In this document: positions 1 to 64,000 of the stretch, piece after piece
How positions within the stretch are numbered: the stretch's first letter is position 1
Layout of the letters: the number at the start of each line of letters is the position of its first letter
Origin: an uncultured SAR116 cluster alpha proteobacterium
GTDB lineage: Bacteria; Pseudomonadota; Alphaproteobacteria; Puniceispirillales; Marisalimonadaceae
Direction of reading: 5' to 3'
DNA: 64,000 nt
Assembly (NCBI GenBank): GCA_902539895.1
Contig: CACBMD010000003.1
Coordinates: 8,015 to 72,014 of the forward strand
Position numbers and translations under genes: made by a program
The notes under the pieces: generated by a model
What the model was told of the DNA's origin: nothing
The model's database searches: none
The model's input: only the letters and a program-made list of their open reading frames with translations

Positions 1-154
1 CTTTATCTTTTGAATTATTCATTTCTTTTAATAAATCATCAGGATTTTTACCACCTCCAGAAAAAATTCCGGCAAGGATTATAAAAGTAAGAAAACCATA
101 TCCTATTTTCTTTTTTAAGGACCATTCTTTTATGCTGCTCAAATTAAACTTCAT
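1..154 (-). CDS. Hypothetical membrane-anchored protein, runs off the left edge of the window
   Basis: Manual translation MKFNLSSIKEWSLKKKIGYGFLTFIILAGIFSGGGKNPDD...; AGGT RBS-like site upstream; not in the ORF track. Confidence 0.6.
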   Translation of the reverse strand, partial: MKFNLSSIKEWSLKKKIGYGFLTFIILAGIFSGGGKNPDDLLKEMNNSKDK

Positions 155-306
155 AATTACACCTATTAAATTTAAATATGAGCATGATTACTTAATTAAC
201 ATGTTAAGTCAACTATTTTATGGTCTACCATCTGGTCTATCCTCCAAGCAAACATTACAAAATATGCTTACATATCAACTACTTAGGGAGACTTGGTCAC
301 ATAAAA

Positions 307-320
307 TGGTGCGCTCTGAG
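307..320 (-). repeat. att-like copy of the tRNA-Arg 3' end (CTCAGAGCGCACCA)
   Basis: Exact 14-bp match to 2173-2186. Confidence 0.85.
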
Positions 321-416
321 TGAAAGTTCTATGCCTTCCTAATGCACCACACACACTGCTACATAAGCTATACCCTTAGATTATGTATTACATTGTTAAT
401 GTCAATACGCACGAAA

Positions 417-440
417 TGTGCATCAGTTTGTGCATCAGTT
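417..440 (+). repeat. Tandem 12-bp repeat (TGTGCATCAGTT)x2, putative integrase arm-type sites
   Basis: One mismatch per unit versus the pair at 2099-2122. Confidence 0.75.
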
Positions 441-645
441 AAATTAACCGTTACTATTATAGGGTAAGTGGGTATATAAGTGTATTAATATACCTCTCTT
501 TAATAACACTTATATGTATCACTTTAAGTGTAACACTCCCCGGGAATGGGACATGGGGTATGGCTAGATATGTATAGTTAGGGTGTGCAGCAGATAACAC
601 TTTTTCATAGCATCAATAGCAATGTAGAATTATTATTTATAAAGC

Positions 646-975
646 CTAAGAAGAAACATTTTCAAAAAAATTAAAATCACTATTTGAGGTTTTTCTTCCA
701 TGTGTGTCACCTCCAACGATTGACATTGTGGCGCCCATCTCTTTAATTTGAGCTTTAACATCTGTGTATTCTTTTGCTTTTTTATATGATATTTCCCAAT
801 CTCTTTGTGATTTCCATACTGTTAAGTAATGAAGATGAGTATCTGAAACATCAATAAATAAAGAAAAGTTTAATCCTTCCTTAAATAATTTGTCAGTATA
901 ATTTATACAAAAAAATTTAAATGAATCTCTTCCAACTTTATTTGGAAATTTAAAAACATGAATTCTTGTGTACAT
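646..975 (-). CDS. Small hypothetical protein, possibly dimeric alpha/beta-barrel fold
   Basis: 109 aa ORF; N-terminus MYTRI shared with the pseudogene at 53228. Confidence 0.65.
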   Translation of the reverse strand: MYTRIHVFKFPNKVGRDSFKFFCINYTDKLFKEGLNFSLFIDVSDTHLHYLTVWKSQRDWEISYKKAKEYTDVKAQIKEMGATMSIVGGDTHGRKTSNSDFNFFENVSS

Positions 976-1145
976 AAAGCAACCTTTTTAATTATATAAT
1001 GAAAACTATGATAAACCTAAAAAATAATAAAATATAATTTAATCAAATTTGTATAAATTAGCAAAGTGTTATACTTAAAAAAACATCCACTTCAAGCTTT
1101 AGGGATGTGTGTTTGGCTAAAATTTATAGTTAGGAAAGAAATATA

Positions 1146-1541
1146 ATGGATACCATAATACAAAAAGATAGAGAAGACATGGAAACAATAGCTAAATCAA
1201 AAAATGATTATCCAGTTCTGATGATTAATCAAAATAGATATTTAAAGGGTGAATTTCCAAATGGTGACCTTTATTCAAAATGGAGGTCAATAAATAAAAA
1301 AATGATAAGTGAGGTTAAAGGAAAAGTTTTATGGTCTCTGAAAGTTGAAGCTCCGTACTTAATTAACGGAAATCTAGAACCGTTAGATGAAATATTAGCT
1401 TATTGGTATCCTTCTCATAAAGCTTTTTTATCAATGATTAATAGCCCACACAGAAAAGATAATTTTGAATTAAGAAAAAAGTTAATAGTCTTTGCTGTAA
1501 TTCATAGATGTGATGGAAGAAACGTTCCGCAAATTAAGTAA
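1146..1541 (+). CDS. DUF1330-like protein
   Basis: PVLMINQNRY and DEILAYWYPSHKAFLSMI motifs. Confidence 0.65.
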   Translation: MDTIIQKDREDMETIAKSKNDYPVLMINQNRYLKGEFPNGDLYSKWRSINKKMISEVKGKVLWSLKVEAPYLINGNLEPLDEILAYWYPSHKAFLSMINSPHRKDNFELRKKLIVFAVIHRCDGRNVPQIK

Positions 1542-1620
1542 ACTTCGCTAATAAAATATAAACTATATTAATTGCACATTTAGAGTCATACAGCAGGCTA
1601 AGTGTAATTACAGTCAAAAT

Positions 1621-1630
1621 TGTACATCAG
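1621..1630 (+). repeat. Single internal copy of the arm-like motif TGTACATCAG
   Basis: Identical to the first 10 bp of the units at 2099 and 2111. Confidence 0.6.
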
Positions 1631-1668
1631 ATGTGGTTGTAGTAAATTATTTCTTCTGATACAAATAA

Positions 1669-2016
1669 CTAAACTCTCAAATCCTGAAGGACAATATTTC
1701 TACTTGCCTCTATTACAGGGTCAGCTGCTTGTAGTTCTTTCATAATATTTTTAGTAAAATTTTCTAACTCTACTTGGCATTGTTTGAAAGCATTTGGACC
1801 ATCGTATTCAAATAGTACAGATGCTTTAAATGTTCCTTTCACGTTCCATATTTGGTTAAGACAAAATCTTGTACATCCTTTTGTTTTGAGTTTTTCAAAT
1901 AATTTTGTACCATTATCTTCCCAAATTTTTATGAAAAGGAGCATTTGTGCTTCTGTCTTAAAAGTAAAAGTATTATAAGTCATTAAATTTGCTTTTGTTT
2001 CCAACAGAAACTCCAT
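1669..2016 (-). CDS. Small hypothetical protein, possibly dimeric alpha/beta-barrel fold
   Basis: ORF track 1669..2082; more likely start is ATG 2016 or TTG 2004 (GGAG 6 nt upstream of the TTG). Confidence 0.65.
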   Translation of the reverse strand: MEFLLETKANLMTYNTFTFKTEAQMLLFIKIWEDNGTKLFEKLKTKGCTRFCLNQIWNVKGTFKASVLFEYDGPNAFKQCQVELENFTKNIMKELQAADPVIEASRNIVLQDLRV

Positions 2017-2098
2017 ATCTATAATTTTTACATAAATTTTAAATACTGATAAAAGTTTATATACAATTAATATAAAGGGCAATTTATGTTTAACAATT

Positions 2099-2122
2099 TG
2101 TACATCAGTTTGTACATCAGTT
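2099..2122 (+). repeat. Tandem 12-bp repeat (TGTACATCAGTT)x2, putative integrase arm-type sites
   Basis: Perfect tandem 50 bp from the tRNA 3' end. Confidence 0.75.
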
Positions 2123-2172
2123 TAAATACGTAACAACAATATACAATAAAATCAATAACATAGGAAAATTAT

Positions 2173-2249
2173 TGGTGCGCTCTGAGGGACTCGAACCCCC
2201 AACCTTTTGATTCGAAGTCAAATGCTCTATCCAGTTGAGCTAAGAGCGC
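2173..2249 (-). tRNA. tRNA-Arg (anticodon UCG)
   Basis: GCGCTCTTAGCTCAACTGGATAGAGCATTTGAC-TTCGA-ATCAAAAGGTTGGGGGTTCGAGTCCCTCAGAGCGCACCA; cloverleaf with encoded CCA. Confidence 0.97.
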
Positions 2250-2295
2250 TTGTGTTTTATTCTGAACATATAACAAATTTCTATTAAGAAAATAA

Positions 2296-3723
2296 TTAAT
2301 TTTTTTGAATAGGAGGCTTAACTCCTTCTGGAATTGGACAGATATAAGGATTTTTTGAGAGATGACTATCAAATTCTTTTTTAGCCTCAACAATTTTTTC
2401 TGGGTTTTTGATGAGGTTAGAAGCAGTAGATGCCATAATTTTTGCAGCATGAATCATGCCTTTATGAGCTGCTGGAGATTTCCCCTGAGCTACAGTTTGC
2501 CATGTATGAAACGTTGTTCCAACCGCACAAGTTGCTACACGAGCTTGGACAGTAGGAACTACCCAGCTTACATCACCAACATCTGTAGAACCAATGCCTC
2601 CATTATTTGTACTGTCTAAAGGTGCAACAAAATCACAAAGTGGTAAATCTAATGGGGCCTTAACACCTATTCTTTGAAAACTATCTAAAATCTCAGTCTC
2701 TGTGAAAGTTGAACGAATTTTGTTGGCAAACTCTATGTCTTTTTTATCAAATTTAACAGGTCCTAGCTTATCCCACTCAGCTTGCATTATTTTTTCTAAT
2801 GGCTTATTTCCTAATAAATTTGAAACTCCACTATAAACTTTTTTCTCTACTATTGTTTCAGTCATTAGAGCAGCACCATCTGCAATTTTATAAACTCTTT
2901 CAACTAAAGAGCGGAGTTCCATTAAATCTGAAGCTCTAATTAAATGTCGTATAGTTGCTTTAGCATGCACTACATTTGCTGCATTACCTCCAGTATCCAT
3001 ATAAGCATAATGAACTCTAGCCGAGTCAGGCATATGTTCTCTCATATAATTTACCCCGACATTCATCAGCTCAATTGCATCTAAAGCACTTCGGCCTAAA
3101 TGAGGTGCAGTAGCTGCGTGAGCTGCCTTACCAAAAAATGTAAAATCAATTCTTGAATTAGCAAGAGAAATTGGCTTGTTAACAGAGTTGAAAGTCGCTG
3201 GATGCCAACATATAGCAACATCAACATGATCAAACAATCCTTCTCTAGCCATATAAGTCTTAGCCGCCCCACCCTCTTCAGCAGGACATCCGTAATATCT
3301 TACTCTAGCTTTAATTTTATTTTTTGATAGCCAGTCTTTAATGGCTGTTGCGGCAAGAAGTGAAGCAGCACCAAGCAAATTATGACCACATCCGTGACCA
3401 TTTTTAGTGTTTTGTAATGGTTTGTGTTTAGCAATTCCAGATTCTTGGCTCAAGCCAGGCAATGCATCAAATTCACCTAAAATTGCTATAATTGGACCAT
3501 CTTCTCCATATTCACCCATCACTGCAGTTGGCATATTACAAATACTTTCAGTAATTTTAAATCCTTCTTTTTTTAACATTTTAGTATGCTCTAATACTGA
3601 CTTGAATTCTTGATATAAAATCTCGGGCGTATCAAAAATTTGATCTGAAAGATTTAAAAATTCTTCTTTTTTATTTTCAACTAATTCCCAAACTTCTTCT
3701 TCATTCTTCATTTTTATACTCAT
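2296..3723 (-). CDS. M20 family amidohydrolase (AbgB-like)
   Basis: GEFDALPG, GHGCGHNLLG, GCPAEEGG and GSTDVGDVSW motifs. Confidence 0.9.
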   Translation of the reverse strand: MSIKMKNEEEVWELVENKKEEFLNLSDQIFDTPEILYQEFKSVLEHTKMLKKEGFKITESICNMPTAVMGEYGEDGPIIAILGEFDALPGLSQESGIAKHKPLQNTKNGHGCGHNLLGAASLLAATAIKDWLSKNKIKARVRYYGCPAEEGGAAKTYMAREGLFDHVDVAICWHPATFNSVNKPISLANSRIDFTFFGKAAHAATAPHLGRSALDAIELMNVGVNYMREHMPDSARVHYAYMDTGGNAANVVHAKATIRHLIRASDLMELRSLVERVYKIADGAALMTETIVEKKVYSGVSNLLGNKPLEKIMQAEWDKLGPVKFDKKDIEFANKIRSTFTETEILDSFQRIGVKAPLDLPLCDFVAPLDSTNNGGIGSTDVGDVSWVVPTVQARVATCAVGTTFHTWQTVAQGKSPAAHKGMIHAAKIMASTASNLIKNPEKIVEAKKEFDSHLSKNPYICPIPEGVKPPIQKN

Positions 3724-3744
3724 AATTTCTAAAATTTTAATAAA

Positions 3745-5367
3745 TTAACCAATCAAATTTTCAATAGAAGGGCTAGCTTTTAATAAATCTTTTGTATATT
3801 TTTCTTTAGGAAAGTTAAATACATCATCAGTTACACCTTGCTCAATGATTTTTCCTGATTTCATTACAATAACCCTATCAGCTAAATCTTTAACTACTGG
3901 TAAATCATGTGCAATAAAAATATATGACAACGAAAATTTATTTTTCAAATTTAATAATAATTTTATTATTTGAGCCTGGATTGAGACATCAAGGGCAGAT
4001 ACTGCTTCATCACAGATAATAATTTCTGGATTGAGTGCCAAAGCTCTTGCAATAGCAATTCTTTGCCTTTGTCCACCAGAGAATTGATGAGGAAATTTGA
4101 TTGCATCATCTGGATGTAAACCTACACTTATTAAAAGATCTGATACTTTACTTTGATGTAATTTTTTATGTAAAAAATCTGAATGAATTACCCATGGCTC
4201 AGATATAATGTCATATATATTCATCGTTGGATTTAAGGATGCATATGGATCTTGAAATACTACCTGAACCTTTCTTCTAAAATTTAATAGATCTTTTTTA
4301 TTAAAATTTAAAATATTTTGTCCATGATATAAAATTTTACCATTTGAAGGACTTGCCAATCTTAAAATTAAATTAGAGATAGTAGTTTTACCCGACCCAG
4401 ACTCACCAACAATTCCTAGGACTTCATTAGGAAACAAATCAAAACTTACATCATCACAAGCAATAGTATCATAAAATTTTGAAATATTTTTTATTTCTAG
4501 GATTGGATCAGAAAACTTTTTTGATATCTTTTTTATCTGTTTTGTTATTTTTCCAGGAATAGAATCCATTAGCTGCCTTGTATAAGCATGGTTAGGATTT
4601 ATGAAGATATCCTTTGTTATCCCTTTTTCAACTATTTTTCCTTCATTAAGCACTATTACCTTGTCAGAGATTTCTGCCGCAATAGCCAAATCATGGGTAA
4701 TTAAAATTAGACCCATATTTCTTTCATCCCTAAGCTCACGTAACAATTCTAAAATTTTGGCCTGAATTGTAACATCTAATGCAGTAGTAGGTTCATCTGC
4801 TAAGATTATGTCTGGTTCTAAAGCTAGAGCCATTGCAATCATTACTCTTTGCCTTTGCCCTCCTGAAAACTGATGTGGAAAATCTTTAGCTCTTTTTGAT
4901 GGATTTGGAATCCTAACTCTTTCTAATAATTTAACTGCTCTTATCCAACTTTCTTTTCTTGAAAGATTTTTATGCACCTCAAAACATTCAGCAATTTGTG
5001 AACCCACTGAAAAAACAGGATTAAGATGAGATAACGTATCTTGAAAAATAATAGCTACCTTACTTCCCATTAGTTTTCTTCTATCTGTATCTGAAAGTTT
5101 TAATATATCAAGGTCATCTAATAAAATCTCGCCACTTTTAATTCTTCCTGGAGGACAAGTTAGAATACCCATTATTACAGAAGCAGTAACGCTTTTACCT
5201 GATCCACTCTCTCCAATAATTGCTAAAGTTTCACCTTTGTTTAAATCAAAGTTAACTTCTTTTACTGCATCAAAAGAACCTTCAGTAGTGTCAAATGAAA
5301 CTGAGAGGTTATTTACTTTTAATAATGATTTCTTTGCATCACTCACTTTTGTCACCAATGTTTTCAA
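3745..5367 (-). CDS. Peptide/nickel ABC transporter, fused double ATPase
   Basis: Two GESGSGKS/T Walker A motifs and two FSGGQRQR signatures. Confidence 0.95.
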   Translation of the reverse strand: MKTLVTKVSDAKKSLLKVNNLSVSFDTTEGSFDAVKEVNFDLNKGETLAIIGESGSGKSVTASVIMGILTCPPGRIKSGEILLDDLDILKLSDTDRRKLMGSKVAIIFQDTLSHLNPVFSVGSQIAECFEVHKNLSRKESWIRAVKLLERVRIPNPSKRAKDFPHQFSGGQRQRVMIAMALALEPDIILADEPTTALDVTIQAKILELLRELRDERNMGLILITHDLAIAAEISDKVIVLNEGKIVEKGITKDIFINPNHAYTRQLMDSIPGKITKQIKKISKKFSDPILEIKNISKFYDTIACDDVSFDLFPNEVLGIVGESGSGKTTISNLILRLASPSNGKILYHGQNILNFNKKDLLNFRRKVQVVFQDPYASLNPTMNIYDIISEPWVIHSDFLHKKLHQSKVSDLLISVGLHPDDAIKFPHQFSGGQRQRIAIARALALNPEIIICDEAVSALDVSIQAQIIKLLLNLKNKFSLSYIFIAHDLPVVKDLADRVIVMKSGKIIEQGVTDDVFNFPKEKYTKDLLKASPSIENLIG

Positions 5368-6253
5368 GACGCCATCTTTGTCTCGGATCTAAAACAATTC
5401 TTAACCACGAAGACAATAGATTTAAGGATAATGCTACTAACATAATAATTAAACCAGGGAAAAACGCTAACCACCATGCAATTTGTAGATAGTTTCTTCC
5501 TTGAGCCACCATTAATCCCCAAGTAACTTCTGGAGGCTGTATCCCAACACCAAGAAAACTCAAAGCTGACTCGCCCAACATAACAAATGCAAAATCTAAT
5601 GTTGCAATCGTAATAAGTGTTGGAATTGTCAACGGAGCGATATGTTTGAAAATTATCCTTAGGTTTGAAGCACCCATTGATATGGCGGCAGAAACAAACA
5701 ACCTTTCTCTTATTTCAAGCACCTCGGCTCTTGCAGTTCTCATGTATATAGGCATTCTTGTAAAGGCAAGTACAATAATTAAATTTAATAAGCCAGGATC
5801 AAACATATATAAAACTATTACGGCTAATAAAAGTGATGGAAAACTCATAATAATATCAGCCATTCTCATAATCAAATTTCCTATTCTACCACCATAATAA
5901 CCTGAAATTAGTCCTAAAACCCCACCCAAAGTCATTGATAAAATCACTGCACTACCTGCTATAAACATTGTGTTTTGTGTAGCAAGTATAAGTCTTGCAA
6001 TCATACTTCTACCTAGTGCGTCAGCCCCAAAAAAATACATAAAGTGATGATCAAAAGAAAAAGGTTCTAAGTTTCTAAGTCTTAAATTCATTTTTGTAAA
6101 AGATTCACTAATTAAAGAGGGTCCAAAAATTGCTAAAAAAACCATAAATAGCAAAAAAAATATTGATATTAAAGCTAGCTTGTCATTCATAAACATAGAA
6201 AATATTTTTCTAAATTTATTCATTAAATGATTTTTTTCTAAAATTAATTGCAT
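5339..6253 (-). CDS. Peptide ABC transporter permease (DppC/OppC type)
   Basis: FGADALGRS, ESALSFLGVG..PP..WG. Confidence 0.93.
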   Translation of the reverse strand: MQLILEKNHLMNKFRKIFSMFMNDKLALISIFFLLFMVFLAIFGPSLISESFTKMNLRLRNLEPFSFDHHFMYFFGADALGRSMIARLILATQNTMFIAGSAVILSMTLGGVLGLISGYYGGRIGNLIMRMADIIMSFPSLLLAVIVLYMFDPGLLNLIIVLAFTRMPIYMRTARAEVLEIRERLFVSAAISMGASNLRIIFKHIAPLTIPTLITIATLDFAFVMLGESALSFLGVGIQPPEVTWGLMVAQGRNYLQIAWWLAFFPGLIIMLVALSLNLLSSWLRIVLDPRQRWRLENIGDKSE

Positions 6254-6254
6254 T

Positions 6255-7172
6255 TTATTTATGCCTTATTCGTGGATCTAGAACTGCATATGCAATATCA
6301 ATTATTATATTTATAGAAAGTATAACTATTGCTGTAATTAAAATTGAGGCTTGTACAACTGCAAAGTCTCTTTGCATTATAGAATCTATCATGAGCTTAC
6401 CAATTCCCGGCCATCCAAATATTGTTTCTACAATTACTGCACCATTAGCAATAGCTGCAGCTTGATCACCAGCGACGGTTATAACAGGTAACAAACCATT
6501 TCTAAGAGCATGTTTAAAAATCACTGCTTTTTCTTTTACACCTTTTGCTCTAGCTGTTTTAACAAAATCTGAACTAAGAGCAGTAATCATTGACCCCCTT
6601 ACAACTTGAACTAAAAGTCCTAATGGTCTAATGACTAAAATACCTATAGGCATTATCCAATATGGGACTCCTCCAATTCCTGAAGTGGGCAACCATCCCA
6701 GAGAAACTGAAAATATTAATATAGCTGTTATCGCAACCCAAAAATCCGGTGCACTTGCAGCAGTTAAAGAAACAACTCTTGAAATCCTATCAAAAATTCC
6801 ATTTGGCCTATATGCAGCCAAAGAACCAATAAATATAGCACCTACTAGAGCTATTGACATTGCAACAGCAGCTAAAGACAAAGTAACTGGAATAGCTTCT
6901 AAAACTATGTCTATCGCGGGTCTTTCTTTTCTAAGTGAATAACCGAGATTACCATCAGTTAAGTCTCCTAAAAATTTTCCAAATTGAATGTAAATAGGAT
7001 CATTAAATCCATGTTTTTCAGAAAATTCTTTTCTAACCTCTAATGGAGCGTCTATAGGTAGATATAAGTGTCCTGGATCACCAGTTAAACGAGCTAGAAA
7101 AAAAACCATCACAAAAAGTCCAGTGATAGCTAAAATACTAGAAAAAATTCTTTTAGATAAATATTGTCTCAT
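6255..7172 (-). CDS. Peptide ABC transporter permease (DppB/OppB type)
   Basis: TARAKG, HALRN, VETIFGWPGIG, LDPRIR. Confidence 0.93.
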   Translation of the reverse strand: MRQYLSKRIFSSILAITGLFVMVFFLARLTGDPGHLYLPIDAPLEVRKEFSEKHGFNDPIYIQFGKFLGDLTDGNLGYSLRKERPAIDIVLEAIPVTLSLAAVAMSIALVGAIFIGSLAAYRPNGIFDRISRVVSLTAASAPDFWVAITAILIFSVSLGWLPTSGIGGVPYWIMPIGILVIRPLGLLVQVVRGSMITALSSDFVKTARAKGVKEKAVIFKHALRNGLLPVITVAGDQAAAIANGAVIVETIFGWPGIGKLMIDSIMQRDFAVVQASILITAIVILSINIIIDIAYAVLDPRIRHK

Positions 7173-7186
7173 AGATTTATTGTATT

Positions 7187-7227
7187 AAAAAAAACGTTTC
7201 CAACCAGAAATATATCTAGTTGGAAAC
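7187..7227 (-). terminator. Stem-loop with U-tract after the solute-binding protein gene (partial terminator or mRNA stabiliser)
   Basis: GTTTCCAAC...GTTGGAAAC inverted repeat at 7196-7227, followed by a T-run on the minus strand. Confidence 0.65.
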
Positions 7228-7242
7228 TAATTTTTTAAAATA

Positions 7243-8763
7243 TTAATTAAATTTTACCTGTGAAATTTGAATTTCACTATTTGTAGAAATAGTAGGCGTA
7301 AATTTAATTCTAGGGTTTACACGAGAAAATCCAACCATATGAAACATTTGCACATCAGGTATAATTTCTTCATGCAATCTCTTTTGTGCTTTGCGCCAAG
7401 TGTCTCTTCTCTTGGTTCCAGTAGCAGCTGTTGCTTCTGTAATCCAGGCATCTACTTGTTTGTCACATGTTGTAGATTGAGCACCTTTACATGCATATTT
7501 ATTAAACATGGAAAAAACAGCGTCACCATTGTTGTTGTCATGTTGACTTTGTTGTAAAGCTGGTCCTCTGTCTTCAGCATAAGGCCTACTTAAAAAATTA
7601 AGCCATCCTGCAGTTTCCATCATTTTAATTTTTATATTGAAACCAACTTCAGTCAGCATCGCATGCATAGCTTCCATTGCTTCTGTGGAATTAGGATAGA
7701 TACCTAATCTTCCAATCAAAACAATTTCTTTATCTACTGGCACACCGTCTGCCTTAGCAGCTTTAACTAATCTTTTTGCTTCAGCAGGATCATATGGCCA
7801 CGGCTTAAGATTTGGGTTGTGACCGTTGATACTTGGAACAACAATCTGAGTCATTTTGACAACGCCTTTAGGAAAAATTGTTCCCATTAAACCATCGAGA
7901 TCAATAGCTAGGTTCATAGCTTTTCTTACTCTAATGTCATTTAAAGGAGCTCTTGTCATATCAATCCTAAGTCTGGAGGTTTCGGAGTTAAAATAACTGA
8001 AATCCATTTTTGCATCATTAGCATCTTGGACACCAATACTTGCGGCTATATCAGCTTCACCAGTTTTAACCATAGCAGCTCTAACTGCAGACTCATTTCT
8101 CCAAACATATGTTGCATTCTCAACCTCTGGTTTATCTCCCCAATATCCATCAAACCTTTTTAAAGTTACAGATTGACCTGGGGTCCATGTATTGAATAAG
8201 TATGGACCAGTTCCTTTAGGATCACGAACACCCTTAGCCTCTTGGGTGTTAGGACTTACAACGGTCATAGTTCCCATCAAGGCTGGCATAATAGGTTGGG
8301 GAGACTCAGTTTTTACTGATATAGTATGACTTCCTATTGCAGAAGCTTTTAATTTTATATTGCCAAAAAACTTTGTTCTAATTTCACAATCATACTTAGG
8401 ATTTAATGCACGATTAATAGACTTTACAACAGCTTTTGCATTCAAATCTTCTCCATCATGAAATTTAATACCTTTTCTAATATTAAATTCCCAAGTTAAA
8501 TTATCTGTTTGCTTCCAGGATGAAGCAAGTCTTGGGGTTACTGATCCATCAGCTGGATTTATTTCAGTAAGCGTTTCAGTAACATTTTGTTTCACTATTT
8601 TCCCAACAACAGATCTTGTTGCTTCACAAGGATCAACGATATCAGGTTCCTCAGCTATGACAATAGTTATGTCTTTGCCAGCAGAATAAGCTGGAGAAAA
8701 CAAACTTCCAAATGCCATAATTGTAGCTGTGGAAATTGCAAATGATAAATTTTTTATTTTCAT
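7243..8763 (-). CDS. ABC transporter substrate-binding protein, family 5
   Basis: Signal peptide; LASSW, FHDGE, GTGPY, VRKAMNLAID. Confidence 0.93.
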   Translation of the reverse strand: MKIKNLSFAISTATIMAFGSLFSPAYSAGKDITIVIAEEPDIVDPCEATRSVVGKIVKQNVTETLTEINPADGSVTPRLASSWKQTDNLTWEFNIRKGIKFHDGEDLNAKAVVKSINRALNPKYDCEIRTKFFGNIKLKASAIGSHTISVKTESPQPIMPALMGTMTVVSPNTQEAKGVRDPKGTGPYLFNTWTPGQSVTLKRFDGYWGDKPEVENATYVWRNESAVRAAMVKTGEADIAASIGVQDANDAKMDFSYFNSETSRLRIDMTRAPLNDIRVRKAMNLAIDLDGLMGTIFPKGVVKMTQIVVPSINGHNPNLKPWPYDPAEAKRLVKAAKADGVPVDKEIVLIGRLGIYPNSTEAMEAMHAMLTEVGFNIKIKMMETAGWLNFLSRPYAEDRGPALQQSQHDNNNGDAVFSMFNKYACKGAQSTTCDKQVDAWITEATAATGTKRRDTWRKAQKRLHEEIIPDVQMFHMVGFSRVNPRIKFTPTISTNSEIQISQVKFN

Positions 8764-8857
8764 AATTTGTTCTCCTCCTTAAATTTATTTAACAAAATTA
8801 ATTTAAATATTTTTTTACCTCCTTTCACAATTAATATATTCTAAAAATTACAGTATT

Positions 8858-9823
8858 TTAATTTAAAACTCTTTCCAACTTTTGAAGAGTTTTCAAATAT
8901 TTTGGCTTTGGCTCCTCTCCATATGTGTAAGGCCAATTTGTGTATGAAACTTCTCCGACATAAATACTACCCTCACTATCAAGAGATATACCATGTGGTG
9001 CTTGAAATTGACCTAACTCAAATCCAGCACCGTTTTCACCCCCTAAACGTGATATTAAATTTCCATTATTATCCAGAATACTTAACCTCGGGCCTAAATT
9101 TTTGTATTTTCTGTTGACCAAAAGTCCTGGTCCTAATTCTCCAACAATACAAATTGGGCATTTACCTCTAGGCATAAACAAGCCACATGGTCGATGAAGA
9201 TTATTCCACTGTGTCTCATATTTACCTTCTGTATTAAAAACTTGTACTCTGTGATTTTCTCTATCTGCTACATAAATCCAGCCATCATCATCTGCTACGA
9301 TATTGTGAACAAGATTAAATTGACCAGGCCCCGTTCCAGACTCACCAAATGTCATGATTAGTTTTCCATCAGGAGAATACTTATGGACACAAGCATTTCC
9401 ATAACCATCAGATACAAAAATGTTATTATCTGGACATAATGCAGTATGGGTGCATCTATGAAATGGCAAATTGGACATAAATTCTGTAGGTTTTCCAGGG
9501 ACGCCAATTTGAAAAATCAATTTTCCATCAGGAGATATTTTTTTAACAGTATGATCTCCATCGTCGGTGCAATATATATAATCATCTGGACCAATATGAA
9601 TTCCATGAGGCCTTGAAAAAAGATTTTCACCCCATGATCTCAGGTAATTGCCATCTATGTCAAAAATAATCATCGGATGTTTACCTCGGTTAAAGACAAA
9701 TATTTCGTCTTTACTGTTTACCGCAACTCCAGCAACATCCATAAAAGACCAGTTTTCTGGAAGCTTAGCCCAGTCTTCAATAACTCTATATTTGAATTCT
9801 CCTTGACCGAGTAATACTGACAA
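8858..9823 (-). CDS. NHL-repeat protein, peptidyl-alpha-hydroxyglycine alpha-amidating lyase-like
   Basis: SDGYGNACVHK, VADRENHRVQVF and repeated PHG motifs; TTG start with GGAGG RBS. Confidence 0.85.
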   Translation of the reverse strand: MSVLLGQGEFKYRVIEDWAKLPENWSFMDVAGVAVNSKDEIFVFNRGKHPMIIFDIDGNYLRSWGENLFSRPHGIHIGPDDYIYCTDDGDHTVKKISPDGKLIFQIGVPGKPTEFMSNLPFHRCTHTALCPDNNIFVSDGYGNACVHKYSPDGKLIMTFGESGTGPGQFNLVHNIVADDDGWIYVADRENHRVQVFNTEGKYETQWNNLHRPCGLFMPRGKCPICIVGELGPGLLVNRKYKNLGPRLSILDNNGNLISRLGGENGAGFELGQFQAPHGISLDSEGSIYVGEVSYTNWPYTYGEEPKPKYLKTLQKLERVLN

Positions 9824-9945
9824 ATAATACCTCCCCTTAAAATTATTATGTTTAAAACTGAATTTGTCTATAAATAAATATCAAGTATTGAAAAAAAATA
9901 TTAACCATAGAATAATAAATAAAATTTAATTAAATCAGTAAAATT

Positions 9946-10692
9946 ATGAAATCAATATTAATTACTGGTGCTGCGTCTGGAATTGGGGCTGCAACTGCAA
10001 AGAAATTAGCTTCAAAAGAAGTGTCTCTTACTTTAACAACCAAGTCTAACTTAGAGGGATTGAAATCTGTCACACAATTTGCAGAAAATAAAGGTGCAAA
10101 AGTTAGCTATGTTTGTGGTGATTTATCTGAAAAAAAATTTTTAAAAGAATTAGTGAATTTAGCAAGAAGTAACACTGGTAATATTGATCAATTTATATCT
10201 AATGCAGGATATGCTGAAAAAAAAGAATTTGGAGAGTTTAATAATGACGAACTTAATAGATCAGTGCAAACTATGGCAATCTCCTTTTCAGAAATTATAA
10301 AACTATGTATTGAAGATTTTAAAAAATCAAGTTGTGGCAGGATTGTTGTTATCAGTTCATTTGTAAATAAAAGTATTGGATTAAACAATAAGATCTTTCC
10401 AATTACAGCCGCTGCGAAAGGTGCTTTAGAGGCACTTACAAAAACTCTATCCTTTCAATTAGCAAGAGACAATGTAACTGTAAATGCAATTTCACCAGGT
10501 TATACAAAAAAAGACGGTAATCATTCTGCTCTATCACAAGATGAGTGGGATAAGATTATTAATAAAATCCCTTTATCTAGACTTGCAAGACCTGAAGATA
10601 TTGCTAATTTAGTAAATTTTTTACTGTCAAGTGAAGCATCTTATATAACTGGACAAGTAATAAAAGTTGATGGTGGTTTGTCACTATTATAA
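9946..10692 (+). CDS. Short-chain dehydrogenase/reductase, atypical active site
   Basis: TGAASGIG, NAG, ITGQVIKVDGG; TxxxK in place of YxxxK. Confidence 0.88.
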   Translation: MKSILITGAASGIGAATAKKLASKEVSLTLTTKSNLEGLKSVTQFAENKGAKVSYVCGDLSEKKFLKELVNLARSNTGNIDQFISNAGYAEKKEFGEFNNDELNRSVQTMAISFSEIIKLCIEDFKKSSCGRIVVISSFVNKSIGLNNKIFPITAAAKGALEALTKTLSFQLARDNVTVNAISPGYTKKDGNHSALSQDEWDKIINKIPLSRLARPEDIANLVNFLLSSEASYITGQVIKVDGGLSLL

Positions 10693-10694
10693 AA

Positions 10695-11936
10695 TTACAA
10701 CATAAATCTATTTGGTAAAAATGGATCAATATTAATAGAAGGTTTTTTATTTTCTATCATATCAGCTAAAACAACCCCAGAACCAGCTGAAGTGGATAAT
10801 CCAATGTGATTATGTCCAAAATTGAACCACAATTTTTTATGTTTAGGTGCTTTTCCTATCATAGGCATACTATCTGCAACGGTTGGCCTCGAACCAAGCC
10901 AAGGTACTTTTGTTAATTTATTTTTAAGGGGTAAAATTTTTTTTAATATTTGGACTACTTCATTAATTTGTTCTTCATTTAAATCTGCTTCTCTGAAATT
11001 TAATTCAACACCTGATGTAACTCTAATTTCATTTTTGTTACAGCTGTAAACAAAACCTCCATCAACGTCATGAATTGCTGGGCTTAAATCAACATCCTTC
11101 TTAGTACTAAAATGATGATGGTAACCCCTTTCCCATGCAAGTGGTATTTTATAACCTAAGTTATCTAGAAAATCCTTAGACCAAGGACCTGTACAAATTA
11201 CAACTTCATCAAAAATTTCTTTTTTTTTATTTAAAAAAACAGTCCAATGCCCATTAAGGAATTTTATATCCTTACAAATGTCTTTGTAAAAACTGCCTCC
11301 AGATTTTATAAAATGTTTAAAATAAGTTTTTGATAATTTTATTGGAGACTTAACTCTCAGTGAGTTCTTAAAAAGAACGCCTTTATAATATTCAATTTGC
11401 AAATCGGGAAATTTTTTCTTTATTTCTTCTGTATTTAAGAGAGTATATTCAGCCTTATTTTTGTCTAAAACATCTAATTCATAAGAATATTTTTCATAAC
11501 TTAACTGTGTTTTAAAAAGCTTCAGCCATCCTGGTTCTTCAATGTTGTTATTAGATTTAGTCTTTTTAATTAGTTTTTTATGGGTTTTTAAAGATAAAAC
11601 CTGCAATTCTCTTAATACTTTTGCAGCAAGTTCCATGTGTTTTTTTTTACTAAACATTAAAAAATTAATTACCCAAGACAATCTCGAAAACACAAATAAT
11701 TTTGAATATCTAAATGATGTTTTTCTCTTAAAAATTAAACTAAATAAAGATCTAAGTAATTGAGGATTATTAATTATCATTAAAGAAGAGTCTGTTAACA
11801 CACCTGCGTTTCCATATGAAGTTTGTGAACCAGGCTCATTTGGATCGATTAGGGTTACTGAAAACCCTCGGTTTATTAATTCAATACCCGTACAAATGCC
11901 AATTATACCTGATCCAATAATTACTACTTTTTTCAT
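10695..11936 (-). CDS. FAD-dependent D-amino acid dehydrogenase/oxidase family
   Basis: IIGSGIIG, TSYGNAG, WLGSRP, FGHNHIGL; start moved to 11936 (ATGA overlap with the upstream gene). Confidence 0.9.
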   Translation of the reverse strand: MKKVVIIGSGIIGICTGIELINRGFSVTLIDPNEPGSQTSYGNAGVLTDSSLMIINNPQLLRSLFSLIFKRKTSFRYSKLFVFSRLSWVINFLMFSKKKHMELAAKVLRELQVLSLKTHKKLIKKTKSNNNIEEPGWLKLFKTQLSYEKYSYELDVLDKNKAEYTLLNTEEIKKKFPDLQIEYYKGVLFKNSLRVKSPIKLSKTYFKHFIKSGGSFYKDICKDIKFLNGHWTVFLNKKKEIFDEVVICTGPWSKDFLDNLGYKIPLAWERGYHHHFSTKKDVDLSPAIHDVDGGFVYSCNKNEIRVTSGVELNFREADLNEEQINEVVQILKKILPLKNKLTKVPWLGSRPTVADSMPMIGKAPKHKKLWFNFGHNHIGLSTSAGSGVVLADMIENKKPSINIDPFLPNRFML

Positions 11937-12634
11937 TTGTTCAACAAATCTTGCTGGGTTAAAATATTCTGACAAATATAATAATTTATAATTAAGTCAT
12001 TACTTTCTTTAAGAGAATATTTGTTTTTAAAACTTTTTATAGCATTTTCTAATGAAAGGTAATTCAAGCCTTCAATAATGACTGCTTGAGAAACTATTTG
12101 ATCATTTAATCCTTGTGATGATCTATATTTTTTTTCTTCAGTATTCATCTGCCCATAACTACTATCGCCTAGAATAATATGCATTCCTGTTATACCATTT
12201 AATTTAAGTATTTTAGGGACAAAGAATTTTAAATTTTCTACATTATGATTATTTGGAATATTTTCACCTAAAAATCTTATGGTTGAGAGATAACCGCCTA
12301 CTCCAATTGATTTACTGGATATAACACTACAAATCGTTCTAGATGGAGACAAGTAATTTGATAAGATTTCTTTTGTCCATTCAGTTGGGTTATTTAACCT
12401 TTCTAGATATTTTCTTGATGTAAAAACTTCTTTTCGTTCAGCCTCATACATCATAAAATATTTGTGATTTAAATTTGTGCCAGAAATTCCAATAGCTCTC
12501 AAACCTCTTAGAAATCCAGGTAAAGATATCCTCTCTGGCATATGTTCTTTAGAATGCCACTCATTATATTCGATTTCTTTTTCTTCAACAATTCCACCCC
12601 AATTTACCAGAACGGCACTACCTAAAAGACCCAT
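11933..12634 (-). CDS. DUF4286/EthD-like hypothetical protein
   Basis: YNEWHSKEHMPERISLPGF motif; probable start MGLLG at 12634. Confidence 0.65.
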   Translation of the reverse strand: MGLLGSAVLVNWGGIVEEKEIEYNEWHSKEHMPERISLPGFLRGLRAIGISGTNLNHKYFMMYEAERKEVFTSRKYLERLNNPTEWTKEILSNYLSPSRTICSVISSKSIGVGGYLSTIRFLGENIPNNHNVENLKFFVPKILKLNGITGMHIILGDSSYGQMNTEEKKYRSSQGLNDQIVSQAVIIEGLNYLSLENAIKSFKNKYSLKESNDLIINYYICQNILTQQDLLNK

Positions 12635-12809
12635 GAAATTTATTACCAATATTTATTTGCTATCACAGTAAATAATTAACTTTATTTAATATCAACAATT
12701 ATTTGATTTAAATATATTTATATCCAAAAAATTAACATGTTTACTCTAATTTATTTTTATTTAAGATATATTAATTAGATAAACAGTGCTATTTATGTGG
12801 AATAATTAA

Positions 12810-13154
12810 ATGAGAATAATTGGAGTAATAATCATTATTGGAATGGTTTTTGGGGCTGTATCAACAATAGATTATAAAAAGTTTATCGATCTACCTTCAT
12901 TTTTACTTGTTGTAGGAGGATCACTAGGTTATGTTTTGGCAAAGGGAAAATCCAGCAATTTTATAAAAAATTTTGGAGATGGTTCAGTTTATATGGGTTG
13001 GATTGGCTTAATGATTGGGATTGTAACGATTGGCAATTTTCACGCAAACACAGAAAATATGTGGCCAGCTTTTTCAGTTGCATTTCTTCCTATATTATAT
13101 GGTTATTTTATAAAATTAATCACAACAGGTCTTGAAAAAATCAACAGTGAATAA
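12810..13154 (+). CDS. Compact MotA/PomA-like four-TM membrane protein
   Basis: FIDLPSFLLVVGG, MGWIGLMIGIV and AFSVAFLPILYG resemble MotA TM2-4; no cytoplasmic domain. Confidence 0.6.
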   Translation: MRIIGVIIIIGMVFGAVSTIDYKKFIDLPSFLLVVGGSLGYVLAKGKSSNFIKNFGDGSVYMGWIGLMIGIVTIGNFHANTENMWPAFSVAFLPILYGYFIKLITTGLEKINSE

Positions 13155-13218
13155 TTAAGTTAACTTAACTTTTTCATTGTTTTAAATTTCTATAACTATT
13201 TTTAATATTAAAAGAAAA

Positions 13219-14067
13219 TCAAAAGGGTATGTCACCTTTAATAGTTACTCGCCTACCTTTTCTTTCATGAGGGAAATAATCCCATAATGCTTTATGTATC
13301 GTACATCTATTATCCCAGAAAGCCATATCATTTTTATTCCACCTATAGCGGATCTGAAATTCTGTTTTCTCAATATGACTGAATAAGAAGTCTAATATAA
13401 ATTTGCTCTCTTGAGGCTCAAGACCTAGAATTCGTGTAGTAAAAAATTTATTAACAAATATAGCTTTTTTACCTGTTTCAGGGTGTGTCCTTATAACAGG
13501 ATGAATTGCTGAAGGATATTGTGTTTTACTTTGACCATTACTTTCAGTTTTATACCTACCACTATAAAAATGTTCTGATTCATGGGAAGCTTTAAGATCA
13601 CTTAAAAACTTTTGCATTGGATTACTTAGAGCTTCATAGGCCATATACATATTTGCAAACATAGTATCTCCACCACATTCAGGAAGAATATGAAGTTGGA
13701 GCATCGTTCCCAAAGGTGGTTCTATGTCACAAGAAACATCGGAATGGAAGTCTTCTGCTCCGTTAGCTATCTTACTATTTTTATCAGTATTTATTTCAAA
13801 AATTTGAGGATAATTTTTCATTTTAGGGGCTGCAGGATGGATATGTAAATCTCCAAAGCATCTACCCAACTTTATATGATTTTCTGGTGAAATTTCAGAT
13901 TGATTTTGAAAAAATAAAACTTGAAACTTGTGAAAAGCATCTCTTATGCCTTGAAGCTCTGCATCATTTATATCATTAGATAAATCTATATTAGTTATAA
14001 CTGCTCCTAAATTTGGTGCAAAAGGTTTAATATTTAAACTATTATTCATTACATCTAATTTGTTCAT
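13219..14067 (-). CDS. TauD/TfdA family Fe(II)/2OG dioxygenase
   Basis: FHSDVS, GGDT, HPVIRTHPETG, WDNRCTIH. Confidence 0.93.
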   Translation of the reverse strand: MNKLDVMNNSLNIKPFAPNLGAVITNIDLSNDINDAELQGIRDAFHKFQVLFFQNQSEISPENHIKLGRCFGDLHIHPAAPKMKNYPQIFEINTDKNSKIANGAEDFHSDVSCDIEPPLGTMLQLHILPECGGDTMFANMYMAYEALSNPMQKFLSDLKASHESEHFYSGRYKTESNGQSKTQYPSAIHPVIRTHPETGKKAIFVNKFFTTRILGLEPQESKFILDFLFSHIEKTEFQIRYRWNKNDMAFWDNRCTIHKALWDYFPHERKGRRVTIKGDIPF

Positions 14068-14089
14068 ATATTACCTCCCCCTCTATAAT

Positions 14090-15418
14090 TTAAATTTTAT
14101 TTTCAATTAATTTAACATTTTTAATGCTGTTAATTGTATAACCATAACCAAGAGCTTTTATTCTCTTAATGGTTGTCTCTAACAATGACTTTTCTCTATC
14201 AACACGCTTTAACCAATCTATAATCTTAATATCAAACTCCTTACTATAAACAATCAATAGCATTATAGGCTCATGACTATTTTTGATATCAATTAAGAAA
14301 GCTTCGTTACTTTTAATCATGCCATTTACTATATCTGATTTCTTATTAGTATTTTGAATTCCTTTGTCCTCTAAATTAACATTAGAAAATTTTAATGCCC
14401 ACAAAAAAACTGTATCTACTCCAATGTTTAAGACCTCTAAGTTTAAATTACATTCATGATCTATAGACTTACTACCTGGTATACATTTTAATTTATTAGA
14501 TTCTAAATCATTATATGGAATAAAATTAATCCTCATTTGCTTATTGATTTCATTTGCCTGCAAGGTCTGTATGTAATCATAAAAATAAGCAACTACTCGT
14601 TCAGTAAAATTACCATATCTATACGTTTTTAAAGTCGTAAGTAATAAACTATAATTTTTATTGTCGTTTAAATTTAGTAAAGGCGAAGTTTTTTGCCAAA
14701 CATTATTGAACATAAGAGCAAATAAAATTGTTACAAAGATGATAGAAAGTAAACTAAGTGTTTTTTTTGATTTTTTAAAAAAAGATGGCCGCTTAGTTGG
14801 TTTTTTTAGTATGTTTTTTAAATTTAAATGATCAAATAGGCCATATAAATCATTAAAAAATAAAACTTTAATTAATTTAGTTTTTATAGCTTCTTTTAAG
14901 AATTCATTGTTTGGCAAAAGACTGTTAAAATCATCTTTATTTTGTATGCTTAATACGATGTGAACTTGAACTTCGTTTTTTATACAATTTTTTAAAAAAT
15001 TCATTGAGTTATAAATTTTTTGATCAAGGTAATTAATTTTTTTAATCTCTAAATTTGAATTGATAGTGCCACTTGCCCAAATAATTTCTTCTGTTTTCTT
15101 TGTTAAAAGCTGATTTTCATTTGAGAAATTTAAAATGTTATTTTTTAAAAAAATATGTGCTATGGCAATTGCCAATTGCCAGCTTTTTCCATTATGAATT
15201 GGTTTTGTAATGTCTATCCTAAATGAAGGGTGCCCTACTAATTTTTCTATTATTCCAGTAGGGCTTTTAACAAAAGAATTGTAAAAAGGACTTATGGGCA
15301 AAGCTTCTAAATTATTATTTTCACATATAACTGAAGAAACTAAAGGGTCTTCTTTAACTATATCATTAATACCTACTACATTATTAGTAGTAGGTATAAT
15401 AACTGTATATTTTTTCAC
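14090..15418 (-). CDS. Bitopic membrane protein with N-terminal Lon-like (S16) protease domain
   Basis: NGKSWQLAIAIA (S79), ASGTI...LDQK (K134), IVLSIQNKDD; TM at ~221-237; uncharacterised C-terminal domain. Confidence 0.6.
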   Translation of the reverse strand: MKKYTVIIPTTNNVVGINDIVKEDPLVSSVICENNNLEALPISPFYNSFVKSPTGIIEKLVGHPSFRIDITKPIHNGKSWQLAIAIAHIFLKNNILNFSNENQLLTKKTEEIIWASGTINSNLEIKKINYLDQKIYNSMNFLKNCIKNEVQVHIVLSIQNKDDFNSLLPNNEFLKEAIKTKLIKVLFFNDLYGLFDHLNLKNILKKPTKRPSFFKKSKKTLSLLSIIFVTILFALMFNNVWQKTSPLLNLNDNKNYSLLLTTLKTYRYGNFTERVVAYFYDYIQTLQANEINKQMRINFIPYNDLESNKLKCIPGSKSIDHECNLNLEVLNIGVDTVFLWALKFSNVNLEDKGIQNTNKKSDIVNGMIKSNEAFLIDIKNSHEPIMLLIVYSKEFDIKIIDWLKRVDREKSLLETTIKRIKALGYGYTINSIKNVKLIENKI

Positions 15419-15930
15419 CTTATAAAAATCTCTGCATTGGGATTTGTAATAAGGTTAAAAAAGTTATCAGATTTTTTTATCAAAATTTGCGCCTGTTTGT
15501 CATTTAAAATAGGGAGCTTTATGCATTCACTTTCATTGTCGCAGATAACATATAAATTTGAAAGTTGTAATTCTATATCATTAATAATTTTAAAAATTAA
15601 ATAATGTTCATCCTCATTTTTATTAGATTTAACTATCTCAATTTTAAATTCATTTGATGATCTAGAAAAGACCCTATCATTAGATGCAGCATTTAATTTT
15701 GTTTGATAAATACAACCTTCATTTTTGAGTATTAAAAAATAAGCATCAGAAAAACCTTTGTTTTTCAAAAATTCATTAATTTGATTCTGGTATTTAAGTG
15801 GGTTTAAGTAAACATCCCAAACCATATTTATATTTAATTTTGGTTTCAGATCTGATTTAGAGTAATTTTTAGATAAATTTAAATAATTTAATGCCAAAAA
15901 AGTGTCTGAGATTTTGTCTTTATTATCCAC
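15415..15930 (-). CDS. Hypothetical cytoplasmic protein (candidate protease substrate or anti-sigma-like)
   Basis: Probable GTG start at 15930 with AAGGAG RBS; coupled to both neighbours; helical-looking N-half, LNAAS linker, beta-rich C-half. Confidence 0.6.
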   Translation of the reverse strand: MDNKDKISDTFLALNYLNLSKNYSKSDLKPKLNINMVWDVYLNPLKYQNQINEFLKNKGFSDAYFLILKNEGCIYQTKLNAASNDRVFSRSSNEFKIEIVKSNKNEDEHYLIFKIINDIELQLSNLYVICDNESECIKLPILNDKQAQILIKKSDNFFNLITNPNAEIFIR

Positions 15931-17650
15931 CTTTAACTCCTTCTTTAGAATATAATAATTTAAAATGTTCAAAGAATATTACCTTATCTTCATTAAATTT
16001 AGATTTAAGATCATTTACATTTAAATTCAAAGCATCAATGAACTTGCACAAAAATTCTTTGATAATTGAAAGAATATTATAAATTTCAGTTATAGCATTA
16101 ATATTTTTTTTATTATTTACATTAAAATCAAAACCACTTCTTCTAAAAGACATAGTATTTTTTTTAGTCTTACTTAAGAAATTGAAAAAACTATTAAAGT
16201 CAGACTGAAATTTACTTGAGTTAATAAAAATTTTAAATTCTTTATATAAATTAGCTATTTTCTCCTCTCTATATTCATCTGGAGTGAAATTCTCATTTTT
16301 CTTAATGAGTTCTTTTGAAAGCGAAAGGTCATCTAAATTAGGATCAAAATCAAGAATTTCTTTTTTCTGATTTATAAAGTTTTCAAATAAAATAAGTTCA
16401 TCCTTATTTAAATAATTTCTAATTATATGTAAAATTTTTGGAGCCTCAAAGGACCAAAGTTTATAAAATAAAATTTCGCAAATAAAAGAATTATTATTTA
16501 TAATATTTTGTATTATTTGGGTTTGGTCATAATACATTGAAATATCAGAATATGACTGAAAAAAATCATTCAAATCTAATTTTTTTCTTCTTCGGTTTTC
16601 TATTATCTTGTTTTGAATATTTCCAAATACACAAATCCTTAAAATGGTTAAAGGGAGTTTCATAGATAAATCATTATATTTGGAAAAAACTTCTATCTCA
16701 CCGAGCTCTTTTTTCTTTAGAATATTTATTTTATCAGACTGCAAAATAGAGAGTTTTTTAAAATATTTTGATAACACATGCTCATCATTTGAAGTGATTT
16801 GTTCAAGAAAATCATTTAATGTATCCTCTGATATTGTATTTGAAGAGTTTTCTTCATTCATCTGGTATCTTGAAGAGAGGTTATATTTTTCATTAAGCTC
16901 TATTGATTTTTTGTAGCTGAGACATAACTCAGAGGCTAAAGTAAACGTTTTGATTAATAAATCTTTGTCTTCTAAACTAAAAGCAACCCAAAAATCAAAA
17001 ATGAAATCATCTGATATATCCTCGGATACAATAATATGATTTTCATCTCTGTTTTTTTTTATAATAAAATTTCCGATTGCTGCTGAAAAACTTTGTAAAT
17101 GAGATGTTGGTAGTAAGTTTTTTAAATAAAAATAAACTTTTTTAGAAACATTGTTTGAAATTTCTTGTAAGTCTTTTTGTGTGCAAGAATTATTGACAGA
17201 TTGATCTAATAATAAAATCTCTTCAAGACCTAAAATTTCTTCTAAAAATTCTATAATTATAATTAAATTTGATATTCTAGAGTAAGAAATATCAAAATTA
17301 TAACTATTAAGTTTTAGCGTAAATTTATTTGATATTTCTTGGCTGTTTATAAAATTTATTTTTTTTATCTTTTTTAAAAGATCATTACTTTCCATAACCA
17401 TAATTTTGTAAAAAGGTAAATTATTTTGACTTAAATATTTTAAAAAATTACATAATTCATAAATTACTGACCCATAATTATGGGTTATAAAAAGTGCAAA
17501 TACTTTGTTAACTTCTTTTAAATTTGGATACTTTAAAGATCCAGTTAAAGTAGTTTTATTTTTTATGTTTTCAAAATGATTTAAAATAACCTCATCTGGT
17601 TTTTGAAGGGTAAATTCTTTCCAGTCATCAAAAAAAAGTTTATCACGCAT
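15923..17650 (-). CDS. Large hypothetical helical cytoplasmic protein
   Basis: 575 aa ORF; no signal peptide, TM or recognisable family. Confidence 0.7.
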   Translation of the reverse strand: MRDKLFFDDWKEFTLQKPDEVILNHFENIKNKTTLTGSLKYPNLKEVNKVFALFITHNYGSVIYELCNFLKYLSQNNLPFYKIMVMESNDLLKKIKKINFINSQEISNKFTLKLNSYNFDISYSRISNLIIIIEFLEEILGLEEILLLDQSVNNSCTQKDLQEISNNVSKKVYFYLKNLLPTSHLQSFSAAIGNFIIKKNRDENHIIVSEDISDDFIFDFWVAFSLEDKDLLIKTFTLASELCLSYKKSIELNEKYNLSSRYQMNEENSSNTISEDTLNDFLEQITSNDEHVLSKYFKKLSILQSDKINILKKKELGEIEVFSKYNDLSMKLPLTILRICVFGNIQNKIIENRRRKKLDLNDFFQSYSDISMYYDQTQIIQNIINNNSFICEILFYKLWSFEAPKILHIIRNYLNKDELILFENFINQKKEILDFDPNLDDLSLSKELIKKNENFTPDEYREEKIANLYKEFKIFINSSKFQSDFNSFFNFLSKTKKNTMSFRRSGFDFNVNNKKNINAITEIYNILSIIKEFLCKFIDALNLNVNDLKSKFNEDKVIFFEHFKLLYSKEGVKGG

Positions 17651-17687
17651 TTAAAAACCTGACTAAAATTAACAGCAAATTCATATA

Positions 17688-18299
17688 TTAATATATATTA
17701 TTAAGTTTGTAATTGTTATATATCTCTAACCAATCGTCAATTTTTGAAACTAACAAATCAATTTCTGACTTTTCTTTAGCTTGAATTAAGTTGAATTTGG
17801 CTTGAATTAAATCTTTTTTCTTTCTTAAAGAAGGCGCCTTATTAGCTAATTCATTAGATTTTTTTAATACTTTAACAACATAAGGATAAGTTGCAGGAAT
17901 AATTTTTACGTTAGGCCACTTTCCAACTGCTGAGCCACCATTGTAATGAGATAAAGCCACTCCAATATTCCCCTTATACTTTTTAATTAATTGGTCTAAA
18001 AATTTGATACCTACTTTTATATTAATAATTGGGTTAAATAAATCCTTTCTTTTCACACCAAATTCTAATAACCCTGTACGTGGCATTATTTGCATAACAC
18101 CTATAGCACCTTTTTTACTAACTGCATCTGGCCTTAGATTAGATTCAACTTTGGCTACAGCAATTGCCAAAGCAGGAGTTACATATTCTGAAACCCTTGC
18201 ATTTTCAATCAGCAACATTTTTATATATGGACGATTATAATTTTTGGCATTCGCTAAAGAAGTTAATAAAATTAGACTTATTGTTAATACAAATTTCAT
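17688..18299 (-). CDS. Lytic transglycosylase (SLT domain)
   Basis: Signal peptide; VES...AVS.KGA.G.MQIMP and ALSHYNGG motifs. Confidence 0.92.
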   Translation of the reverse strand: MKFVLTISLILLTSLANAKNYNRPYIKMLLIENARVSEYVTPALAIAVAKVESNLRPDAVSKKGAIGVMQIMPRTGLLEFGVKRKDLFNPIINIKVGIKFLDQLIKKYKGNIGVALSHYNGGSAVGKWPNVKIIPATYPYVVKVLKKSNELANKAPSLRKKKDLIQAKFNLIQAKEKSEIDLLVSKIDDWLEIYNNYKLNNIY

Positions 18300-18724
18300 G
18301 ATAATTTATCCTCTTTGATTGATATATTCTCTAAAGCATCATTCCATTGTTGGTTTTGCTCAGCAACTTGCAGGTCAAGACCTTGAAAAATTTTTTTAAT
18401 TTCAAATAATTCTTTGACTGACATTTCTTTTGGTACAGCTAATGTGTATCTGTCGGTTTGTTTACCCTGATTTTCTAATCTCCAAATTTTTAGATTTTGG
18501 TCATAAAAATTTTTATTGTGATAAAAAACTAATATTCTTTTTTTATCTTTAATAATTGAAGATTTTGAATTTATTGAAATTTTATCACTTTCAATTGATT
18601 TAAATTGTTTTTGAGAAAGTGCAAAAATTGTTAAGACCATTAAAGCAAAAAATGCCATTGATAATGCTAAAGCAACTTCAGTTAGAGGGTTATGTGAGTA
18701 ATCCGAGTTCATTTTTTTCTCCAT
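18296..18724 (-). CDS. Divergent ExbD/TolR/MotB-like single-TM protein
   Basis: NPLTEVALALSMAFFALMVL: N-terminal TM with an acidic residue (E16), then a small soluble domain. Confidence 0.55.
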   Translation of the reverse strand: MEKKMNSDYSHNPLTEVALALSMAFFALMVLTIFALSQKQFKSIESDKISINSKSSIIKDKKRILVFYHNKNFYDQNLKIWRLENQGKQTDRYTLAVPKEMSVKELFEIKKIFQGLDLQVAEQNQQWNDALENISIKEDKLS

Positions 18725-18731
18725 ATTTAAG

Positions 18732-18756
18732 TTATGGGAAAATTAGAAACTTTTTT
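18732..18756 (-). promoter_or_regulatory. Shared promoter-like motif AAAAA-N13-CCATAA, copy 1
   Basis: CCATAA ends 7 nt before the ATG at 18724. Confidence 0.45.
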
Positions 18757-18759
18757 GAT

Positions 18760-19629
18760 TTAATTAAATTTCTTTCTGTTGCCCTTTGACCCTATAGAAT
18801 TAAATGAAGGGAATTTTTTAACAAAAATATTGTTATCAGAAACCGATAACTCATAATCCTTATCTATATTAAGATCTATGTCTGATAATGAAATCACTAA
18901 CCATTTTTTTAATTTCAATAAATCAGTAGATGAATAGTAAGACCAGCTATTCTGCTTGCCAAAACTTTGTTCATTAGTAATTTTGATAAATCCAGGAAAT
19001 TCATTTACCATTATATCTGTTAAATAGATGATATCTTTATCTTTAAAATTATAAAATTTAAAATTATAAACTTTCGAAATATTACTATAATTTTTCTGTT
19101 CTTTTAACTTTGCATCCAGAATTCTTAAGATACTACTCCCAAGTTGGTCAGACAATAGAATAACTTTTTCACTTAATAAAAGGTTTTCACAAATATCATC
19201 ACAATCCTTAGGAAACTTGATAATTTTCCTTGGAGTAGACCAAGTAGATATATAATTTTTTGTTTGGGTATTGTATATTTCTGAAGAAATATAAATACTT
19301 GATGAGAGTTTATTGATACGCTGATAATTTAGCTTCAAAGTAATCAATAATTCAGCATCAATAATGTCACTTAAAATATCCGAATTTTCAAGGAGCTTAT
19401 CTAAATTTTTTGTGTTTTTTAAATCTAAATTTTTGATAGACCTATTGCCATCTTTAATTACAAAACCGCTTTGATTAAGAGTTGATTGTATAGATATTTT
19501 GATAGATTTGTTGTTTTTATTTTCTCCTAATACATATAATGAAATTAATGGTTTTTGCTCAGCAGAATAAGCATTCATTGATATCAATGATAAAAATATT
19601 ATTAAAAATGTAGCTTTTATTTTATTCAT
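18760..19629 (-). CDS. Exported hypothetical protein, paralog of 19631..20386
   Basis: Start moved to 19629, giving signal peptide MNKIKATFLIIFLSLISMNAYSA; DIMVNEFPGFI...YYS...KLKKWL. Confidence 0.7.
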   Translation of the reverse strand: MNKIKATFLIIFLSLISMNAYSAEQKPLISLYVLGENKNNKSIKISIQSTLNQSGFVIKDGNRSIKNLDLKNTKNLDKLLENSDILSDIIDAELLITLKLNYQRINKLSSSIYISSEIYNTQTKNYISTWSTPRKIIKFPKDCDDICENLLLSEKVILLSDQLGSSILRILDAKLKEQKNYSNISKVYNFKFYNFKDKDIIYLTDIMVNEFPGFIKITNEQSFGKQNSWSYYSSTDLLKLKKWLVISLSDIDLNIDKDYELSVSDNNIFVKKFPSFNSIGSKGNRKKFN

Positions 19630-19630
19630 C

Positions 19631-20386
19631 TTATTCACAAACATAAAAATATTTTGATTTGCTGAGTTTGTTGATATCAATTTTTGATTTATAAACCTTA
19701 ATAAAAAAATCATCTGGACTAAAACCATATTCATTGATAGTCAGACCAAGCCATTTTTTAATTTTAAATATTGTAGAGACAGTATAGTAAGCTAATTTAG
19801 TTTTACTTTGTGTATTATGACCTTCAGTTTCCATGTGAATGAAACCTGGAAACTCTTTTTCCATCACATCAATAATTTTGTTACTCTCACATGAGTTGAA
19901 ATAATTTAGAGAGATGACGATTTTCTTTTCTTTTTTATCAACAAATTGTTTGTCGCCTATTACAAATTGGATACCGTTTTTCTTCATCTGCTCTAAGCTA
20001 GAGCTCACTAACATTTTAGCAATTGTTTCTACTTCCAAAAGGTTAGATTTTTTTTCAAAAGCAAGTGATCTAGAAAAAGCATATGTTTTATTATTAACTT
20101 TATTAACAATCTTTAATGTTGGGATTAAAAGCCAATCTTGATTGATGTTTTTATTTAACAAATCGAAATAAACTAGATATTCAGACTTTTTGATATCTAA
20201 AATTGTGACATAATTTTCATTAGAATTTTTCTTAGTTATAATCTGATTAGATAAAAACTCTTTTTCTAAAAAAATTAAAAAAGTTTTATTTAATAAATTG
20301 GTTTCTTGAGAGAATGAAGGGGTAACAAATAATAACAAAAGAATTGTAAAAATATTCTTGAAAAAAAAATTCTTAATCATTTTCAT
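19631..20386 (-). CDS. Exported hypothetical protein, paralog of 18760..19629
   Basis: Signal peptide; DVMEKEFPGFI...YYT...KIKKWL. Confidence 0.7.
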   Translation of the reverse strand: MKMIKNFFFKNIFTILLLLFVTPSFSQETNLLNKTFLIFLEKEFLSNQIITKKNSNENYVTILDIKKSEYLVYFDLLNKNINQDWLLIPTLKIVNKVNNKTYAFSRSLAFEKKSNLLEVETIAKMLVSSSLEQMKKNGIQFVIGDKQFVDKKEKKIVISLNYFNSCESNKIIDVMEKEFPGFIHMETEGHNTQSKTKLAYYTVSTIFKIKKWLGLTINEYGFSPDDFFIKVYKSKIDINKLSKSKYFYVCE

Positions 20387-20411
20387 TTTCCATTTTATTT
20401 AATCAATTTGT

Positions 20412-20435
20412 TTATGGAAAAAACAGGCAGTTTTT
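20412..20435 (-). promoter_or_regulatory. Shared promoter-like motif AAAAA-N13-CCATAA, copy 2
   Basis: 25 nt upstream of the ATG at 20386. Confidence 0.45.
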
Positions 20436-20613
20436 AGTAAATTAAACAAATTAATTTTTTATTTGGATGAGCGCTCTGAAGTAAAATATAAATTAATATT
20501 TATATTATTGTCTAATTTTCTATTAACATGTTATATTTATATTATATATTATTGTTTATTAAAAGTAATTAAATTTAATAATAAAAGTATTAATTTTTAA
20601 ATTCGGGTTAAAC

Positions 20614-21753
20614 ATGAAAAAATTTATTTTCCTTTCAATTATGATATTCTTTCCTTTGAACGCTTTTGCTGTATGTAATGCTGACACAACATTTGATGCG
20701 ACTGTGACTGTTGACATACCAAAACCAAAAGGTTTTTTTTCTGGAACTCCCAAACCATCACCTGATGTAATTTCTGAAGGTATCACAAAAGCTAAACAAA
20801 GTGTTTTACAAAAATTTATTAGTAAGTGTGTTACTGAAAGAAATAAATTAGACCAATATCTTAAAGTGAAAGAAACTATAGATTCACAAACTGATAGTTT
20901 TGTTAACGTTACTAAGTCAAAACAAGATCAAAAAGATCTTAAACTAAACGTTAAAGTCAGAGCCACAGTTAATGGTAAACTTTTTGAGTCCCTTCTATAT
21001 GGCGGAAATAACACAGCAAGTAGTTCTAATTCAGGTAAAAAGCGTAAAAGAATGGTTTCATTTTTTATAGCTAGAAAAGCAGAATCAACTGATACAAAAG
21101 TATATGATAATAAAGTTGCCAAAATTCAAAAAGTTGAAAAAGGAGTAGCTGCTGAAAAAAATGCTACTACAGACGGAACTACGACTGTCGTGAATAAAGA
21201 AGCCAGTGCTTTTAAAAAGACAGTTACAGGTGGAAGCACAGAAATAAAACAAAGATCTTCGGAAAGAGCATGGGTTATAATGCCTTCATCTGACTTGAAT
21301 AATAACATAGCCAAAACATTAAGTAACAATGGTTTTAGAGGTATTAGATATCCGTCATTTGCAAAAAGATGTGGTGCTCCTCCAAGTGATATAATTGAAG
21401 AAGAATTTTCTACACTGGATAAATTAACTGATGACACCGAAGCTGAAATATTTGATGCTATTGCCGAAAATGATAGATGTAACAAAATCATTGGTTTCGT
21501 TGCTATTGGTACCATTAATGTGAATACTGCACTTGTAGACAAAGTTAGTGGAAACTTTACAGTATCAGCAAGTATAAGAGTAGACATATCCCAAATAATT
21601 GATGGATTTCCTGAAGTAGTAGCATCTATCGGTCCAGTTCAGGTAAGATCACAAGGATTAGAAGACAATGAAGCTGAAAAAAATGCTTTAATAAAAGCTG
21701 GTGAGAAAGCTGCACAGGAAATTGTAAATAGCTTAAAAGCCCAAGGCATATAA
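20614..21753 (+). CDS. Exported protein, possibly FlgT/CsgG-like fold
   Basis: Signal peptide; VKVRATVN; C-terminal SQGLEDNEAEKNALIKAGEKAAQEIVNSL. Confidence 0.6.
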   Translation: MKKFIFLSIMIFFPLNAFAVCNADTTFDATVTVDIPKPKGFFSGTPKPSPDVISEGITKAKQSVLQKFISKCVTERNKLDQYLKVKETIDSQTDSFVNVTKSKQDQKDLKLNVKVRATVNGKLFESLLYGGNNTASSSNSGKKRKRMVSFFIARKAESTDTKVYDNKVAKIQKVEKGVAAEKNATTDGTTTVVNKEASAFKKTVTGGSTEIKQRSSERAWVIMPSSDLNNNIAKTLSNNGFRGIRYPSFAKRCGAPPSDIIEEEFSTLDKLTDDTEAEIFDAIAENDRCNKIIGFVAIGTINVNTALVDKVSGNFTVSASIRVDISQIIDGFPEVVASIGPVQVRSQGLEDNEAEKNALIKAGEKAAQEIVNSLKAQGI

Positions 21754-21768
21754 TTTTATAGGTAGGTA

Positions 21769-24522
21769 ATGTTAAAATCTTTTTTTTTACAGAAACGTTA
21801 CGTATTTGTTCTGTCATTTTTCTTCTTCTTTAATGCAAATGCAAATGAAGTTGAGAGAGTAAGGAATCTAGCTAATTCTGAGCCATTTGTTCTAGACAAT
21901 AAAACTGCATCTGAATTAGCACAAGATTTTATTTTAGATGCAGGAGTGTCTGAAGGTTGGAACGAAAATAAAGGGTTTTTTATTTCCATAGGAAGCAGTG
22001 TATTTGAAGAAGTAGATCCATCTACAAATCCTAACTTCTTGAACATTAGAGCAATGAAGGCTTTTGAGGCTAACATTACTGCTAAAGGCGACATCATATC
22101 ATATATTAGAACTACAATGTCAGCAGAAGACCTTATAACTATTCCTAGTTCTGGATTATCAACTGAATTTGATGAGAAAAAATATAACTTAGAATTGAAA
22201 TTACAAAGTAAAATTAGAAAATACAAAAAGGCTGCAATTAGCTACGATAAAACACTTAGTAATAATTTTAATAATATAGATGGTATATCTATTAGTGCCG
22301 TAATGGCTGGCCCACTATCTCAATTTATTTCAAAATTAAATATAAAAATAGATGCTTCCGGCAAAAAAAAAGCTAAAGATTTAAAAAAAGCTGAAGCAGA
22401 ACTTTTAGCCTTAGAGAGTGAAATAAGTTCTTTAAAACAACTAGCCAAAAAATTGCAAGGTCAGATTTCGCAAGAAAACACATCCTCTGTCAAGACATTA
22501 TCATCGATGACACTTGTAGGTGCGTATCAAGTTGCTCATTTCGAGTCATTTGTAGACGGACAATATGAAATTGCAGTAATAAAGATGTGGTCTCCTGAGC
22601 AAGAACATAGGTCTCTAGCACTTTTGAAGGGAGTTCCAATAAAGCTTGAACCAGGAAGTATGAGTGTTAAGGATTATATAAAAACAACTAATTGGGCATC
22701 AGCAATTGGTGGTAGAAAATTTATAGATGATAAAGGTGAGTTTTTTTTATTTGGTATTGGAGCAACACCAATTAAAGGCAAATCATCTGCACAAATGAGG
22801 ACAGCAAAAGGAAGAGCTGAGTTATTTGCACAAAAGGAACTTGCACTTGCACTTAAAGGTGATATTACTCTAAGTAGAGAGGCCAAAGATAAGCTTCAAG
22901 AAATTTCTAAAGCTGATGGTGCTACTGAAAATCAAGTAGCAAGCTCATTTGCAGAAACAATTTCGCAAAAGCTTGAAAACCTTCAAATTCAAGGTGCTTC
23001 AAAAAGATTTAGTGACATTGTCACCCACCCTATTACTAATCAAAAAATGTATGTGGCTGTTTATTCATTATCTGTTTCATCTACGTTAAATGCCAGAGCT
23101 ATGGAAGCATCACAATATTCTGCTACTGTTAATATGATAAATGAAAATCAAAAATCTAAAGGTGTTAAAACTGCACTTGACAAAGCAACTGATGATGCCA
23201 AAAAAGATAAAACTTCTTTTCAAAAGGGATTTAAAGAAGGTCAGGCTAAATCAAAACCACAATCTGAAAATTCAGTAAAATTATCAAGTAAAAATTCAAA
23301 CACAACACCTACAACTGAATCAAATTCCAGAAGTAAACTAACTGTAGTTTCAGTCTCAATTACTGGAGTGGGTTTTAATTCTAAAGACGCTATTAAGGAT
23401 GGTCTTGTACAAGCAATTTCTCAGGTGAATGGCCTTCAAATGTCATCTCAGACATCTTCTAGCATGGCTTCTTTTGAAACAGTTAAAGATGGAGATGAAA
23501 CTTTTGCTTCCTCTTCATCCTTTCAAGAAAAAATAAAACAAAGCACAAAAGGTGTTATCCAGAGCTGGCAGATCATATCAGTTGGGAAAAATCAATCTGG
23601 GGAAATGTTTGAAGCTAAATTGAATGTGAATGTATCAAAATTACAGCTATCTTCAGAACTTAAAAGAATGAGATTTGTCGTCTCACCAGTCAAAATCAAT
23701 AATCAAATAAAAGATAGATCCTTAGCGAAAAGTTTCGAGAAAATATTTAATCCACAACTGAGATCAATGCTTGTTAAAAGTAATAGGTTTGCCCTGTTGG
23801 TTAGAAAAAACTCAAAAGAAATTGATAAAGAGATAAATTTTATTAAAGGCTCAAATGTAAGAACTGAAGAATTAGCAAAATTAGGTAATAAAGTTGGTGC
23901 TGATTATATTATAGTTACTTCTCTACAAAATATTAAAAATAAAACTATAAAAACAAAACTGATGGGAGAGACAATATCAACCAAACAATCTGAAATAGAT
24001 TTAACTGTTAGCATTGTTGATATTGCAACATCACAAATCATCTTCTCTGATAATATGTCACTATCACAAGCCGGAGGAAGTTTATCTAAGTTTTCTAAAT
24101 TAATTGCTGAGAGATTAGCAAGAAAAATAACTGACACCTTTTTTCCTGCTAAACTTATAGCCTTCAAGAACAATAAATTGACTGTTGACCAAGGTAATAG
24201 CTTTTTTAATAAAAAAAATACTTATAATATCATTAAGTTAGGACCAAGGATCATAGATCAAACATTAAACCAATTTTCTGGAAGGGTTGAGAATATTGTT
24301 GGTAAAGCGCAATTTCTAGAAGGTTCATCTAAGCAATCCATTTTAAAATTAATTAGTTTAGAAGATAAAGAAACTTCATTAGATGCACAACAAGGTATAA
24401 TTATAAGACCAATATTTGAAAAACTCCCTTCTGCTTCTGACATTGCTAAAGAAAAAATTAAAAGAATTAAAGCAAAAAACAAAAAAATGATGAAAAAAAT
24501 TGATAAAGATAAAGACTGGTAA
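21769..24522 (+). CDS. Large exported multidomain protein: N-half paralogous to 24943..26535, C-half FlgT-N/LPP20-like plus CsgG/HfaB-like
   Basis: Signal peptide; TGVGFNSKDAIKDGLVQAISQVNG; LVKSNRFALLVR...LAKLGNKVGADYII; ends DKDW. Confidence 0.7.
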   Translation: MLKSFFLQKRYVFVLSFFFFFNANANEVERVRNLANSEPFVLDNKTASELAQDFILDAGVSEGWNENKGFFISIGSSVFEEVDPSTNPNFLNIRAMKAFEANITAKGDIISYIRTTMSAEDLITIPSSGLSTEFDEKKYNLELKLQSKIRKYKKAAISYDKTLSNNFNNIDGISISAVMAGPLSQFISKLNIKIDASGKKKAKDLKKAEAELLALESEISSLKQLAKKLQGQISQENTSSVKTLSSMTLVGAYQVAHFESFVDGQYEIAVIKMWSPEQEHRSLALLKGVPIKLEPGSMSVKDYIKTTNWASAIGGRKFIDDKGEFFLFGIGATPIKGKSSAQMRTAKGRAELFAQKELALALKGDITLSREAKDKLQEISKADGATENQVASSFAETISQKLENLQIQGASKRFSDIVTHPITNQKMYVAVYSLSVSSTLNARAMEASQYSATVNMINENQKSKGVKTALDKATDDAKKDKTSFQKGFKEGQAKSKPQSENSVKLSSKNSNTTPTTESNSRSKLTVVSVSITGVGFNSKDAIKDGLVQAISQVNGLQMSSQTSSSMASFETVKDGDETFASSSSFQEKIKQSTKGVIQSWQIISVGKNQSGEMFEAKLNVNVSKLQLSSELKRMRFVVSPVKINNQIKDRSLAKSFEKIFNPQLRSMLVKSNRFALLVRKNSKEIDKEINFIKGSNVRTEELAKLGNKVGADYIIVTSLQNIKNKTIKTKLMGETISTKQSEIDLTVSIVDIATSQIIFSDNMSLSQAGGSLSKFSKLIAERLARKITDTFFPAKLIAFKNNKLTVDQGNSFFNKKNTYNIIKLGPRIIDQTLNQFSGRVENIVGKAQFLEGSSKQSILKLISLEDKETSLDAQQGIIIRPIFEKLPSASDIAKEKIKRIKAKNKKMMKKIDKDKDW

Positions 24523-24525
24523 AAA

Positions 24526-24933
24526 ATGAAAAAAATTTTAATAATATTTATTTTTGTTATTTTTAATTTTTCTAGTTTAGCTTCAACCATTAAAAATGAA
24601 TTTGAAAAAATTAGAAATAATGATTTTAAAAATTCTAAAGTTTTTGAAACTAAAAATTTTTATTTTTCTCAGATTATTTATAAATGGGAAAAAGGATCTA
24701 GTAGGAAATTATTATCTAGACAAGGAATGTTTGATTCCATAAACCAGTTCAAATCTTTCTTTATTAATACCTCTAAATTTTTTAACAAAAAAGAAATTAA
24801 CGTTTCAAATAAGTCAAAACTAAATTTTAAAAATTCCAGGAAAATTGAAGATAGAAGATTTAAAGATAAATATATTGTGGTTTTCGCCTTTCCTAAAAAG
24901 GAATTATTTTTTAAAAAATATAATATTAATTAG
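24526..24933 (+). CDS. Small exported hypothetical protein
   Basis: Signal peptide; in operon. Confidence 0.65.
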   Translation: MKKILIIFIFVIFNFSSLASTIKNEFEKIRNNDFKNSKVFETKNFYFSQIIYKWEKGSSRKLLSRQGMFDSINQFKSFFINTSKFFNKKEINVSNKSKLNFKNSRKIEDRRFKDKYIVVFAFPKKELFFKKYNIN

Positions 24934-24942
24934 GAGTATTTT

Positions 24943-26535
24943 ATGAAAATTTTAATTAAAATAATTTTAATTTTAATAATTTCAATATCAAGCCACTCTT
25001 ACGCAGTTGCATCGCAAACAACTAATGAAGTAATTGATAAGACACAAAAATCCGAAGCACCTCTTTATAGCGAAAGCGCATCATCAGAAGACTTAGCACA
25101 AGAGTTTTTAAACGAAGTTGGCCTAACTGAGGGTGACAATGATGGCTTGTTTGTGGCTGTGGGAACAGCAGTTTTGCCTGAGCCCGATCCTGCAAGTAAT
25201 CCCGACTTCCTAACAATGAGAAGAATTAAAGCTTCTGAGGCATCTCTTGAAGCTAAAAGACAATTTATAGAGTTTATAAGAACCACTATGTCAGCAGAGG
25301 ATGTTGTAACCATGCCAGAGTCACCCTTCTCTACTGAATTTGATAACAAAATGAAGGCTACACAGAATAAAATTAATAAGGCATTCAGAAACTATAAACT
25401 TGCTCTTAGGAAAGCAAATAAAGCGGAGGCTGCTAAGTTCAATGGAGTTGATTTTTCAGTGTTAGCTAAGGAAGGAATTACTGCGACTATTAAAAGAATA
25501 AACCCAGAATTTGACGCAAGCAAAGTTGAGAAAAAACTAGTAGATGATCTTGCAAAAGCAAAAGCAGATTTAGAAGCAACTGAGACTGATCTAAATAATT
25601 TAAAAAATGAATTAGAAACCCTTAGAGGATCTCTGCAACAAGAAAATGTGAGTTCTATTGAAACATTTTCAAAAATGAATGTGGTGGGTCTCGTTCCTAT
25701 AGCAAGCTTTGAATCTTGGGATGGAGAACAATATGCTACAACAATTGTTAGTATATGGACTACAAAAGAAGAAGAAAGAGCAAGAATGCTCTATTCTGGT
25801 CAAGACGTGGCTTATGACCCAGGTTCTTTATCTGTGAAAGATTTTATAAATTCTACAGATTGGTCTACAGCACAAGGTGTAAGGAAATTTTTTGATGACA
25901 AAGGTAACTTCTGGTTAATATCAATTGGTTCCAGTCCCATTAAAGGTAAATCCTCTAAAGCTACAAGAACAGCAAAAGGACAAGCACAATTGAGCGCTCA
26001 AAAGCAAATAGCATTTGTATTATTTTCAGAAGCTTCTTCTAGAAGAAGTGCTAAAGAAAAATTACAAGAAGTTACTACCGGGAATGTAGGTGAAACAGAA
26101 AATCAGTCAGTAACATCTTTTGCTGAAACTATTTCTCAAAAAGTTGAAGACCTTGATATTCAAGGTATGTCTCAACTAAAAGGAAAAAAATATACACACC
26201 CTATCTCAGGCCAGGAAATGTTTGTATCGATTTATGGGATTTCATCTAAAGCAGTTAGACAAGCTCAATTAATGGAAGCATCTCAAGCAAGAATCACTCA
26301 AGATATGATCAGAGAAAATCAAAGATCTAAGGGAGTAAAAGCAGGCTTTGATAAAGCAATTGATGATGCAAAAAAAGATAAATCTTCTTTTCAAAAAGGA
26401 TTTAAAGAAGGTCAAGCCAAAGCAAAAACACAATCCAATGCTTCTAAAAAACCATCAAGCTCAAATACAACATCTGGTGGCAATTCAAAAGGTGGCTTTA
26501 AAGGAGCAGGAACTGGCTCTAGTGCATTTAAATAA
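24943..26535 (+). CDS. Exported coiled-coil protein, paralog of the N-half of 21769..24522
   Basis: Signal peptide; shared IRTTMSAED, GxRKFxDDKGxF, SFAETISQK, MEASQ blocks; Gly/Ser-rich tail. Confidence 0.75.
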   Translation: MKILIKIILILIISISSHSYAVASQTTNEVIDKTQKSEAPLYSESASSEDLAQEFLNEVGLTEGDNDGLFVAVGTAVLPEPDPASNPDFLTMRRIKASEASLEAKRQFIEFIRTTMSAEDVVTMPESPFSTEFDNKMKATQNKINKAFRNYKLALRKANKAEAAKFNGVDFSVLAKEGITATIKRINPEFDASKVEKKLVDDLAKAKADLEATETDLNNLKNELETLRGSLQQENVSSIETFSKMNVVGLVPIASFESWDGEQYATTIVSIWTTKEEERARMLYSGQDVAYDPGSLSVKDFINSTDWSTAQGVRKFFDDKGNFWLISIGSSPIKGKSSKATRTAKGQAQLSAQKQIAFVLFSEASSRRSAKEKLQEVTTGNVGETENQSVTSFAETISQKVEDLDIQGMSQLKGKKYTHPISGQEMFVSIYGISSKAVRQAQLMEASQARITQDMIRENQRSKGVKAGFDKAIDDAKKDKSSFQKGFKEGQAKAKTQSNASKKPSSSNTTSGGNSKGGFKGAGTGSSAFK

Positions 26536-26556
26536 TTAACTGACAAGGATGAAACA

Positions 26557-28068
26557 ATGTTAAAATTTCTTAAGAACTTTTTTTATATATTTTTAATTTT
26601 AGCTATATCAAAAAATGTCCATGCTTTTGATCTCAAAGCACTTACTGATAAAATTCAAAAGGACGTTGGTGAAAAACTAAAAATCCCCCAAACTAATTCT
26701 GGATCTAATCCATTAGGAGGAATGCTCAAAGGATTAAACCAAAACAAAAGTTCAACAAATATGAACACTAGTGAACAAAGTATATCTGGCACTAATTCAA
26801 ATACAAAACTAGCTAAACAAATGTGTGAACCCACTATACCTCAAACTATTAAAAATCTACCAAAGCCAAATGTTGCTTTAGTTGAAAATGATTTTGGAAA
26901 AAAAAGGAGTGAAATTGTCAAAATCTTGAACTCCATACCATCTTCAAGCGATGACCCATATGTTTCCTCACTAAAAACATTTGATGGTGCTTTCGAAACA
27001 AAAGAAATTGAAATTCTTTTTAATAAATTTTTAAAAAAGAAAAGTATAGACGATCTTGCTGCTATCAGAGCTATTTCTGACATGAAACCTGGTTTTAATA
27101 GTAATAAAAAACAGATAAAAGCTGATGCTCTTTTTGCATATGGTCTTGTTCATTATTATTTAAGAGATACTGGTGGGTTAAAAAACCTTGGAATACAATA
27201 TATATCTCAAGCTACTAAAGGACCAGATAACATTGGTGCCCTTACTGTTTATGGTGCATGGCAATTTTACGGCATAAATGTAAAACAAAATATTCAATCT
27301 GGAAATATGAATGCTCTAACAGGTTATCAAAGAGCAGATGATAAAAAAAGAAAACTAAACACTGACGGACCTTTTAAAGGGTTAAATGCTTTTAAATGGG
27401 CTGAGACTGTTTTTTTTGAAATAGCTGCCGATGATAGAAATCCTTACAAACAACAATATCAATCACAGTTAGCTGATGCTAGAAGAATGAATAAGCAAGT
27501 TATGGCAGAACTAGCTAAATCCGATAAAAATGACCCTAAAAGTGGTTGGTGGCCATTTATTATAGAACAGCAAAACAGACAACATGCTATACTTGACGCA
27601 TTAGGTGAAAATTTAGGCTTAGGTGAGCAATTAAGCGAACTTAAAGCTCAATATGCTGTTCTAGCCAGCAAGGTTGCGACTGATAACAAGTTAGTTGAAA
27701 GAATGGTTATAATTAATGAAGAAATGAATTCTAGAGTCCAAGAAGCCCTTAGTGCATCAAAAAAAGTTGATGAACAAGGAAAAATTCAAATTGCAAACCT
27801 CTCTCATGATAATGAGGTATTACTTCTCAGAAATCAAAAATTAACACTTGAACTTGCTAGGGGTATGATGGCATCTGGTGGATTTGGTAGAGGCTTTTAT
27901 GAATTTGTAAGAATGGTAGGTGTAGCTGGTAAGAATGAAAAAGTTTCATGTGAAGTTTACTCTGGTGTCAAATCTTATGCATCAAGAACTAAAATCACCC
28001 TACCAAAGCCGGTTACGACTGAAAATACAAAATTCAGAAGCAAGTTCAGGAAAAAAAGAGATAGTTAA
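26557..28068 (+). CDS. Exported helical protein with Sel1-like repeats
   Basis: Signal peptide; ADALFAYGLVHYY and ALTVYGAWQFYGINVKQN. Confidence 0.6.
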   Translation: MLKFLKNFFYIFLILAISKNVHAFDLKALTDKIQKDVGEKLKIPQTNSGSNPLGGMLKGLNQNKSSTNMNTSEQSISGTNSNTKLAKQMCEPTIPQTIKNLPKPNVALVENDFGKKRSEIVKILNSIPSSSDDPYVSSLKTFDGAFETKEIEILFNKFLKKKSIDDLAAIRAISDMKPGFNSNKKQIKADALFAYGLVHYYLRDTGGLKNLGIQYISQATKGPDNIGALTVYGAWQFYGINVKQNIQSGNMNALTGYQRADDKKRKLNTDGPFKGLNAFKWAETVFFEIAADDRNPYKQQYQSQLADARRMNKQVMAELAKSDKNDPKSGWWPFIIEQQNRQHAILDALGENLGLGEQLSELKAQYAVLASKVATDNKLVERMVIINEEMNSRVQEALSASKKVDEQGKIQIANLSHDNEVLLLRNQKLTLELARGMMASGGFGRGFYEFVRMVGVAGKNEKVSCEVYSGVKSYASRTKITLPKPVTTENTKFRSKFRKKRDS

Positions 28069-28069
28069 G

Positions 28070-29356
28070 CTAAAAGGTATTTACCTGAGGAAGTGCATTC
28101 AAAACAAGCTCTGATTGGTTATACACTTCTTCAGGTTTATCGGTATCTAACTGAAATATTGCAGAGCTGTACCGAGATTGAAAACTATCCCCTGATATGA
28201 TTTTATTTCTATAATTTTTATCTTTGATACTTAAAAATGCTCTTTCTAATAGAGCTTCAGAAAGTTCACAAACATTAGCAGCATCTGAACGCATAATTTT
28301 ATTTTTGTTTTCAATATAAGTCTTTTCAGCAAAGAAATATTGTTTGTATAAAACTTTTTCATCAAAATTATCATATATTTCAATTTCTATAGCCATGCCT
28401 AAGCTAACTTTTAACAGAGATTTAGCATTTTCTTGGAATGTTTCTTCTGCAAATTCCCATCCTTGATGATAAATTTTGATTTCTAAATCAGGGTTGGGTA
28501 ATTTTACATCAATTTTATTATAGAGCTTAGTTGTAAAATCAAACCTACTAATTGTTGTATTTGTTAAAGCAGCATTCATCATAAACGGTAAAATTGGACT
28601 TTCTAATTTATAGCCGAAAGCAAAAGTTGATGACTGACCTAAAAAACTAATAAACTGATTTTTTGAAAGACCAAAATTATTAAAAAGATTATTACCATCT
28701 TCAGCAAGACTTACTAAGACCACCCTTGGTTTTTTGCCTTCCCATTCTTTTTTCTTAAATGACTGTTTACCAACCATAATTCTAAATTGTTCTAACATTG
28801 TAGATTGTGGATTTGATGAATTATAAAAAGCTCTTTTCATAAGCTCTGCTTTTATATCAGGGTACTTAGCTTTTTCTTTTTCAGATATCAAATTAGTAGA
28901 AATTGCTCTTACTGGAACAGAAGATATTATAACCCTATCGTAAACATTATATAATAAACTTTGCCCAAAGGAATACATCAGGTAAGCAGTTTTATTAATC
29001 TCATTATCTTTGAACTCTCCAAAATCAAATTCAGCAGAGAAACCGTATGTAAAAGCTAAAGTAGCATCCTTAGCGAAACCTTCTAATCGTATATCAATAT
29101 TTTTAATGGGTTTTTCTTTTAAGCTTTTGTTTAAGTAAGAATTAAAATATGAAGCATCATCAACATCACTTTTAAACTCTGAAGCAACTTTAGTTATTGG
29201 CATTAATGTTTCTATTTCATTGAACGGAAGCAAGAAACTTACCCCTGCCCAATTAACAGGCCCTGAATAATTTTCTGCATAACTTTTAAAGGAAAAAGAA
29301 CTCGCAAGGATTGTTGACGTTAAAAGTTTAGTAAAATTTCTTCTTTTTATTTTCAC
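28070..29356 (-). CDS. Hypothetical protein with twin-arginine (Tat) signal peptide
   Basis: Probable GTG start at 29356 gives MKIKRRNFTKLL...SYA. Confidence 0.65.
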   Translation of the reverse strand: MKIKRRNFTKLLTSTILASSFSFKSYAENYSGPVNWAGVSFLLPFNEIETLMPITKVASEFKSDVDDASYFNSYLNKSLKEKPIKNIDIRLEGFAKDATLAFTYGFSAEFDFGEFKDNEINKTAYLMYSFGQSLLYNVYDRVIISSVPVRAISTNLISEKEKAKYPDIKAELMKRAFYNSSNPQSTMLEQFRIMVGKQSFKKKEWEGKKPRVVLVSLAEDGNNLFNNFGLSKNQFISFLGQSSTFAFGYKLESPILPFMMNAALTNTTISRFDFTTKLYNKIDVKLPNPDLEIKIYHQGWEFAEETFQENAKSLLKVSLGMAIEIEIYDNFDEKVLYKQYFFAEKTYIENKNKIMRSDAANVCELSEALLERAFLSIKDKNYRNKIISGDSFQSRYSSAIFQLDTDKPEEVYNQSELVLNALPQVNTF

Positions 29357-29385
29357 TATATTAGCCTGAAAGTTTAGACCAAATA

Positions 29386-30396
29386 TTAACATCTTTTATT
29401 TAATTGACTCAATAATATTTTATTAGATATTGATTTATTATTTATAACTAATTTATCTAAATAAAGTTTATTATTTTCAATTAAGTACTGACCTTGAATT
29501 TTTTTAAGTTTAGATTTATTACTTTTAGATATTTTTGATAAATACCCAATAATATAAGCATCAGTACTTTTATCAAAAATTCTTAAATGACGTCCCTTTT
29601 CATTATTAAGGTATTTTGTACTTATTTGTTTAATAATAGTATTTTCTTTATTTGAATAAACATTATTAGGCATCCTTACTATAGTAGAATATTTTTCTGT
29701 AAATTCATTTCTCTTAATTAAACCATTAATGCCAAATATCTGATTTTTCTTATTTAATAAAACAGTCTGACTGAATAAACATTCATTAAGAATTTTATAA
29801 ATTTTATCATGAGTTTTAGTTTTTAAAGGCCATCTAAATTCAATAATAAAATCATCTTTTATATTTTCTAAAATATTTTTGCCATCATCTATTAATTTAG
29901 ATTTATCAAATTTTATTAATTCTTTATTATTTTCATTTGCTTCAAACTTATCCTCATTAATTCTTAAAGAAGTTTTTTTAATAGGTTTTATTGATATAGA
30001 TTTAATTTTGTTTTCTAAGGCAACAGGTTGCAAGATTGAAAGATTATTTTGTTTTTGATTTAAATTTTGAGCTCTTAAATTATTATAATCGATAGGATTT
30101 ATTTTTACACTCTGAAGATCTTTATTTTTAAGAACATTTTTTAAAGGCGATAACTTTAAATTTTTCTTATTTTCAAAACTAAGATTTCTTTTTTCCAACT
30201 CTGGAAGAGTGACTTCTTTAATTATTAGATCATTTTTAAAGTTTACCGTCATTACGTTATTTGAGACTTTATTTTTCTTTTCTATTTCTACCTTTTTTTT
30301 AAAAAACGGTTGGATTGAGTTTAAAATAATATAAGTAACAAATATAATTGATGCAGCTATATTAAAATATATAGTGGTTTGGTTAATACTTATCAT
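29386..30396 (-). CDS. N-terminally anchored protein with K/N-rich linker and C-terminal domain (TonB/TolA-like topology)
   Basis: Single N-terminal TM, low-complexity middle; directly downstream of the ExbB-like gene and its neighbour. Confidence 0.55.
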   Translation of the reverse strand: MISINQTTIYFNIAASIIFVTYIILNSIQPFFKKKVEIEKKNKVSNNVMTVNFKNDLIIKEVTLPELEKRNLSFENKKNLKLSPLKNVLKNKDLQSVKINPIDYNNLRAQNLNQKQNNLSILQPVALENKIKSISIKPIKKTSLRINEDKFEANENNKELIKFDKSKLIDDGKNILENIKDDFIIEFRWPLKTKTHDKIYKILNECLFSQTVLLNKKNQIFGINGLIKRNEFTEKYSTIVRMPNNVYSNKENTIIKQISTKYLNNEKGRHLRIFDKSTDAYIIGYLSKISKSNKSKLKKIQGQYLIENNKLYLDKLVINNKSISNKILLSQLNKRC

Positions 30397-30947
30397 TATT
30401 TCAATGTGGTAATGTGAAGTAATTCCATATCAATAATCAAGTCAGCGAGTGCATTCTCCCTTTCATGTAGTGACATGAATTTTTTATTAGAAACTTCAAC
30501 TTTCTGGTTTATCTTTTCTTTTTCATAATCTTTACCATCATCAATTTTAACTTTTTCTGTAAATGATTTCTTATTTTTAGCTTCTAGAATGTCGTTTATA
30601 ATTTTTTTAATCTCATTATCTTTTGGTTTTTGTTCTTTTTCTTCTTTGATATCTAATTTAGCTATTTTTGAGTTTTCTTGAACCTTAACTTGATTTTTAT
30701 CTTGATTTAGATTTTTGTTGTTATTTCTTTTTTTAATTTCATCAGAAGTTTTTTTAATTTGATTATCCTCTATTAATTTATTACTTGATGTGGCTTTTTT
30801 AATGGTTTTAACTACTTCTTCTTTAGAAAGATTACTTATTTTATCTTTTGTATTTGAAAACCATTGATTAAAATTTTCATTGGGTTTAGAGGTTAATAAA
30901 TAACCAAGAGAACATAAAACAATTACGTTAAATATTAAAAATTTCAT
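30396..30947 (-). CDS. N-terminally anchored Lys/Glu-rich hypothetical protein
   Basis: N-terminal TM, charged linker, C-terminal FMSLHERENALADLIIDMEL helix. Confidence 0.6.
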   Translation of the reverse strand: MKFLIFNVIVLCSLGYLLTSKPNENFNQWFSNTKDKISNLSKEEVVKTIKKATSSNKLIEDNQIKKTSDEIKKRNNNKNLNQDKNQVKVQENSKIAKLDIKEEKEQKPKDNEIKKIINDILEAKNKKSFTEKVKIDDGKDYEKEKINQKVEVSNKKFMSLHERENALADLIIDMELLHITTLK

Positions 30948-30955
30948 TTTTTCAC

Positions 30956-31483
30956 CTATTTGCTTAATAGTTTTTGAGACGGTTTAAGGGAATGAACTCT
31001 ATAATGTTCATAAATCATAATTAAAATACTTCTTAACAAGCCTGACAAAGGTAAACCTATTACAGAAGTCATAAAAGCCATGCTAAATTGTTGGGTTAAT
31101 TTAGAAATGGTCTGATTGATTGTATCAATATCTAATTTAGATGTTGATAAATCCCCGATGCCAAGGCTAATTCCAAGAAGAGTGTAAGTCAAAGCTAAGG
31201 TTGAAATCAAATTAGATACTTGCAAACCTGTTTCAAACCAAAACTTTCTTCTTCTATTTTCACAATTATTAATATTTATAATACTTATTATAGCTATTAA
31301 AGTTAGGAAAGTTGTTATAATTAAAAAGCTATAGCCTAATGTCGACACCAACCATTCAAATATGAAAGAAGGGTTAGTATTTGAATAACCTACATATAAA
31401 AATAGTATTAAAACTATACCACCTAAAAATATACTTATGGCTTGAGAAGATTGGTTAAAGCCAATTAATAAATAATTAATCAT
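30956..31483 (-). CDS. Divergent MotA/TolQ/ExbB-family ion-channel subunit
   Basis: TLALTYTLLGISLGIG and FSMAFMTSVIGL match the last two TMs of the family, including the conserved Thr residues. Confidence 0.7.
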   Translation of the reverse strand: MINYLLIGFNQSSQAISIFLGGIVLILFLYVGYSNTNPSFIFEWLVSTLGYSFLIITTFLTLIAIISIININNCENRRRKFWFETGLQVSNLISTLALTYTLLGISLGIGDLSTSKLDIDTINQTISKLTQQFSMAFMTSVIGLPLSGLLRSILIMIYEHYRVHSLKPSQKLLSK

Positions 31484-31863
31484 CTTCTAGATACCCTAGT
31501 ACTCATTATATTATCTGTTGTTAAACCCATTTTTTCAAACCATGTAATTGATAATGGTTTATTTCTTTCAAATGAATTATGAACCAAGAAAGTTAAATCA
31601 AAATCCTCAAAAGCCCTTATTGTATGGGTATCTGGATTTTTGTTTATTTGTTTGTTATTTATTGTCATTCTTTCTAAATCTAATAATTTCATTTTTGATT
31701 TTTCTAATTTTTTCTTTCTTACTGCTATTGAAATTGTCTTATCTAAAACGAGATTTAATGTCTTTGCTCTTTCTCTTTCAAGAGGCCCAATTGGGCTTGC
31801 ATTAGCATATGAGGAAGCAACAAATGAAATTAATAAAGTTATTTTGGCTATTGATTTATACAT
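31480..31863 (-). CDS. Small exported hypothetical protein
   Basis: Start moved to 31863 (MYKSIAK...SYANA signal peptide). Confidence 0.65.
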   Translation of the reverse strand: MYKSIAKITLLISFVASSYANASPIGPLERERAKTLNLVLDKTISIAVRKKKLEKSKMKLLDLERMTINNKQINKNPDTHTIRAFEDFDLTFLVHNSFERNKPLSITWFEKMGLTTDNIMSTRVSRR

Positions 31864-31876
31864 TTTTTTTCCTTTC

Positions 31877-32749
31877 TTATAATTTTGTAAACATATCAAT
31901 TACGTTTTCTGGATCATTATAATTTTCACCTGAGGTAAAAGTTCCATCTAAATTTTGTTTTATACTAGAGACGTTCTCCGCCAAATTCATGGCATCTAGA
32001 ACCACAATTTTGGCCATATAACTCATAATCTGCTCTTTCATTTCTAAAACAGCAATTTCCGTTTCGATGTTGTATATATAATTGGCAATCGTATCTAATT
32101 TGTTATCAGAGTTATTTGAAAGTACACTCTTTTCATTCATTGGGTGATTTTTTATCGCTATTTTAAGTTTTTCTATTGCATTTTTGTTAGTTTCATATTG
32201 CTTAAAATATTTACTTCTTTCGTTAATATTTAAAGATGTTTTCTCTATAATTTTTAAATCAAGTCTCTGCGCCCTTTCTAGAGCTTTACTTTTATTATTC
32301 AAAAAAGCACTTTGATTTGTCTTATTTTTATTATTGTATTTGATATTATTTTTTATTTTTTCAAAGAAAGCTTTTTTAGTCTCAAGTTTCTGTTTCTTCA
32401 TGATGATCAGGTTATTCATGTCCTTAATATAATCTCGTTTATTAAGAATGATCTGGTGTTTGATTTCTAAAGTTTCATCTTTTGAGGCGTTAGGTAAGAA
32501 AGAATTAAGTTCATTGATTTTATCAATTTTACTTTTTATTTTATTATCTGTATCTCTCAAATTTAAGGCTAATTCAGAAGTTTTAAAATCATTATTTAAA
32601 ACTTTATTCAAATGCTGAGGTGGCAAAACAAACATTTTCTCAACAATTTGAGGTTTCCAGTCCCATCCACTTACATTAGCTAATGCTGGAAATGATCCAA
32701 ATAAAGCTGGGGTGAAAATCAAAAGTAATTTTATAGTATCATTTTTCAT
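31877..32749 (-). CDS. Exported coiled-coil hypothetical protein
   Basis: Signal peptide; long heptad-like helices. Confidence 0.65.
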   Translation of the reverse strand: MKNDTIKLLLIFTPALFGSFPALANVSGWDWKPQIVEKMFVLPPQHLNKVLNNDFKTSELALNLRDTDNKIKSKIDKINELNSFLPNASKDETLEIKHQIILNKRDYIKDMNNLIIMKKQKLETKKAFFEKIKNNIKYNNKNKTNQSAFLNNKSKALERAQRLDLKIIEKTSLNINERSKYFKQYETNKNAIEKLKIAIKNHPMNEKSVLSNNSDNKLDTIANYIYNIETEIAVLEMKEQIMSYMAKIVVLDAMNLAENVSSIKQNLDGTFTSGENYNDPENVIDMFTKL

Positions 32750-32761
32750 TTTTAGTTCCTC

Positions 32762-33313
32762 TTAGTTTTTAGACCAATAATTAATACGTTTTAACTCAGA
32801 TCTAATAACTCGATTATTATTTGTAAGAGCAAATTTCCCTGAAATTGTGGGAGCACTATGATTTAGGATTGTCTCAATATTCTCAATAAAACTTGAGCCA
32901 TCTGTATAAATTAAATCTTTTTCAAAAGTATTTTTGTAATCTTTTAGATTTAATGACGCCTGAATTAAATTGCCTGCCTTAATGTAGTTTTGAATACTAA
33001 GTGCAATGTTCTGCATCCTTTCAACCTCGTTGATCATGTATGGATTGCCTTTAATCAGCAAATCACAATCACTTAAAATTTTGGCACTTTTATTATATAA
33101 ACTATCTGCTTCTTCATTCTTAGTGGCAGCAATCCTGTCAAAATTTCTTCCATCTTCAATGCAGCTAGTATAGTTTCTTATATCATTACTAAGTTTTACA
33201 TCTTGTAATTTTGTTTCTATAAAAGCGCTCTGTTGATTATCGATAATATTACAACTCATGAGAGATAAACTTGTAATACCTACCAATAAAAAATTTTTAT
33301 AAATATTTTTCAT
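32762..33313 (-). CDS. Lipoprotein of unknown function
   Basis: Lipobox LMSC after a hydrophobic stretch. Confidence 0.7.
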   Translation of the reverse strand: MKNIYKNFLLVGITSLSLMSCNIIDNQQSAFIETKLQDVKLSNDIRNYTSCIEDGRNFDRIAATKNEEADSLYNKSAKILSDCDLLIKGNPYMINEVERMQNIALSIQNYIKAGNLIQASLNLKDYKNTFEKDLIYTDGSSFIENIETILNHSAPTISGKFALTNNNRVIRSELKRINYWSKN

Positions 33314-33332
33314 ATTTCAATTCCTATTCTGA

Positions 33333-33800
33333 TTAGTTTAAATAAATAATGTCGTGCACAGAGTATGGCGTAGAAGATTGAATATTGATTATTCCTCTTT
33401 TTGTCCTAACTCTAAGATTATAATGAGAAAATTGATTAACTCTTTTATTTCTATAGAAGGTCTTCTCTTGACATGTCTCTGAGGAATAATTGGATGAGTT
33501 ATCAATTGCCATCATTGACCCAAATAAGGCGCCAATAGTGCCTGCTCCATGAACATCGCTTAATTTATTACCGATAACACTGCCTATTAATCCTCCAACT
33601 GCTATGTTGGCAAAGTTATTGGGATTTCTATGTCTGAATTTTTCACATACAACCCTAGTATATGGCTCTTGGTGATTAGATGTAATATTTACCGGATTTA
33701 CATCAATAACAACACCCCATCTAGATTTAAATTGTCCAGCAAGGGATAAACTTGCATTAGAAAATATGATTGTTAAAGTAATAATTATTAATTTTTTCAT
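33333..33800 (-). CDS. Glycine-zipper 2TM domain exported protein
   Basis: IAVGGLIGSVIGNKL...AGTIGALFGS. Confidence 0.78.
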   Translation of the reverse strand: MKKLIIITLTIIFSNASLSLAGQFKSRWGVVIDVNPVNITSNHQEPYTRVVCEKFRHRNPNNFANIAVGGLIGSVIGNKLSDVHGAGTIGALFGSMMAIDNSSNYSSETCQEKTFYRNKRVNQFSHYNLRVRTKRGIINIQSSTPYSVHDIIYLN

Positions 33801-33833
33801 TGTTAATCTCTTTATTAGTTTTTATTAATCTTG

Positions 33834-33858
33834 TTATGGAAATTTTTGTAAGATTTTT
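33834..33858 (-). promoter_or_regulatory. Shared promoter-like motif AAAAA-N14-CCATAA, copy 3
   Basis: 33 nt upstream of the ATG at 33800. Confidence 0.42.
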
Positions 33859-33874
33859 GTTTGGTTTAAAAATA

Positions 33875-34789
33875 ATGAATAAATTTTTTTATTTTTTATT
33901 ATTAATTTTTTTATGTTTTCAAATGAGTATTGCTCAAGCTTATGAAGGTAATAAAAAAATTGAGAGCTTTTCAAAATCCAAAAATTTTTTAAAGAATATC
34001 CACCAAGAAAATCCAGTAACTTTCTATTGGCAATGTACATATAATTTTAATTAACCAAATTGGGAAAGCTGGTTTTCGTCCTAGAAAAGATAAAAAAGGG
34101 CTACTAGAATTGAATGGGAACATATTTTACCAGCATCACATTTTGGTATAAAATATGATACCTGGAAAAATAAACACCCTGATTGTATTAACACTAAAGG
34201 GAAAAAGTTTATAGGTAGAAAATGTACTGAAAAGGTTCATAAATTATATAGATTTATGCAAGCTGACCTATATAACCTTCAACCAGCTATTGGTTAAGTT
34301 AATGGATTAAGGAGTAATTACCAAATTGGAGAGATCGACGGAGAAGTTAGAGAATTTGGTAAATGTGATATAGAGATAAAAAATAAAAAAGTTGAACCTG
34401 CTCCTAAAATACGTGGTGATATAGCAAGAACATATTTATATATGGAATATGCTTATCCAAAATATGTAATTTTTAACCAAAATTTAAAAATTCTTATTAA
34501 AAAATGGGATGAAACTGACCCAGTCGATGAATGGGAATGCTTTAGAGCAGAGAAAATTAAAAAAATTCAAAGTAATGTAAATAAAATTTTAAATAAAAGA
34601 TGCCAAAATCAAAATAAGTTAAATGTTAGTAATTCAAATCTTAATGAAATGCAAAATACAACAATAATTTATAAAAATAATATTCAGTCAGACGATTTAA
34701 TAAAACAAAATAATGTTATTAAACAGAATTCTTATATTAGTAATAAAGGGTCATTTAAAGGCAAAGGATCTGATGATGCGTTAAAATAA
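33875..34789 (+). pseudogene. endA: Endonuclease I (EndA/Dns/Vvn family) pseudogene
   Basis: Signal peptide, SFSKSK, RIEWEHILPASHFG, ADLYNLQPAIG*VNGLRSNY, RGDIARTYLYM, DPVDEWEC; stops at 34052 and 34295 plus compensating frameshifts at ~34070 and ~34095. Confidence 0.88.
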
Positions 34790-34870
34790 AAATTACCCTT
34801 ATATTTGAAAGTGGGTAGTTACTGAAAAAACTTCACTCAAGAGTTAAAAAAAAGATATGAATCAATTAAT

Positions 34871-35686
34871 TCACCATTGATTTGCAAATTCACTTGAGTA
34901 TTGAAACTTTTTTATTGGAGTACCTTCACCTCTAGGAATTTCTGCAATTGGGTTATGTTTGAATGCATCAACACCTCTGGCTAGCTGTGTTTCAAAATGT
35001 GGCCAGATTGACAAATCTGCTTTCACGTTCACAGGCGCAAATCTCATAGTTATTCCACAGCGCCTTCTGTCAGAATGATTTGCTTCAGAACCATGAAGCA
35101 AACCATCATCATGTAGTGAAATCTCACCTGCCTTTAAATTCAATGAAATTATGTCATCTTTCTTGATTTGATCATAAGAGACCTCTTGATCAAGCACTAA
35201 ATTACTAGCCTTGTTAGTATGGTGTTTAAACATTCCTTGTTTGTGACTACCTTTTACAACCTTCATAGCAGCATTTTCTTCATCGGTATCGTATAATGCC
35301 AACCAAACAGTTACTGATTTAGCTGGCGATAATGGCCAATATTGAGCATCTTGATGCCAAGGGACTACTGAACCATCTTTTGGTTCTTTTAAAAAAAATT
35401 GGCCTCCCCATTGAAAAAAATTTGGACCCAATAGATCTTCTACATAATCAAGAATTGCTGGTGTTCTGCATAAATTATGAAATTTTAAACTTGCTTTGTG
35501 CCACATATTTGTTTGATTGATGTCAATATTACTGCTTAATCGAGAACTTAAAGAAACAAATAAATCGTTTAAATCACCCTTTGCTTCTTCATGAAAAACT
35601 GGTAAACCAGTCAAATACCCGTCTTTTAAATATTTGTCCTTCTCTTTGTTTGTTAGTCTTCTTACTTCGTTAGAAATCTTAAACAT
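34871..35686 (-). CDS. Phytanoyl-CoA dioxygenase (PhyH) family
   Basis: WHQDAQYWP, HGSEAN.S.RRR. Confidence 0.9.
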   Translation of the reverse strand: MFKISNEVRRLTNKEKDKYLKDGYLTGLPVFHEEAKGDLNDLFVSLSSRLSSNIDINQTNMWHKASLKFHNLCRTPAILDYVEDLLGPNFFQWGGQFFLKEPKDGSVVPWHQDAQYWPLSPAKSVTVWLALYDTDEENAAMKVVKGSHKQGMFKHHTNKASNLVLDQEVSYDQIKKDDIISLNLKAGEISLHDDGLLHGSEANHSDRRRCGITMRFAPVNVKADLSIWPHFETQLARGVDAFKHNPIAEIPRGEGTPIKKFQYSSEFANQW

Positions 35687-35710
35687 AAAAACCTCATATT
35701 AATGATAATT

Positions 35711-36895
35711 TTATAACACTTCAAATAAACCAGCTGCGCCTTGTCCTCCTCCAATACACATTGTAACCACAGCATATTTAATTTTTCTTCTTTTGCCTTC
35801 CATTAATGCATGGCCAACTAACCTTGCCCCACTCATTCCATATGGATGACCAATAGATATGGAGCCTCCATTAACATTTAAGTTTTCATTTGGAATTCCT
35901 AATTTATCTCTACAATAAATTACCTGAACTGCAAAAGCTTCATTTAACTCCCATAATCCAATATCATCCATTGTTAAATTATTTTGTTTTAAAAGTTTTG
36001 GTATAGCATAAACAGGACCTATACCCATTTCATCAGGTTCACAACCAGCAACAGCTACTCCGTGACAAATGCCAATAGGGTTTAAGTTTCTCTTCTCTGC
36101 GAGTTTCATAGACATCAATACAGATGATGATGAGCCATCGGACAGTTGACTTGCATTTCCTGCAGTTATAAATGAGTTTTCACCCATTACTGGTTTTAAA
36201 TTTCTTAAGCCCTCAATATCAGTGCTTGGTCTATTACATTCATCTTTAGTAATTTCTACTTCTTCATAAGATGTTTGGTTGTTTTCTATATTTTTTAATG
36301 CTTTGGTTGTTTTGACAGGTATAATTTCGTCATTAAAATAACCATTGTTCTGAGCATTATATGTTCTTTGTTGACTTTGTAATGCGTATTCATCTTGTAG
36401 TTCTCTACTAATATTGTATCGTTTAGCTACAACTTCAGCAGTATCAATCATACTCATGTATATGTCAGGCTTATTTTTTACTAGTAACTTATCTTGAGAT
36501 TTATATTTATTTGAAAATTCATTTTGAACAAGTGAAATTGATTCAACTCCTCCACTAACGACAATATCCATTTCTTTGCACGCTATCTGTTTTGCACCTA
36601 TTGCAATAGCCATAAGTCCCGAAGCACATTGTCTATCAACACTCATACCCGGAACATGAACTGGCAAGCCAGATGAAACAGATGAAAGCCTTCCTATATT
36701 ATATCCTTGACTTCCCTGCTGAACAGCAGCTCCTAAAATCACATCTTCTATTTCAGAAGGATCTAAGTCAGCTTTTTCTATTGATGCTTTTATAGAAAAA
36801 CTAGCTAATGTTGGAGCGTCTGTATCATTAAATGCACCCCTATACGCTTTTCCAATAGGTGTTCTAGCAGTTGATAAAATTACAGCTTGATCCAT
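35711..36895 (-). CDS. Acetyl-CoA C-acyltransferase (thiolase)
   Basis: [23 protein letters not shown]. Confidence 0.95.
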
Positions 36896-36917
36896 AATAT
36901 CCTCTTCTTGTTATCTG

Positions 36918-37691
36918 TTAAATATATGTTAGGCTATTTTTTCCAGAAATATCTCTGCCTCTCATATGATATATTTTTCTATCTTGATATTTGCTAGCAT
37001 TTAATTTTGAAAATAAATTTTTATCTTTTACCATTTGATGGTCAAAAACACTTGATGTTGGCATAAAGCGCATTGTAATAGCTCTCCTTGCCATTGAAGA
37101 ATTGTTTGCTTCAGATCCGTGCACTAAATAAACATCATGTAATGAAATCTGTCCTCTTTTAAGTATCAAATTGACTGCATCTTTTTCATTATATTCACTT
37201 TCATCAAGTTCCTGATTTAAAGTTAAATTTTTTTTATCATTAATATTATGACTTTTAAGTTTTTTCTCTTTATGTGAACCTCTAATAAAACGCAAACATC
37301 CATTTTCAACATTTGCGTCGTCAATTGCCAACCATACAGTACACGTTGCTAGAGGTCTTATGGGCCAATATTGTCCGTCTTGATGCCATGGAGTTGCATG
37401 ACCGTTGATTGCAGGCTTGGCGAAAAAACTTGAATTCCATAAAGCAAAATCAGAACCTAAAATTTGTTCAACATAATTCAAAATAATCTCATTTTTGCAA
37501 AATTCTAAAAAACTTTCATCATAATGTAAGATTGCAGGACAATAATTTTTAAATTCTGGATGTTTTTTTAATAATTCATCATGTCTTTCTTCAATTTTTT
37601 TAAGTGTATCCTCAGGCATTTTGAAGTCAGGGACAACATAACCATCATTCTCGTATTGCTCTATTTGTAATTTGGACAACAATTTATTCAC
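36918..37691 (-). CDS. PhyH family dioxygenase
   Basis: WHQDGQYWP, HGSEAN. Confidence 0.9.
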   Translation of the reverse strand: MNKLLSKLQIEQYENDGYVVPDFKMPEDTLKKIEERHDELLKKHPEFKNYCPAILHYDESFLEFCKNEIILNYVEQILGSDFALWNSSFFAKPAINGHATPWHQDGQYWPIRPLATCTVWLAIDDANVENGCLRFIRGSHKEKKLKSHNINDKKNLTLNQELDESEYNEKDAVNLILKRGQISLHDVYLVHGSEANNSSMARRAITMRFMPTSSVFDHQMVKDKNLFSKLNASKYQDRKIYHMRGRDISGKNSLTYI

Positions 37692-37730
37692 CTCACGCTA
37701 GCTAAATTATTTTCAAATATAAAATACTAT

Positions 37731-38579
37731 TTAAAAAACCTGTTCACCTTCAAGCATTACTCTATGCATTACTCTTAACTGACTTGTATCATAATCTGAA
37801 TTCGCTTTATGCATAGTGCATCGATTATCCCAAATAACTAAATCACCTTTTTCATAATTATGACTATATTGATATTTTTCTTGAAATGAAAATTCATATA
37901 ACTCATCTAACAAAACATCACTCTCTATTTCATTTAATCCTTCAATGTAATCTATCCTATTTGGATTAATATAAATTGATTTTTTATTAGACATAGGATG
38001 TGTTCTAATTAGTGGATGATCAACAGGAGGAGTTTCTAGCTCTTGTTCTTTTGACAGCTTAGCAACTTTTGAAACATTCCGTCTACTTTGCCATTTATGG
38101 ATCGCCCGAGAAGTTAATAATTTATTTTTTATTTTTGAAGGAAGATCATCATAAACAGAGTAACAATTTATAAAATCTGTTCCACCTCCGTTTTCTGGAA
38201 GAATTTCTGGATATATAAATGTTAAAGTTGCAGGTTTATCTCTATAAGAATCATCAGTATGCCAATGACTTGCATATACTGCAGGTTTGTTGTCTTTAGT
38301 TCTATTCGTCACAACTATTACCTCAGGAATATTTTCAATAGTTTCGTCTTTAACAAAATATTTTTTTGGAGTTCCAAATATCTTTGAAATCTCGACCAAT
38401 TTATTAGCACTAAGATTTTGATTTTTTATGCATATAACTAAATGATCAGTTATTGCTTTGATTAATTTCTGCTTATCCTCATTACTTAATTTATTATTCA
38501 AATCTAAGCCAGTTATTTCAGCTCCCATTACATTTGAAAGTGATTTGATTTTAAAATCTGCCATGACACCCCCTGTCAT
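37731..38579 (-). CDS. TauD/TfdA family dioxygenase
   Basis: WHTDDS, HPLIRTHP, WDNRCTMH. Confidence 0.92.
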   Translation of the reverse strand: MTGGVMADFKIKSLSNVMGAEITGLDLNNKLSNEDKQKLIKAITDHLVICIKNQNLSANKLVEISKIFGTPKKYFVKDETIENIPEVIVVTNRTKDNKPAVYASHWHTDDSYRDKPATLTFIYPEILPENGGGTDFINCYSVYDDLPSKIKNKLLTSRAIHKWQSRRNVSKVAKLSKEQELETPPVDHPLIRTHPMSNKKSIYINPNRIDYIEGLNEIESDVLLDELYEFSFQEKYQYSHNYEKGDLVIWDNRCTMHKANSDYDTSQLRVMHRVMLEGEQVF

Positions 38580-38655
38580 AAAAAATTATAAATTTATGCT
38601 AATAAATAAATAAAAAATTACAAGAAGCTTAATACTAAAAGAATATAAAAAAATT

Positions 38656-41187
38656 TTAGAAATGAGACCTCAAAACAACTAATGGCTTTGACATAATCAA
38701 ACCAATCATACTGAATAAACTAAATAAAGTGATTAAAAATGGGACTAATAATGACAAAACAAAAATCGTATTGTAATCAACATTTATCTCAATATTGAAT
38801 ACATAATTTAATAAAATATAACTTACAAAAAATCCAATAATTAGAGAAACAACTGATGAAATCAGACCTATTATGAAATATTCTTTAAACCAAAGATAGA
38901 CTACTCTTCTTGGAGTTGCACCTAGTATTTTTAAAATAGCAACTTCATATAATTTGTCTTTTTTACCCACATCAATTATTCCTGATAGAACTATTATACC
39001 AGAAAAAAGAGTTATTAAAGCGATAGAATTTATAATAATAATTAAAAGATTTAAAATTGACTTTATAGCTTTATAGCTTTCTTCAATAGATATAGATGAA
39101 ATATTTGAAAATTCAGAAACTATTTTTTCAACAAAATCATTATTTAGGTTTTGTCCAACATTTTTTGTAGTTGCAATCCATGAATGAGGTGCATTTGCAA
39201 TATTACTATTACTTAATATAAATACGAAATTAATATCCATATTCTCCCAAATGATTTCCCTTGTATTAAAAATTTTAGCTTCAAAGTTTCTTCCAAGAAT
39301 ATTAAATTTAATTTTATCTCCAATTTTTAGCTTCATACCTTTTGCAATTTTGTCTCCAATGGAAACTAAAAGAGGTCCATCATAATTTTTAGGCCACCAC
39401 TTACCAGAAATTAATTTAGTGTTTTTAGGCATTTCATTACTCCAGGAAAATGCTCTATCTCTTCTTAAGACCCATTCAACTTCTTTATCTACTTTCAAAC
39501 CTTGAACTGATTGACCATTTATCTGTAGAATACGTCCTCTTAACATAGGCTGTGAGTTAAAACTGTTATCTCCTAAATATGATAAGGCGGTAGTCTTAAT
39601 TTTTTCGATTTGCTGGGGCTGTATGTCAATTAAAAAATGGGTGGGTGCTTGTTGATTAATTGCAATGGTAATTCTTTTATCAAGACTTGATTCAATAATA
39701 TTTAAGGTAATTAAAAGTGATAGTCCTATACTAAAAGAAATTACTATTGATCTTGCAAATGAGTTGCTTTTCGTTATTGCTTTTCTAATGTATTCAAATG
39801 TTGTTCCTAATCTGAATTTAATTTTTGACAAAATATAAAATTTTAAATTTGTTAATCCATATATAAATACAAAAGAACCTGTCATTGATATCAAAATATA
39901 AAATGATAATTTTTTATCATTAATCAAATTCATTGTTAAAACACATAAAAAACATATTAATAGAAAAATTATAACCTTTATTTTATAAGATGATCTAATC
40001 AACAAATTCTCAGATGAGTTTCTTATTAATTCAATTGGCTTAATTTTATAAGTTTTTAAAAGAGGCAAGATAGTAAATAAAATACATGTAATTAAACCAT
40101 ATAAGAAGCTAATAAAAATTGGTTCAAAAAAAATAGAAGGTTCAAATGTGTTGAAAATTTCCTGACTTATAATTTGTGAAAAGAAATATGGAATTGATAT
40201 TCCTACTATTATAGCAGGTATAATACTTATTAAAAAAATGATTAAAATTTGATTAAGATATATGTTTAAAACTTTTGAATTTTTTGCTCCCAATGACTTC
40301 ATGATAGCTATATTTTTAGTTTTCTTAATTATATAACCCTTAACACCATTGGAAATTCCTACTCCAGAAATTAGCAGAGTTATCAAACCAACTAATGAAA
40401 TGAATATTGAGGTTCTATCAACAAAATTATTAAAATTATTGGTAGTATTTTCTATACTTCTTATAGAAACATTCGTTCCTTTTACTAAATCATTTAAGAA
40501 TGCTAAATTAATTTTATTTTGATTGTTTGGAACAAATTTTATTTTGTATTTTATCAATGAACCAGCTTTCAAAAGACCTGTTTCAACTAGGGATTCTCTA
40601 GAAAGTAAAACTCTTGGACCAAACGTTGCAAAAGAAAACATTCGATCAGGTTCTTTTTCAATTATTCCATTAATTTTAAACTTAGATTTACCTAAATTAA
40701 TTAGATCACCAACATTAATACCAAGTTGGTCTTTTAAAGATTTATCAATTAAAATATTTTTTGTATTTTTTTTTGTATTTAAAGACAGTTTAAGTTTTTG
40801 ATTAGGAGAAATTAAAACTTTACCAATTAATGGGTAATTGTTATCTACAGCTTTTAATTCTACAATGCGACGCTTTATTTGAGATTGAGAGTTATAAGAA
40901 AGCATTGTTCTTAGCTCAATTATTTGAGTTGTTGTACCATTTTCTTCTAACCATTTTTTTATATTTTTTGGAAATTCTTGATAAGTGATTGATAATTCAA
41001 AATTACCACCAAGCATCTCAGCTCTTTTATTCTTAATTTCAGATTTAAGGTTTTCGGAAATACTGCCTACAGCTGAAATAATAAATACGCCTAAAAAAAT
41101 TGAGGCAAAAACAATTTTAAATTCATTGAACGATCCGCGTAATTCTCTAAAAGATAAATGTAAGTTTTTTAAAGTTTCTAGAAACAT
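38656..41187 (-). CDS. FtsX-like ABC permease (YbbP type)
   Basis: ELKAVD..YPL.G, two FtsX-like TM blocks, FLIDIQP; adjacent to YbbA-like and TesA-like genes. Confidence 0.88.
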   Translation of the reverse strand: MFLETLKNLHLSFRELRGSFNEFKIVFASIFLGVFIISAVGSISENLKSEIKNKRAEMLGGNFELSITYQEFPKNIKKWLEENGTTTQIIELRTMLSYNSQSQIKRRIVELKAVDNNYPLIGKVLISPNQKLKLSLNTKKNTKNILIDKSLKDQLGINVGDLINLGKSKFKINGIIEKEPDRMFSFATFGPRVLLSRESLVETGLLKAGSLIKYKIKFVPNNQNKINLAFLNDLVKGTNVSIRSIENTTNNFNNFVDRTSIFISLVGLITLLISGVGISNGVKGYIIKKTKNIAIMKSLGAKNSKVLNIYLNQILIIFLISIIPAIIVGISIPYFFSQIISQEIFNTFEPSIFFEPIFISFLYGLITCILFTILPLLKTYKIKPIELIRNSSENLLIRSSYKIKVIIFLLICFLCVLTMNLINDKKLSFYILISMTGSFVFIYGLTNLKFYILSKIKFRLGTTFEYIRKAITKSNSFARSIVISFSIGLSLLITLNIIESSLDKRITIAINQQAPTHFLIDIQPQQIEKIKTTALSYLGDNSFNSQPMLRGRILQINGQSVQGLKVDKEVEWVLRRDRAFSWSNEMPKNTKLISGKWWPKNYDGPLLVSIGDKIAKGMKLKIGDKIKFNILGRNFEAKIFNTREIIWENMDINFVFILSNSNIANAPHSWIATTKNVGQNLNNDFVEKIVSEFSNISSISIEESYKAIKSILNLLIIIINSIALITLFSGIIVLSGIIDVGKKDKLYEVAILKILGATPRRVVYLWFKEYFIIGLISSVVSLIIGFFVSYILLNYVFNIEINVDYNTIFVLSLLVPFLITLFSLFSMIGLIMSKPLVVLRSHF

Positions 41188-41196
41188 TCTGGTTAT

Positions 41197-41892
41197 TTAT
41201 TTCACTATTAAGCCATTATCTATTTTTATAATTCTATCGCACAACCTTGCCACAGACGTGTCATGGGTGACCAAAATTAATGTAGATCCAAAATCTTTTT
41301 TTAATTGGAAAATTAACTTGATCACATCTTCACTATTTTTTTTATCTAAATTCCCAGTTGGTTCATCAGCTATTAAAATTTCAGGATTTGATATTAAAGA
41401 TCTTGCTATAGCAACTCTTTGCTGTTCTCCACCAGATAGTTGGTGGGGATAGTGAAAGATTCTATTTTTTAACCCTACTGCGGTTAATAACTCCATTGCC
41501 ATTTTATTATTTTTAAAATTACCTGATATCTCAATTGGTAAATTGACATTTTCAAGAGCCGTCATTGAAGGTAAGAGGTTGAATGATTGAAAAATTACAC
41601 CAATATTTTTAGATCTATATAAAGCCAAATCATCTTCTTTAAGATTATGTATAGGCAAATTGTTGAAAAGAATTTTTCCTTTAGATATCAGTTCCAAACC
41701 AGCAATACACATAATTAAAGTAGATTTTCCTGCTCCACTTTCACCAATTATACCAACACTTTCATTTTTAAAGATTTTTAGATTAATTCCTTTTAGAACA
41801 TTTATTGTTTCAAATGAGTTTTTGAGATCTACATGAATATTTTCTAATTCAATCAGTTTATTTTTATTTTCATTTTTCATTAGAGATGTCAT
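41197..41892 (-). CDS. ABC ATP-binding protein (YbbA/LolD type)
   Basis: GESGAGKS, LSGGEQQRVAIAR, ADEPTGNLD. Confidence 0.93.
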   Translation of the reverse strand: MTSLMKNENKNKLIELENIHVDLKNSFETINVLKGINLKIFKNESVGIIGESGAGKSTLIMCIAGLELISKGKILFNNLPIHNLKEDDLALYRSKNIGVIFQSFNLLPSMTALENVNLPIEISGNFKNNKMAMELLTAVGLKNRIFHYPHQLSGGEQQRVAIARSLISNPEILIADEPTGNLDKKNSEDVIKLIFQLKKDFGSTLILVTHDTSVARLCDRIIKIDNGLIVK

Positions 41893-41955
41893 TTAAAAAA
41901 TTGTGTTTTGAAAAAATAATCTTTCTAAAAGAAATTAATCAGGTTAAATAAAATT

Positions 41956-42585
41956 ATGAAATTTATAATTAGATTATTTTCTGCATTAATTATTACATTT
42001 TCTTATATAGAACTTGCTTACTCAAAAACAACAAAAATTATAATTTTTGGAGATAGTTTAATTGCTGGATATGGATTAGTTGTTGAAGATAATTTTGTAA
42101 ATCAATTAAAGCTGAAAACTATAGAAAACAAAATAAACGATGTAACTTTGTTCAATAGTGGTGTTTCAGGAGAAACATCTACTGGATTATTAAATAGATA
42201 TAAATGGGTTCTTGAAGATAATTATGACGGTGTAATTATTCTAATTGGTGCAAATGATGCTTTAAGAGGAATTGATCCAAGCTTAACAAGTCAAAATATC
42301 GAAAAAATTTTAAGTTATCTAAAAGAAAAACAAATTCCGACCATGCTAATTGGTATGAAAGCACCAAATAATTTAGGAGAAATATATGTAAATGAGTTTA
42401 ATGCAATATATCCTAAGTTATCAAAAAAATATAATACAGCTTATTACCCTTTTTTTCTAAAAGATGTTGCTCTAAAGCCTTCATTAAATCAAAGAGACAT
42501 GATACATCCTAACAAAAAAGGTGTGAAAATAATTATAAACAACTTTTTCCCATACTTTTTAGAATTTTATGAAAGTTTGAAATAA
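41956..42585 (+). CDS. tesA: Arylesterase / acyl-CoA thioesterase I (SGNH hydrolase)
   Basis: GDSL, SGET, GANDALRG, DMIHPN; divergent from ybbAP-like genes. Confidence 0.88.
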   Translation: MKFIIRLFSALIITFSYIELAYSKTTKIIIFGDSLIAGYGLVVEDNFVNQLKLKTIENKINDVTLFNSGVSGETSTGLLNRYKWVLEDNYDGVIILIGANDALRGIDPSLTSQNIEKILSYLKEKQIPTMLIGMKAPNNLGEIYVNEFNAIYPKLSKKYNTAYYPFFLKDVALKPSLNQRDMIHPNKKGVKIIINNFFPYFLEFYESLK

Positions 42586-42759
42586 TTACCGTCTAAAGAT
42601 CAAAAACCTTACTATACGCAACAATCCTCTTAAAGCTATTGATCTAAAAAGTGGGTTATTAACTAAAATTTTTAACTTATTTCTTATTTTGGGTAATTTG
42701 TTTTTAAATAGCCACAATATTACAAATAATAAAATAAAAATTAATATTGTTTTAATCAT
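42586..42759 (-). CDS. Small basic membrane protein (57 aa)
   Basis: Manual translation MIKTILIFILLFVILWLFKNKLPK...LRGLLRIVRFLIFRR; ATGA overlap with the upstream gene. Confidence 0.65.
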   Translation of the reverse strand: MIKTILIFILLFVILWLFKNKLPKIRNKLKILVNNPLFRSIALRGLLRIVRFLIFRR

Positions 42760-43520
42760 TTTAAATTAAGGCTAATTTCACCTAATTCACCAAAATTAGC
42801 AGTTACAATATCACCTGTAACAACCGGTATTGGTTTAGAGCATGTTCCCGTTGACACTATCATATCTTTTTCAAGTAAAATATTATTTTGAGATAATTCG
42901 TTTACCAACCAAGTTAATGCAATTTTAGGATCTCCTAATACGTTAGATCCAATCCCTTGATGTGCAAATTTTGAATTTGATATTGAAACTTTATGATTAG
43001 AAAAATCTATATCTTTCCAATCCATATCAACAGGTTTAGAAAAAACAAATTGATCAGCACATGCATTGTCAGCAATAAGACTTAGTTCTCCAACTGAAGA
43101 GAAGTTATTGAACCTAGAGTCAGGCAATTCAATTGCTAAATGTAAGGTTTCAACTAATTCCATTACTTCTTTAACTTTGTAATATGACTTATTTGGTTTT
43201 ATTTCAGTTCCAATTTTAAAAGCAAATTCAGGTTCAGCAACTGCCATCTGATTACTTCCTAATATTAGATTACTGTTTGGAATTTTTGCTTTGTCTTTGA
43301 AAATTCTACCCGCTAAAGGACCTGAAACTCCTATATGATTTTGACCATCTTTGCTAGTGGCTGCTATTTTCCAACCTATTTTTTTATATTCACTTATAAT
43401 TTCAATTTGCTCTTGAATTTTATAAGCCTCTTTTCGAGAATTAGGCTTCATCCTCTCTGACAAAGAATCTAATTTTTTACCCTCATTCCAACTTTTCCAA
43501 ATTAATTTTGCAACTTCCAT
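42756..43520 (-). CDS. 2-keto-4-pentenoate hydratase / FAH superfamily
   Basis: GWKIAAT, EPEFAF, IADNA, VLGDP, STGT. Confidence 0.88.
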   Translation of the reverse strand: MEVAKLIWKSWNEGKKLDSLSERMKPNSRKEAYKIQEQIEIISEYKKIGWKIAATSKDGQNHIGVSGPLAGRIFKDKAKIPNSNLILGSNQMAVAEPEFAFKIGTEIKPNKSYYKVKEVMELVETLHLAIELPDSRFNNFSSVGELSLIADNACADQFVFSKPVDMDWKDIDFSNHKVSISNSKFAHQGIGSNVLGDPKIALTWLVNELSQNNILLEKDMIVSTGTCSKPIPVVTGDIVTANFGELGEISLNLK

Positions 43521-43561
43521 TTATAAAAAATTCCTTACTAATCAAGAATCTTAATTATTTT

Positions 43562-43726
43562 TTATTTATTTGTATCATTAAAGTTTTTGAATAGTATTTT
43601 ATATAAACTTGATTTTGAACTACTTTGAATATTCCACTTTTTTTTTAATAATCTATAGAGATACAAACATCCTATACCTATCAATAAATATAAAATAGCT
43701 GATGGATCTTCCATGTATATACTCAT
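43562..43726 (-). CDS. Possible small membrane protein (54 aa)
   Basis: Manual translation MSIYMEDPSAILYLLIGIGCLYLYRLLKKKW... Confidence 0.45.
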   Translation of the reverse strand: MSIYMEDPSAILYLLIGIGCLYLYRLLKKKWNIQSSSKSSLYKILFKNFNDTNK

Positions 43727-43953
43727 AATAAATTTTTTTATTATCCTAATTTCATATTTTAACTAAGTTTAGTCAAGAAAACTATATATTTAAAGTTATT
43801 AACATTGCTTAATATTTAATTAGTTTAAATAAAAATTTCATGTGAAATTTTACAATTCATTTAGTTAAACTGTATTTTTTATTATTTTATGATATTTATT
43901 ACATATGAAGATTATAGTAGGAATATTTTTGTTTTTTTGTGTTCTAAACATTG

Positions 43954-45318
43954 CTATGTATTCAATGTCTTTTTTTGGTTAATTTCTGATTTCCAATCTC
44001 GACTTAACATACATAAACCTAAACCAATACCAGTGATTCCAAGACCAAATGAAACTGCATAAAATATTGAGTTTATTGACCAAGAAAATTTTATAGCTAA
44101 GTAACAAATAATGGATACAGACAAAAATCTAATTATCCCTACCAAAACAGGATAAAAAATCTTACCTGTTCCTTGACTAGCAAAATATAATGTTTGCCCG
44201 GCTGCAAAAAAACAATAAAATGGTCCAACAATAATTAAATAAAGAATTGCTGATTGTTTTGATAAAAAATTAGTTTGAAAATTATCTAGCCATAATTCTG
44301 GATAAAACGATACAATTCCACTGATAATTCCCACTACTAAAAATGAAATAATCGCCCCTACCCACGCTATGTTTCTTGCTCTATTAATCTGATTTGCCCC
44401 TGCATTTATTCCAACTGTTGCTGTAAGGACAGACCCAATTCCAAAAACTAATGGAGTAATTATAATCTCTAATCTACTACCTAAACCATAACCAGCAAGA
44501 GCGTCTACGCCATAATAACTTACTGTAGCTGTAACCACACCTACTGTTCCTGCTATCGTTGTACTATTTATCAACCCTCCAATACCTACTTTCATTATAT
44601 CAAAAAATGATTCTTTATTAAGTGAATAAGGGCAGAGTTTTACAATATTTTGTTTAGACTTAATATAAAAGTACAAATATAAAGCCATAATGAAATGTGA
44701 AAAAATCATAGCAATTGCAGGTCCCATTAATCCAAAATTTGGAAACCCAAACCAGCCTAATGTTAAAGCTCCTGCTAAAACTATTTGTAAAAAGCAACCA
44801 GAAATTTGAACTATTGCTGGAATAACAAATTCACCAATAGCCCTTAAAACTGCTGAAAAAATATATAATAACCAAGTGAATACAGCACCACCAAAAGCGA
44901 TTTGTGAAAAGTTAATGGCTCCTTCTAAAACATCATTATCACCTCCCATTGACATAAAAATATACTTTGGAAACAAAACAAAAATAACTGAGTAAATTAT
45001 AGACATTGAAATACCAATCAAAACTGCATGCCAAATTGCTGAATTAGCACTTTCGATTAAATTTGCTCCCAAAAATCTTGAAATAGACGCTGTACTTGCA
45101 CCACCAATTGCACCTGCTGACATCATTTGCATTAATGTTATAAATGGAAAAACTAGAGCTAGACTAGCTAATGACACATTTCCTAATTTAGATACAAAAT
45201 ATGCGTCAGAAATTACTATTAATACCATTGAAATACCAGTGATAGAATTCGGCAATGACAATTTACAGATCATTTTTAATACTGGTCCATTGAGAATTAA
45301 ATCAATATTATTTTTCAT
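43954..45318 (-). CDS. MATE family transporter
   Basis: ~12 TMs; DAYFVSKLG..LA, AGYGLGSRLE. Confidence 0.9.
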   Translation of the reverse strand: MKNNIDLILNGPVLKMICKLSLPNSITGISMVLIVISDAYFVSKLGNVSLASLALVFPFITLMQMMSAGAIGGASTASISRFLGANLIESANSAIWHAVLIGISMSIIYSVIFVLFPKYIFMSMGGDNDVLEGAINFSQIAFGGAVFTWLLYIFSAVLRAIGEFVIPAIVQISGCFLQIVLAGALTLGWFGFPNFGLMGPAIAMIFSHFIMALYLYFYIKSKQNIVKLCPYSLNKESFFDIMKVGIGGLINSTTIAGTVGVVTATVSYYGVDALAGYGLGSRLEIIITPLVFGIGSVLTATVGINAGANQINRARNIAWVGAIISFLVVGIISGIVSFYPELWLDNFQTNFLSKQSAILYLIIVGPFYCFFAAGQTLYFASQGTGKIFYPVLVGIIRFLSVSIICYLAIKFSWSINSIFYAVSFGLGITGIGLGLCMLSRDWKSEINQKKTLNT

Positions 45319-45356
45319 AAATAAAAACTCTTAGAGTATTATAATGGTTATGAATA

Positions 45357-46337
45357 TTATTCAGATAAAGAAGGACACCTGCCTTCAGATTTAAGTATTT
45401 CAAACGCTCTAAAGGTATGTTCAATTCCTTTTTTAACAGAAATTGAAGGATAATCACCTATATGATTTCTAAGAGGCAAATCATCTAAATCTGGAGGAAA
45501 AGGAAAAGATTTATTAACACAAGTAATGTTTGTTTCTTTACTCAATTCCTTTATTAATGACAATCCATATTCAATAGTCTCACAGCTACCATTTAAATTA
45601 AATACATGGGAACCAGTTAAATCTTTAATCACTGACTTTATGAAAGCTATCGCTGCCTCACCTGCATATAACCAACTATATTTTCCATTAAATGGAATTT
45701 CGTATTTTTTATCCAATGCAGCAGCTTGAATGGCCAAAGTATTTTTTGAACTCATACCTTGATCTCTGGCTAAGCCATATACAATGTTGGGCCTAATACC
45801 TATTGAAGGCACTTGCCAATCTGACCAGTATACGAAAGCTGTGTGTTCATTGGCTAGTTTGTATGCTCCATATAGAGTTTCTTTCCATGGGCCATTTGGT
45901 GGCAGTCCCAAAGCTGCTACTGAAGATGCATAAACTGTTCTTTTGATATTTGCTTTTTTTGCAATTTCTAAAATATTTATCGTGCCTTCAACATTTACAC
46001 GAGCACCTAGAGAAGGGTTTTCTGCACAAAAAGGAACTTGAAGGCCTGCTAAATGAATTATGGCACTTGGTTTAAAGCTAGTTATGATTTTACTCAGTTT
46101 TTCAAGATGAGTAATATCACAAACCTTCCAATCGATTTTGTTAGTTTCATTTCCAAGAAGAAGTTCCAATCGATTTTTATTATCAGTTAAATCTATAGCT
46201 ATACAGGGAATATTTGATCTATGTAGAATTGTTAAAACCCAAGCCGCTATACAACCCGCTGCACCAGTTACAACTACAGGGCCATCAAAACTATTATTTT
46301 TTATAAGTAAATCATCAGTCAAAAAGTCCAAACTCAT
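45357..46337 (-). CDS. NAD-dependent epimerase/dehydratase
   Basis: VTGAAGCIA, HLAGLQ, YGAYK. Confidence 0.88.
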   Translation of the reverse strand: MSLDFLTDDLLIKNNSFDGPVVVTGAAGCIAAWVLTILHRSNIPCIAIDLTDNKNRLELLLGNETNKIDWKVCDITHLEKLSKIITSFKPSAIIHLAGLQVPFCAENPSLGARVNVEGTINILEIAKKANIKRTVYASSVAALGLPPNGPWKETLYGAYKLANEHTAFVYWSDWQVPSIGIRPNIVYGLARDQGMSSKNTLAIQAAALDKKYEIPFNGKYSWLYAGEAAIAFIKSVIKDLTGSHVFNLNGSCETIEYGLSLIKELSKETNITCVNKSFPFPPDLDDLPLRNHIGDYPSISVKKGIEHTFRAFEILKSEGRCPSLSE

Positions 46338-46402
46338 TTTAATGCTCTCATAATAATATTTAAATTAAGACTGACATATCAAGGAAGATTAATAAACACA
46401 AT

Positions 46403-47539
46403 TTAATAAACTTTTTTGACAAAATTATTAATATCTAATGCTAACTCTAAAGGTTTTTCCATTGCTGCGAAATGTCCTCCAGACTTATGGGATGACCACA
46501 TAACAATATTTTGATAATATTGTGAAGCAAGACTTAATGGAGGTGAAAAAATTTCCTTTGGAAACTCACTATACCCCATTGGGGATAATATTGGCTCATC
46601 CTTACTAATTGGCCAATCTGACCTGTGTCTGATATAATAAGGCCAAAATGAAGCACCAATACAACCAGTTATCCAATATAAGGTTATGTTAGCTAACATT
46701 TTATCTATGTCGATTTTAGAAAATAAATCGCCATCATGATCTATCCAAGTATAAAATTTTTCACTTATATACGAACATAATGATACAGGAGAAGCGTTAA
46801 GTGCATGAGCAAGAGTAAAAGGTTTAGTCCCTTGTAATTGCTGATAACCAGATTCAAATTGGAGAAAATTCTTTAATTTTTGATAATATATCTTTTCTTC
46901 ATTATTATTTGGCATCTTATCTAACCCTCTTGGCAAAGGTAACAAGTTTAGATGAATACCCTTAACAGATTTGGAATCATTTTTAGACATTATTGAAGCA
47001 ATAAAAGATCCTAAATCTCCGCCTTGTACAAAATAATTTTCATATCCCAAATTTTTCATAAGTATTAAAAAATGATTGGAAATTTCTTCTAGATCCATTG
47101 GTTTTTGATCAGTAAAAAAAGAAAATCCTACATTTGGTAAAGAAGGAATCACAATATCAAAAGGCTGGCATCCTAGTAAATTATGATCTTTGGGATTTGT
47201 TAACAAAGGTATTAAATCAAAGAATTCAAATATCGATCCCGGCCATCCGTGAATAAGCAATAATGGTAAAGCATTTTTTTTTGGTGATTTAATATGTAAA
47301 AAATGAGTTTTTATGCCTTCATCAATAAAATAAAATTGATTAAATGAATTTAGTTCTTTTTCGGACTTTTCCCATGAAAATTTATTTTTCCAATAATCTA
47401 AAATATAATCAAGTCTATTATATGAAATACCAGCATCCTTATTAAAATCTGACGCCCAATCAATAATTCTACTATTTGAAATTTGTAATTTAAGATTTTC
47501 TATTACTTTTGGATTTGTTACTGAAACAAATTTTTCCAT
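46403..47539 (-). CDS. Microsomal-type epoxide hydrolase
   Basis: HGWPGS, QGGDLG, GGHFAAME. Confidence 0.92.
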   Translation of the reverse strand: MEKFVSVTNPKVIENLKLQISNSRIIDWASDFNKDAGISYNRLDYILDYWKNKFSWEKSEKELNSFNQFYFIDEGIKTHFLHIKSPKKNALPLLLIHGWPGSIFEFFDLIPLLTNPKDHNLLGCQPFDIVIPSLPNVGFSFFTDQKPMDLEEISNHFLILMKNLGYENYFVQGGDLGSFIASIMSKNDSKSVKGIHLNLLPLPRGLDKMPNNNEEKIYYQKLKNFLQFESGYQQLQGTKPFTLAHALNASPVSLCSYISEKFYTWIDHDGDLFSKIDIDKMLANITLYWITGCIGASFWPYYIRHRSDWPISKDEPILSPMGYSEFPKEIFSPPLSLASQYYQNIVMWSSHKSGGHFAAMEKPLELALDINNFVKKVY

Positions 47540-47646
47540 AATAAATCCAACTCTTATTTTTTAAAACAATAATTACATCATAATTATTGTTTTTCAAAAA
47601 AAAAAGACCAAATATAACTATGTTCAATTAATTCAAAAAAATAAAA

Positions 47647-48210
47647 ATGCAAAAATCTCTCAAAATATTACTTGTTAACTCATTTGTTACTTTAGTTACT
47701 TTTACTTACTTCACATATATAAGTAAGTCAGATACTTTTGTTTATTCTGGTGGATGCTTTTGGTGTACTGAAGCAGATACAGAAAAACTTGATGGAGTGT
47801 CAGATGTTATAAGTGGTTTCACTGCAGGCACAACAAAGGACCCAAAATATATTCCTGGGCAGTGGGGAGATCACCGTGAAGCAGCGCTAGTGATATATGA
47901 TCCTAAGAAAATCACATTTAAAGAACTTGTAACTCATGTATTCAAGACTATAGATTATGAAGATGCTTATGGACAATTTTGTGATAGAGGTAGGTCTTAC
48001 ACACCTGCAATTTATTATAAAAATGTGGATCAGAAAAAAATTATTTTGTCATTAGCTCCAAAAACTTCAATTGTTCCAGTAGAAAAAGAGAGCAAATTTT
48101 ACCCTGTAAGAGAAGAACATCAAAATTACTACAAAAAACAAAGCTATAAATATGAATATTATAGATTTATGTGCAGAAGAGATAAAAGATTAGAACAATT
48201 AAATAATTAA
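47647..48210 (+). CDS. msrA: Peptide methionine sulfoxide reductase A, exported
   Basis: GGCFWC, GQFCDRG, EEHQNYY; hydrophobic N-terminal leader. Confidence 0.92.
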   Translation: MQKSLKILLVNSFVTLVTFTYFTYISKSDTFVYSGGCFWCTEADTEKLDGVSDVISGFTAGTTKDPKYIPGQWGDHREAALVIYDPKKITFKELVTHVFKTIDYEDAYGQFCDRGRSYTPAIYYKNVDQKKIILSLAPKTSIVPVEKESKFYPVREEHQNYYKKQSYKYEYYRFMCRRDKRLEQLNN

Positions 48211-48216
48211 TTGCTT

Positions 48217-48816
48217 TCATACTTTAGTTAATTCTCTATTGCCTCTTGGGTCTACCCAACCAATTAAACCATCTTCCCTTTTATAAATCATATTAAGCCC
48301 GCTATGTTTTGAGTTTCTAAACATAAGCGCAGAAGCATTTCCTAATTTCATTTTTTCAAGGGCATCAACAACTGTTAATTCTTCTATCTCTGTATCTAAT
48401 TCTGCAAAAATAAGTGGCTCTTGAGTGTTATTTTCTTTGTTTATGAAAACACCTGATGGAGGTTCATTAATTATTTGAAATTGTGCATCCAACACGTTTG
48501 ATTTAAGAAAGTTATCGTTATGTTTAGAATTTTTAATTTTTCTTTTATATCGTCTTAATTGTTTTGAGAGTTTTTCAAGAGTAGAATCAAATGCTATTTT
48601 TGCAGTTTCACCATTTGATTGAGCTGTAAATTCCATTTTTTTTGTAATATGAAGTACTATAATAATATAAAAAATCTTGTTTTTTTTTGAGACACTTACA
48701 ATTGAAGAAACAGCATTTGGAAAGAATTTAGTAACTGCATTAAATAAATTTAACTCTGCATATTTGGTAAAAGATTGACCTACCTTAACTTGCTTACCAA
48801 ATATTTTAAAGTTCAT
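48217..48816 (-). CDS. hpf: Ribosome hibernation promoting factor, long form
   Basis: KQLRRYK; C-terminal FRN...NMIYKREDG.IGWVDP. Confidence 0.88.
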   Translation of the reverse strand: MNFKIFGKQVKVGQSFTKYAELNLFNAVTKFFPNAVSSIVSVSKKNKIFYIIIVLHITKKMEFTAQSNGETAKIAFDSTLEKLSKQLRRYKRKIKNSKHNDNFLKSNVLDAQFQIINEPPSGVFINKENNTQEPLIFAELDTEIEELTVVDALEKMKLGNASALMFRNSKHSGLNMIYKREDGLIGWVDPRGNRELTKV

Positions 48817-48924
48817 AAATTCCCTCCTTAATATTATTATTAAATTACAAAATTATTATAGACTATTGTCAATAATTTAATTTTTAAAATATAAAGTAAT
48901 TATAAATTGTGATGTGAGTTCCAT

Positions 48925-49227
48925 ATGACTTGTTACTTAATAGTTAAATCAGACACAAAGCTTGTTGATAGAGAAAAATTTGACAATTGGTATGAAAAAG
49001 AGCACTTAAGCGAAGCAAGGGAAGCATTTATGGCTAAAAGTGCAAAAAGAGGCTGGATAAAAGATTCTAATTTTCATCTTGCCATATATGAATTTAAAAA
49101 TATTAGAGATGCTGAAAAGGCAATAAATTCAAAAAATTTAGAGAATCTTATAAAAAAATTTGATCAAAAATGGGAAAATAAAGTTCATAGAACAAGAGAG
49201 TTAACAGAATTTATACAAATCATTTAA
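48925..49227 (+). CDS. EthD/DUF4286-like small protein
   Basis: FDNWYEKEHL, AIYEF. Confidence 0.65.
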   Translation: MTCYLIVKSDTKLVDREKFDNWYEKEHLSEAREAFMAKSAKRGWIKDSNFHLAIYEFKNIRDAEKAINSKNLENLIKKFDQKWENKVHRTRELTEFIQII

Positions 49228-49618
49228 TAATCTGATTAGATATCTCAATTAAGTTTTTATCTGGGTCTCTGACATATATAGATTTTATTGTGCCATTAGC
49301 TCCAGTCTTTATGACTGGACCTTCTTCAATTTTAATATCAAATTTGTCAAATATTTTTATCCAGTCACTAACATTTATGTCGCTTAAAAAACAAATGTCC
49401 ATAGTACCTGGGAGTGGGTTGTGTGCGTGCGGTTTAAAAGGTTTTGAAGCTTCATGTAAATTAATTTTTTGTGTACCAAATTTAAGAGATTTTCGTTTTA
49501 CATTATCTGTTGTTGATAAAAATTCTTGTAATTCCATACCTAAAATATTTGAATAAAAATGTATGGATTTGTTTATATCAGTGACTGTTATTACAACGTG
49601 ATCTATAAAAAGTGACAT
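49220..49618 (-). CDS. VOC/glyoxalase family protein
   Basis: IDHVVITV, QKINLH, YVRDPDKNLIE. Confidence 0.9.
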   Translation of the reverse strand: MSLFIDHVVITVTDINKSIHFYSNILGMELQEFLSTTDNVKRKSLKFGTQKINLHEASKPFKPHAHNPLPGTMDICFLSDINVSDWIKIFDKFDIKIEEGPVIKTGANGTIKSIYVRDPDKNLIEISNQIIK

Positions 49619-49701
49619 GATAAAATACTTTATATTAATAAAAAAATTAAGTATGTCTTACAATAATTATGTAAAAAAAATAACTAGAAAGTAAAAAAGT
49701 T

Positions 49702-50106
49702 ATGATTTTAAAAAGAAAATTTATTTATGTAATTTTGTTTATTGTTTTATTACCATTAAAATCAATGGCCAGTGATGTACATCTACCGTCTGCTGGATTT
49801 GATTGTAGTGACACAAATAATAAGTTTGAGTTTTTATTTGACAGATCAAAAGACATGGACAATCCAAAAGTTTATAGAAGAATGAATGGTAAGTTTGTTT
49901 TAATTGGAAACTTGTTAGCTGAAAAACAAGGAGCTTACGTAATTTGGGAAGATAAATATTTTTTTACTACAACTGATTTTGCATGGATTTTTGATAAAGT
50001 AACTTCAAGATTATCATCAGCAGTATTGAGTGTAGGATTGGGAACAGAAAATTTAAATAAAATACCAAAACCAATGACATGCATGCAAAAGATTTTTTAT
50101 TACTAA
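49702..50106 (+). CDS. Exported hypothetical protein
   Basis: Signal peptide; two Cys. Confidence 0.65.
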   Translation: MILKRKFIYVILFIVLLPLKSMASDVHLPSAGFDCSDTNNKFEFLFDRSKDMDNPKVYRRMNGKFVLIGNLLAEKQGAYVIWEDKYFFTTTDFAWIFDKVTSRLSSAVLSVGLGTENLNKIPKPMTCMQKIFYY

Positions 50107-50163
50107 CTTTTTAAAACAATTGTTTTGACTTAATTATTTATAAGTAATAATAGATTATTTAGT

Positions 50164-50240
50164 GGACGCGTAGCTCAGCTGGATAGAGCAACTGCCTTCT
50201 AAGCAGTAGGTCAGAGGTTCGAATCCTCTCGCGTTCACCA
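50164..50240 (+). tRNA. tRNA-Arg (anticodon UCU)
   Basis: GGACGCGTAGCTCAGCTGGATAGAGCAACTGCC-TTCTA-AGCAGTAGGTCAGAGGTTCGAATCCTCTCGCGTTCACCA. Confidence 0.97.
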
Positions 50241-50413
50241 TTTTTTAAAAGGAGATATGATTGTTCAGATTATTAATAAAAGATGCTGCTTTAGGCTTGA
50301 CTGACGGAATATTAATAGGACTTGTCCATAGAGGATCTTGTAAACAATTAATCCGTAAATGAAAATTTAAGTCATGATAAATAAGAAGATTAATAATATT
50401 TAATTATTGGCCG

Positions 50414-51343
50414 TTATTTATTCCAATCTAGATACCAGTTTTTAAATAAAGTATATTGACTTTCAGCGTATTTTCTCTGACTGTCACTCAACTTATCAGT
50501 TGGATTAAAATGCAATTTGTACCCTTTTTCTCCATTTAAAACCATTAAATATTTATAATAAAGTACCAGATCTGGCCCCTCATCAAAAGATGACAAAACC
50601 GCGAGTGCACTCTCAAGTTCCATAGCTTTTTTTCTTGCTAAAAAGTTACCGTTTGCTGCTTTTTCACATAGATCAATTAAATGTAATACTTCTTTTGGGA
50701 ATGCATTCCCCACTCCAGTTATAGCTCCAACTGCGCCACAATTTACATAGCCATGATATACAGTTGTATCTACGCCAATCATCAAGGATATATCATCATC
50801 TTTAAAAGTAATATGTTCTGCTGCATAACTTAGATCTTTAGCACCTCCAAATTCTTTAAAACCCACTAAATTTGGATGTTCTTTTCGTAAATCAAAAAAC
50901 AAATCTGCTCTCGTTGAAAACCCATAATAATGACTATTGTAAATAACTGCAGGAAGTTTAGGAGCTCCGCTTAAAATAGACGCAAAATGTGCTCTCTGAG
51001 CTGAAAGCGAAGGTCCCCTAGATAAAACTCTTGGAATTACCATCAGACCTGAAGCACCTACTTCTTGTGCATGTACAGCATGACCAATTGCTTTTTTTGA
51101 ATTAATTGAACCAGTTCCTACAATTGTAGGAACACCAGCTTTAACCAACCTAAAAACACCTTCTTGTCTTTCTTCGTCTGTTAATAAAGGCCAATCTCCC
51201 ATTGAACCGCAATAAACTACAGCGGACATCCCATAATTGATAAGCTCTTCAGCTTTATGCACAAGTAAATCAAAGTTTGGAGAGAGGTCTTCGTTGCATG
51301 GCGTCATAAGAGCTGGCATACAACCTTTAAAAATATTTTCCAA
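50414..51343 (-). CDS. DHDPS-family protein, resembling 1-pyrroline-4-hydroxy-2-carboxylate deaminase of hydroxyproline catabolism
   Basis: PALMTP, CGSMGDWP, VIYN, GFKEFGG. Confidence 0.82.
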   Translation of the reverse strand: MENIFKGCMPALMTPCNEDLSPNFDLLVHKAEELINYGMSAVVYCGSMGDWPLLTDEERQEGVFRLVKAGVPTIVGTGSINSKKAIGHAVHAQEVGASGLMVIPRVLSRGPSLSAQRAHFASILSGAPKLPAVIYNSHYYGFSTRADLFFDLRKEHPNLVGFKEFGGAKDLSYAAEHITFKDDDISLMIGVDTTVYHGYVNCGAVGAITGVGNAFPKEVLHLIDLCEKAANGNFLARKKAMELESALAVLSSFDEGPDLVLYYKYLMVLNGEKGYKLHFNPTDKLSDSQRKYAESQYTLFKNWYLDWNK

Positions 51344-51362
51344 ATTACCCTCCTAGATTAAT

Positions 51363-52127
51363 TTACCCGTTAATTGAATAACCACCATCGACAGGGATAG
51401 CAGTGCCCGTAACATAATTTGAAGCATCACTAGATAAAAACACGGCTATTCCTCCCAAATCATCTGGATCTCCCCAACGCCCAGCAGGAGTTCTTTCTTC
51501 AACTCTTTTTTGAAGTTCAGGAATATCAACCCTAGCTTGTCGTGTTAAAGTGGTATCTATATATCCTGGTAAAACCGCATTCACTTGAATGTTGTCTTTA
51601 GCCCAAGTATTTGCAAGACTTTTTGTTAATTGTACCACACCTCCTTTACTTGCAGAATATGCACTTCCAAGAGGTGCGCCAAATAAAGAATGCATTGATC
51701 CAATGTTAATAATTTTTCCACTGTTAATATTCTTAAAATATTTAAAAGCAGCTTTAGAACAAGTAAACGTACTTATCAAGTTTGTATCTATGATTGATGT
51801 CCATTCCTTTAATTCATATTCCTCAGGTCGTTTTCTAATATTTGTACCAGCATTATTAATTAAAATATTAAGCTTTCCGTATGTTTGAACTACATCTTCG
51901 ATAAGTTGATTACATGAGTTCTCGTTTACTACATCTACAATTAGGGATTTGCATTTAACACTCAGAGAATTCAACTCTTCAATTGATTTTTTGTTTTTGT
52001 CTTCGTTTCTTCCTGCTATAACAACAGTTGCACCAGCTTCTCCAATTGCTTTTGCCATCGCAAACCCTATACCACCATTACCTCCTGTAATTAATGCAAC
52101 CTTATCAGTCAGATTAAATAATTTCAT
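51363..52127 (-). CDS. SDR oxidoreductase (KduD/gluconate 5-dehydrogenase-like)
   Basis: TGGNGGIG, NNAG, YSASK, RTPAGRWG. Confidence 0.9.
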   Translation of the reverse strand: MKLFNLTDKVALITGGNGGIGFAMAKAIGEAGATVVIAGRNEDKNKKSIEELNSLSVKCKSLIVDVVNENSCNQLIEDVVQTYGKLNILINNAGTNIRKRPEEYELKEWTSIIDTNLISTFTCSKAAFKYFKNINSGKIINIGSMHSLFGAPLGSAYSASKGGVVQLTKSLANTWAKDNIQVNAVLPGYIDTTLTRQARVDIPELQKRVEERTPAGRWGDPDDLGGIAVFLSSDASNYVTGTAIPVDGGYSING

Positions 52128-52145
52128 ATTGCACTCCTTTATGAT

Positions 52146-52865
52146 CTACCAATTTTCTTGAGATGTTCTTACATCTAATTCAAATGTCCATGCATCTTTA
52201 CTTTGATTATATAGAAACATATAAGCTTCTGTAACATTCTCTATGTTAATAAGTTTACCTTCTTTAACTCTTTTTTCAAAATCAGATAATCGTTGTTTTA
52301 TTCTTTCCCCTGCTAAACCTCCATCAACAATTACATGACTTACGTGAATTGAGTTTTCAGCATATTCTTTTGCTAAAGCCTGAGCTAAATTTCTAAGGGC
52401 TCCTTTAGCAGAATTAAAAGCACCAAAATTAGATTTACCTCTTAAAGATGCACTAGCTCCAGTAAAAATAAGGGTGCCAGCTGTTTTTTCTAATAAAAAT
52501 GTTTTAATAACTTCTTTAGCAAATAAAAATCCGCCAAAACAGCCACTTTCCCAGCTTTCTCGAAAATAATTAGCATCCATATCAACAATTTTACCAGGTC
52601 TATTATTACCAACATTATAAACAGCGAAATCTAATCCAGGACCAATTTCTTTGATCATATTTTTTATTTGATTTTCATCAGTTGCATCTACAATTATTGG
52701 TATTGCTTTATTCCCGTCATCTAAAATAGTATTGACTACATTATCTAATGATGACTTTGTCCTCCCTGCAACAAATACTTCAAAATTATTGTTTGCAATT
52801 TTTCTACATAATTGTCCACCTAAACCATTTAATGGACCAACACCTATGACTAAAGCTTTTTTCAT
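52146..52865 (-). CDS. SDR family oxidoreductase
   Basis: GVGP..GLG, FTGASASLRG, HVIVDG, WTFELDVR. Confidence 0.88.
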   Translation of the reverse strand: MKKALVIGVGPLNGLGGQLCRKIANNNFEVFVAGRTKSSLDNVVNTILDDGNKAIPIIVDATDENQIKNMIKEIGPGLDFAVYNVGNNRPGKIVDMDANYFRESWESGCFGGFLFAKEVIKTFLLEKTAGTLIFTGASASLRGKSNFGAFNSAKGALRNLAQALAKEYAENSIHVSHVIVDGGLAGERIKQRLSDFEKRVKEGKLINIENVTEAYMFLYNQSKDAWTFELDVRTSQENW

Positions 52866-52879
52866 TTGTTATACTCTAA

Positions 52880-53158
52880 TTAATTTAAGTAAGAATCTAC
52901 TCTTTGTAGCAAAGAATTAAGTCTGATTTTCAAGTCTAATAATTGATTTTTTAAATTTTTATTTTCATTTTTTAGTTCTTTAATTTTTAATTTTAATAGA
53001 GAGTTATTTAAATTTTTACTAGGAGCTTGGTTTTTTTGGTCAGCTTTACATGTATTATAAATTGTAATTTCTTCAGCAGAAGTACCTTTTAAAACACACT
53101 CATGAGCCAATATTTGGGGTGAAAATAAAATAAAAAATGATAAAATTATAATCTTCAT
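52880..53158 (-). CDS. Small exported coiled-coil protein
   Basis: Signal peptide, Cys pair, C-terminal heptads. Confidence 0.65.
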   Translation of the reverse strand: MKIIILSFFILFSPQILAHECVLKGTSAEEITIYNTCKADQKNQAPSKNLNNSLLKLKIKELKNENKNLKNQLLDLKIRLNSLLQRVDSYLN

Positions 53159-53227
53159 GTTAATATGTTATTAGTTAGTTATACTGATACAATTACATAC
53201 TAAGTATGCATTTAACAAGAGGTAAAA

Positions 53228-53511
53228 ATGTACACTAGAATTGCTGAATTTCAATCAACTTCAAAAGTTAATTGTGATATGATCATAGCTTTTTTTCAAA
53301 ATGTAATGATACCCAGAAATATAAAAAATGGACAATTGAGTTGTGAAGTTTATAGAGTTTCAGATACTACAGGCTTTGTTATATCTTGTTTTAAAAATAA
53401 AAATGATGCTTCAAAATTATGAAAATAATGGCAGAAGAGGTTAATTAAGTAAAAGGTAACACTAAGATAAAGTTTATAGAAGGTGAACGAGTTTTCAAAA
53501 TCGAAGGATAA
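53228..53511 (+). pseudogene. Disrupted small alpha/beta-barrel-type gene
   Basis: GAGG RBS; frameshift in the A-run at ~53414, then IMKIMAEEVN*VKGNTKIKFIEGERVFKIEG*, ending 3 nt before hsp20. Confidence 0.6.
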
Positions 53512-53514
53512 AAA

Positions 53515-53931
53515 ATGACTTTAATACAAAATAAATTTTTAAAATATTATATTGGGTATAATGATTTTTTTGACGAGATTGATAAAGTTTCTTCAATTCA
53601 AAACAAATCAAACTTAGCCTTTGATATTATAAAATATGACCATCATAATTACGAAATTCATGTGGCCTTAGCAGGGATTGAACCTAATCAAATAAAAATT
53701 AATACGGTTAATGATTATTTAGTGTTGGATGTAAAAAATAAAGCATTATCAATTGATAAAGATATAATACATAAAGGTATTCAAAATAATTCTACTAAAC
53801 AAGTTTTTAGACTAGAGCAAAATATTTTAGTGGACGAAGCAGAATTAACCAATGGCATATTAAAAATCAAATTATACAAAAAAGATATGCAAGCATCACC
53901 TAGAAGAATTATTAAAATAATAGAAGAATAA
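53515..53931 (+). CDS. Small heat-shock protein (Hsp20/IbpA family)
   Basis: YEIHVALAG, IHKGI, AELTNGILKIKL. Confidence 0.85.
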   Translation: MTLIQNKFLKYYIGYNDFFDEIDKVSSIQNKSNLAFDIIKYDHHNYEIHVALAGIEPNQIKINTVNDYLVLDVKNKALSIDKDIIHKGIQNNSTKQVFRLEQNILVDEAELTNGILKIKLYKKDMQASPRRIIKIIEE

Positions 53932-53965
53932 ATCAAATTTTATTAATTTTAAATAAGGAAAAGAA

Positions 53966-54733
53966 ATGAACCATATGATTGATACTCAAAAGTTAAAAAG
54001 TCAAATTACTGAAAAAGAATGGCAATTAAGGCTTGATCTAGCTGCTACTTACAGATTAATTGCCATGTATGGATGGGATGATTTAATTTATACACATGTG
54101 TCTTTAAGAATACCTGGACCAGAACATCATTTTCTAATCAATCCCTACGGTTTGATGTTTGATGAGATTACTGCTTCTAGCTTGGTTAAAATTGATCTTA
54201 ATGGTGATGCAGTTATAGATACACCTTATGAAGTAAATCCTGCTGGTTTTACCATTCATAGTGCAATACATTCTGCAAGAGAAGATGCTCAATGCGTTTT
54301 ACATCTTCACACTAATGATGGTGTTGCCGTTTCTATACAAAAAGATGGATTACTACCAATTAGCCAAACTTCTATGTTGATTCATCCACATATTGCATAT
54401 CATGATTATGAAGGCCTAGCACTAGATCATAGTGAAAAAGAAAGATTAATTAAAGACATAGGAGATAAAAATCTATTTATACTTCGCAATCATGGAACTT
54501 TATCTGTTGGACAAACATGCGGAATAGCTTTTATGGGAATATATTTTCTAGAGAGAGCTTGTTCAGCTCAAATACGAGCACAGGCTGCTGGCAAAATAAA
54601 TTTACCATCAAAAGAAGCTATTAAAACTACTCAAGAACAATCAGTAGGAATGTTTGATTTAGGTAAAGACAGGCTGGCATGGCCAGCATTGCTTAGAAAA
54701 CTTGAAAGGCACTCACCAGACTATAAAATTTAA
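53966..54733 (+). CDS. Class II aldolase/adducin family
   Basis: FLINPYG, NPAGFTIHSAIH, HLHT, LRNHG. Confidence 0.92.
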   Translation: MNHMIDTQKLKSQITEKEWQLRLDLAATYRLIAMYGWDDLIYTHVSLRIPGPEHHFLINPYGLMFDEITASSLVKIDLNGDAVIDTPYEVNPAGFTIHSAIHSAREDAQCVLHLHTNDGVAVSIQKDGLLPISQTSMLIHPHIAYHDYEGLALDHSEKERLIKDIGDKNLFILRNHGTLSVGQTCGIAFMGIYFLERACSAQIRAQAAGKINLPSKEAIKTTQEQSVGMFDLGKDRLAWPALLRKLERHSPDYKI

Positions 54734-55620
54734 AATGCTGATTTGGCACCGCCAGTTTTTTGAGAAGTGAATATGGACCCATAATCCGGTGCTGGAGGAA
54801 GAGGTATTATAACAGGGACTTTCTCCATTCTAGGTTGGTAACTTACCTTTCCACACACCATTTGCTTTTCTAATTGGTTACATAATTGTACAGGATTTGT
54901 ACTTTTCATATATGCGCCTGCGCCAACCAATGGCCATGCATCGGCTGAATTGCATTCGTAAAATAAAACTAATCTATCTCTGTTACTTTTATTAGGTGAA
55001 GATCCATGAAGTGTTCTTGCATGATGAATAGTCATAGATCTTGCCTTTCCAGTTAAAGTTACTGCTTTGCTCATATCAAAATCTGAATCATCTGGATCAA
55101 TCGCACCACAAAAAACACCATTGTTAAAATGACTTAACACAGGGCCCTTGTGACTTTTAGGTATCACCATTAATGGTCCATTATCTATATCAACATCATT
55201 TAACATCAAACCCAAAGCCAGAACATTATCATTTGTATGAGGATAAAATGCCCAATCTTGGTGCCATTCCACAGCAGCTCCTCCACCAGGTGCTTTGGTA
55301 TTTAATTTACTTGTTTTTAAGGACACATTATCACCAAGAAGATCTCTAAGAATTTCTTCAATTTTTGACTCTTTTATAATATCCCAAAAAAATTGAGAAT
55401 GTTGGTGTGGCTGTTTAACTCTTTTAAGTCTGGGATTATCAGATGAATGACCATCTTCAAGGTCAAAAATATTATCATTTTCTCTGATCATTTTTGATTT
55501 TTCAAAAAAACCATCTACTAAAGCTAACATTTCCTTGTGTTGATTTTCTGATATAACATCTTCAACAAGTAAATAACCTTGGTCATTGTAAAAATTTATT
55601 TCATCCTTAGTTAATGCCAT
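54730..55620 (-). CDS. PhyH family dioxygenase
   Basis: WHQDWAFYPHTN, HGSSPN.S.R.R. Confidence 0.9.
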   Translation of the reverse strand: MALTKDEINFYNDQGYLLVEDVISENQHKEMLALVDGFFEKSKMIRENDNIFDLEDGHSSDNPRLKRVKQPHQHSQFFWDIIKESKIEEILRDLLGDNVSLKTSKLNTKAPGGGAAVEWHQDWAFYPHTNDNVLALGLMLNDVDIDNGPLMVIPKSHKGPVLSHFNNGVFCGAIDPDDSDFDMSKAVTLTGKARSMTIHHARTLHGSSPNKSNRDRLVLFYECNSADAWPLVGAGAYMKSTNPVQLCNQLEKQMVCGKVSYQPRMEKVPVIIPLPPAPDYGSIFTSQKTGGAKSAF

Positions 55621-55709
55621 CTATACCCCCTAAAAAATAGAAAAGTAATTATAATTTTAGTCATTTGTAAAATATATGTTAATTAAATAATTTTTAAGAG
55701 CAACAAGAT

Positions 55710-56936
55710 ATGAAGAATAATTTTATAGAGCTAGACAGTAAGCAAGCTTGGCTAAGATTAATAATTATCTTTACAATGAGTGTTATTGGAACTGCAGGCA
55801 TGTGGTCTGTTGTTATAATAATGCCAAATATTCAAAATGAGTTTGGACTAGATAGAGCAGCTTCTACCTATCCATATGTTGCAACAATGTTTGGTTACGG
55901 TATAGGCAATGTAATCATTGGTCGTATGTTAGATAAAATTGGGATTAGAAAACCAATAATTTTTGCTTTAATATTATTAGTTTCTTCTTATTTGTTTTCA
56001 GTTTTAGCAACAAATGTTTTTTGGCTATCTATGATTCAGTTTTTTTTAGGTTTTTCTGCTGCCGCTTTTTTTGGTCCAATGATGGCAGATATATCTAAAT
56101 TTTTTTATAAAAGAAAAGGTCTTGCTGTCTCTCTAGTTGCAAGTGGTCAACATTTATGCGGTGCAATATGGCCATTTTTGATCAAAGACTTTTTAATTGA
56201 CGGCCAATGGAAGAGTGCACATTTATTTATCGCTGTAGTATGCAGCATTTGCATCCCAATATTATTTTTTTTTCTAGGAGAAAAGAAAACAAAATCAAAT
56301 GAAAACATACAAAATTTTGATGTGGAAAAAAATGTTAATTCAACTCTAAAATTATCAATAAGTAATAAAAAAATTCAAATTTTACTTATGTTTGCTGGAA
56401 TTCTTTGTTGTGTTGCTATGTCTGTGCCACAAGTACACATCGTACCTTTATGCATTGATTATGGATATGGCTTAACGGTGGGTACTGAAATATTATCATT
56501 TATGTTATTTGCTGCTGTAACAAGCAGAATTTTGTTTGGCTTTTTATCAGATAAAATAGGTCCCATTCAAACACTTATTCTTGGTTCAAGTCTTCAAGCT
56601 ATTTCTCTATCAATGTTTTTGCCTTTTAATAGTCAATTATCTTTGTACATTGTTGCAGTCTTTTTTGGATTATCCCAAGGAGGAATAGTACCTATCTATA
56701 CTGTGATTATAAGTAAATTCTTACCTACTAATGAAGTCGCTGAAAGAGTTGGTTTACTCATATTCGCAACTATAATTGGAATGTCATTAGGTGGTTGGTT
56801 GTCAGGGGAAATATTTGATTATACTAATTCATATAAATTGGCATTTTTAAATGGTATATTTTGGAATATTATAAATGTCTCGATAATGGTTTATCTGTAT
56901 TTAGTTTATATAAATTCAAAAAGGATTAATGATTGA
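55710..56936 (+). CDS. MFS transporter
   Basis: GRMLDKIG and GFLSDKIG motifs; ~12 TMs. Confidence 0.9.
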   Translation: MKNNFIELDSKQAWLRLIIIFTMSVIGTAGMWSVVIIMPNIQNEFGLDRAASTYPYVATMFGYGIGNVIIGRMLDKIGIRKPIIFALILLVSSYLFSVLATNVFWLSMIQFFLGFSAAAFFGPMMADISKFFYKRKGLAVSLVASGQHLCGAIWPFLIKDFLIDGQWKSAHLFIAVVCSICIPILFFFLGEKKTKSNENIQNFDVEKNVNSTLKLSISNKKIQILLMFAGILCCVAMSVPQVHIVPLCIDYGYGLTVGTEILSFMLFAAVTSRILFGFLSDKIGPIQTLILGSSLQAISLSMFLPFNSQLSLYIVAVFFGLSQGGIVPIYTVIISKFLPTNEVAERVGLLIFATIIGMSLGGWLSGEIFDYTNSYKLAFLNGIFWNIINVSIMVYLYLVYINSKRIND

Positions 56937-57088
56937 TGGATTTAGAAAAATTAATGTCTGATTTATGGAAAAAATATCTTGAAACAAAAGATGTCAAGTA
57001 TCTTGCTGAAGCATGTGAAAAAGCACCTTTTTTTGGGCAAAAACAAATGGGAAAAGAAATTAGCAAAATTTTAAAAAATTTGTCATGA
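56936..57088 (+). CDS. Small protein (50 aa)
   Basis: Manual translation MDLEKLMSDLWKKYLETKDVKYLAEACEKAPFFGQKQMGKEISKILKNLS; TGATG and ATGA overlaps with both neighbours. Confidence 0.72.
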   Translation: MDLEKLMSDLWKKYLETKDVKYLAEACEKAPFFGQKQMGKEISKILKNLS

Positions 57089-57627
57089 TTAATTCTATAA
57101 TGATTTTAGATTTTTGGTTTAAAGAATGTACTCCAAAGATGTGGTTCAAAAAAGACATAGAATTTGACAACTTAATAAAGAACAGGTTTCAAAAAATATT
57201 TGAATTTTGTTTAGAAAATAAAATCAACAACTATCACTTTACTAAAGAAGATTATCTTTCGTGGATAATTGTATTAGATCAATTTAGTAGAAATATTTAT
57301 AGAAACCAAATAAAATCATTCGCTGGAGATGAGAAAGCTCTAAAATTATCAAAGATAGCAATAAAGAAGAGTTTTCTTAAATCTAACAAAGATAACTATA
57401 ATAGTTTTTTTTTGATGCCTTTTATGCATAGTGAAAAACTTTCAGATCATGAATTTAGTCTTCCCTTTTTTAAAAAATATACAAATAAAAAAACTTATGA
57501 TTCAGCACAAAGACATAAAAAAGTTATAGAAACTTTTTCAAGATTTCCTCATAGAAATGAAATTTTAGGTAGAAAATCAACTAAATCAGAATTAGAGTTT
57601 TTGAAATTACCTGGGAGTAAATTTTAA
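57085..57627 (+). CDS. DUF924 family protein
   Basis: ILDFWF, IIVLDQFSRN, MPFMHSE, RFPHRNEILGR.ST. Confidence 0.9.
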   Translation: MINSIMILDFWFKECTPKMWFKKDIEFDNLIKNRFQKIFEFCLENKINNYHFTKEDYLSWIIVLDQFSRNIYRNQIKSFAGDEKALKLSKIAIKKSFLKSNKDNYNSFFLMPFMHSEKLSDHEFSLPFFKKYTNKKTYDSAQRHKKVIETFSRFPHRNEILGRKSTKSELEFLKLPGSKF

Positions 57628-57632
57628 ATATC

Positions 57633-58430
57633 ATGGAAATTAATAATACAAAAGTTGGAAATAATCCAAGTATTTCAATTGATTATGCAGGTCAAGGGGA
57701 AATGATTATCTTTTTGCATGGTATTGGTGGTAATAAAAAGAATTGGACAGCTAATCTTATTTTTTTCTCTAAAAAATTTCTTTCAGTTGCTTGGGATACT
57801 CGAGGCTATGGAGAAAGTGATGATTATGAAGGAGATTTAAATTTTGAAGATGTTTTATGTGATCTAGTAAAAATATTCAAACATTTTAACAAAGATAAGG
57901 CTCACATTGTAGGACTGTCAATGGGTGGACAAATCGCGACTTTATTTTATGAAAAATATCCAAGTTATGTAAAATCTTTAATATTATGCGATACTCATTT
58001 TGGATTATCAAATCTAAGTCTGCAAGAAATTGAAAAATTTATAAACTTAAGAAAAGAACCTCTTATAAATGGCAAAGAACCAAGGGACATTGCTCCAATC
58101 GTAGCTTCAACACTTATTGGAGACGTTAATAATAAATCAGCCTATAATCAATTAGTTAACTCAATGGAGCTATTACACAAAGAAAGCTATTTAAAAACCA
58201 TTGACACATCAATGAGAACTGAACATCGTCATATCTTTAAAACAATAAATGTACCAACATTAATTATGGTTGGTGAGTTAGATACCTTGACGCCTCCATC
58301 AATGTCTAATGAAATTATGAAAGAAATAAAAAATAGTAAATTAAGCGTTATTCCTAATGCTGGTCATCTATCAAATATTGAAAATCCAATAGTATTCAAT
58401 CAAAAATTGTTAGAATTTCTAGATAGTTAA
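57633..58430 (+). CDS. Alpha/beta hydrolase
   Basis: LHGIGG, GLSMGG, AGHLSNIE. Confidence 0.9.
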   Translation: MEINNTKVGNNPSISIDYAGQGEMIIFLHGIGGNKKNWTANLIFFSKKFLSVAWDTRGYGESDDYEGDLNFEDVLCDLVKIFKHFNKDKAHIVGLSMGGQIATLFYEKYPSYVKSLILCDTHFGLSNLSLQEIEKFINLRKEPLINGKEPRDIAPIVASTLIGDVNNKSAYNQLVNSMELLHKESYLKTIDTSMRTEHRHIFKTINVPTLIMVGELDTLTPPSMSNEIMKEIKNSKLSVIPNAGHLSNIENPIVFNQKLLEFLDS

Positions 58431-59105
58431 ATGAAGTTAATTAAAATTAAACTATACATATATCAATTAATCTATTCACAAATAAAGCATACAAAGCTTA
58501 TGACTCAAAATATGAGAAGTCCAGGAAATGGTTTTTTAGGAAATATTGCTAAAGAACTGATGATCGTTTTTAACGAATTTGTTTATGATGACTCAATTAA
58601 AAAACTCAATGTTAAAAAAAATGATAATGTTATAGAAATTGGATCTGGTAATGGACAGGGAATTAAAAAATTACTAAACCTCACTTCCAAAAATATTATT
58701 TCGATAGAAGTCAGCGATACATTTCGTAATAAATTAATTCAAAAATTTAAAAATCAAAATGTTACAATCTTATCTAATGATGCAAAAAATTTATCTGATA
58801 TTGTAAAAGATAATTCTTTCGATAAATTACTAGCAGTTAATGTGGTTTATTTTTTACACCCTATAATTGACTATGCTAGAGAATTCTTCAGAATATTAAA
58901 AATAAATGGATTAGGTGTTTTAGTTTGCAAGTTTGAGGGTATTAAAAACTTTGATGATAAAGTTGCTCCGAATAAGAATTTGGAAGATATAGTTAATGCT
59001 TTTGAGAAAGCCGGGTTTGGAGTTAAAACAGAATTCATTAAATCCAATAATATACAAAAAGAATATCATGCAATTTATTTAAGAAAAAGTAAGAATGAAC
59101 CATAA
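58431..59105 (+). CDS. Class I SAM-dependent methyltransferase
   Basis: VIEIGSGNG, FDKLLAVNVVYF. Confidence 0.85.
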   Translation: MKLIKIKLYIYQLIYSQIKHTKLMTQNMRSPGNGFLGNIAKELMIVFNEFVYDDSIKKLNVKKNDNVIEIGSGNGQGIKKLLNLTSKNIISIEVSDTFRNKLIQKFKNQNVTILSNDAKNLSDIVKDNSFDKLLAVNVVYFLHPIIDYAREFFRILKINGLGVLVCKFEGIKNFDDKVAPNKNLEDIVNAFEKAGFGVKTEFIKSNNIQKEYHAIYLRKSKNEP

Positions 59106-59955
59106 TTCAAATATACAACCAAGAAGGAGTTTTATATTTACTCCTGGTCTGAAGCCTGACATGTATCCTAAAGCTCTTAAATCCGGCACAGATATGGTAT
59201 GTGTTGAATTAGAAGATGGTATTGCCCCACATGATAAAGAAACAGCAAGAATCTTAGCTCTAAAATTATTTCAAGAAAAGCAAGAAAATGATGGAGTTGA
59301 AAGAATTTTAAGAATTAATTGTTTAAGAGAAAAGTTTGGAATAGAGGATGTCCAGGCTATTTTGTCAACTAAAAATCCTCCACCAGCTCTAATGATCCCA
59401 AAAGTAAAAACATCTCAAGAAGTTAAACTTTTAGATGATTTACTCAGTGAAAAAGGACATAACTGTAGACTTCATATTATAATTGAAACTAATGAAGGAT
59501 TAGAAAATGCCTTTGACATCGCAAATTGTTCACAAAGAATAGATGCACTTTTTTTTGGAGGTGTAGATATGTCTGCAGAGTTAAGATGTGAAAATAAATG
59601 GGAACCCCTTTTATATGCAAGATCCAGAATAGTACATGCAGCAGCCTCCGCTGGTATTGATGCAATAGATGTTCCTTATCTTGATCTAGATGATTTAGAT
59701 GGTATGAAAGAGGAAGCAATTAAAGCAAAAGAGCTTGGTTTTAGTGGGAAAGGATCAATACATCCAAAACAAATTTCTATATTAAATAATGTTTTCACTC
59801 CCTCTGTTGAAGTTATAGAACGAGCAAAAAAAATCACATCAACATTTGAAGAAGCAAATACTGGGCTGGTTGTAATTGATGGCAAATTAATTGAAAAACC
59901 TGTGTTAAGAGAAATGTATAGAATTTTATCTATAGCGAACAAATTAAATAATTAA
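59095..59955 (+). CDS. CitE/HpcH family CoA-ester lyase (malyl-CoA lyase/thioesterase-like)
   Basis: RRSFIFTPG, ELEDG, IIET, GK..IHPKQ. Confidence 0.88.
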   Translation: MNHNSNIQPRRSFIFTPGLKPDMYPKALKSGTDMVCVELEDGIAPHDKETARILALKLFQEKQENDGVERILRINCLREKFGIEDVQAILSTKNPPPALMIPKVKTSQEVKLLDDLLSEKGHNCRLHIIIETNEGLENAFDIANCSQRIDALFFGGVDMSAELRCENKWEPLLYARSRIVHAAASAGIDAIDVPYLDLDDLDGMKEEAIKAKELGFSGKGSIHPKQISILNNVFTPSVEVIERAKKITSTFEEANTGLVVIDGKLIEKPVLREMYRILSIANKLNN

Positions 59956-60687
59956 TAACCTTAATGCTAAAAATATTAAAATAATCTGAAATATATAAAA
60001 AAATAATCTATTGCTAATTTTATCTAGTAAATACTGCCCAATTCTGCTTCCCAAAAGTGTAGCAGGTATCATTAACAAAAAAGTATCTATATATTCTAAA
60101 AATGAGAACCCAATTAGAGAGAACCCAATAATTTTTGTGAAGTTTCCGACTAACCCAAAATAACCTAAGGTTCCAACTATTGATTTTTTTTCGTTAATAC
60201 TTTGCTTAACAATTACAGCTAATAGAGGAGCAATAACACCTACAAGGATATTTAAAACACCTGTAAACAATCCTACGATATAATACCAATTCGATGATAT
60301 AATAAAATTTTTTATAAATTTAATATTTTGCAATATAAGTGCAATTATTATGAATGAACCAATTAGTTTTTTAATATCTTCTGCATTGATACTTTGAAAG
60401 ATCTCAAGACCTATATAGACACCTAAAGGTATCATAAGAGAAAATTTTAATATTATGCTCCATTTTACAAATTTTCTTAAAAGCCATGTCCTTGCAATGT
60501 TCGAAGTAAATTGAATTACACCATGAACTGGAATTGCTTCAGATGGATTCATGAATTGTAACATTGCAGCTAGTAGCACTGTGCCACCACCTGCTCCGGC
60601 AATAGATGTCATCATTGCTGTGAAAAATGAAAGTAAGGTAAGAAGTAGATTGTCATAAATAGATAATTCAAGCATTGTTAAATTCAA
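59944..60687 (-). CDS. TauE/SafE family membrane protein
   Basis: GAGGG, AIPVHGVIQ; ~8 TMs. Confidence 0.82.
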   Translation of the reverse strand: MNLTMLELSIYDNLLLTLLSFFTAMMTSIAGAGGGTVLLAAMLQFMNPSEAIPVHGVIQFTSNIARTWLLRKFVKWSIILKFSLMIPLGVYIGLEIFQSINAEDIKKLIGSFIIIALILQNIKFIKNFIISSNWYYIVGLFTGVLNILVGVIAPLLAVIVKQSINEKKSIVGTLGYFGLVGNFTKIIGFSLIGFSFLEYIDTFLLMIPATLLGSRIGQYLLDKISNRLFFYIFQIILIFLALRLLII

Positions 60688-60730
60688 ATGATTTTAAGAT
60701 AATTTATTCTTATACTTTTTTGATATTTAA

Positions 60731-60994
60731 TTGAATAAATTTTGTTTGAAGGGTCATCCTATTTTGAAGAAAAATACCGTAATATTATCTGTTAATAATG
60801 ATGAAGGACACTTATGCGTTGATATATTTATTAGAGAAAATAAAACTTTTGGTTTTGAAGAATATAGAAAAGATCCTGAAAATATTGATGGATGGTACAA
60901 AGTTGGAAATTACAGTGATAAAATATATAAGAACCAAAAAGAAGCCTATAAAAATGCATGCAAAAATATTTTGTGGTTAAAATATAAGAAATGA
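60731..60994 (+). CDS. Hypothetical protein
   Basis: CVDIFIR...FGFEEYRKDPE..GW; ATGA overlap with the next gene. Confidence 0.65.
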   Translation: MNKFCLKGHPILKKNTVILSVNNDEGHLCVDIFIRENKTFGFEEYRKDPENIDGWYKVGNYSDKIYKNQKEAYKNACKNILWLKYKK

Positions 60995-61887
60995 AGATAG
61001 TAAGCCTTTTCCCTGCAGGATCAGAAATAATATGTAATTTAGAGTTGTCAGACAACCTTGTCGCAGTAAGTCATGAATGTGATTATCCTCTTTTGTTGAA
61101 TAAAAAAATTAGAGTAACAAAAAGTATCATTACTAATAGTATGGATCAAAGAATGATTGATCAATTAGTTAAAAATGCGATTGAAAATAATGTTTTAATT
61201 TATGAAGTTGATAACAAAAAACTCCTTGAAATAAATCCAGACATAATTATCACACAAGGATTATGCGAAGTATGTTCAATCTCAGAAAATCAAGTTCAAG
61301 CTACTTTAAAAAATAATCTATGTACTTTAACAAGCAAAACTAAAATAATTTCGTTAAATGCTACAACATTTGAAGAAATTTGTTCTGAAATTAAAATGAT
61401 TGGTAGAGAAGTTAACAAAATTGAAATTGCTGAGAGACTAATTCAGGATGCTAATAATAAAAAAAATAATCTAATTAAAAAAAAATTTAATAAAAAACTT
61501 TTACTCCTAGAGTGGATTGATCCTTATTTTAGCCCTGGTCATTGGATACCAGAACAAATTGAGATAGCTGGTTTTCAATCTGTTGTGGGAAAGAAAGGTG
61601 AAAAGTCAGTAGAATTGTCTGCTGAAAAAATTAATGAACTTAATCCTGACTATATCGGCCTAATCTGTTGTGGTTACAATCTTGAAGAAAATAAATTTTT
61701 TGCAAAAAAGCTCTATCAAGATTCTAGAATTAATAATTTGGATGCTATTATAAACGAACAAGTATACGCTTTTGATTCTAATTCTTATTTTAGCAGACCA
61801 TCTTTAAGAATTATGGATGGAGCTGAACAACTAAGAGAGGCAATATTTTTTAAGAATAAAAATTATCATTGTAAAAGAACTTATTGA
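60991..61887 (+). CDS. BtuF-like (cobalamin/iron) binding-fold protein without signal peptide
   Basis: KIVSLFPAGSE, VSHECDYP, TQGLCEVC, GHWIPE, FSRPS. Confidence 0.8.
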   Translation: MKIVSLFPAGSEIICNLELSDNLVAVSHECDYPLLLNKKIRVTKSIITNSMDQRMIDQLVKNAIENNVLIYEVDNKKLLEINPDIIITQGLCEVCSISENQVQATLKNNLCTLTSKTKIISLNATTFEEICSEIKMIGREVNKIEIAERLIQDANNKKNNLIKKKFNKKLLLLEWIDPYFSPGHWIPEQIEIAGFQSVVGKKGEKSVELSAEKINELNPDYIGLICCGYNLEENKFFAKKLYQDSRINNLDAIINEQVYAFDSNSYFSRPSLRIMDGAEQLREAIFFKNKNYHCKRTY

Positions 61888-62675
61888 TATATTATTGGAA
61901 ACTCTTCACCAACAAGTTTGTCACCAGTTTTGAGCTTTATATTTTCAAAAGGCGGAGATCCCTTTCCTCCTCTATCTACAAAAAAAGCGTCATCCCCAAC
62001 AATCCTAGCTGAAAAAATTCTTCTTCTGCTTAATTTATTAACATTTTCAGAAGCCCCATGAAGTATTCTAAAATCAAACGCAATTGCATCACCAGCTTTT
62101 ATCTCCCAGCTTAAAATCTTGTAGTCATTTCTGTTTGCGTTAATGTCAGGAACTTCAATTGATTTATCATTTTCATATAAATCATTTCCGTTAAATCTTT
62201 TAGGTTTATGAAGAATATTAGACAAATGGGATCCTGCGATACATTCTAAACATCCTTTTTTTGAAATATCGTCTAGAGCTATCCAAAAACTTACTGATTG
62301 TTCTCCATCAACACAATAATAAGGTTTATCTTGGTGCCAGGGAGTTTTTATCGATGAACCAGGTTCTTTTACAAGAACATGATCATGGAAAAATATTGAA
62401 CTTTTAGAATTCATTAACAATGAAGCATAATAGCCTAAATTGGAGTTAAATATAAAATCATTAAATTCTGATATTCTGTTCCAATTTACTAAATCTTGAA
62501 AAAAGGGCGCAGTTCCATCTTCTGGTATATATGATCTTTCCCTAATGCTTGGGTTTGCAATTAATTTATCAACACCTATTCTTAATTTATCAACCCAATC
62601 AGAGAAAATTCCTTTACATAAAATTGCACCATCTTTTGTAAAATTTTCAATGTCATTATTATCTATAAACCCCAT
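61881..62675 (-). CDS. PhyH family dioxygenase
   Basis: TPWHQDKPYY, LHGA, RRIFS. Confidence 0.9.
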   Translation of the reverse strand: MGFIDNNDIENFTKDGAILCKGIFSDWVDKLRIGVDKLIANPSIRERSYIPEDGTAPFFQDLVNWNRISEFNDFIFNSNLGYYASLLMNSKSSIFFHDHVLVKEPGSSIKTPWHQDKPYYCVDGEQSVSFWIALDDISKKGCLECIAGSHLSNILHKPKRFNGNDLYENDKSIEVPDINANRNDYKILSWEIKAGDAIAFDFRILHGASENVNKLSRRRIFSARIVGDDAFFVDRGGKGSPPFENIKLKTGDKLVGEEFPIIYQ

Positions 62676-63321
62676 CCCATTCCTTTACAGCTTCTAATTT
62701 TCCATCTTTACCTAGTTTAGGTCTGTTTTTAGAGAAAGTGTTTTCTGAGCCTACTACACCATAGTCCATATACCCTAGTCTTACTAAAGGTCTCGCTGCG
62801 GAGGCATTAAACAGCCCGTCTTTAATAAACTTGTCATTAATATAAATTCCTACAACTTGTCCAAATATAACATAGTTACCTTTACCTAATTTCCTGTCTA
62901 CATTGGGCAAATCTATTGTTTTCCAATGCTTGCATTCAAGTGCAGCTGCAGCTTCAGAAACAAATGGTGCTGATACAAATTTACCAATTTGTGGCTTAAG
63001 TCCGGCTAATTCGAATTCATCGACCTCGGAACCTGCAGGGACAGAACTGCCATTCATATGATCAAATAAATCCTCTGTTGCTAATGAAACTGTAAAATCA
63101 CCAGTCTCTTCAATGTTTTTTACCGAATCTTTTATGTCAACTGAAGAAAACATAACGAAATGGGGTCGATCAGCAATTGCATTAAAGTAGCTATACGGTG
63201 CTAAATTATAAATACCAGCTTTTGAGCGACTTCCAATCCAACCTATTGGTCTAGGTGCAACTATTGCTTTAAATGGGTCATGTGGAAGATTATGTTCATT
63301 TTTAATAGTATCGTAGTGCAT
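62659..63321 (-). CDS. Flavin reductase-like FMN-binding protein
   Basis: PRPIGWI, NLAPYSYF, KDSVKNIEETG.F. Confidence 0.88.
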   Translation of the reverse strand: MHYDTIKNEHNLPHDPFKAIVAPRPIGWIGSRSKAGIYNLAPYSYFNAIADRPHFVMFSSVDIKDSVKNIEETGDFTVSLATEDLFDHMNGSSVPAGSEVDEFELAGLKPQIGKFVSAPFVSEAAAALECKHWKTIDLPNVDRKLGKGNYVIFGQVVGIYINDKFIKDGLFNASAARPLVRLGYMDYGVVGSENTFSKNRPKLGKDGKLEAVKEWDGVYR

Positions 63322-63417
63322 TTAAGTATCCAGTAATAATAAAAAGTTTATAATCAAATTAAACAATATAAATTAAAAGTATAGAATAAATTTTTTTAAC
63401 AAATGAAGTGTGAAATT

Positions 63418-64000
63418 ATGAATTTGAAAGAGATTAAAAATATTGGTTTTATTGGTTTAGGGGTTATGGGAAGTCCTATGTGCAAAAATTTACTTAAAAA
63501 TAAGAAATGGCACATTATTGTTCATGATTTAGATAATTCTAAAGAAAAAGAATTAGAAAAAAATGGAGCTTCAATTGCAAAAAATCTTAATGAATTATTT
63601 AATATAGCAGATATGATCATTACCTGTTTACCTGGAGGTGATTTCGTAAGAGAAATCTATCTTGGAGAAAAGAAAATAGTATCTGAAATAAACCCAGATA
63701 AATTGATTATCGATATGTCTACTTCTCAACCAGATTTAATGATTGAGCTAAACAAACTAATAACAAAAAAAGGTTCATTCTTTGCTGATGCGCCTATAGC
63801 CAGAACAAGGCAGGCCGCTAAAGATGGAACACTGGCAATTATGGTAGGCTCTAAAAAACAAGTTTATAATAGGATATTTCCTATTTTGGAATATATTGGA
63901 AAAGATATTATGCATTGTGGTGATGTAGGGACAGGTCAAATGACTAAAATTTTAAATAATATGATACTATTTGAAACAGTTGTTGCGCTCTCAGAAGCTG
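63418..64000 (+). CDS. 3-hydroxyisobutyrate dehydrogenase / tartronate semialdehyde reductase family, runs off the right edge
   Basis: Manual translation: IGFIGLGVMG, DMST, DAPIAR, GTLAIMVG, KILNN. Confidence 0.9.
   Translation, partial: MNLKEIKNIGFIGLGVMGSPMCKNLLKNKKWHIIVHDLDNSKEKELEKNGASIAKNLNELFNIADMIITCLPGGDFVREIYLGEKKIVSEINPDKLIIDMSTSQPDLMIELNKLITKKGSFFADAPIARTRQAAKDGTLAIMVGSKKQVYNRIFPILEYIGKDIMHCGDVGTGQMTKILNNMILFETVVALSEA

What the first reader, a model, noticed from the sequence alone, without database searches (positions are those of the whole stretch)
14090..34789. Candidate undescribed envelope-spanning machine: divergent ExbBD/MotAB-like motor, CsgG/FlgT-like proteins, lytic transglycosylase, nuclease and protease regulator
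Seen: about 20 tightly packed genes between two dioxygenase genes. All but two (15415 and 15923) have a signal peptide, lipobox or TM anchor, and most have no recognisable family. The recognisable parts are a MotA/TolQ/ExbB-like channel (30956), an ExbD-like single-TM protein (18296), two anchored linker proteins (29386, 30396), an SLT (17688), CsgG/FlgT-like domains (21769, probably 20614), a lipoprotein, a glycine zipper, a Sel1-like protein and an EndA nuclease. Known: ExbBD/TolQR/MotAB are ion-driven motors; CsgG and the Vibrio H-ring proteins FlgT/FlgO/FlgP form outer-membrane-associated rings; dedicated SLTs open peptidoglycan for trans-envelope assemblies. No curli subunit, flagellar, pilus, secretion-ATPase or TonB-receptor gene is recognisable here. 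Inference: an ion-motive-force-powered, ATPase-free envelope complex for secretion, surface display, macromolecule uptake or envelope remodelling that fits no named system I recognise.
Basis: partly seen in the sequence, partly recalled or inferred. Interest (0 to 1): 0.92.

Follow-up and report, generated by a model that had tools for sequence, protein, structure and literature searches.

The report
Undescribed stator-type envelope gene cluster
This 21-kb block is a real, conserved but unnamed set of cell-envelope genes in marine bacteria: a proton-motor-like operon with its own cell-wall cutter and membrane-tethered protease, joined here to a second ring-protein module, and nobody knows what it does.

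Summary
Window 14090-34789 carries about 21 tightly packed genes, almost all exported or membrane-anchored. Pfam and NCBIfam recognise only the SLT and a fragment of endonuclease I.

The block is two modules, not one.

Module 1 has 11-12 genes: p324, a MotB-like protein with an invariant TM Glu, SLT, two cytoplasmic unknowns, a TM-tethered Lon-like Ser-Lys protease, a lipoprotein, a coiled-coil protein, a small periplasmic protein, a MotA/TolQ/ZorA-fold channel, and two TM-anchored proteins with Pro-rich linkers. In most of 77 other species it is a single same-strand operon. These are marine Alphaproteobacteria plus Alteromonadaceae, including cultured Terasakiella and Glaciecola. Here it is cut in two around module 2.

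Module 2 is a relative of the uncharacterised Francisella FTT1537c-1540c operon: a FlgT/CsgG/LpoB-like protein and DUF6844 proteins related to PDB 4QVR. It occurs without module 1 elsewhere.

The EndA gene is a pseudogene here with four in-frame stops. It is intact in relatives, where its C-terminal tail co-varies with that of the DUF6844 protein.

A sister species has lost 14126-34867 in one deletion.

No described system fits (Tol-Pal, Ton, Zorya, curli, H-ring). I found no paper describing the operon. This scan noted the same system before on other genomes (e1-5071923, e1-2401731).

The parts
14090..15418 (-). A442: cytoplasmic Lon-like (S16) Ser-Lys protease domain without AAA+, one TM helix, periplasmic domain (DUF4384 in the Terasakiella homologue)
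   Evidence: Profile A4 against PDB: the top 24 hits are all Lon proteases (LonB 1z0c E 7e-4). S79 and K134 are invariant. DUF4384 in L057, E 2e-12. Found in 47 loci.
15415..15972 (-). B185: small cytoplasmic protein of unknown family, always between C575 and A442
   Evidence: 47 loci. No Pfam, NCBIfam, PADLOC or PDB match.
15923..17650 (-). C575: cytoplasmic all-helical protein with no matched fold
   Evidence: 46 loci. Model pLDDT 84.4. No convincing match in pdb, atlas or pdb_via_wide; best Z 8.2.
17688..18299 (-). Exported SLT-family lytic transglycosylase with E-S, G-V-M-Q and Y-N-G-G motifs
   Evidence: Pfam SLT E 3e-23. 43 loci. Motifs read.
18296..18724 (-). MotB/ExbD-like candidate B subunit: one N-terminal TM helix with an invariant Glu16, plus a ~90-aa periplasmic domain
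   Evidence: Alignment A7: E16, A18, L19, M23, F25 and F26 are invariant. 40 loci, first or second gene of the operon. No profile link to TolR/ExbD.
18760..19734 (-). p324: exported protein; true start probably Met35 (~19632)
   Evidence: 21 loci, at the head of the operon. C-terminus is paralogous to 19631 (hhalign 86%).
19631..20386 (-). p251: exported paralogue of p324 (shared C-terminal EFPGFI region)
20614..21753 (+). p379: exported protein, first gene of module 2
   Evidence: Homologues in L024, L026, L032, L034, L067, L076 and G157.
21769..24522 (+). 917-aa fusion: DUF6844/FTT_1539c-like N-terminal half, CsgG/LpoB-like domain, then a TsaP/FlgT_C-like domain; ends in Trp
   Evidence: (hhalign 100% to the D6844-like family). 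These are two separate genes in L024 and G157.
24526..24933 (+). p135: small exported protein
   Evidence: Conserved in the genus and in L026.
24943..26535 (+). 530-aa DUF6844-like protein, homologue of Francisella FTT_1539c (PDB 4QVR), with a Gly/Ser tail ending KGGFKGAGTGSSAFK
   Evidence: Profile A12 against 4qvr_A, E 5e-26. Tail read.
26557..28068 (+). p503: exported protein of module 2
28070..29392 (-). p440: periplasmic protein with a Tat-type RRxFxK signal; rare family
   Evidence: 47 hits among 1.84 billion representatives. Consensus RRxFxK with invariant R17. Sits beside module 2 in 7 loci.
29386..30396 (-). TM336: N-terminal TM anchor, long linker (Pro-rich in high-GC homologues), ~170-aa conserved C-terminal domain with conserved Cys; TonB/TolA-like layout
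   Evidence: Alignment A10. 64 loci.
30396..30947 (-). TM183: TM helix from residue 1 (near-invariant F6, N7, Y16), Pro-rich/charged linker, conserved C-terminal helix
   Evidence: 68 loci.
30956..31483 (-). MotA/TolQ/ExbB/ZorA-fold channel subunit, 175 aa, 4 TM; invariant TYTLLGISLG and FS.AF..(T)..G.P motifs
   Evidence: Used as the anchor of all 77 loci.
31480..31899 (-). p139: small exported protein
   Evidence: 76 loci.
31877..32749 (-). cc290: exported coiled-coil protein
   Evidence: 73 loci.
32762..33313 (-). lip183: lipoprotein (lipobox LMSC)
   Evidence: 68 loci. Sequence.
33333..33800 (-). gz155: exported glycine-zipper protein
   Evidence: Sequence. Found in 4 close loci. A Gly-zipper family (Rick_17kDa_Anti) recurs in 13 other loci.
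33878..34789 (+). Endonuclease I (EndA/Dns-type) pseudogene: four in-frame stops; tail ends KGSFKGKGSDDALK

Best explanation
The block is a composite of two conserved envelope modules that are kept, and lost, together in this genus.

Module 1 comprises 14090-20386 plus 28070/29386-33800. It is an undescribed member of the family of ion-driven stator machines (Tol, Ton, Mot, Zorya). I infer the following working model:
- A pentamer-type channel subunit (30956) works with a single-TM partner that carries an invariant membrane Glu (18296).
- The motor drives two TM-anchored, linker-rich periplasm-spanning proteins (30396, 29386) laid out like TolA/TonB.
- These reach outer-membrane-side partners (lipoprotein 32762, 31877, 31480, and here 28070 and 33333) through a gap in peptidoglycan cut by the dedicated SLT (17688).
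- On the cytoplasmic face, the operon always carries a TM-tethered Lon-like Ser-Lys protease with a periplasmic domain (14090) and two unknown proteins (15415, 15923). I take these to be a regulated-proteolysis input or output of the machine.

Module 2 (20614-28068) is a FlgT/CsgG/LpoB-like plus DUF6844 periplasmic or outer-membrane scaffold, related to Francisella FTT1537c-1540c. It probably docks or displays proteins that carry a lineage-specific C-terminal tail, EndA among them.

Shown: gene content, conservation, folds, motifs, the deletion, the pseudogene.
Inferred: stoichiometry, ion use, contacts, and any output.
For: - Synteny. Most of the 77 loci from the genome-contig scan carry the same-strand order p324, MotB-like, SLT, C575, B185, A442, lip183, cc290, p139, MotA-like, TM183, TM336. 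Counts with L024 and L026 added (79 loci): MotA-like 79, p139 76, cc290 73, lip183 68, TM183 68, TM336 64, A442 47, B185 47, C575 46, SLT 43, MotB-like 40.
- Channel subunit. ZorA HMM hits at E 4e-6 to 8e-5. Model pLDDT 89.7. TolQ, ZorA, PomA, MotA and ExbB chains dominate the Foldseek top 50. VIA gives TolQ Z 11.8 (rmsd 3.0, 130 aa), ExbB Z 11.1, ZorA Z 9.7.
- B-subunit candidate. Invariant Glu16 in a near-invariant TM segment.
- Linker proteins. TM anchor, Pro-rich linker, conserved C-terminal part.
- Lon-like domain. The top 24 PDB hits are all Lon; S79 and K134 are invariant.
- SLT. Pfam E 3e-23.
- Module 2. PDB 4QVR at E 5e-26. Orthologues over the CsgG cut-off. TsaP/FlgT_C-like segment. 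Atlas look-alikes are CsgG, LpoB and FlgT.
- Tails co-vary. In the window...GGFKGAGTGSSAFK and ...GSFKGKGSDDALK. In G157...SGTWGDDTVEDDF and ...SGAWGDQQIKDNF.
- Lost as a unit. G011 aligns to the window up to 14125 and again from 34868, keeping 36 bp of the 3' end of 14090.
- Canonical TolQ/TolR and flagellar FlhA lie elsewhere in the genome.
Against: - Pfam MotA_ExbB does not match 30956.
- Profile-profile comparison of the family with TolQ, and of 18296 with TolR, found nothing. Neither did profile searches of PDB sequences.
- For helical bundles a Z of 10-12 can be a common arrangement (note).
- The acidic TM residue is Glu, not the canonical Asp.
- In the usual operon the A and B candidates are not adjacent.
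- No outer-membrane barrel, TonB box partner, Pal or TolB is present.
- Module 2 is next to module 1 in only 7 of 79 loci and exists without it in G157, a 100% complete genome. A working link between the modules is therefore unproven.
- EndA is dead here and truncated in G016.
- Patchy distribution: 11 of 31 genomes of the genus and 10 of 20 genera of the order. This fits an accessory or defence role as well.
Confidence: 0.55

Rival explanations
1. Module 1 is an anti-phage defence system of the Zorya type. A peptidoglycan-linked stator senses envelope damage and switches on cytoplasmic effectors, here the Lon-like protease with C575 and B185. In other genomes periplasmic caspase-like proteins would also act.
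For: - The only sequence-family hits of 30956 are ZorA models, and ZorA is the closest chain by identity (25% over 76 columns).
- Patchy presence among close relatives, and clean loss of the block.
- Caspase C14 and DUF4384 proteins are neighbours in 21-22 loci, and FGE-sulfatase and FHA proteins in Glaciecola. These domains are common in conflict systems (my knowledge).
Against: - 30956 has 175 aa and lacks the long ZorA tail.
- PADLOC finds no ZorB-E and no other defence protein among ten proteins of the block.
- The flanks are metabolic genes, not a defence island.
- Eleven to twelve genes, mostly periplasmic, in a fixed order across two classes is unusual for a defence system.
- The caspase-like proteins carry signal peptides.
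Confidence: 0.15
2. Module 1 is a trans-envelope signalling device rather than a transport or tethering machine. Outer-membrane or peptidoglycan state is relayed through the linker proteins and the motor to the tethered Lon-like protease, which cleaves a regulator (B185 or C575) to change gene expression.
For: - The protease has a periplasmic domain (DUF4384 in L057) and a cytoplasmic catalytic domain with an invariant Ser-Lys pair.
- It is always followed by the same two cytoplasmic proteins.
- Some loci have a histidine kinase and response regulator pair beside the operon.
Against: - No DNA-binding or sigma/anti-sigma domain was found in B185 or C575.
- The operon is lost without a visible replacement.
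- This reading overlaps with the best explanation and differs only in the output.
Confidence: 0.2
3. The FlgT/CsgG-like proteins and the stator-like pair are accessories of the flagellar motor, like the H and T rings and extra stators of Vibrio.
For: - The genus is flagellated: FlhA was found.
- Atlas look-alikes include FlgT, and there is a TsaP/FlgT_C-like segment.
- The SLT resembles flagellar lytic transglycosylases only as a general family.
Against: - No flagellar gene is in or beside the block.
- FlhA lies on another contig.
- A sister species keeps its flanks but lost the block.
- The channel subunit lacks the cytoplasmic torque-generating domain of MotA (175 aa).
- According to earlier scan notes that I did not check, similar FlgT-like operons occur in non-motile SAR86 and SAR11.
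Confidence: 0.05

Closest known systems
Tol-Pal and Ton systems (TolQ-TolR-TolA, ExbB-ExbD-TonB)
   Same: A small polytopic channel subunit whose model aligns best with TolQ and ExbB chains (Z 11.8 and 11.1). A single-TM partner with an acidic residue in the membrane. TM-anchored proteins with Pro-rich linkers and a conserved C-terminal part. No ATPase.
   Different: No sequence-profile similarity to TolQ or TolR. Glu instead of Asp. No TolB, Pal, CpoB, TonB_C or TonB-dependent receptor in the block. The canonical TolQR is elsewhere in the genome. The operon adds an SLT and a Lon-like protease module with two proteins that have no family or fold match.
Zorya ZorAB (PDB 8vvn, 8vvi, 8qyd)
   Same: The only HMM hits of 30956 are ZorA models. 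It has the highest local identity (25%) and the lowest rmsd (2.1-2.5 Å over 76 columns) with ZorA.
   Different: No long ZorA tail. No ZorB peptidoglycan-binding domain was recognised. No ZorC, ZorD or ZorE. The block has many periplasmic partners.
Francisella tularensis operon FTT1537c-FTT1540c (FTT_1539c = PDB 4QVR, Pfam DUF6844)
   Same: 24943 and the N-terminal half of 21769 are homologues of FTT_1539c (E 5e-26). They are paired with an LpoB/CsgG-like protein, as in L024 and G157.
   Different: The function of the Francisella operon is also unknown; a transposon mutant in FTT1538c was mildly attenuated (PMC4696196). Here the two genes are fused into a 917-aa protein with an extra paralogue. 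The set sits beside a stator operon and an endonuclease I gene.
FlgT (Vibrio H ring), TsaP, and CsgG/LpoB-fold lipoproteins
   Same: A CsgG/LpoB-type domain followed by a TsaP/FlgT_C-like domain in 21769.
   Different: No Pfam FlgT hit. No flagellar or pilus neighbours. No curli subunits or CsgE/F, so it is not a curli pore by content.
Lon proteases without AAA+ (LonB/LonC protease domains, PDB 1z0c, 4fwd)
   Same: Ser-Lys pair and the surrounding motifs are conserved. All top PDB hits are Lon.
   Different: No ATPase module. The domain is N-terminal and cytoplasmic, followed by a TM helix and a periplasmic domain.

Membership tests
MotA/TolQ/ExbB/ZorA channel (A) subunits | Match to the family's sequence models | tested here: inconclusive
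   Pfam PF01618 gave no hit at E 0.01. Six PADLOC ZorA models scored E 4e-6 to 6e-3, and NCBIfam ZorA_2 scored E 7e-6, far below its cut-off. hhalign against a TolQ alignment was negative.
MotA/TolQ/ExbB/ZorA channel (A) subunits | Fold: helical hairpin core with two long TM helices lining the pore | tested here: met
   Model pLDDT 89.7. The seven best VIA rows are all TolQ or ExbB chains (Z 10.3-11.8, 125-133 aa aligned, residues 37-175); ZorA follows at rank 9 (Z 9.7). Caveat: this Z range is not decisive for helical bundles.
MotA/TolQ/ExbB/ZorA channel (A) subunits | 5:2 assembly with a B subunit | not testable with these tools
MotB/ExbD/TolR (B) subunits | Single N-terminal TM helix with a conserved carboxylate | tested here: met
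   Glu16 is invariant in 18 sequences, inside a near-invariant TM segment. It is Glu, not the canonical Asp.
MotB/ExbD/TolR (B) subunits | Sequence or profile match to ExbD, MotB_plug or OmpA domains | tested here: not met
   No Pfam hit for the window or Terasakiella protein. The PDB profile search and hhalign against TolR were negative.
Tol-Pal system | TolB beta-propeller, Pal (OmpA-type lipoprotein) and CpoB beside TolQRA | tested here: not met
   No such domains in the 21 window proteins. The canonical TolQ/TolR pair lies on contig C10.
Zorya | ZorA with a long C-terminal tail, ZorB with a PG-binding domain, effectors ZorC/D, E or F/G | tested here: not met
   30956 is 175 aa and ends just after TM4. 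PADLOC found only the ZorA hits.
Curli secretion (CsgG with CsgA/B/E/F) | CsgG lipoprotein pore plus curli subunits and CsgE/F | tested here: not met
   Only a weak CsgG/LpoB-type domain, in orthologues of 21769 (24-26 bits). No curli subunit or CsgE/F family in the block.
Flagellar H ring (FlgT/FlgO/FlgP) | FlgT_N/M/C domains, FlgO and FlgP partners, flagellar gene context | tested here: inconclusive
   No Pfam FlgT hit. FlgT appears among Atlas look-alikes at 0.87, and there is a TsaP/FlgT_C-like segment. No flagellar neighbours.
Lon protease domain (MEROPS S16) | Ser-Lys dyad in the Lon proteolytic fold | tested here: met
   Profile A4: LonB, LonC and LonA protease domains fill the top 24 PDB hits. 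The best alignments shown (LonB 1z0c/1z0e) cover the Lys motif. S79 and K134 are invariant. No AAA+ module, so it is not a canonical Lon.
SLT lytic transglycosylase (family 1) | SLT domain with a catalytic Glu-Ser motif | tested here: met
   Pfam E 3e-23. The VES, GVMQ and YNGG motifs are read.
DUF6844 / FTT_1539c family | Full-length homology to PDB 4QVR | tested here: met
   Profile A12 against 4qvr_A: E 5e-26 over profile positions 25-489. The L024 homologue passes Pfam DUF6844. The window protein itself gives no Pfam hit.
Endonuclease I (EndA/Dns) | Intact Endonuclease_1 domain | tested here: not met
   Only profile positions 191-228 lie in an open frame. The frame has four stops. Homologues in G014, G006, L026 and G157 are intact.

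The most novel reading that the evidence does not exclude
Module 1 is a new class of ion-driven trans-envelope machine, on a par with Tol, Ton and Zorya. Its stator is mechanically coupled to a membrane-tethered, ATPase-less Lon-like protease and two proteins with no family or fold match. In Marisalimonas-type loci it powers a FlgT/DUF6844 outer scaffold that recognises a co-evolving C-terminal tail to display or release an extracellular nuclease.
Probability: 0.3. Interest if true: 0.88.

Novelty: new variant of a known kind. Interest (0 to 1): 0.74.

Why it matters
Only a handful of machines are known to use MotA/ExbB-type motors (flagella, Ton, Tol, gliding/T9SS, Zorya), and each new one opened a field. 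This operon has 11-12 genes, and apart from the SLT and the Lon-like domain none has a Pfam or NCBIfam family. It is found in at least 77 species of abundant marine bacteria and in a third of sampled Puniceispirillales genomes.

It is present in cultured strains: Terasakiella brassicae CGMCC 1.15254, Glaciecola sp. MH2013 and 2405UD65-10, and Brumicola blandensis W409. Its role can therefore be tested directly.

The tie to a Francisella operon with a solved but unexplained structure (4QVR), and the co-varying C-terminal tail shared with a secreted nuclease, give two concrete handles on a widespread envelope module of unknown function.

Tried and rejected
- Complex prediction of 30956 (4 copies) with residues 1-60 of 18296 (2 copies) gave no verdict: score 0.11 against a mark of 0.32.
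- hhalign of the MotA-like family against TolQ, and of the MotB-like family against TolR, found no similarity (the first attempt, used wrongly picked ORFs).
- Profile searches of PDB sequences with the MotA-like, MotB-like, C575 and B185 families found nothing.
- The C575 model had no convincing match in pdb, atlas or pdb_via_wide. The model is over 400 residues and its domains were not searched separately.
- Pfam and NCBIfam scans of 108 homologues from nine families found no consistent family.
- PADLOC on ten proteins gave only the ZorA hits.
- The search for homologous proteins with 24943 listed only near-identical proteins.
- The search for related loci with the p440 alignment failed for lack of a conserved stretch.
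- Pairwise hhalign among the families showed only p324~p251 and DUF6844-like~917 N-terminal half. Two broader runs timed out.
- Expression: twelve seawater or marine runs filed as RNA-Seq (eleven labelled metatranscriptomic; one may be DNA) hold 21-30% of the sampled words of 28070-33800.
- Literature searches for DUF6844, DUF4384, Marisalimonas and stator-family reviews found no description of this operon.

Full report
**What is there.** The window comes from a 29% GC alphaproteobacterial MAG (69% complete) of the genus Candidatus Marisalimonas, order Puniceispirillales. A sister genome, G006, is JAYPPH01 'Ca. Marisalimonas marina'. Between a TauD gene (13219-14067) and a PhyH gene (34871-35686) lie about 21 tightly packed ORFs.

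Pfam and NCBIfam recognise only the SLT domain of 17688 (E 3e-23) and the last 38 profile positions of endonuclease I in 34442. NCBIfam and PADLOC give sub-threshold ZorA (MotA/ExbB/TolQ) hits for 30956, at E 4e-6 to 8e-5.

**The nuclease is a pseudogene here.** One frame from 33878 to 34789 encodes a full endonuclease I with a signal peptide, but it is interrupted by stops at 34052, 34082, 34091 and 34295. The gene is intact in G014 (86% identity), G006, L026 and G157, and truncated in G016.

**Conservation.** The whole block is syntenic at 70-99% protein identity in same-genus genomes G006, G016 and G014. More telling are distant contigs. L026 (28% GC, 38% identity for 28070) has the same architecture, including an intact EndA. 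L024 (45% GC, 26% identity) has homologues of 20614, both halves of 21769, 26557, 28070, 29386, 30956, 31480, 31877 and 32762.

A scan of one genome per species, using the most conserved motifs of 30956, returned 77 loci:
- mostly marine Alphaproteobacteria (Rhodospirillales, Terasakiella, Magnetovibrio, Thalassospiraceae, Kiloniellales, Sneathiellales, Hyphomicrobiales MAGs);
- five Alteromonadaceae (Glaciecola, Paraglaciecola, Brumicola).

Iterated HMM searches of all window proteins against the ORFs of these loci show a strikingly fixed, single-strand operon: p324, MotB-like (18296), SLT (17688), C575 (15923), B185 (15415), A442 (14090), lip183 (32762), cc290 (31877), p139 (31480), MotA-like (30956), TM183 (30396), TM336 (29386).

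Loci holding each family (77 scan loci plus L024 and L026): 79, 76, 73, 68, 68 and 64 for the six genes around the channel; 47, 47, 46, 43 and 40 for A442, B185, C575, SLT and the MotB-like gene. Many loci are cut by contig ends.

So the two minus-strand gene sets of the window are the two halves of one operon. It was cut between A442 and lip183 and separated by an inverted second module.

**Module 2 is separate.** The families of 20614, 21769, 24943, 26557 and 28070 lie next to the operon in only 7 loci. In a sample of 300 alphaproteobacterial genomes only G157 matched 24943. G157 is 52% GC, from another family, and 100% complete. It carries 20614-like, CsgG-like, DUF6844-like, a small ORF, an intact EndA and a TonB-dependent receptor. 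It has no homologue of the channel subunit.

A profile of the 24943 family matches PDB 4QVR, Francisella FTT_1539c, at E 5e-26 over nearly its full length. The L024 homologue passes Pfam DUF6844, and its neighbour passes LpoB. Orthologues of 21769 pass the Pfam CsgG cut-off. The C-terminal part of 21769 has a TsaP/FlgT_C-like segment (E 8e-4). Atlas look-alikes are CsgG, LpoB and FlgT clusters.

The Francisella operon FTT1537c-1540c is itself uncharacterised (PMC4696196). Module 2 is therefore a member of a widespread, unstudied envelope module, not a curli system: no subunit genes are present.

**A co-varying tail.** In the window the DUF6844 protein ends ...GGFKGAGTGSSAFK and EndA ends ...GSFKGKGSDDALK. 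In L026 the two tails are again alike. In G157 the tails are different from these but again alike...SGTWGDDTVEDDF and ...SGAWGDQQIKDNF. The FlgT/CsgG-like proteins all end in Trp except L032 and G157, which ends ...DDWQ. The DUF6844 proteins end in Phe or Phe-Lys. This co-variation in two distant lineages is the best evidence that EndA belongs functionally with module 2, as a client that shares a docking or sorting signal.

**The motor-like core.** The family alignment of 30956 (72 sequences) has invariant TYTLLGISLG and FS.AF..(T)..G.P motifs in the last two TM helices. From my knowledge of the family, these resemble the LLGT..G and A..TT..GL....P signatures of MotA, ExbB and TolQ.

The AlphaFold model is confident (pLDDT 89.7). 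Foldseek gives no significant E-value, but its top 50 of 350,542 chains is dominated by TolQ, ZorA, PomA, MotA and ExbB. The second-look aligner puts TolQ (Z 11.8, rmsd 3.0, 130 residues), ExbB (Z 11.1) and ZorA (Z 9.7) on top.

Against this, Pfam MotA_ExbB does not match. Profile-profile comparison with 30 TolQ sequences is negative. I take the subunit to be a very divergent member of the fold family, nearest to ZorA in sequence.

The partner candidate 18296 has a near-invariant TM segment with an invariant Glu16, at the place where MotB, ExbD and TolR carry Asp (my knowledge). Nothing else links it to those families.

TM183 starts with a TM helix bearing near-invariant Phe6, Asn7 and Tyr16, then a Pro-rich linker and a conserved C-terminal helix. 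TM336 has a TM anchor, a long linker that is Pro-rich in high-GC homologues, and a conserved ~170-residue C-terminal domain. These layouts are those of TolA and TonB, without detectable homology.

**The cytoplasmic side.** A profile of the 14090 family finds only Lon protease domains in the PDB (LonB 1z0c E 7e-4, LonC, LonA; 24 of 25 hits). The best alignments shown (LonB) cover the Lys motif, and S79 and K134 are invariant. There is no AAA+ module. A TM helix and a periplasmic domain follow; in Terasakiella that domain is DUF4384.

C575 folds confidently (pLDDT 84.4) into an all-helical protein with no convincing structural relative. B185 has no match at all.

**Other recurrent neighbours elsewhere.** These are not in the window:
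- a lipoprotein family after TM336 (44 loci);
- exported DUF4384 proteins (22 loci);
- exported caspase C14 + SH3 proteins (21 loci);
- glycine-zipper proteins (13 loci);
- OmpA-type proteins (11 loci);
- in Glaciecola, FGE-sulfatase and FHA proteins in place of the MotB-like and SLT genes.

**Distribution and loss.** The channel family is in 38 of 121 sampled Puniceispirillales genomes, 10 of 20 genera, and 11 of 31 genomes of the own genus. Near-complete genomes without it exist.

In G011, whose TauD is 98% identical, TauD and PhyH are 104 bp apart. The alignment runs to window 14125 and resumes at 34868. G011 thus keeps 36 bp of the 3' end of 14090, so 14126-34867 was deleted in one event. 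The block is dispensable and behaves as a unit in this genus.

**Comparison with known systems.** Canonical TolQ/TolR and flagellar FlhA are elsewhere in the genome. Tol-Pal, Ton, Zorya, curli and the H ring each fail at least one defining feature (see Membership tests). I found no paper describing the operon.

This scan has met the same stator operon before on other genomes (e1-5071923, e1-2401731), and FlgT/LpoB/DUF6844-type modules as well (e1-2803019, e1-5022470, e1-4068801). My results were obtained independently and agree with them.

**Verdict.** This is a real, conserved, undescribed stator-type envelope system, joined here to a second unstudied envelope module and a decayed nuclease gene.
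- The mechanism proposed is an inference from folds, motifs and layouts: an ion-driven motor, TolA/TonB-like transducers and outer partners, with a tethered protease module.
- The output is unknown.
- Defence and signalling remain live alternatives.

Noticed in passing
window 33878-34789: The endonuclease I gene is a pseudogene with in-frame stops at 34052 (TAA), 34082 (TAG), 34091 (TAA) and 34295 (TAA). It is intact in G014, G006, L026 and G157, and truncated to ~92 codons in G016.
   Followed up: yes
window 26485-26535 and 34742-34789; L021 (G157) 9700-9751 and 11030-11074: The C-terminal tails of the DUF6844-like protein and of EndA resemble each other within a genome and differ between lineages: ...FKG.G....A[FL]K here against ...SG.WGD....D[DN]F in G157. 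The FlgT/CsgG-like proteins end in Trp in all loci but L032 and G157.
   Followed up: partly
window 29290-29392 (N-terminus of 28070): The p440 family has a twin-arginine type signal (consensus RRxFxK, invariant Arg17), suggesting export in the folded state. The family is very rare: 47 hits among 1.84 billion representatives.
   Followed up: partly
window 14090-14125 and 34868; L164 (G011:C12) about 1565-1640: A sister species lacks 14126-34867 but keeps 36 bp of the 3' end of gene 14090 between TauD and PhyH. This is a deletion scar rather than an empty insertion site.
   Followed up: yes
window 19632-19734: ORF 18760 as listed overlaps 19631 by about 100 bp. Its signal peptide starts at Met35, so the real start is probably near 19632.
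   Followed up: no
L050 1-4142 (Glaciecola sp. MH2013); L062, L075: In three Alteromonadaceae loci the MotB-like and SLT genes were not found. In L050, the one examined, an FGE-sulfatase-domain protein and an FHA-domain protein precede C575 instead. Paraglaciecola (L087) keeps the MotB-like and SLT genes.
   Followed up: partly
L036 475-2094 and 14096-15634, and 20-odd other loci: Exported caspase (Peptidase_C14) + SH3_3 proteins and exported DUF4384 proteins recur beside the operon in 21-22 loci. They are absent from the window.
   Followed up: partly
G000:C26:294-521 (outside the window); also G006:C5:355692, G016:C9:74270: A further small ORF (~160 aa) matches Pfam MotA_ExbB weakly (31 bits) and is conserved in the genus. 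ORFs of 154-172 aa in a sister genus match the channel-family profile at E ~1e-4. This may be a second small stator-like family.
   Followed up: no
window 28068-28070: The convergent genes 26557 (+) and 28070 (-) end within 2 bp of each other, with no room for a terminator between them.
   Followed up: no

Follow-up and report, generated by a model that had tools for sequence, protein, structure and literature searches.

The recruitment of a client to a scaffold by a terminal peptide on a flexible linker is a known principle, and one that is well known in the cytoplasm. SSB, a cytoplasmic and DNA-bound protein, combines an oligomerising core with a disordered linker and an acidic tip (..DFDDDIPF-COOH) that binds its own core as well as partner proteins. 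For the bacterial periplasm, to our knowledge, few tethered C-terminal recruiting peptides have been described. Nucleases are known among the substrates of sortase-type C-terminal signals. Two further envelope systems bear on the locus described here. In Campylobacter, the SHS2 protein FlgP forms rings in which a beta-sheet continues across neighbouring subunits, and its fold is also that of Lpp20 and FlgT (PMC12222027). A C-terminal lysine is both required and enough for the attachment of proteins that carry an Lpp box, in which many substitutions are tolerated, even when the box is placed on a reporter protein (PMC12274547).

In the 64-kb window, i.e., the whole stretch of DNA that was analysed, two genes about 8 kb apart end in a common peptide of 14-15 residues. 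One is an endonuclease I (EndA/Vvn-type) locus on the forward strand (33875..34789), whose last 15 codons (34742-34789) read NKGSFKGKGSDDALK before the stop codon at 34787-34789; the tail itself, KGSFKGKGSDDALK with its stop (34745..34789, forward strand), follows the pattern [KI][GS]x[FY][KTN]GxG[STN]xx[AS][LF]K, with six sequence variants. The other is a 530-aa ORF on the same strand (24943-26535), encoding an exported scaffold protein that ends in SKGGFKGAGTGSSAFK and a stop, its tail being KGGFKGAGTGSSAFK (26488..26535 with the stop). The first-pass annotation had remarked on the resemblance of these two ends, and it proved to lie far above chance. In the 1.45-Mb assembly (31% G+C), the motif KGxFKG occurs twice among 5,735 stop-to-stop ORFs of at least 50 aa, solely in the EndA and 530-aa ORFs, each time some 10-11 residues ahead of the stop; looser patterns, e.g., [FYW].G.G.{3,7}[FLWYIM].?$, returned the same two ORFs and no others among ORFs of at least 80 aa. 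When the last 20 residues of 1,462 ORFs were compared all-versus-all, the pair ranked within the top 42 of 1,067,991 pairs, the majority of the listed top-scoring pairs resembling whole-length paralogues. These pattern scans and the pair ranking show that the resemblance is due neither to chance nor to low complexity. A recent DNA duplication is likewise ruled out, because the nucleotide agreement between the two tails lies mainly at codon positions 1 and 2 and does not extend into their unrelated flanks. Across the 45 genus genomes, the near-C-terminal matches to KGx[FY][KT]GxG, written as a DNA pattern, were confined to the EndA and 530-aa families, with one exception in a spurious 24-residue frame; the remaining matches were all internal to unrelated proteins. 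The EndA tail is one residue shorter than its counterpart between the two hydrophobic anchors (9 versus 10). Both proteins carry a Sec signal peptide, which places them in the same compartment. A third and looser member had been proposed in the 18760 gene; its end, GSKGNxKK[FY]N, is kept in its own orthologues and is a different motif.

The nuclease gene of this genome is broken. Its parts comprise a Sec signal peptide, the nuclease domain, a linker and the tail, and Pfam recognises Endonuclease_1 (PF04231) in two pieces, with 58.8 bits for the last open piece (against a cut-off of 25) and 19.8 bits for the middle piece. Within the 163 aa of the last open piece, the match reaches as far as residue 95, and beyond the nuclease domain come about 53 N/Q/K-rich residues and the 14-residue tail; this linker (34583..34744, forward strand), delimited by the end of the Pfam domain and by the orthologue alignment, varies in length and sequence among orthologues. 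The frame that opens at the ATG at 33875 stops at a TAA at 34052, a correct EndA reading requires two frame changes near 34050-34093, and INQIGKAGFRPRKDKK is readable in the next frame only. Three-frame translation and metagenome contigs resolve the disrupted stretch (34052..34093, forward strand) into a loss of 2 nt after 34069 and of 1 nt in an A-run after 34091, with three in-frame stops. Further along the same strand, a TAA nonsense codon (34295..34297) stands in place of the Glu of the conserved GEVNG, for which the metagenome contigs have GAA, and at 34030 a G is found where sister genomes and metagenome contigs have C, so that Trp replaces the first Cys of FYCxC. The sister genomes read FYCQC..NKPNWESCGFRPRKDKKRA..GEVNG in a single frame, and in Logan contigs from three independent marine metagenome studies both gaps are filled, by TG after 34069 and by A after 34091, and the bases at 34295 and 34030 are G and C, respectively. 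Since the contigs of all three studies carry the intact form, the lesions are peculiar to this assembly or strain. The four of them fall within 270 bases, and the other genes of the window are open. From these sequences, we read the EndA gene here as a strain-specific pseudogene and not as the product of random assembly error, which for the two indels as such retains a small probability. An uninterrupted frame with EWEH..GEVNG..RSN and the Cys pattern is absent from the EndA of the window and present in six orthologues (G014, G013, G010, G008, G006 and G028). What had been annotated as an EndA nuclease with an extra C-terminal tail therefore holds for the domain, the linker and the tail and fails for the intact gene, given the two frameshifts, the TAA and the lost Cys, and the active DNase that it implied for this genome is not borne out. 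As the nuclease gene is dead, only the tail of the scaffold protein can be functional in this genome; for this window, the DNase is a pseudogene and the tail first noted is a relic on it.

The intact orthologues of EndA in sister genomes are 291-306 aa long and end in KGSFKGKGSNDALK (G014, G013 and G010), KGSFKGKGSIDAFK (G008), KGVFTGKGTSNSFK (G006) or IGAYKGAGTNHALK (G028), and in G025 IGSFNGKGNHDALK is retained behind a frameshift. All of these tails have the genus-specific form, which closes with [FL]K. The nuclease domain shows strong conservation, and the linker, 38-57 residues long, is unalignable across the deeper branches; that the tail pattern has been kept while the linker was rewritten points to purifying selection on the last 14 residues. 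The tail is thus conserved among the homologues of both proteins (for the 530-aa protein, see below), the point on which the original proposal had been staked beforehand. The gene as a whole has nonetheless decayed repeatedly. Of twelve tailed EndA genes, all of one genus, half are intact. In three others the domain is intact and nonsense codons interrupt the linker (G024, G033 and G019, the latter two with a stop in common), in G025 the linker is frameshifted, and two genes are destroyed, by point lesions in G000 and by deletion of the surrounding island in G005.

The island in question is a variable segment of about 20 kb (14090..34789) with the EndA gene as its right-hand edge, as defined by two genomes. 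In G005, one and the same deletion begins within the 14090 gene and ends within EndA, and in G019 TauD and EndA are adjacent, the island being absent between them. By these junctions, the island behaves as one unit. It contains the 530-aa gene, a 917-aa paralogue, an SLT transglycosylase and a run of unannotatable exported proteins; searches of the island proteins with Pfam, NCBIfam and PADLOC recognised the SLT domain only. Wherever both genes lie on one contig, the position of the tailed EndA is constant, some 8 kb away from the 530-aa gene. The expectation that a tailed EndA would occur only together with this locus agrees with what was found, as it is seen solely at the edge of the island bearing the 530-aa gene, and in G019, alone among the genomes in having a full-length EndA but no island at this site, two stops ahead of the tail cut it off and the nuclease domain is kept; all of these cases are kin within one genus, and the co-occurrence counts as one event. 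No scaffold-family member was found in the 95%-complete assembly of G019. In G033, the EndA tail has been lost although the island is present, and in G016 (99% complete) the island is present and EndA absent. The island can therefore function without EndA, which makes the nuclease an optional accessory, and the frequent loss of the tail, together with the cases of G033 and G016, means that any benefit of the EndA tail is conditional.

This record of decay would suit a tail without any function on EndA, i.e., a 3′ end of the scaffold gene that had been picked up by local duplication or recombination and was now carried along as a decaying passenger. EndA is dead here, it is truncated or shifted ahead of the tail in four other genomes, and the island does not need it. 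Such a history is nevertheless judged highly improbable, because the tail pattern survives where the 530-aa orthologues are only 58-61% identical to that of the window and the adjoining linker has been rewritten, and because six genomes keep the EndA gene and its tail intact.

The tail of the 530-aa protein (24943..26535) has likewise been kept. Orthologues were found in about a third of the genus genomes searched, and the tail is unchanged in those at 94-98% identity; it reads KKGGFKGSGTSSGAFK at 83%, TGAFKGSGTGSSAFK at 61% and KKGGFKGGGTTSGAFK at 58% identity, which gives the genus consensus KGGFKGxGTxSxAFK. The S/T/G/K-rich linker ahead of it (about residues 488-515; 26404..26487, forward strand) varies freely among the same orthologues. 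An exhaustive HMMER search extended the comparison to 404 clusters (50% identity) related to the protein at E <=0.001, most of them of 540-590 aa. The family ranges over Endozoicomonas, Desulfobaculum, a Deltaproteobacteria MAG, Francisella and abundant marine alphaproteobacteria, and it is sparse, being present in 2 of 400 other genomes sampled at phylum level (the listed ones of the same class). The source records (Endozoicomonas, Desulfobaculum, Deltaproteobacteria MAG) give their members no other name than "hypothetical protein"; Pfam and NCBIfam do not recognise the family, apart from a weak match of DUF6844 to three of 60 members, and no description of the tail motif or of the family's function was found in the literature.

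The position-specific counts were made on 124 full-length cluster representatives. The last residue is F, W or Y in 108 of them, and the prevailing residues are G at positions -13 and -9, F/Y at position -11 and Asp from -4 to -2, so that the family-wide motif can be written ..SG-x-[FY]-x-G..D[VI]xDDF/..AFGW-COOH; typical endings are ..SGTFSGDTNISDDF, ..GGVFGGDVDVSDDF, ..SGVYGGAGSDDFDW and ..VTGAGSDIDAFGW. Put more generally, nearly all members have, after a disordered linker, the two-anchor form ..[ST]G-x-[FY]-x-G-(5-7 residues)-F with 0-2 further residues and a free C-terminus. The 530-aa protein has the linker followed by G-x-[FY]-x-G ... F at its C-terminus, and both it and the EndA tail fit the genus variant. 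The genus form ..KGGFKGAGTGSSAFK comes nearest to the GAG..AF-x-W type, from which it differs in lacking the last aromatic residue and in having Lys at x. The aromatic or hydrophobic residue at the very C-terminus that marks an OMP beta-signal or a PDZ ligand is not seen in the genus tails, which end in Lys, and the F/W/Y ends of the wider family are preceded by acidic, not alternating hydrophobic, residues. On this evidence, the tail is older than the genus and is an ancestral, selected feature of the scaffold family; the closing Lys is a local variant.

That closing Lys invites another explanation, in which it would act as an "Lpp box" and be linked by an L,D-transpeptidase to meso-diaminopimelate, fixing scaffold and nuclease covalently to the peptidoglycan. 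In this genus, all copies of the two tails have [FL]K as their last residues, a gene for a YkuD-type L,D-transpeptidase is present in the genome, tethering to the wall would be well served by a long flexible linker, and a C-terminal Lys suffices in OutB of Dickeya (PMC12274547). The wider family argues otherwise, since its motif ends in F or W and K is the last residue in only two of the 124 representatives (the sole one besides the genus form being ..ADHEFK), which makes the Lys a local variant of an older function. Moreover, fourteen conserved residues far exceed what an Lpp box needs, and the C-terminal Lys linkages described in PMC12274547 are gamma-proteobacterial. A covalent wall anchor is accordingly regarded as very unlikely.

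The AlphaFold2 model of the 530-aa protein (60-sequence alignment, mean pLDDT 80.8) consists of beta/alpha modules and long helical hairpins, i.e., an SHS2/LPP20-like fold with coiled-coil inserts. The linker is predicted to be disordered (pLDDT <50 at residues 488-514), and the tail that follows is ordered, with a strand at 517-520 (GGFK), a helical turn at 526-529 (SSAF) and a mean pLDDT of 84 over residues 521-530. A DSSP strand requires a bonding partner. From the strand assignment and the pLDDT, we infer that in the model the tail probably lies on the folded core. Foldseek matched the model to the uncharacterised FTT_1539c of Francisella (4QVR, E 5.4e-7), which, with E 1.5e-11 for the scaffold-family profile against 4QVR, is the only solved relative, and to a 106-residue chain of the Campylobacter flagellar periplasmic scaffold (probability 0.95). 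Modelling of the nuclease side was carried by few sequences: co-folding of the 530-aa core (residues 37-485, 60 rows) with the EndA linker and tail (45 residues, only 5 rows) scored 0.02, a value that speaks on neither side of the binding question, and the model of an intact EndA orthologue, made from six sequences only, had a mean pLDDT of 41.6, too low to say if its tail is free.

The reading tentatively preferred, at somewhat short of an even chance, is that the tail is a tethered docking peptide, predicted to bind, and that the nuclease borrowed it so as to be moored on a periplasmic assembly. It fits the ordered tail behind a disordered linker in the 530-aa model, as well as a matching tail in a second lineage (see below). 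The 530-aa protein would thus present, at the end of its disordered linker, a two-anchor peptide, which would bind a site on an SHS2-type core, whether on its own subunit, on a neighbouring subunit or on the 917-aa paralogue. The paralogue (21769..24522, forward strand) shares the core over about residues 36-512 (47% identity), lacks the linker and tail, has further domains and ends in DKDW; it could therefore be an acceptor with a free docking site. The short strand of the tail could act by beta-sheet extension between subunits, as in rings of the FlgP/FlgT type. The periplasmic endonuclease I encoded at the island edge would then have gained a linker together with the genus's version of the peptide, and in consequence the DNase would most probably be moored on the periplasmic assembly. 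We infer the binding as such, the partner and the purpose of a moored nuclease, whereas the motif with its conservation in the two families, the linker turnover, the synteny and the decay of the gene are observed.

A separate scan for charge covariation showed that family members with acidic tails tend to have K/R at query positions 59, 69, 295-296, 323 and 353; the same positions in this genus are V, L, S, L, F and Q, and the pattern is confounded by phylogeny and so a lead only. A "Rosetta-stone" argument, by which the tail would dock on the downstream protein, was dropped after three negative BLASTP comparisons: no similarity was found between the 503-aa downstream protein and the C-terminal half of the 917-aa paralogue, nor between an Endozoicomonas FlgT_N-like protein and either of these.

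The second lineage is represented by two metagenome loci (L082 and L089), in which the family member ends in ..RSQDGVFSGDSDVDDDF and a small lipoprotein directly downstream in ..KSQPGVFMNETVDNVEDNF, the matching tails being ..SQPGVFMNETVDNVEDNF in the lipoprotein and ..SQDGVFSGDSDVDDDF in the family member beside it. The lipoprotein has no detectable homologues. By its sequence, it appears to be an independent second borrower of the local tail. Among eleven distant loci examined, of which L082 and L089 represent one lineage, this lineage alone has a second tailed protein, and no neighbour with the tail was found in the others whose DNA was scanned; such borrowing is uncommon.

In other lineages, a compact operon encodes the family member together with two lipoproteins, one of about 200 aa and a CsgG/LpoB-like one of about 350 aa, and a protein of 380-450 aa, to which an FlgT_N-like protein of about 465 aa is often added. 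The presence of the CsgG/LpoB-like and FlgT_N-like proteins beside the tailed protein would suit a tail that serves as an address or recognition tag for some other component, be it for secretion or sorting to a CsgG-like outer-membrane channel or to vesicles (the cargo role of the first-pass annotation), as a C-terminal degron or PDZ ligand for a periplasmic protease, or as a peptide for another island protein; the family ending [DE]-x-[FW]-COOH also resembles a class III PDZ ligand. The Pfam search of the island proteins, however, gave neither a PDZ nor a CsgG domain, and the terminal Lys fits hydrophobic PDZ pockets badly. In contrast to sortase-type signals, the tail also lacks both a transmembrane segment and a basic cluster, and a large folded coiled-coil scaffold and a disulphide-bonded endonuclease I would both be poor substrates for a narrow pore of the CsgG type. 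Finally, AlphaFold2 already places the tail within the 530-aa protein itself. A tag read by another component is thus considered unlikely, and a small share of the probability falls outside the docking peptide, the wall anchor, the tag and the passenger altogether. The first-pass annotation had proposed a terminal peptide that addresses proteins to a machine or tethers them on it. Of this, the tethering is favoured by the ordered tail of the 530-aa protein and by the case of the two metagenome loci, while sorting or secretion is not supported, given the lack of a transmembrane segment and a basic cluster and the Sec signal peptides that the proteins already possess.

Taken further, the docking model might turn the tail into an address tag that can be moved between proteins and that directs them to a periplasmic ring or scaffold system, widespread and so far undescribed (SHS2/LPP20-like protein, CsgG/LpoB-like lipoprotein and FlgT_N-like protein), at which enzymes would be stationed by a linker and the local tag; in the present case it would be a non-specific DNase, acting, e.g., against DNA entering there. 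We hold this generalisation to be a rather doubtful one. The family of 404 clusters, nameless and uncharacterised, can be approached through its conserved tail. The copying of the motif onto two unrelated neighbours means that a 15-residue peptide could be used as bait, as a localisation tag or as a key in the search for clients. The locus is, in addition, an example of a streamlined marine genome that gained and then repeatedly lost an accessory enzyme.

How do the two proteins compare with the described systems? The intact EndA orthologues resemble endonuclease I (EndA, Vvn, Dns; PF04231) in the domain, the signal peptide, the EWEH and RSN catalytic motifs and the Cys pattern; they differ in that NGDRSN is NG[LI]RSN and that a linker of 38-57 residues and a 14-residue tail have been added. 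The beta/alpha modules of the 530-aa protein resemble the fold of the SHS2 ring formers FlgP, FlgT and Lpp20 (PMC12222027), whereas the Pfam LPP20 and FlgT_N models do not match the protein, there are no flagellar genes in the island, and FlgP uses an internal hairpin instead of a C-terminal tail. With the sortase-type signals (GlyGly-CTERM, PEP-CTERM, LPXTG), the tails share the appearance of a C-terminal signature on unrelated exported proteins of one genome. Those signals, however, are tripartite (motif, hydrophobic transmembrane helix and basic cluster) and are cleaved, whereas the tails lack this organisation and consist of 14 hydrophilic residues that run to the stop codon. A curli-type substrate of CsgG is unfolded and has an N-terminal targeting segment, in contrast to a C-terminal peptide on folded domains, and the CsgG/LpoB-like lipoproteins are found in the core operons elsewhere, with no Pfam CsgG match in this island. 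The Lpp box of Braun's lipoprotein and of OutB from Dickeya dadantii (PMC12274547) is likewise a C-terminal Lys on an exported envelope protein, is transferable and tethers a machine component in the periplasm, but it comprises about 4-6 residues with little consensus, against 14-15 patterned residues here, in a family most of whose members end in F or W.

By its presumed mode of action, the C-terminal tip of SSB would be the closest analogue. SSB is unrelated in fold and sequence, the compartment here is the periplasm, the genus form of the tail is basic or neutral and not acidic, and its binding is only predicted. The architecture is nevertheless alike, with a folded core, a low-complexity linker and a short terminal peptide that has aromatic anchors and a free carboxylate, and the family form ..D[VI]xDDF-COOH is similar to the SSB tip in composition.

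Between the genes for TauD (13219-14067) and PhyH (34871-35686), a segment of about 20 kb (14090-34789), running from the Lon-like protease module through the endonuclease I gene EndA, behaves as one variable island when the window is compared with three loci of other genomes of the genus. The island has been lost as a single piece in G005 (L090), is absent between TauD and EndA in G019 (L092), and is present without EndA in G016 (L091).

EndA itself varies within the genus. In-frame stop codons were found in its linker at L029 (genome G024), L038 (G033) and L037 (G019), one of them common to G033 and G019, and in all three genomes the tail codons 3′ of the stops remain intact and in frame. 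These stops could be recent truncations, or could reflect something else, such as read-through. Another genus member (L040, G003:C14) encodes a second, canonical endonuclease I in which NGDRSN is present and the C-terminal extension differs (..KKVGVTGQQLKGVKGRSNTSSLSNF); no member of the 530-aa protein's family was found in the G003 assembly, which is 62% complete.

In the family of the 530-aa protein (24943-26535), members with acidic tails tend to carry Lys/Arg at core residues 59, 69, 295-296, 323 and 353, positions that in this genus, where the tail of the protein is basic or neutral, are occupied by V, L, S, L, F and Q. Although confounded by phylogeny, the pattern may be a vestige of the tail's docking site. 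The window also encodes a 917-aa paralogue without the tail (21769-24522), ending in ..KKIDKDKDW. The pairing of a short tailed form with a long tail-less form recurs, because in L082, from an unrelated metagenomic lineage, the 927-aa protein P0194 (L082:13649-16432; core match over query residues 65-438) also adjoins a tailed member.

Other proteins have conserved ends of their own. The C-terminus of the 18760 gene product (18760-19734), GSKGNxKK[FY]N, is kept among orthologues down to 50% identity and is a separate terminal motif. In the core operon of other lineages, the CsgG/LpoB-like lipoproteins of six loci (L080:7552-8577, L081:7669-8688, L082:8844-9899, L083:1205-2263, L084:1092-2150 and L097:4227-5288) share the C-terminus ..GMPxPPEW[ED]KNYK[DN]. 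The FlgT_N-like proteins encoded 3′ of the family member at five loci (L080:11776-13185, L081:11694-13091, L083:5236-6645, L084:4996-6399 and L097:8286-9677) have a common end, ..R/L-GLKAxN....[LIV]xF[ST]F-COOH, which looks like the beta-signal of outer-membrane proteins.
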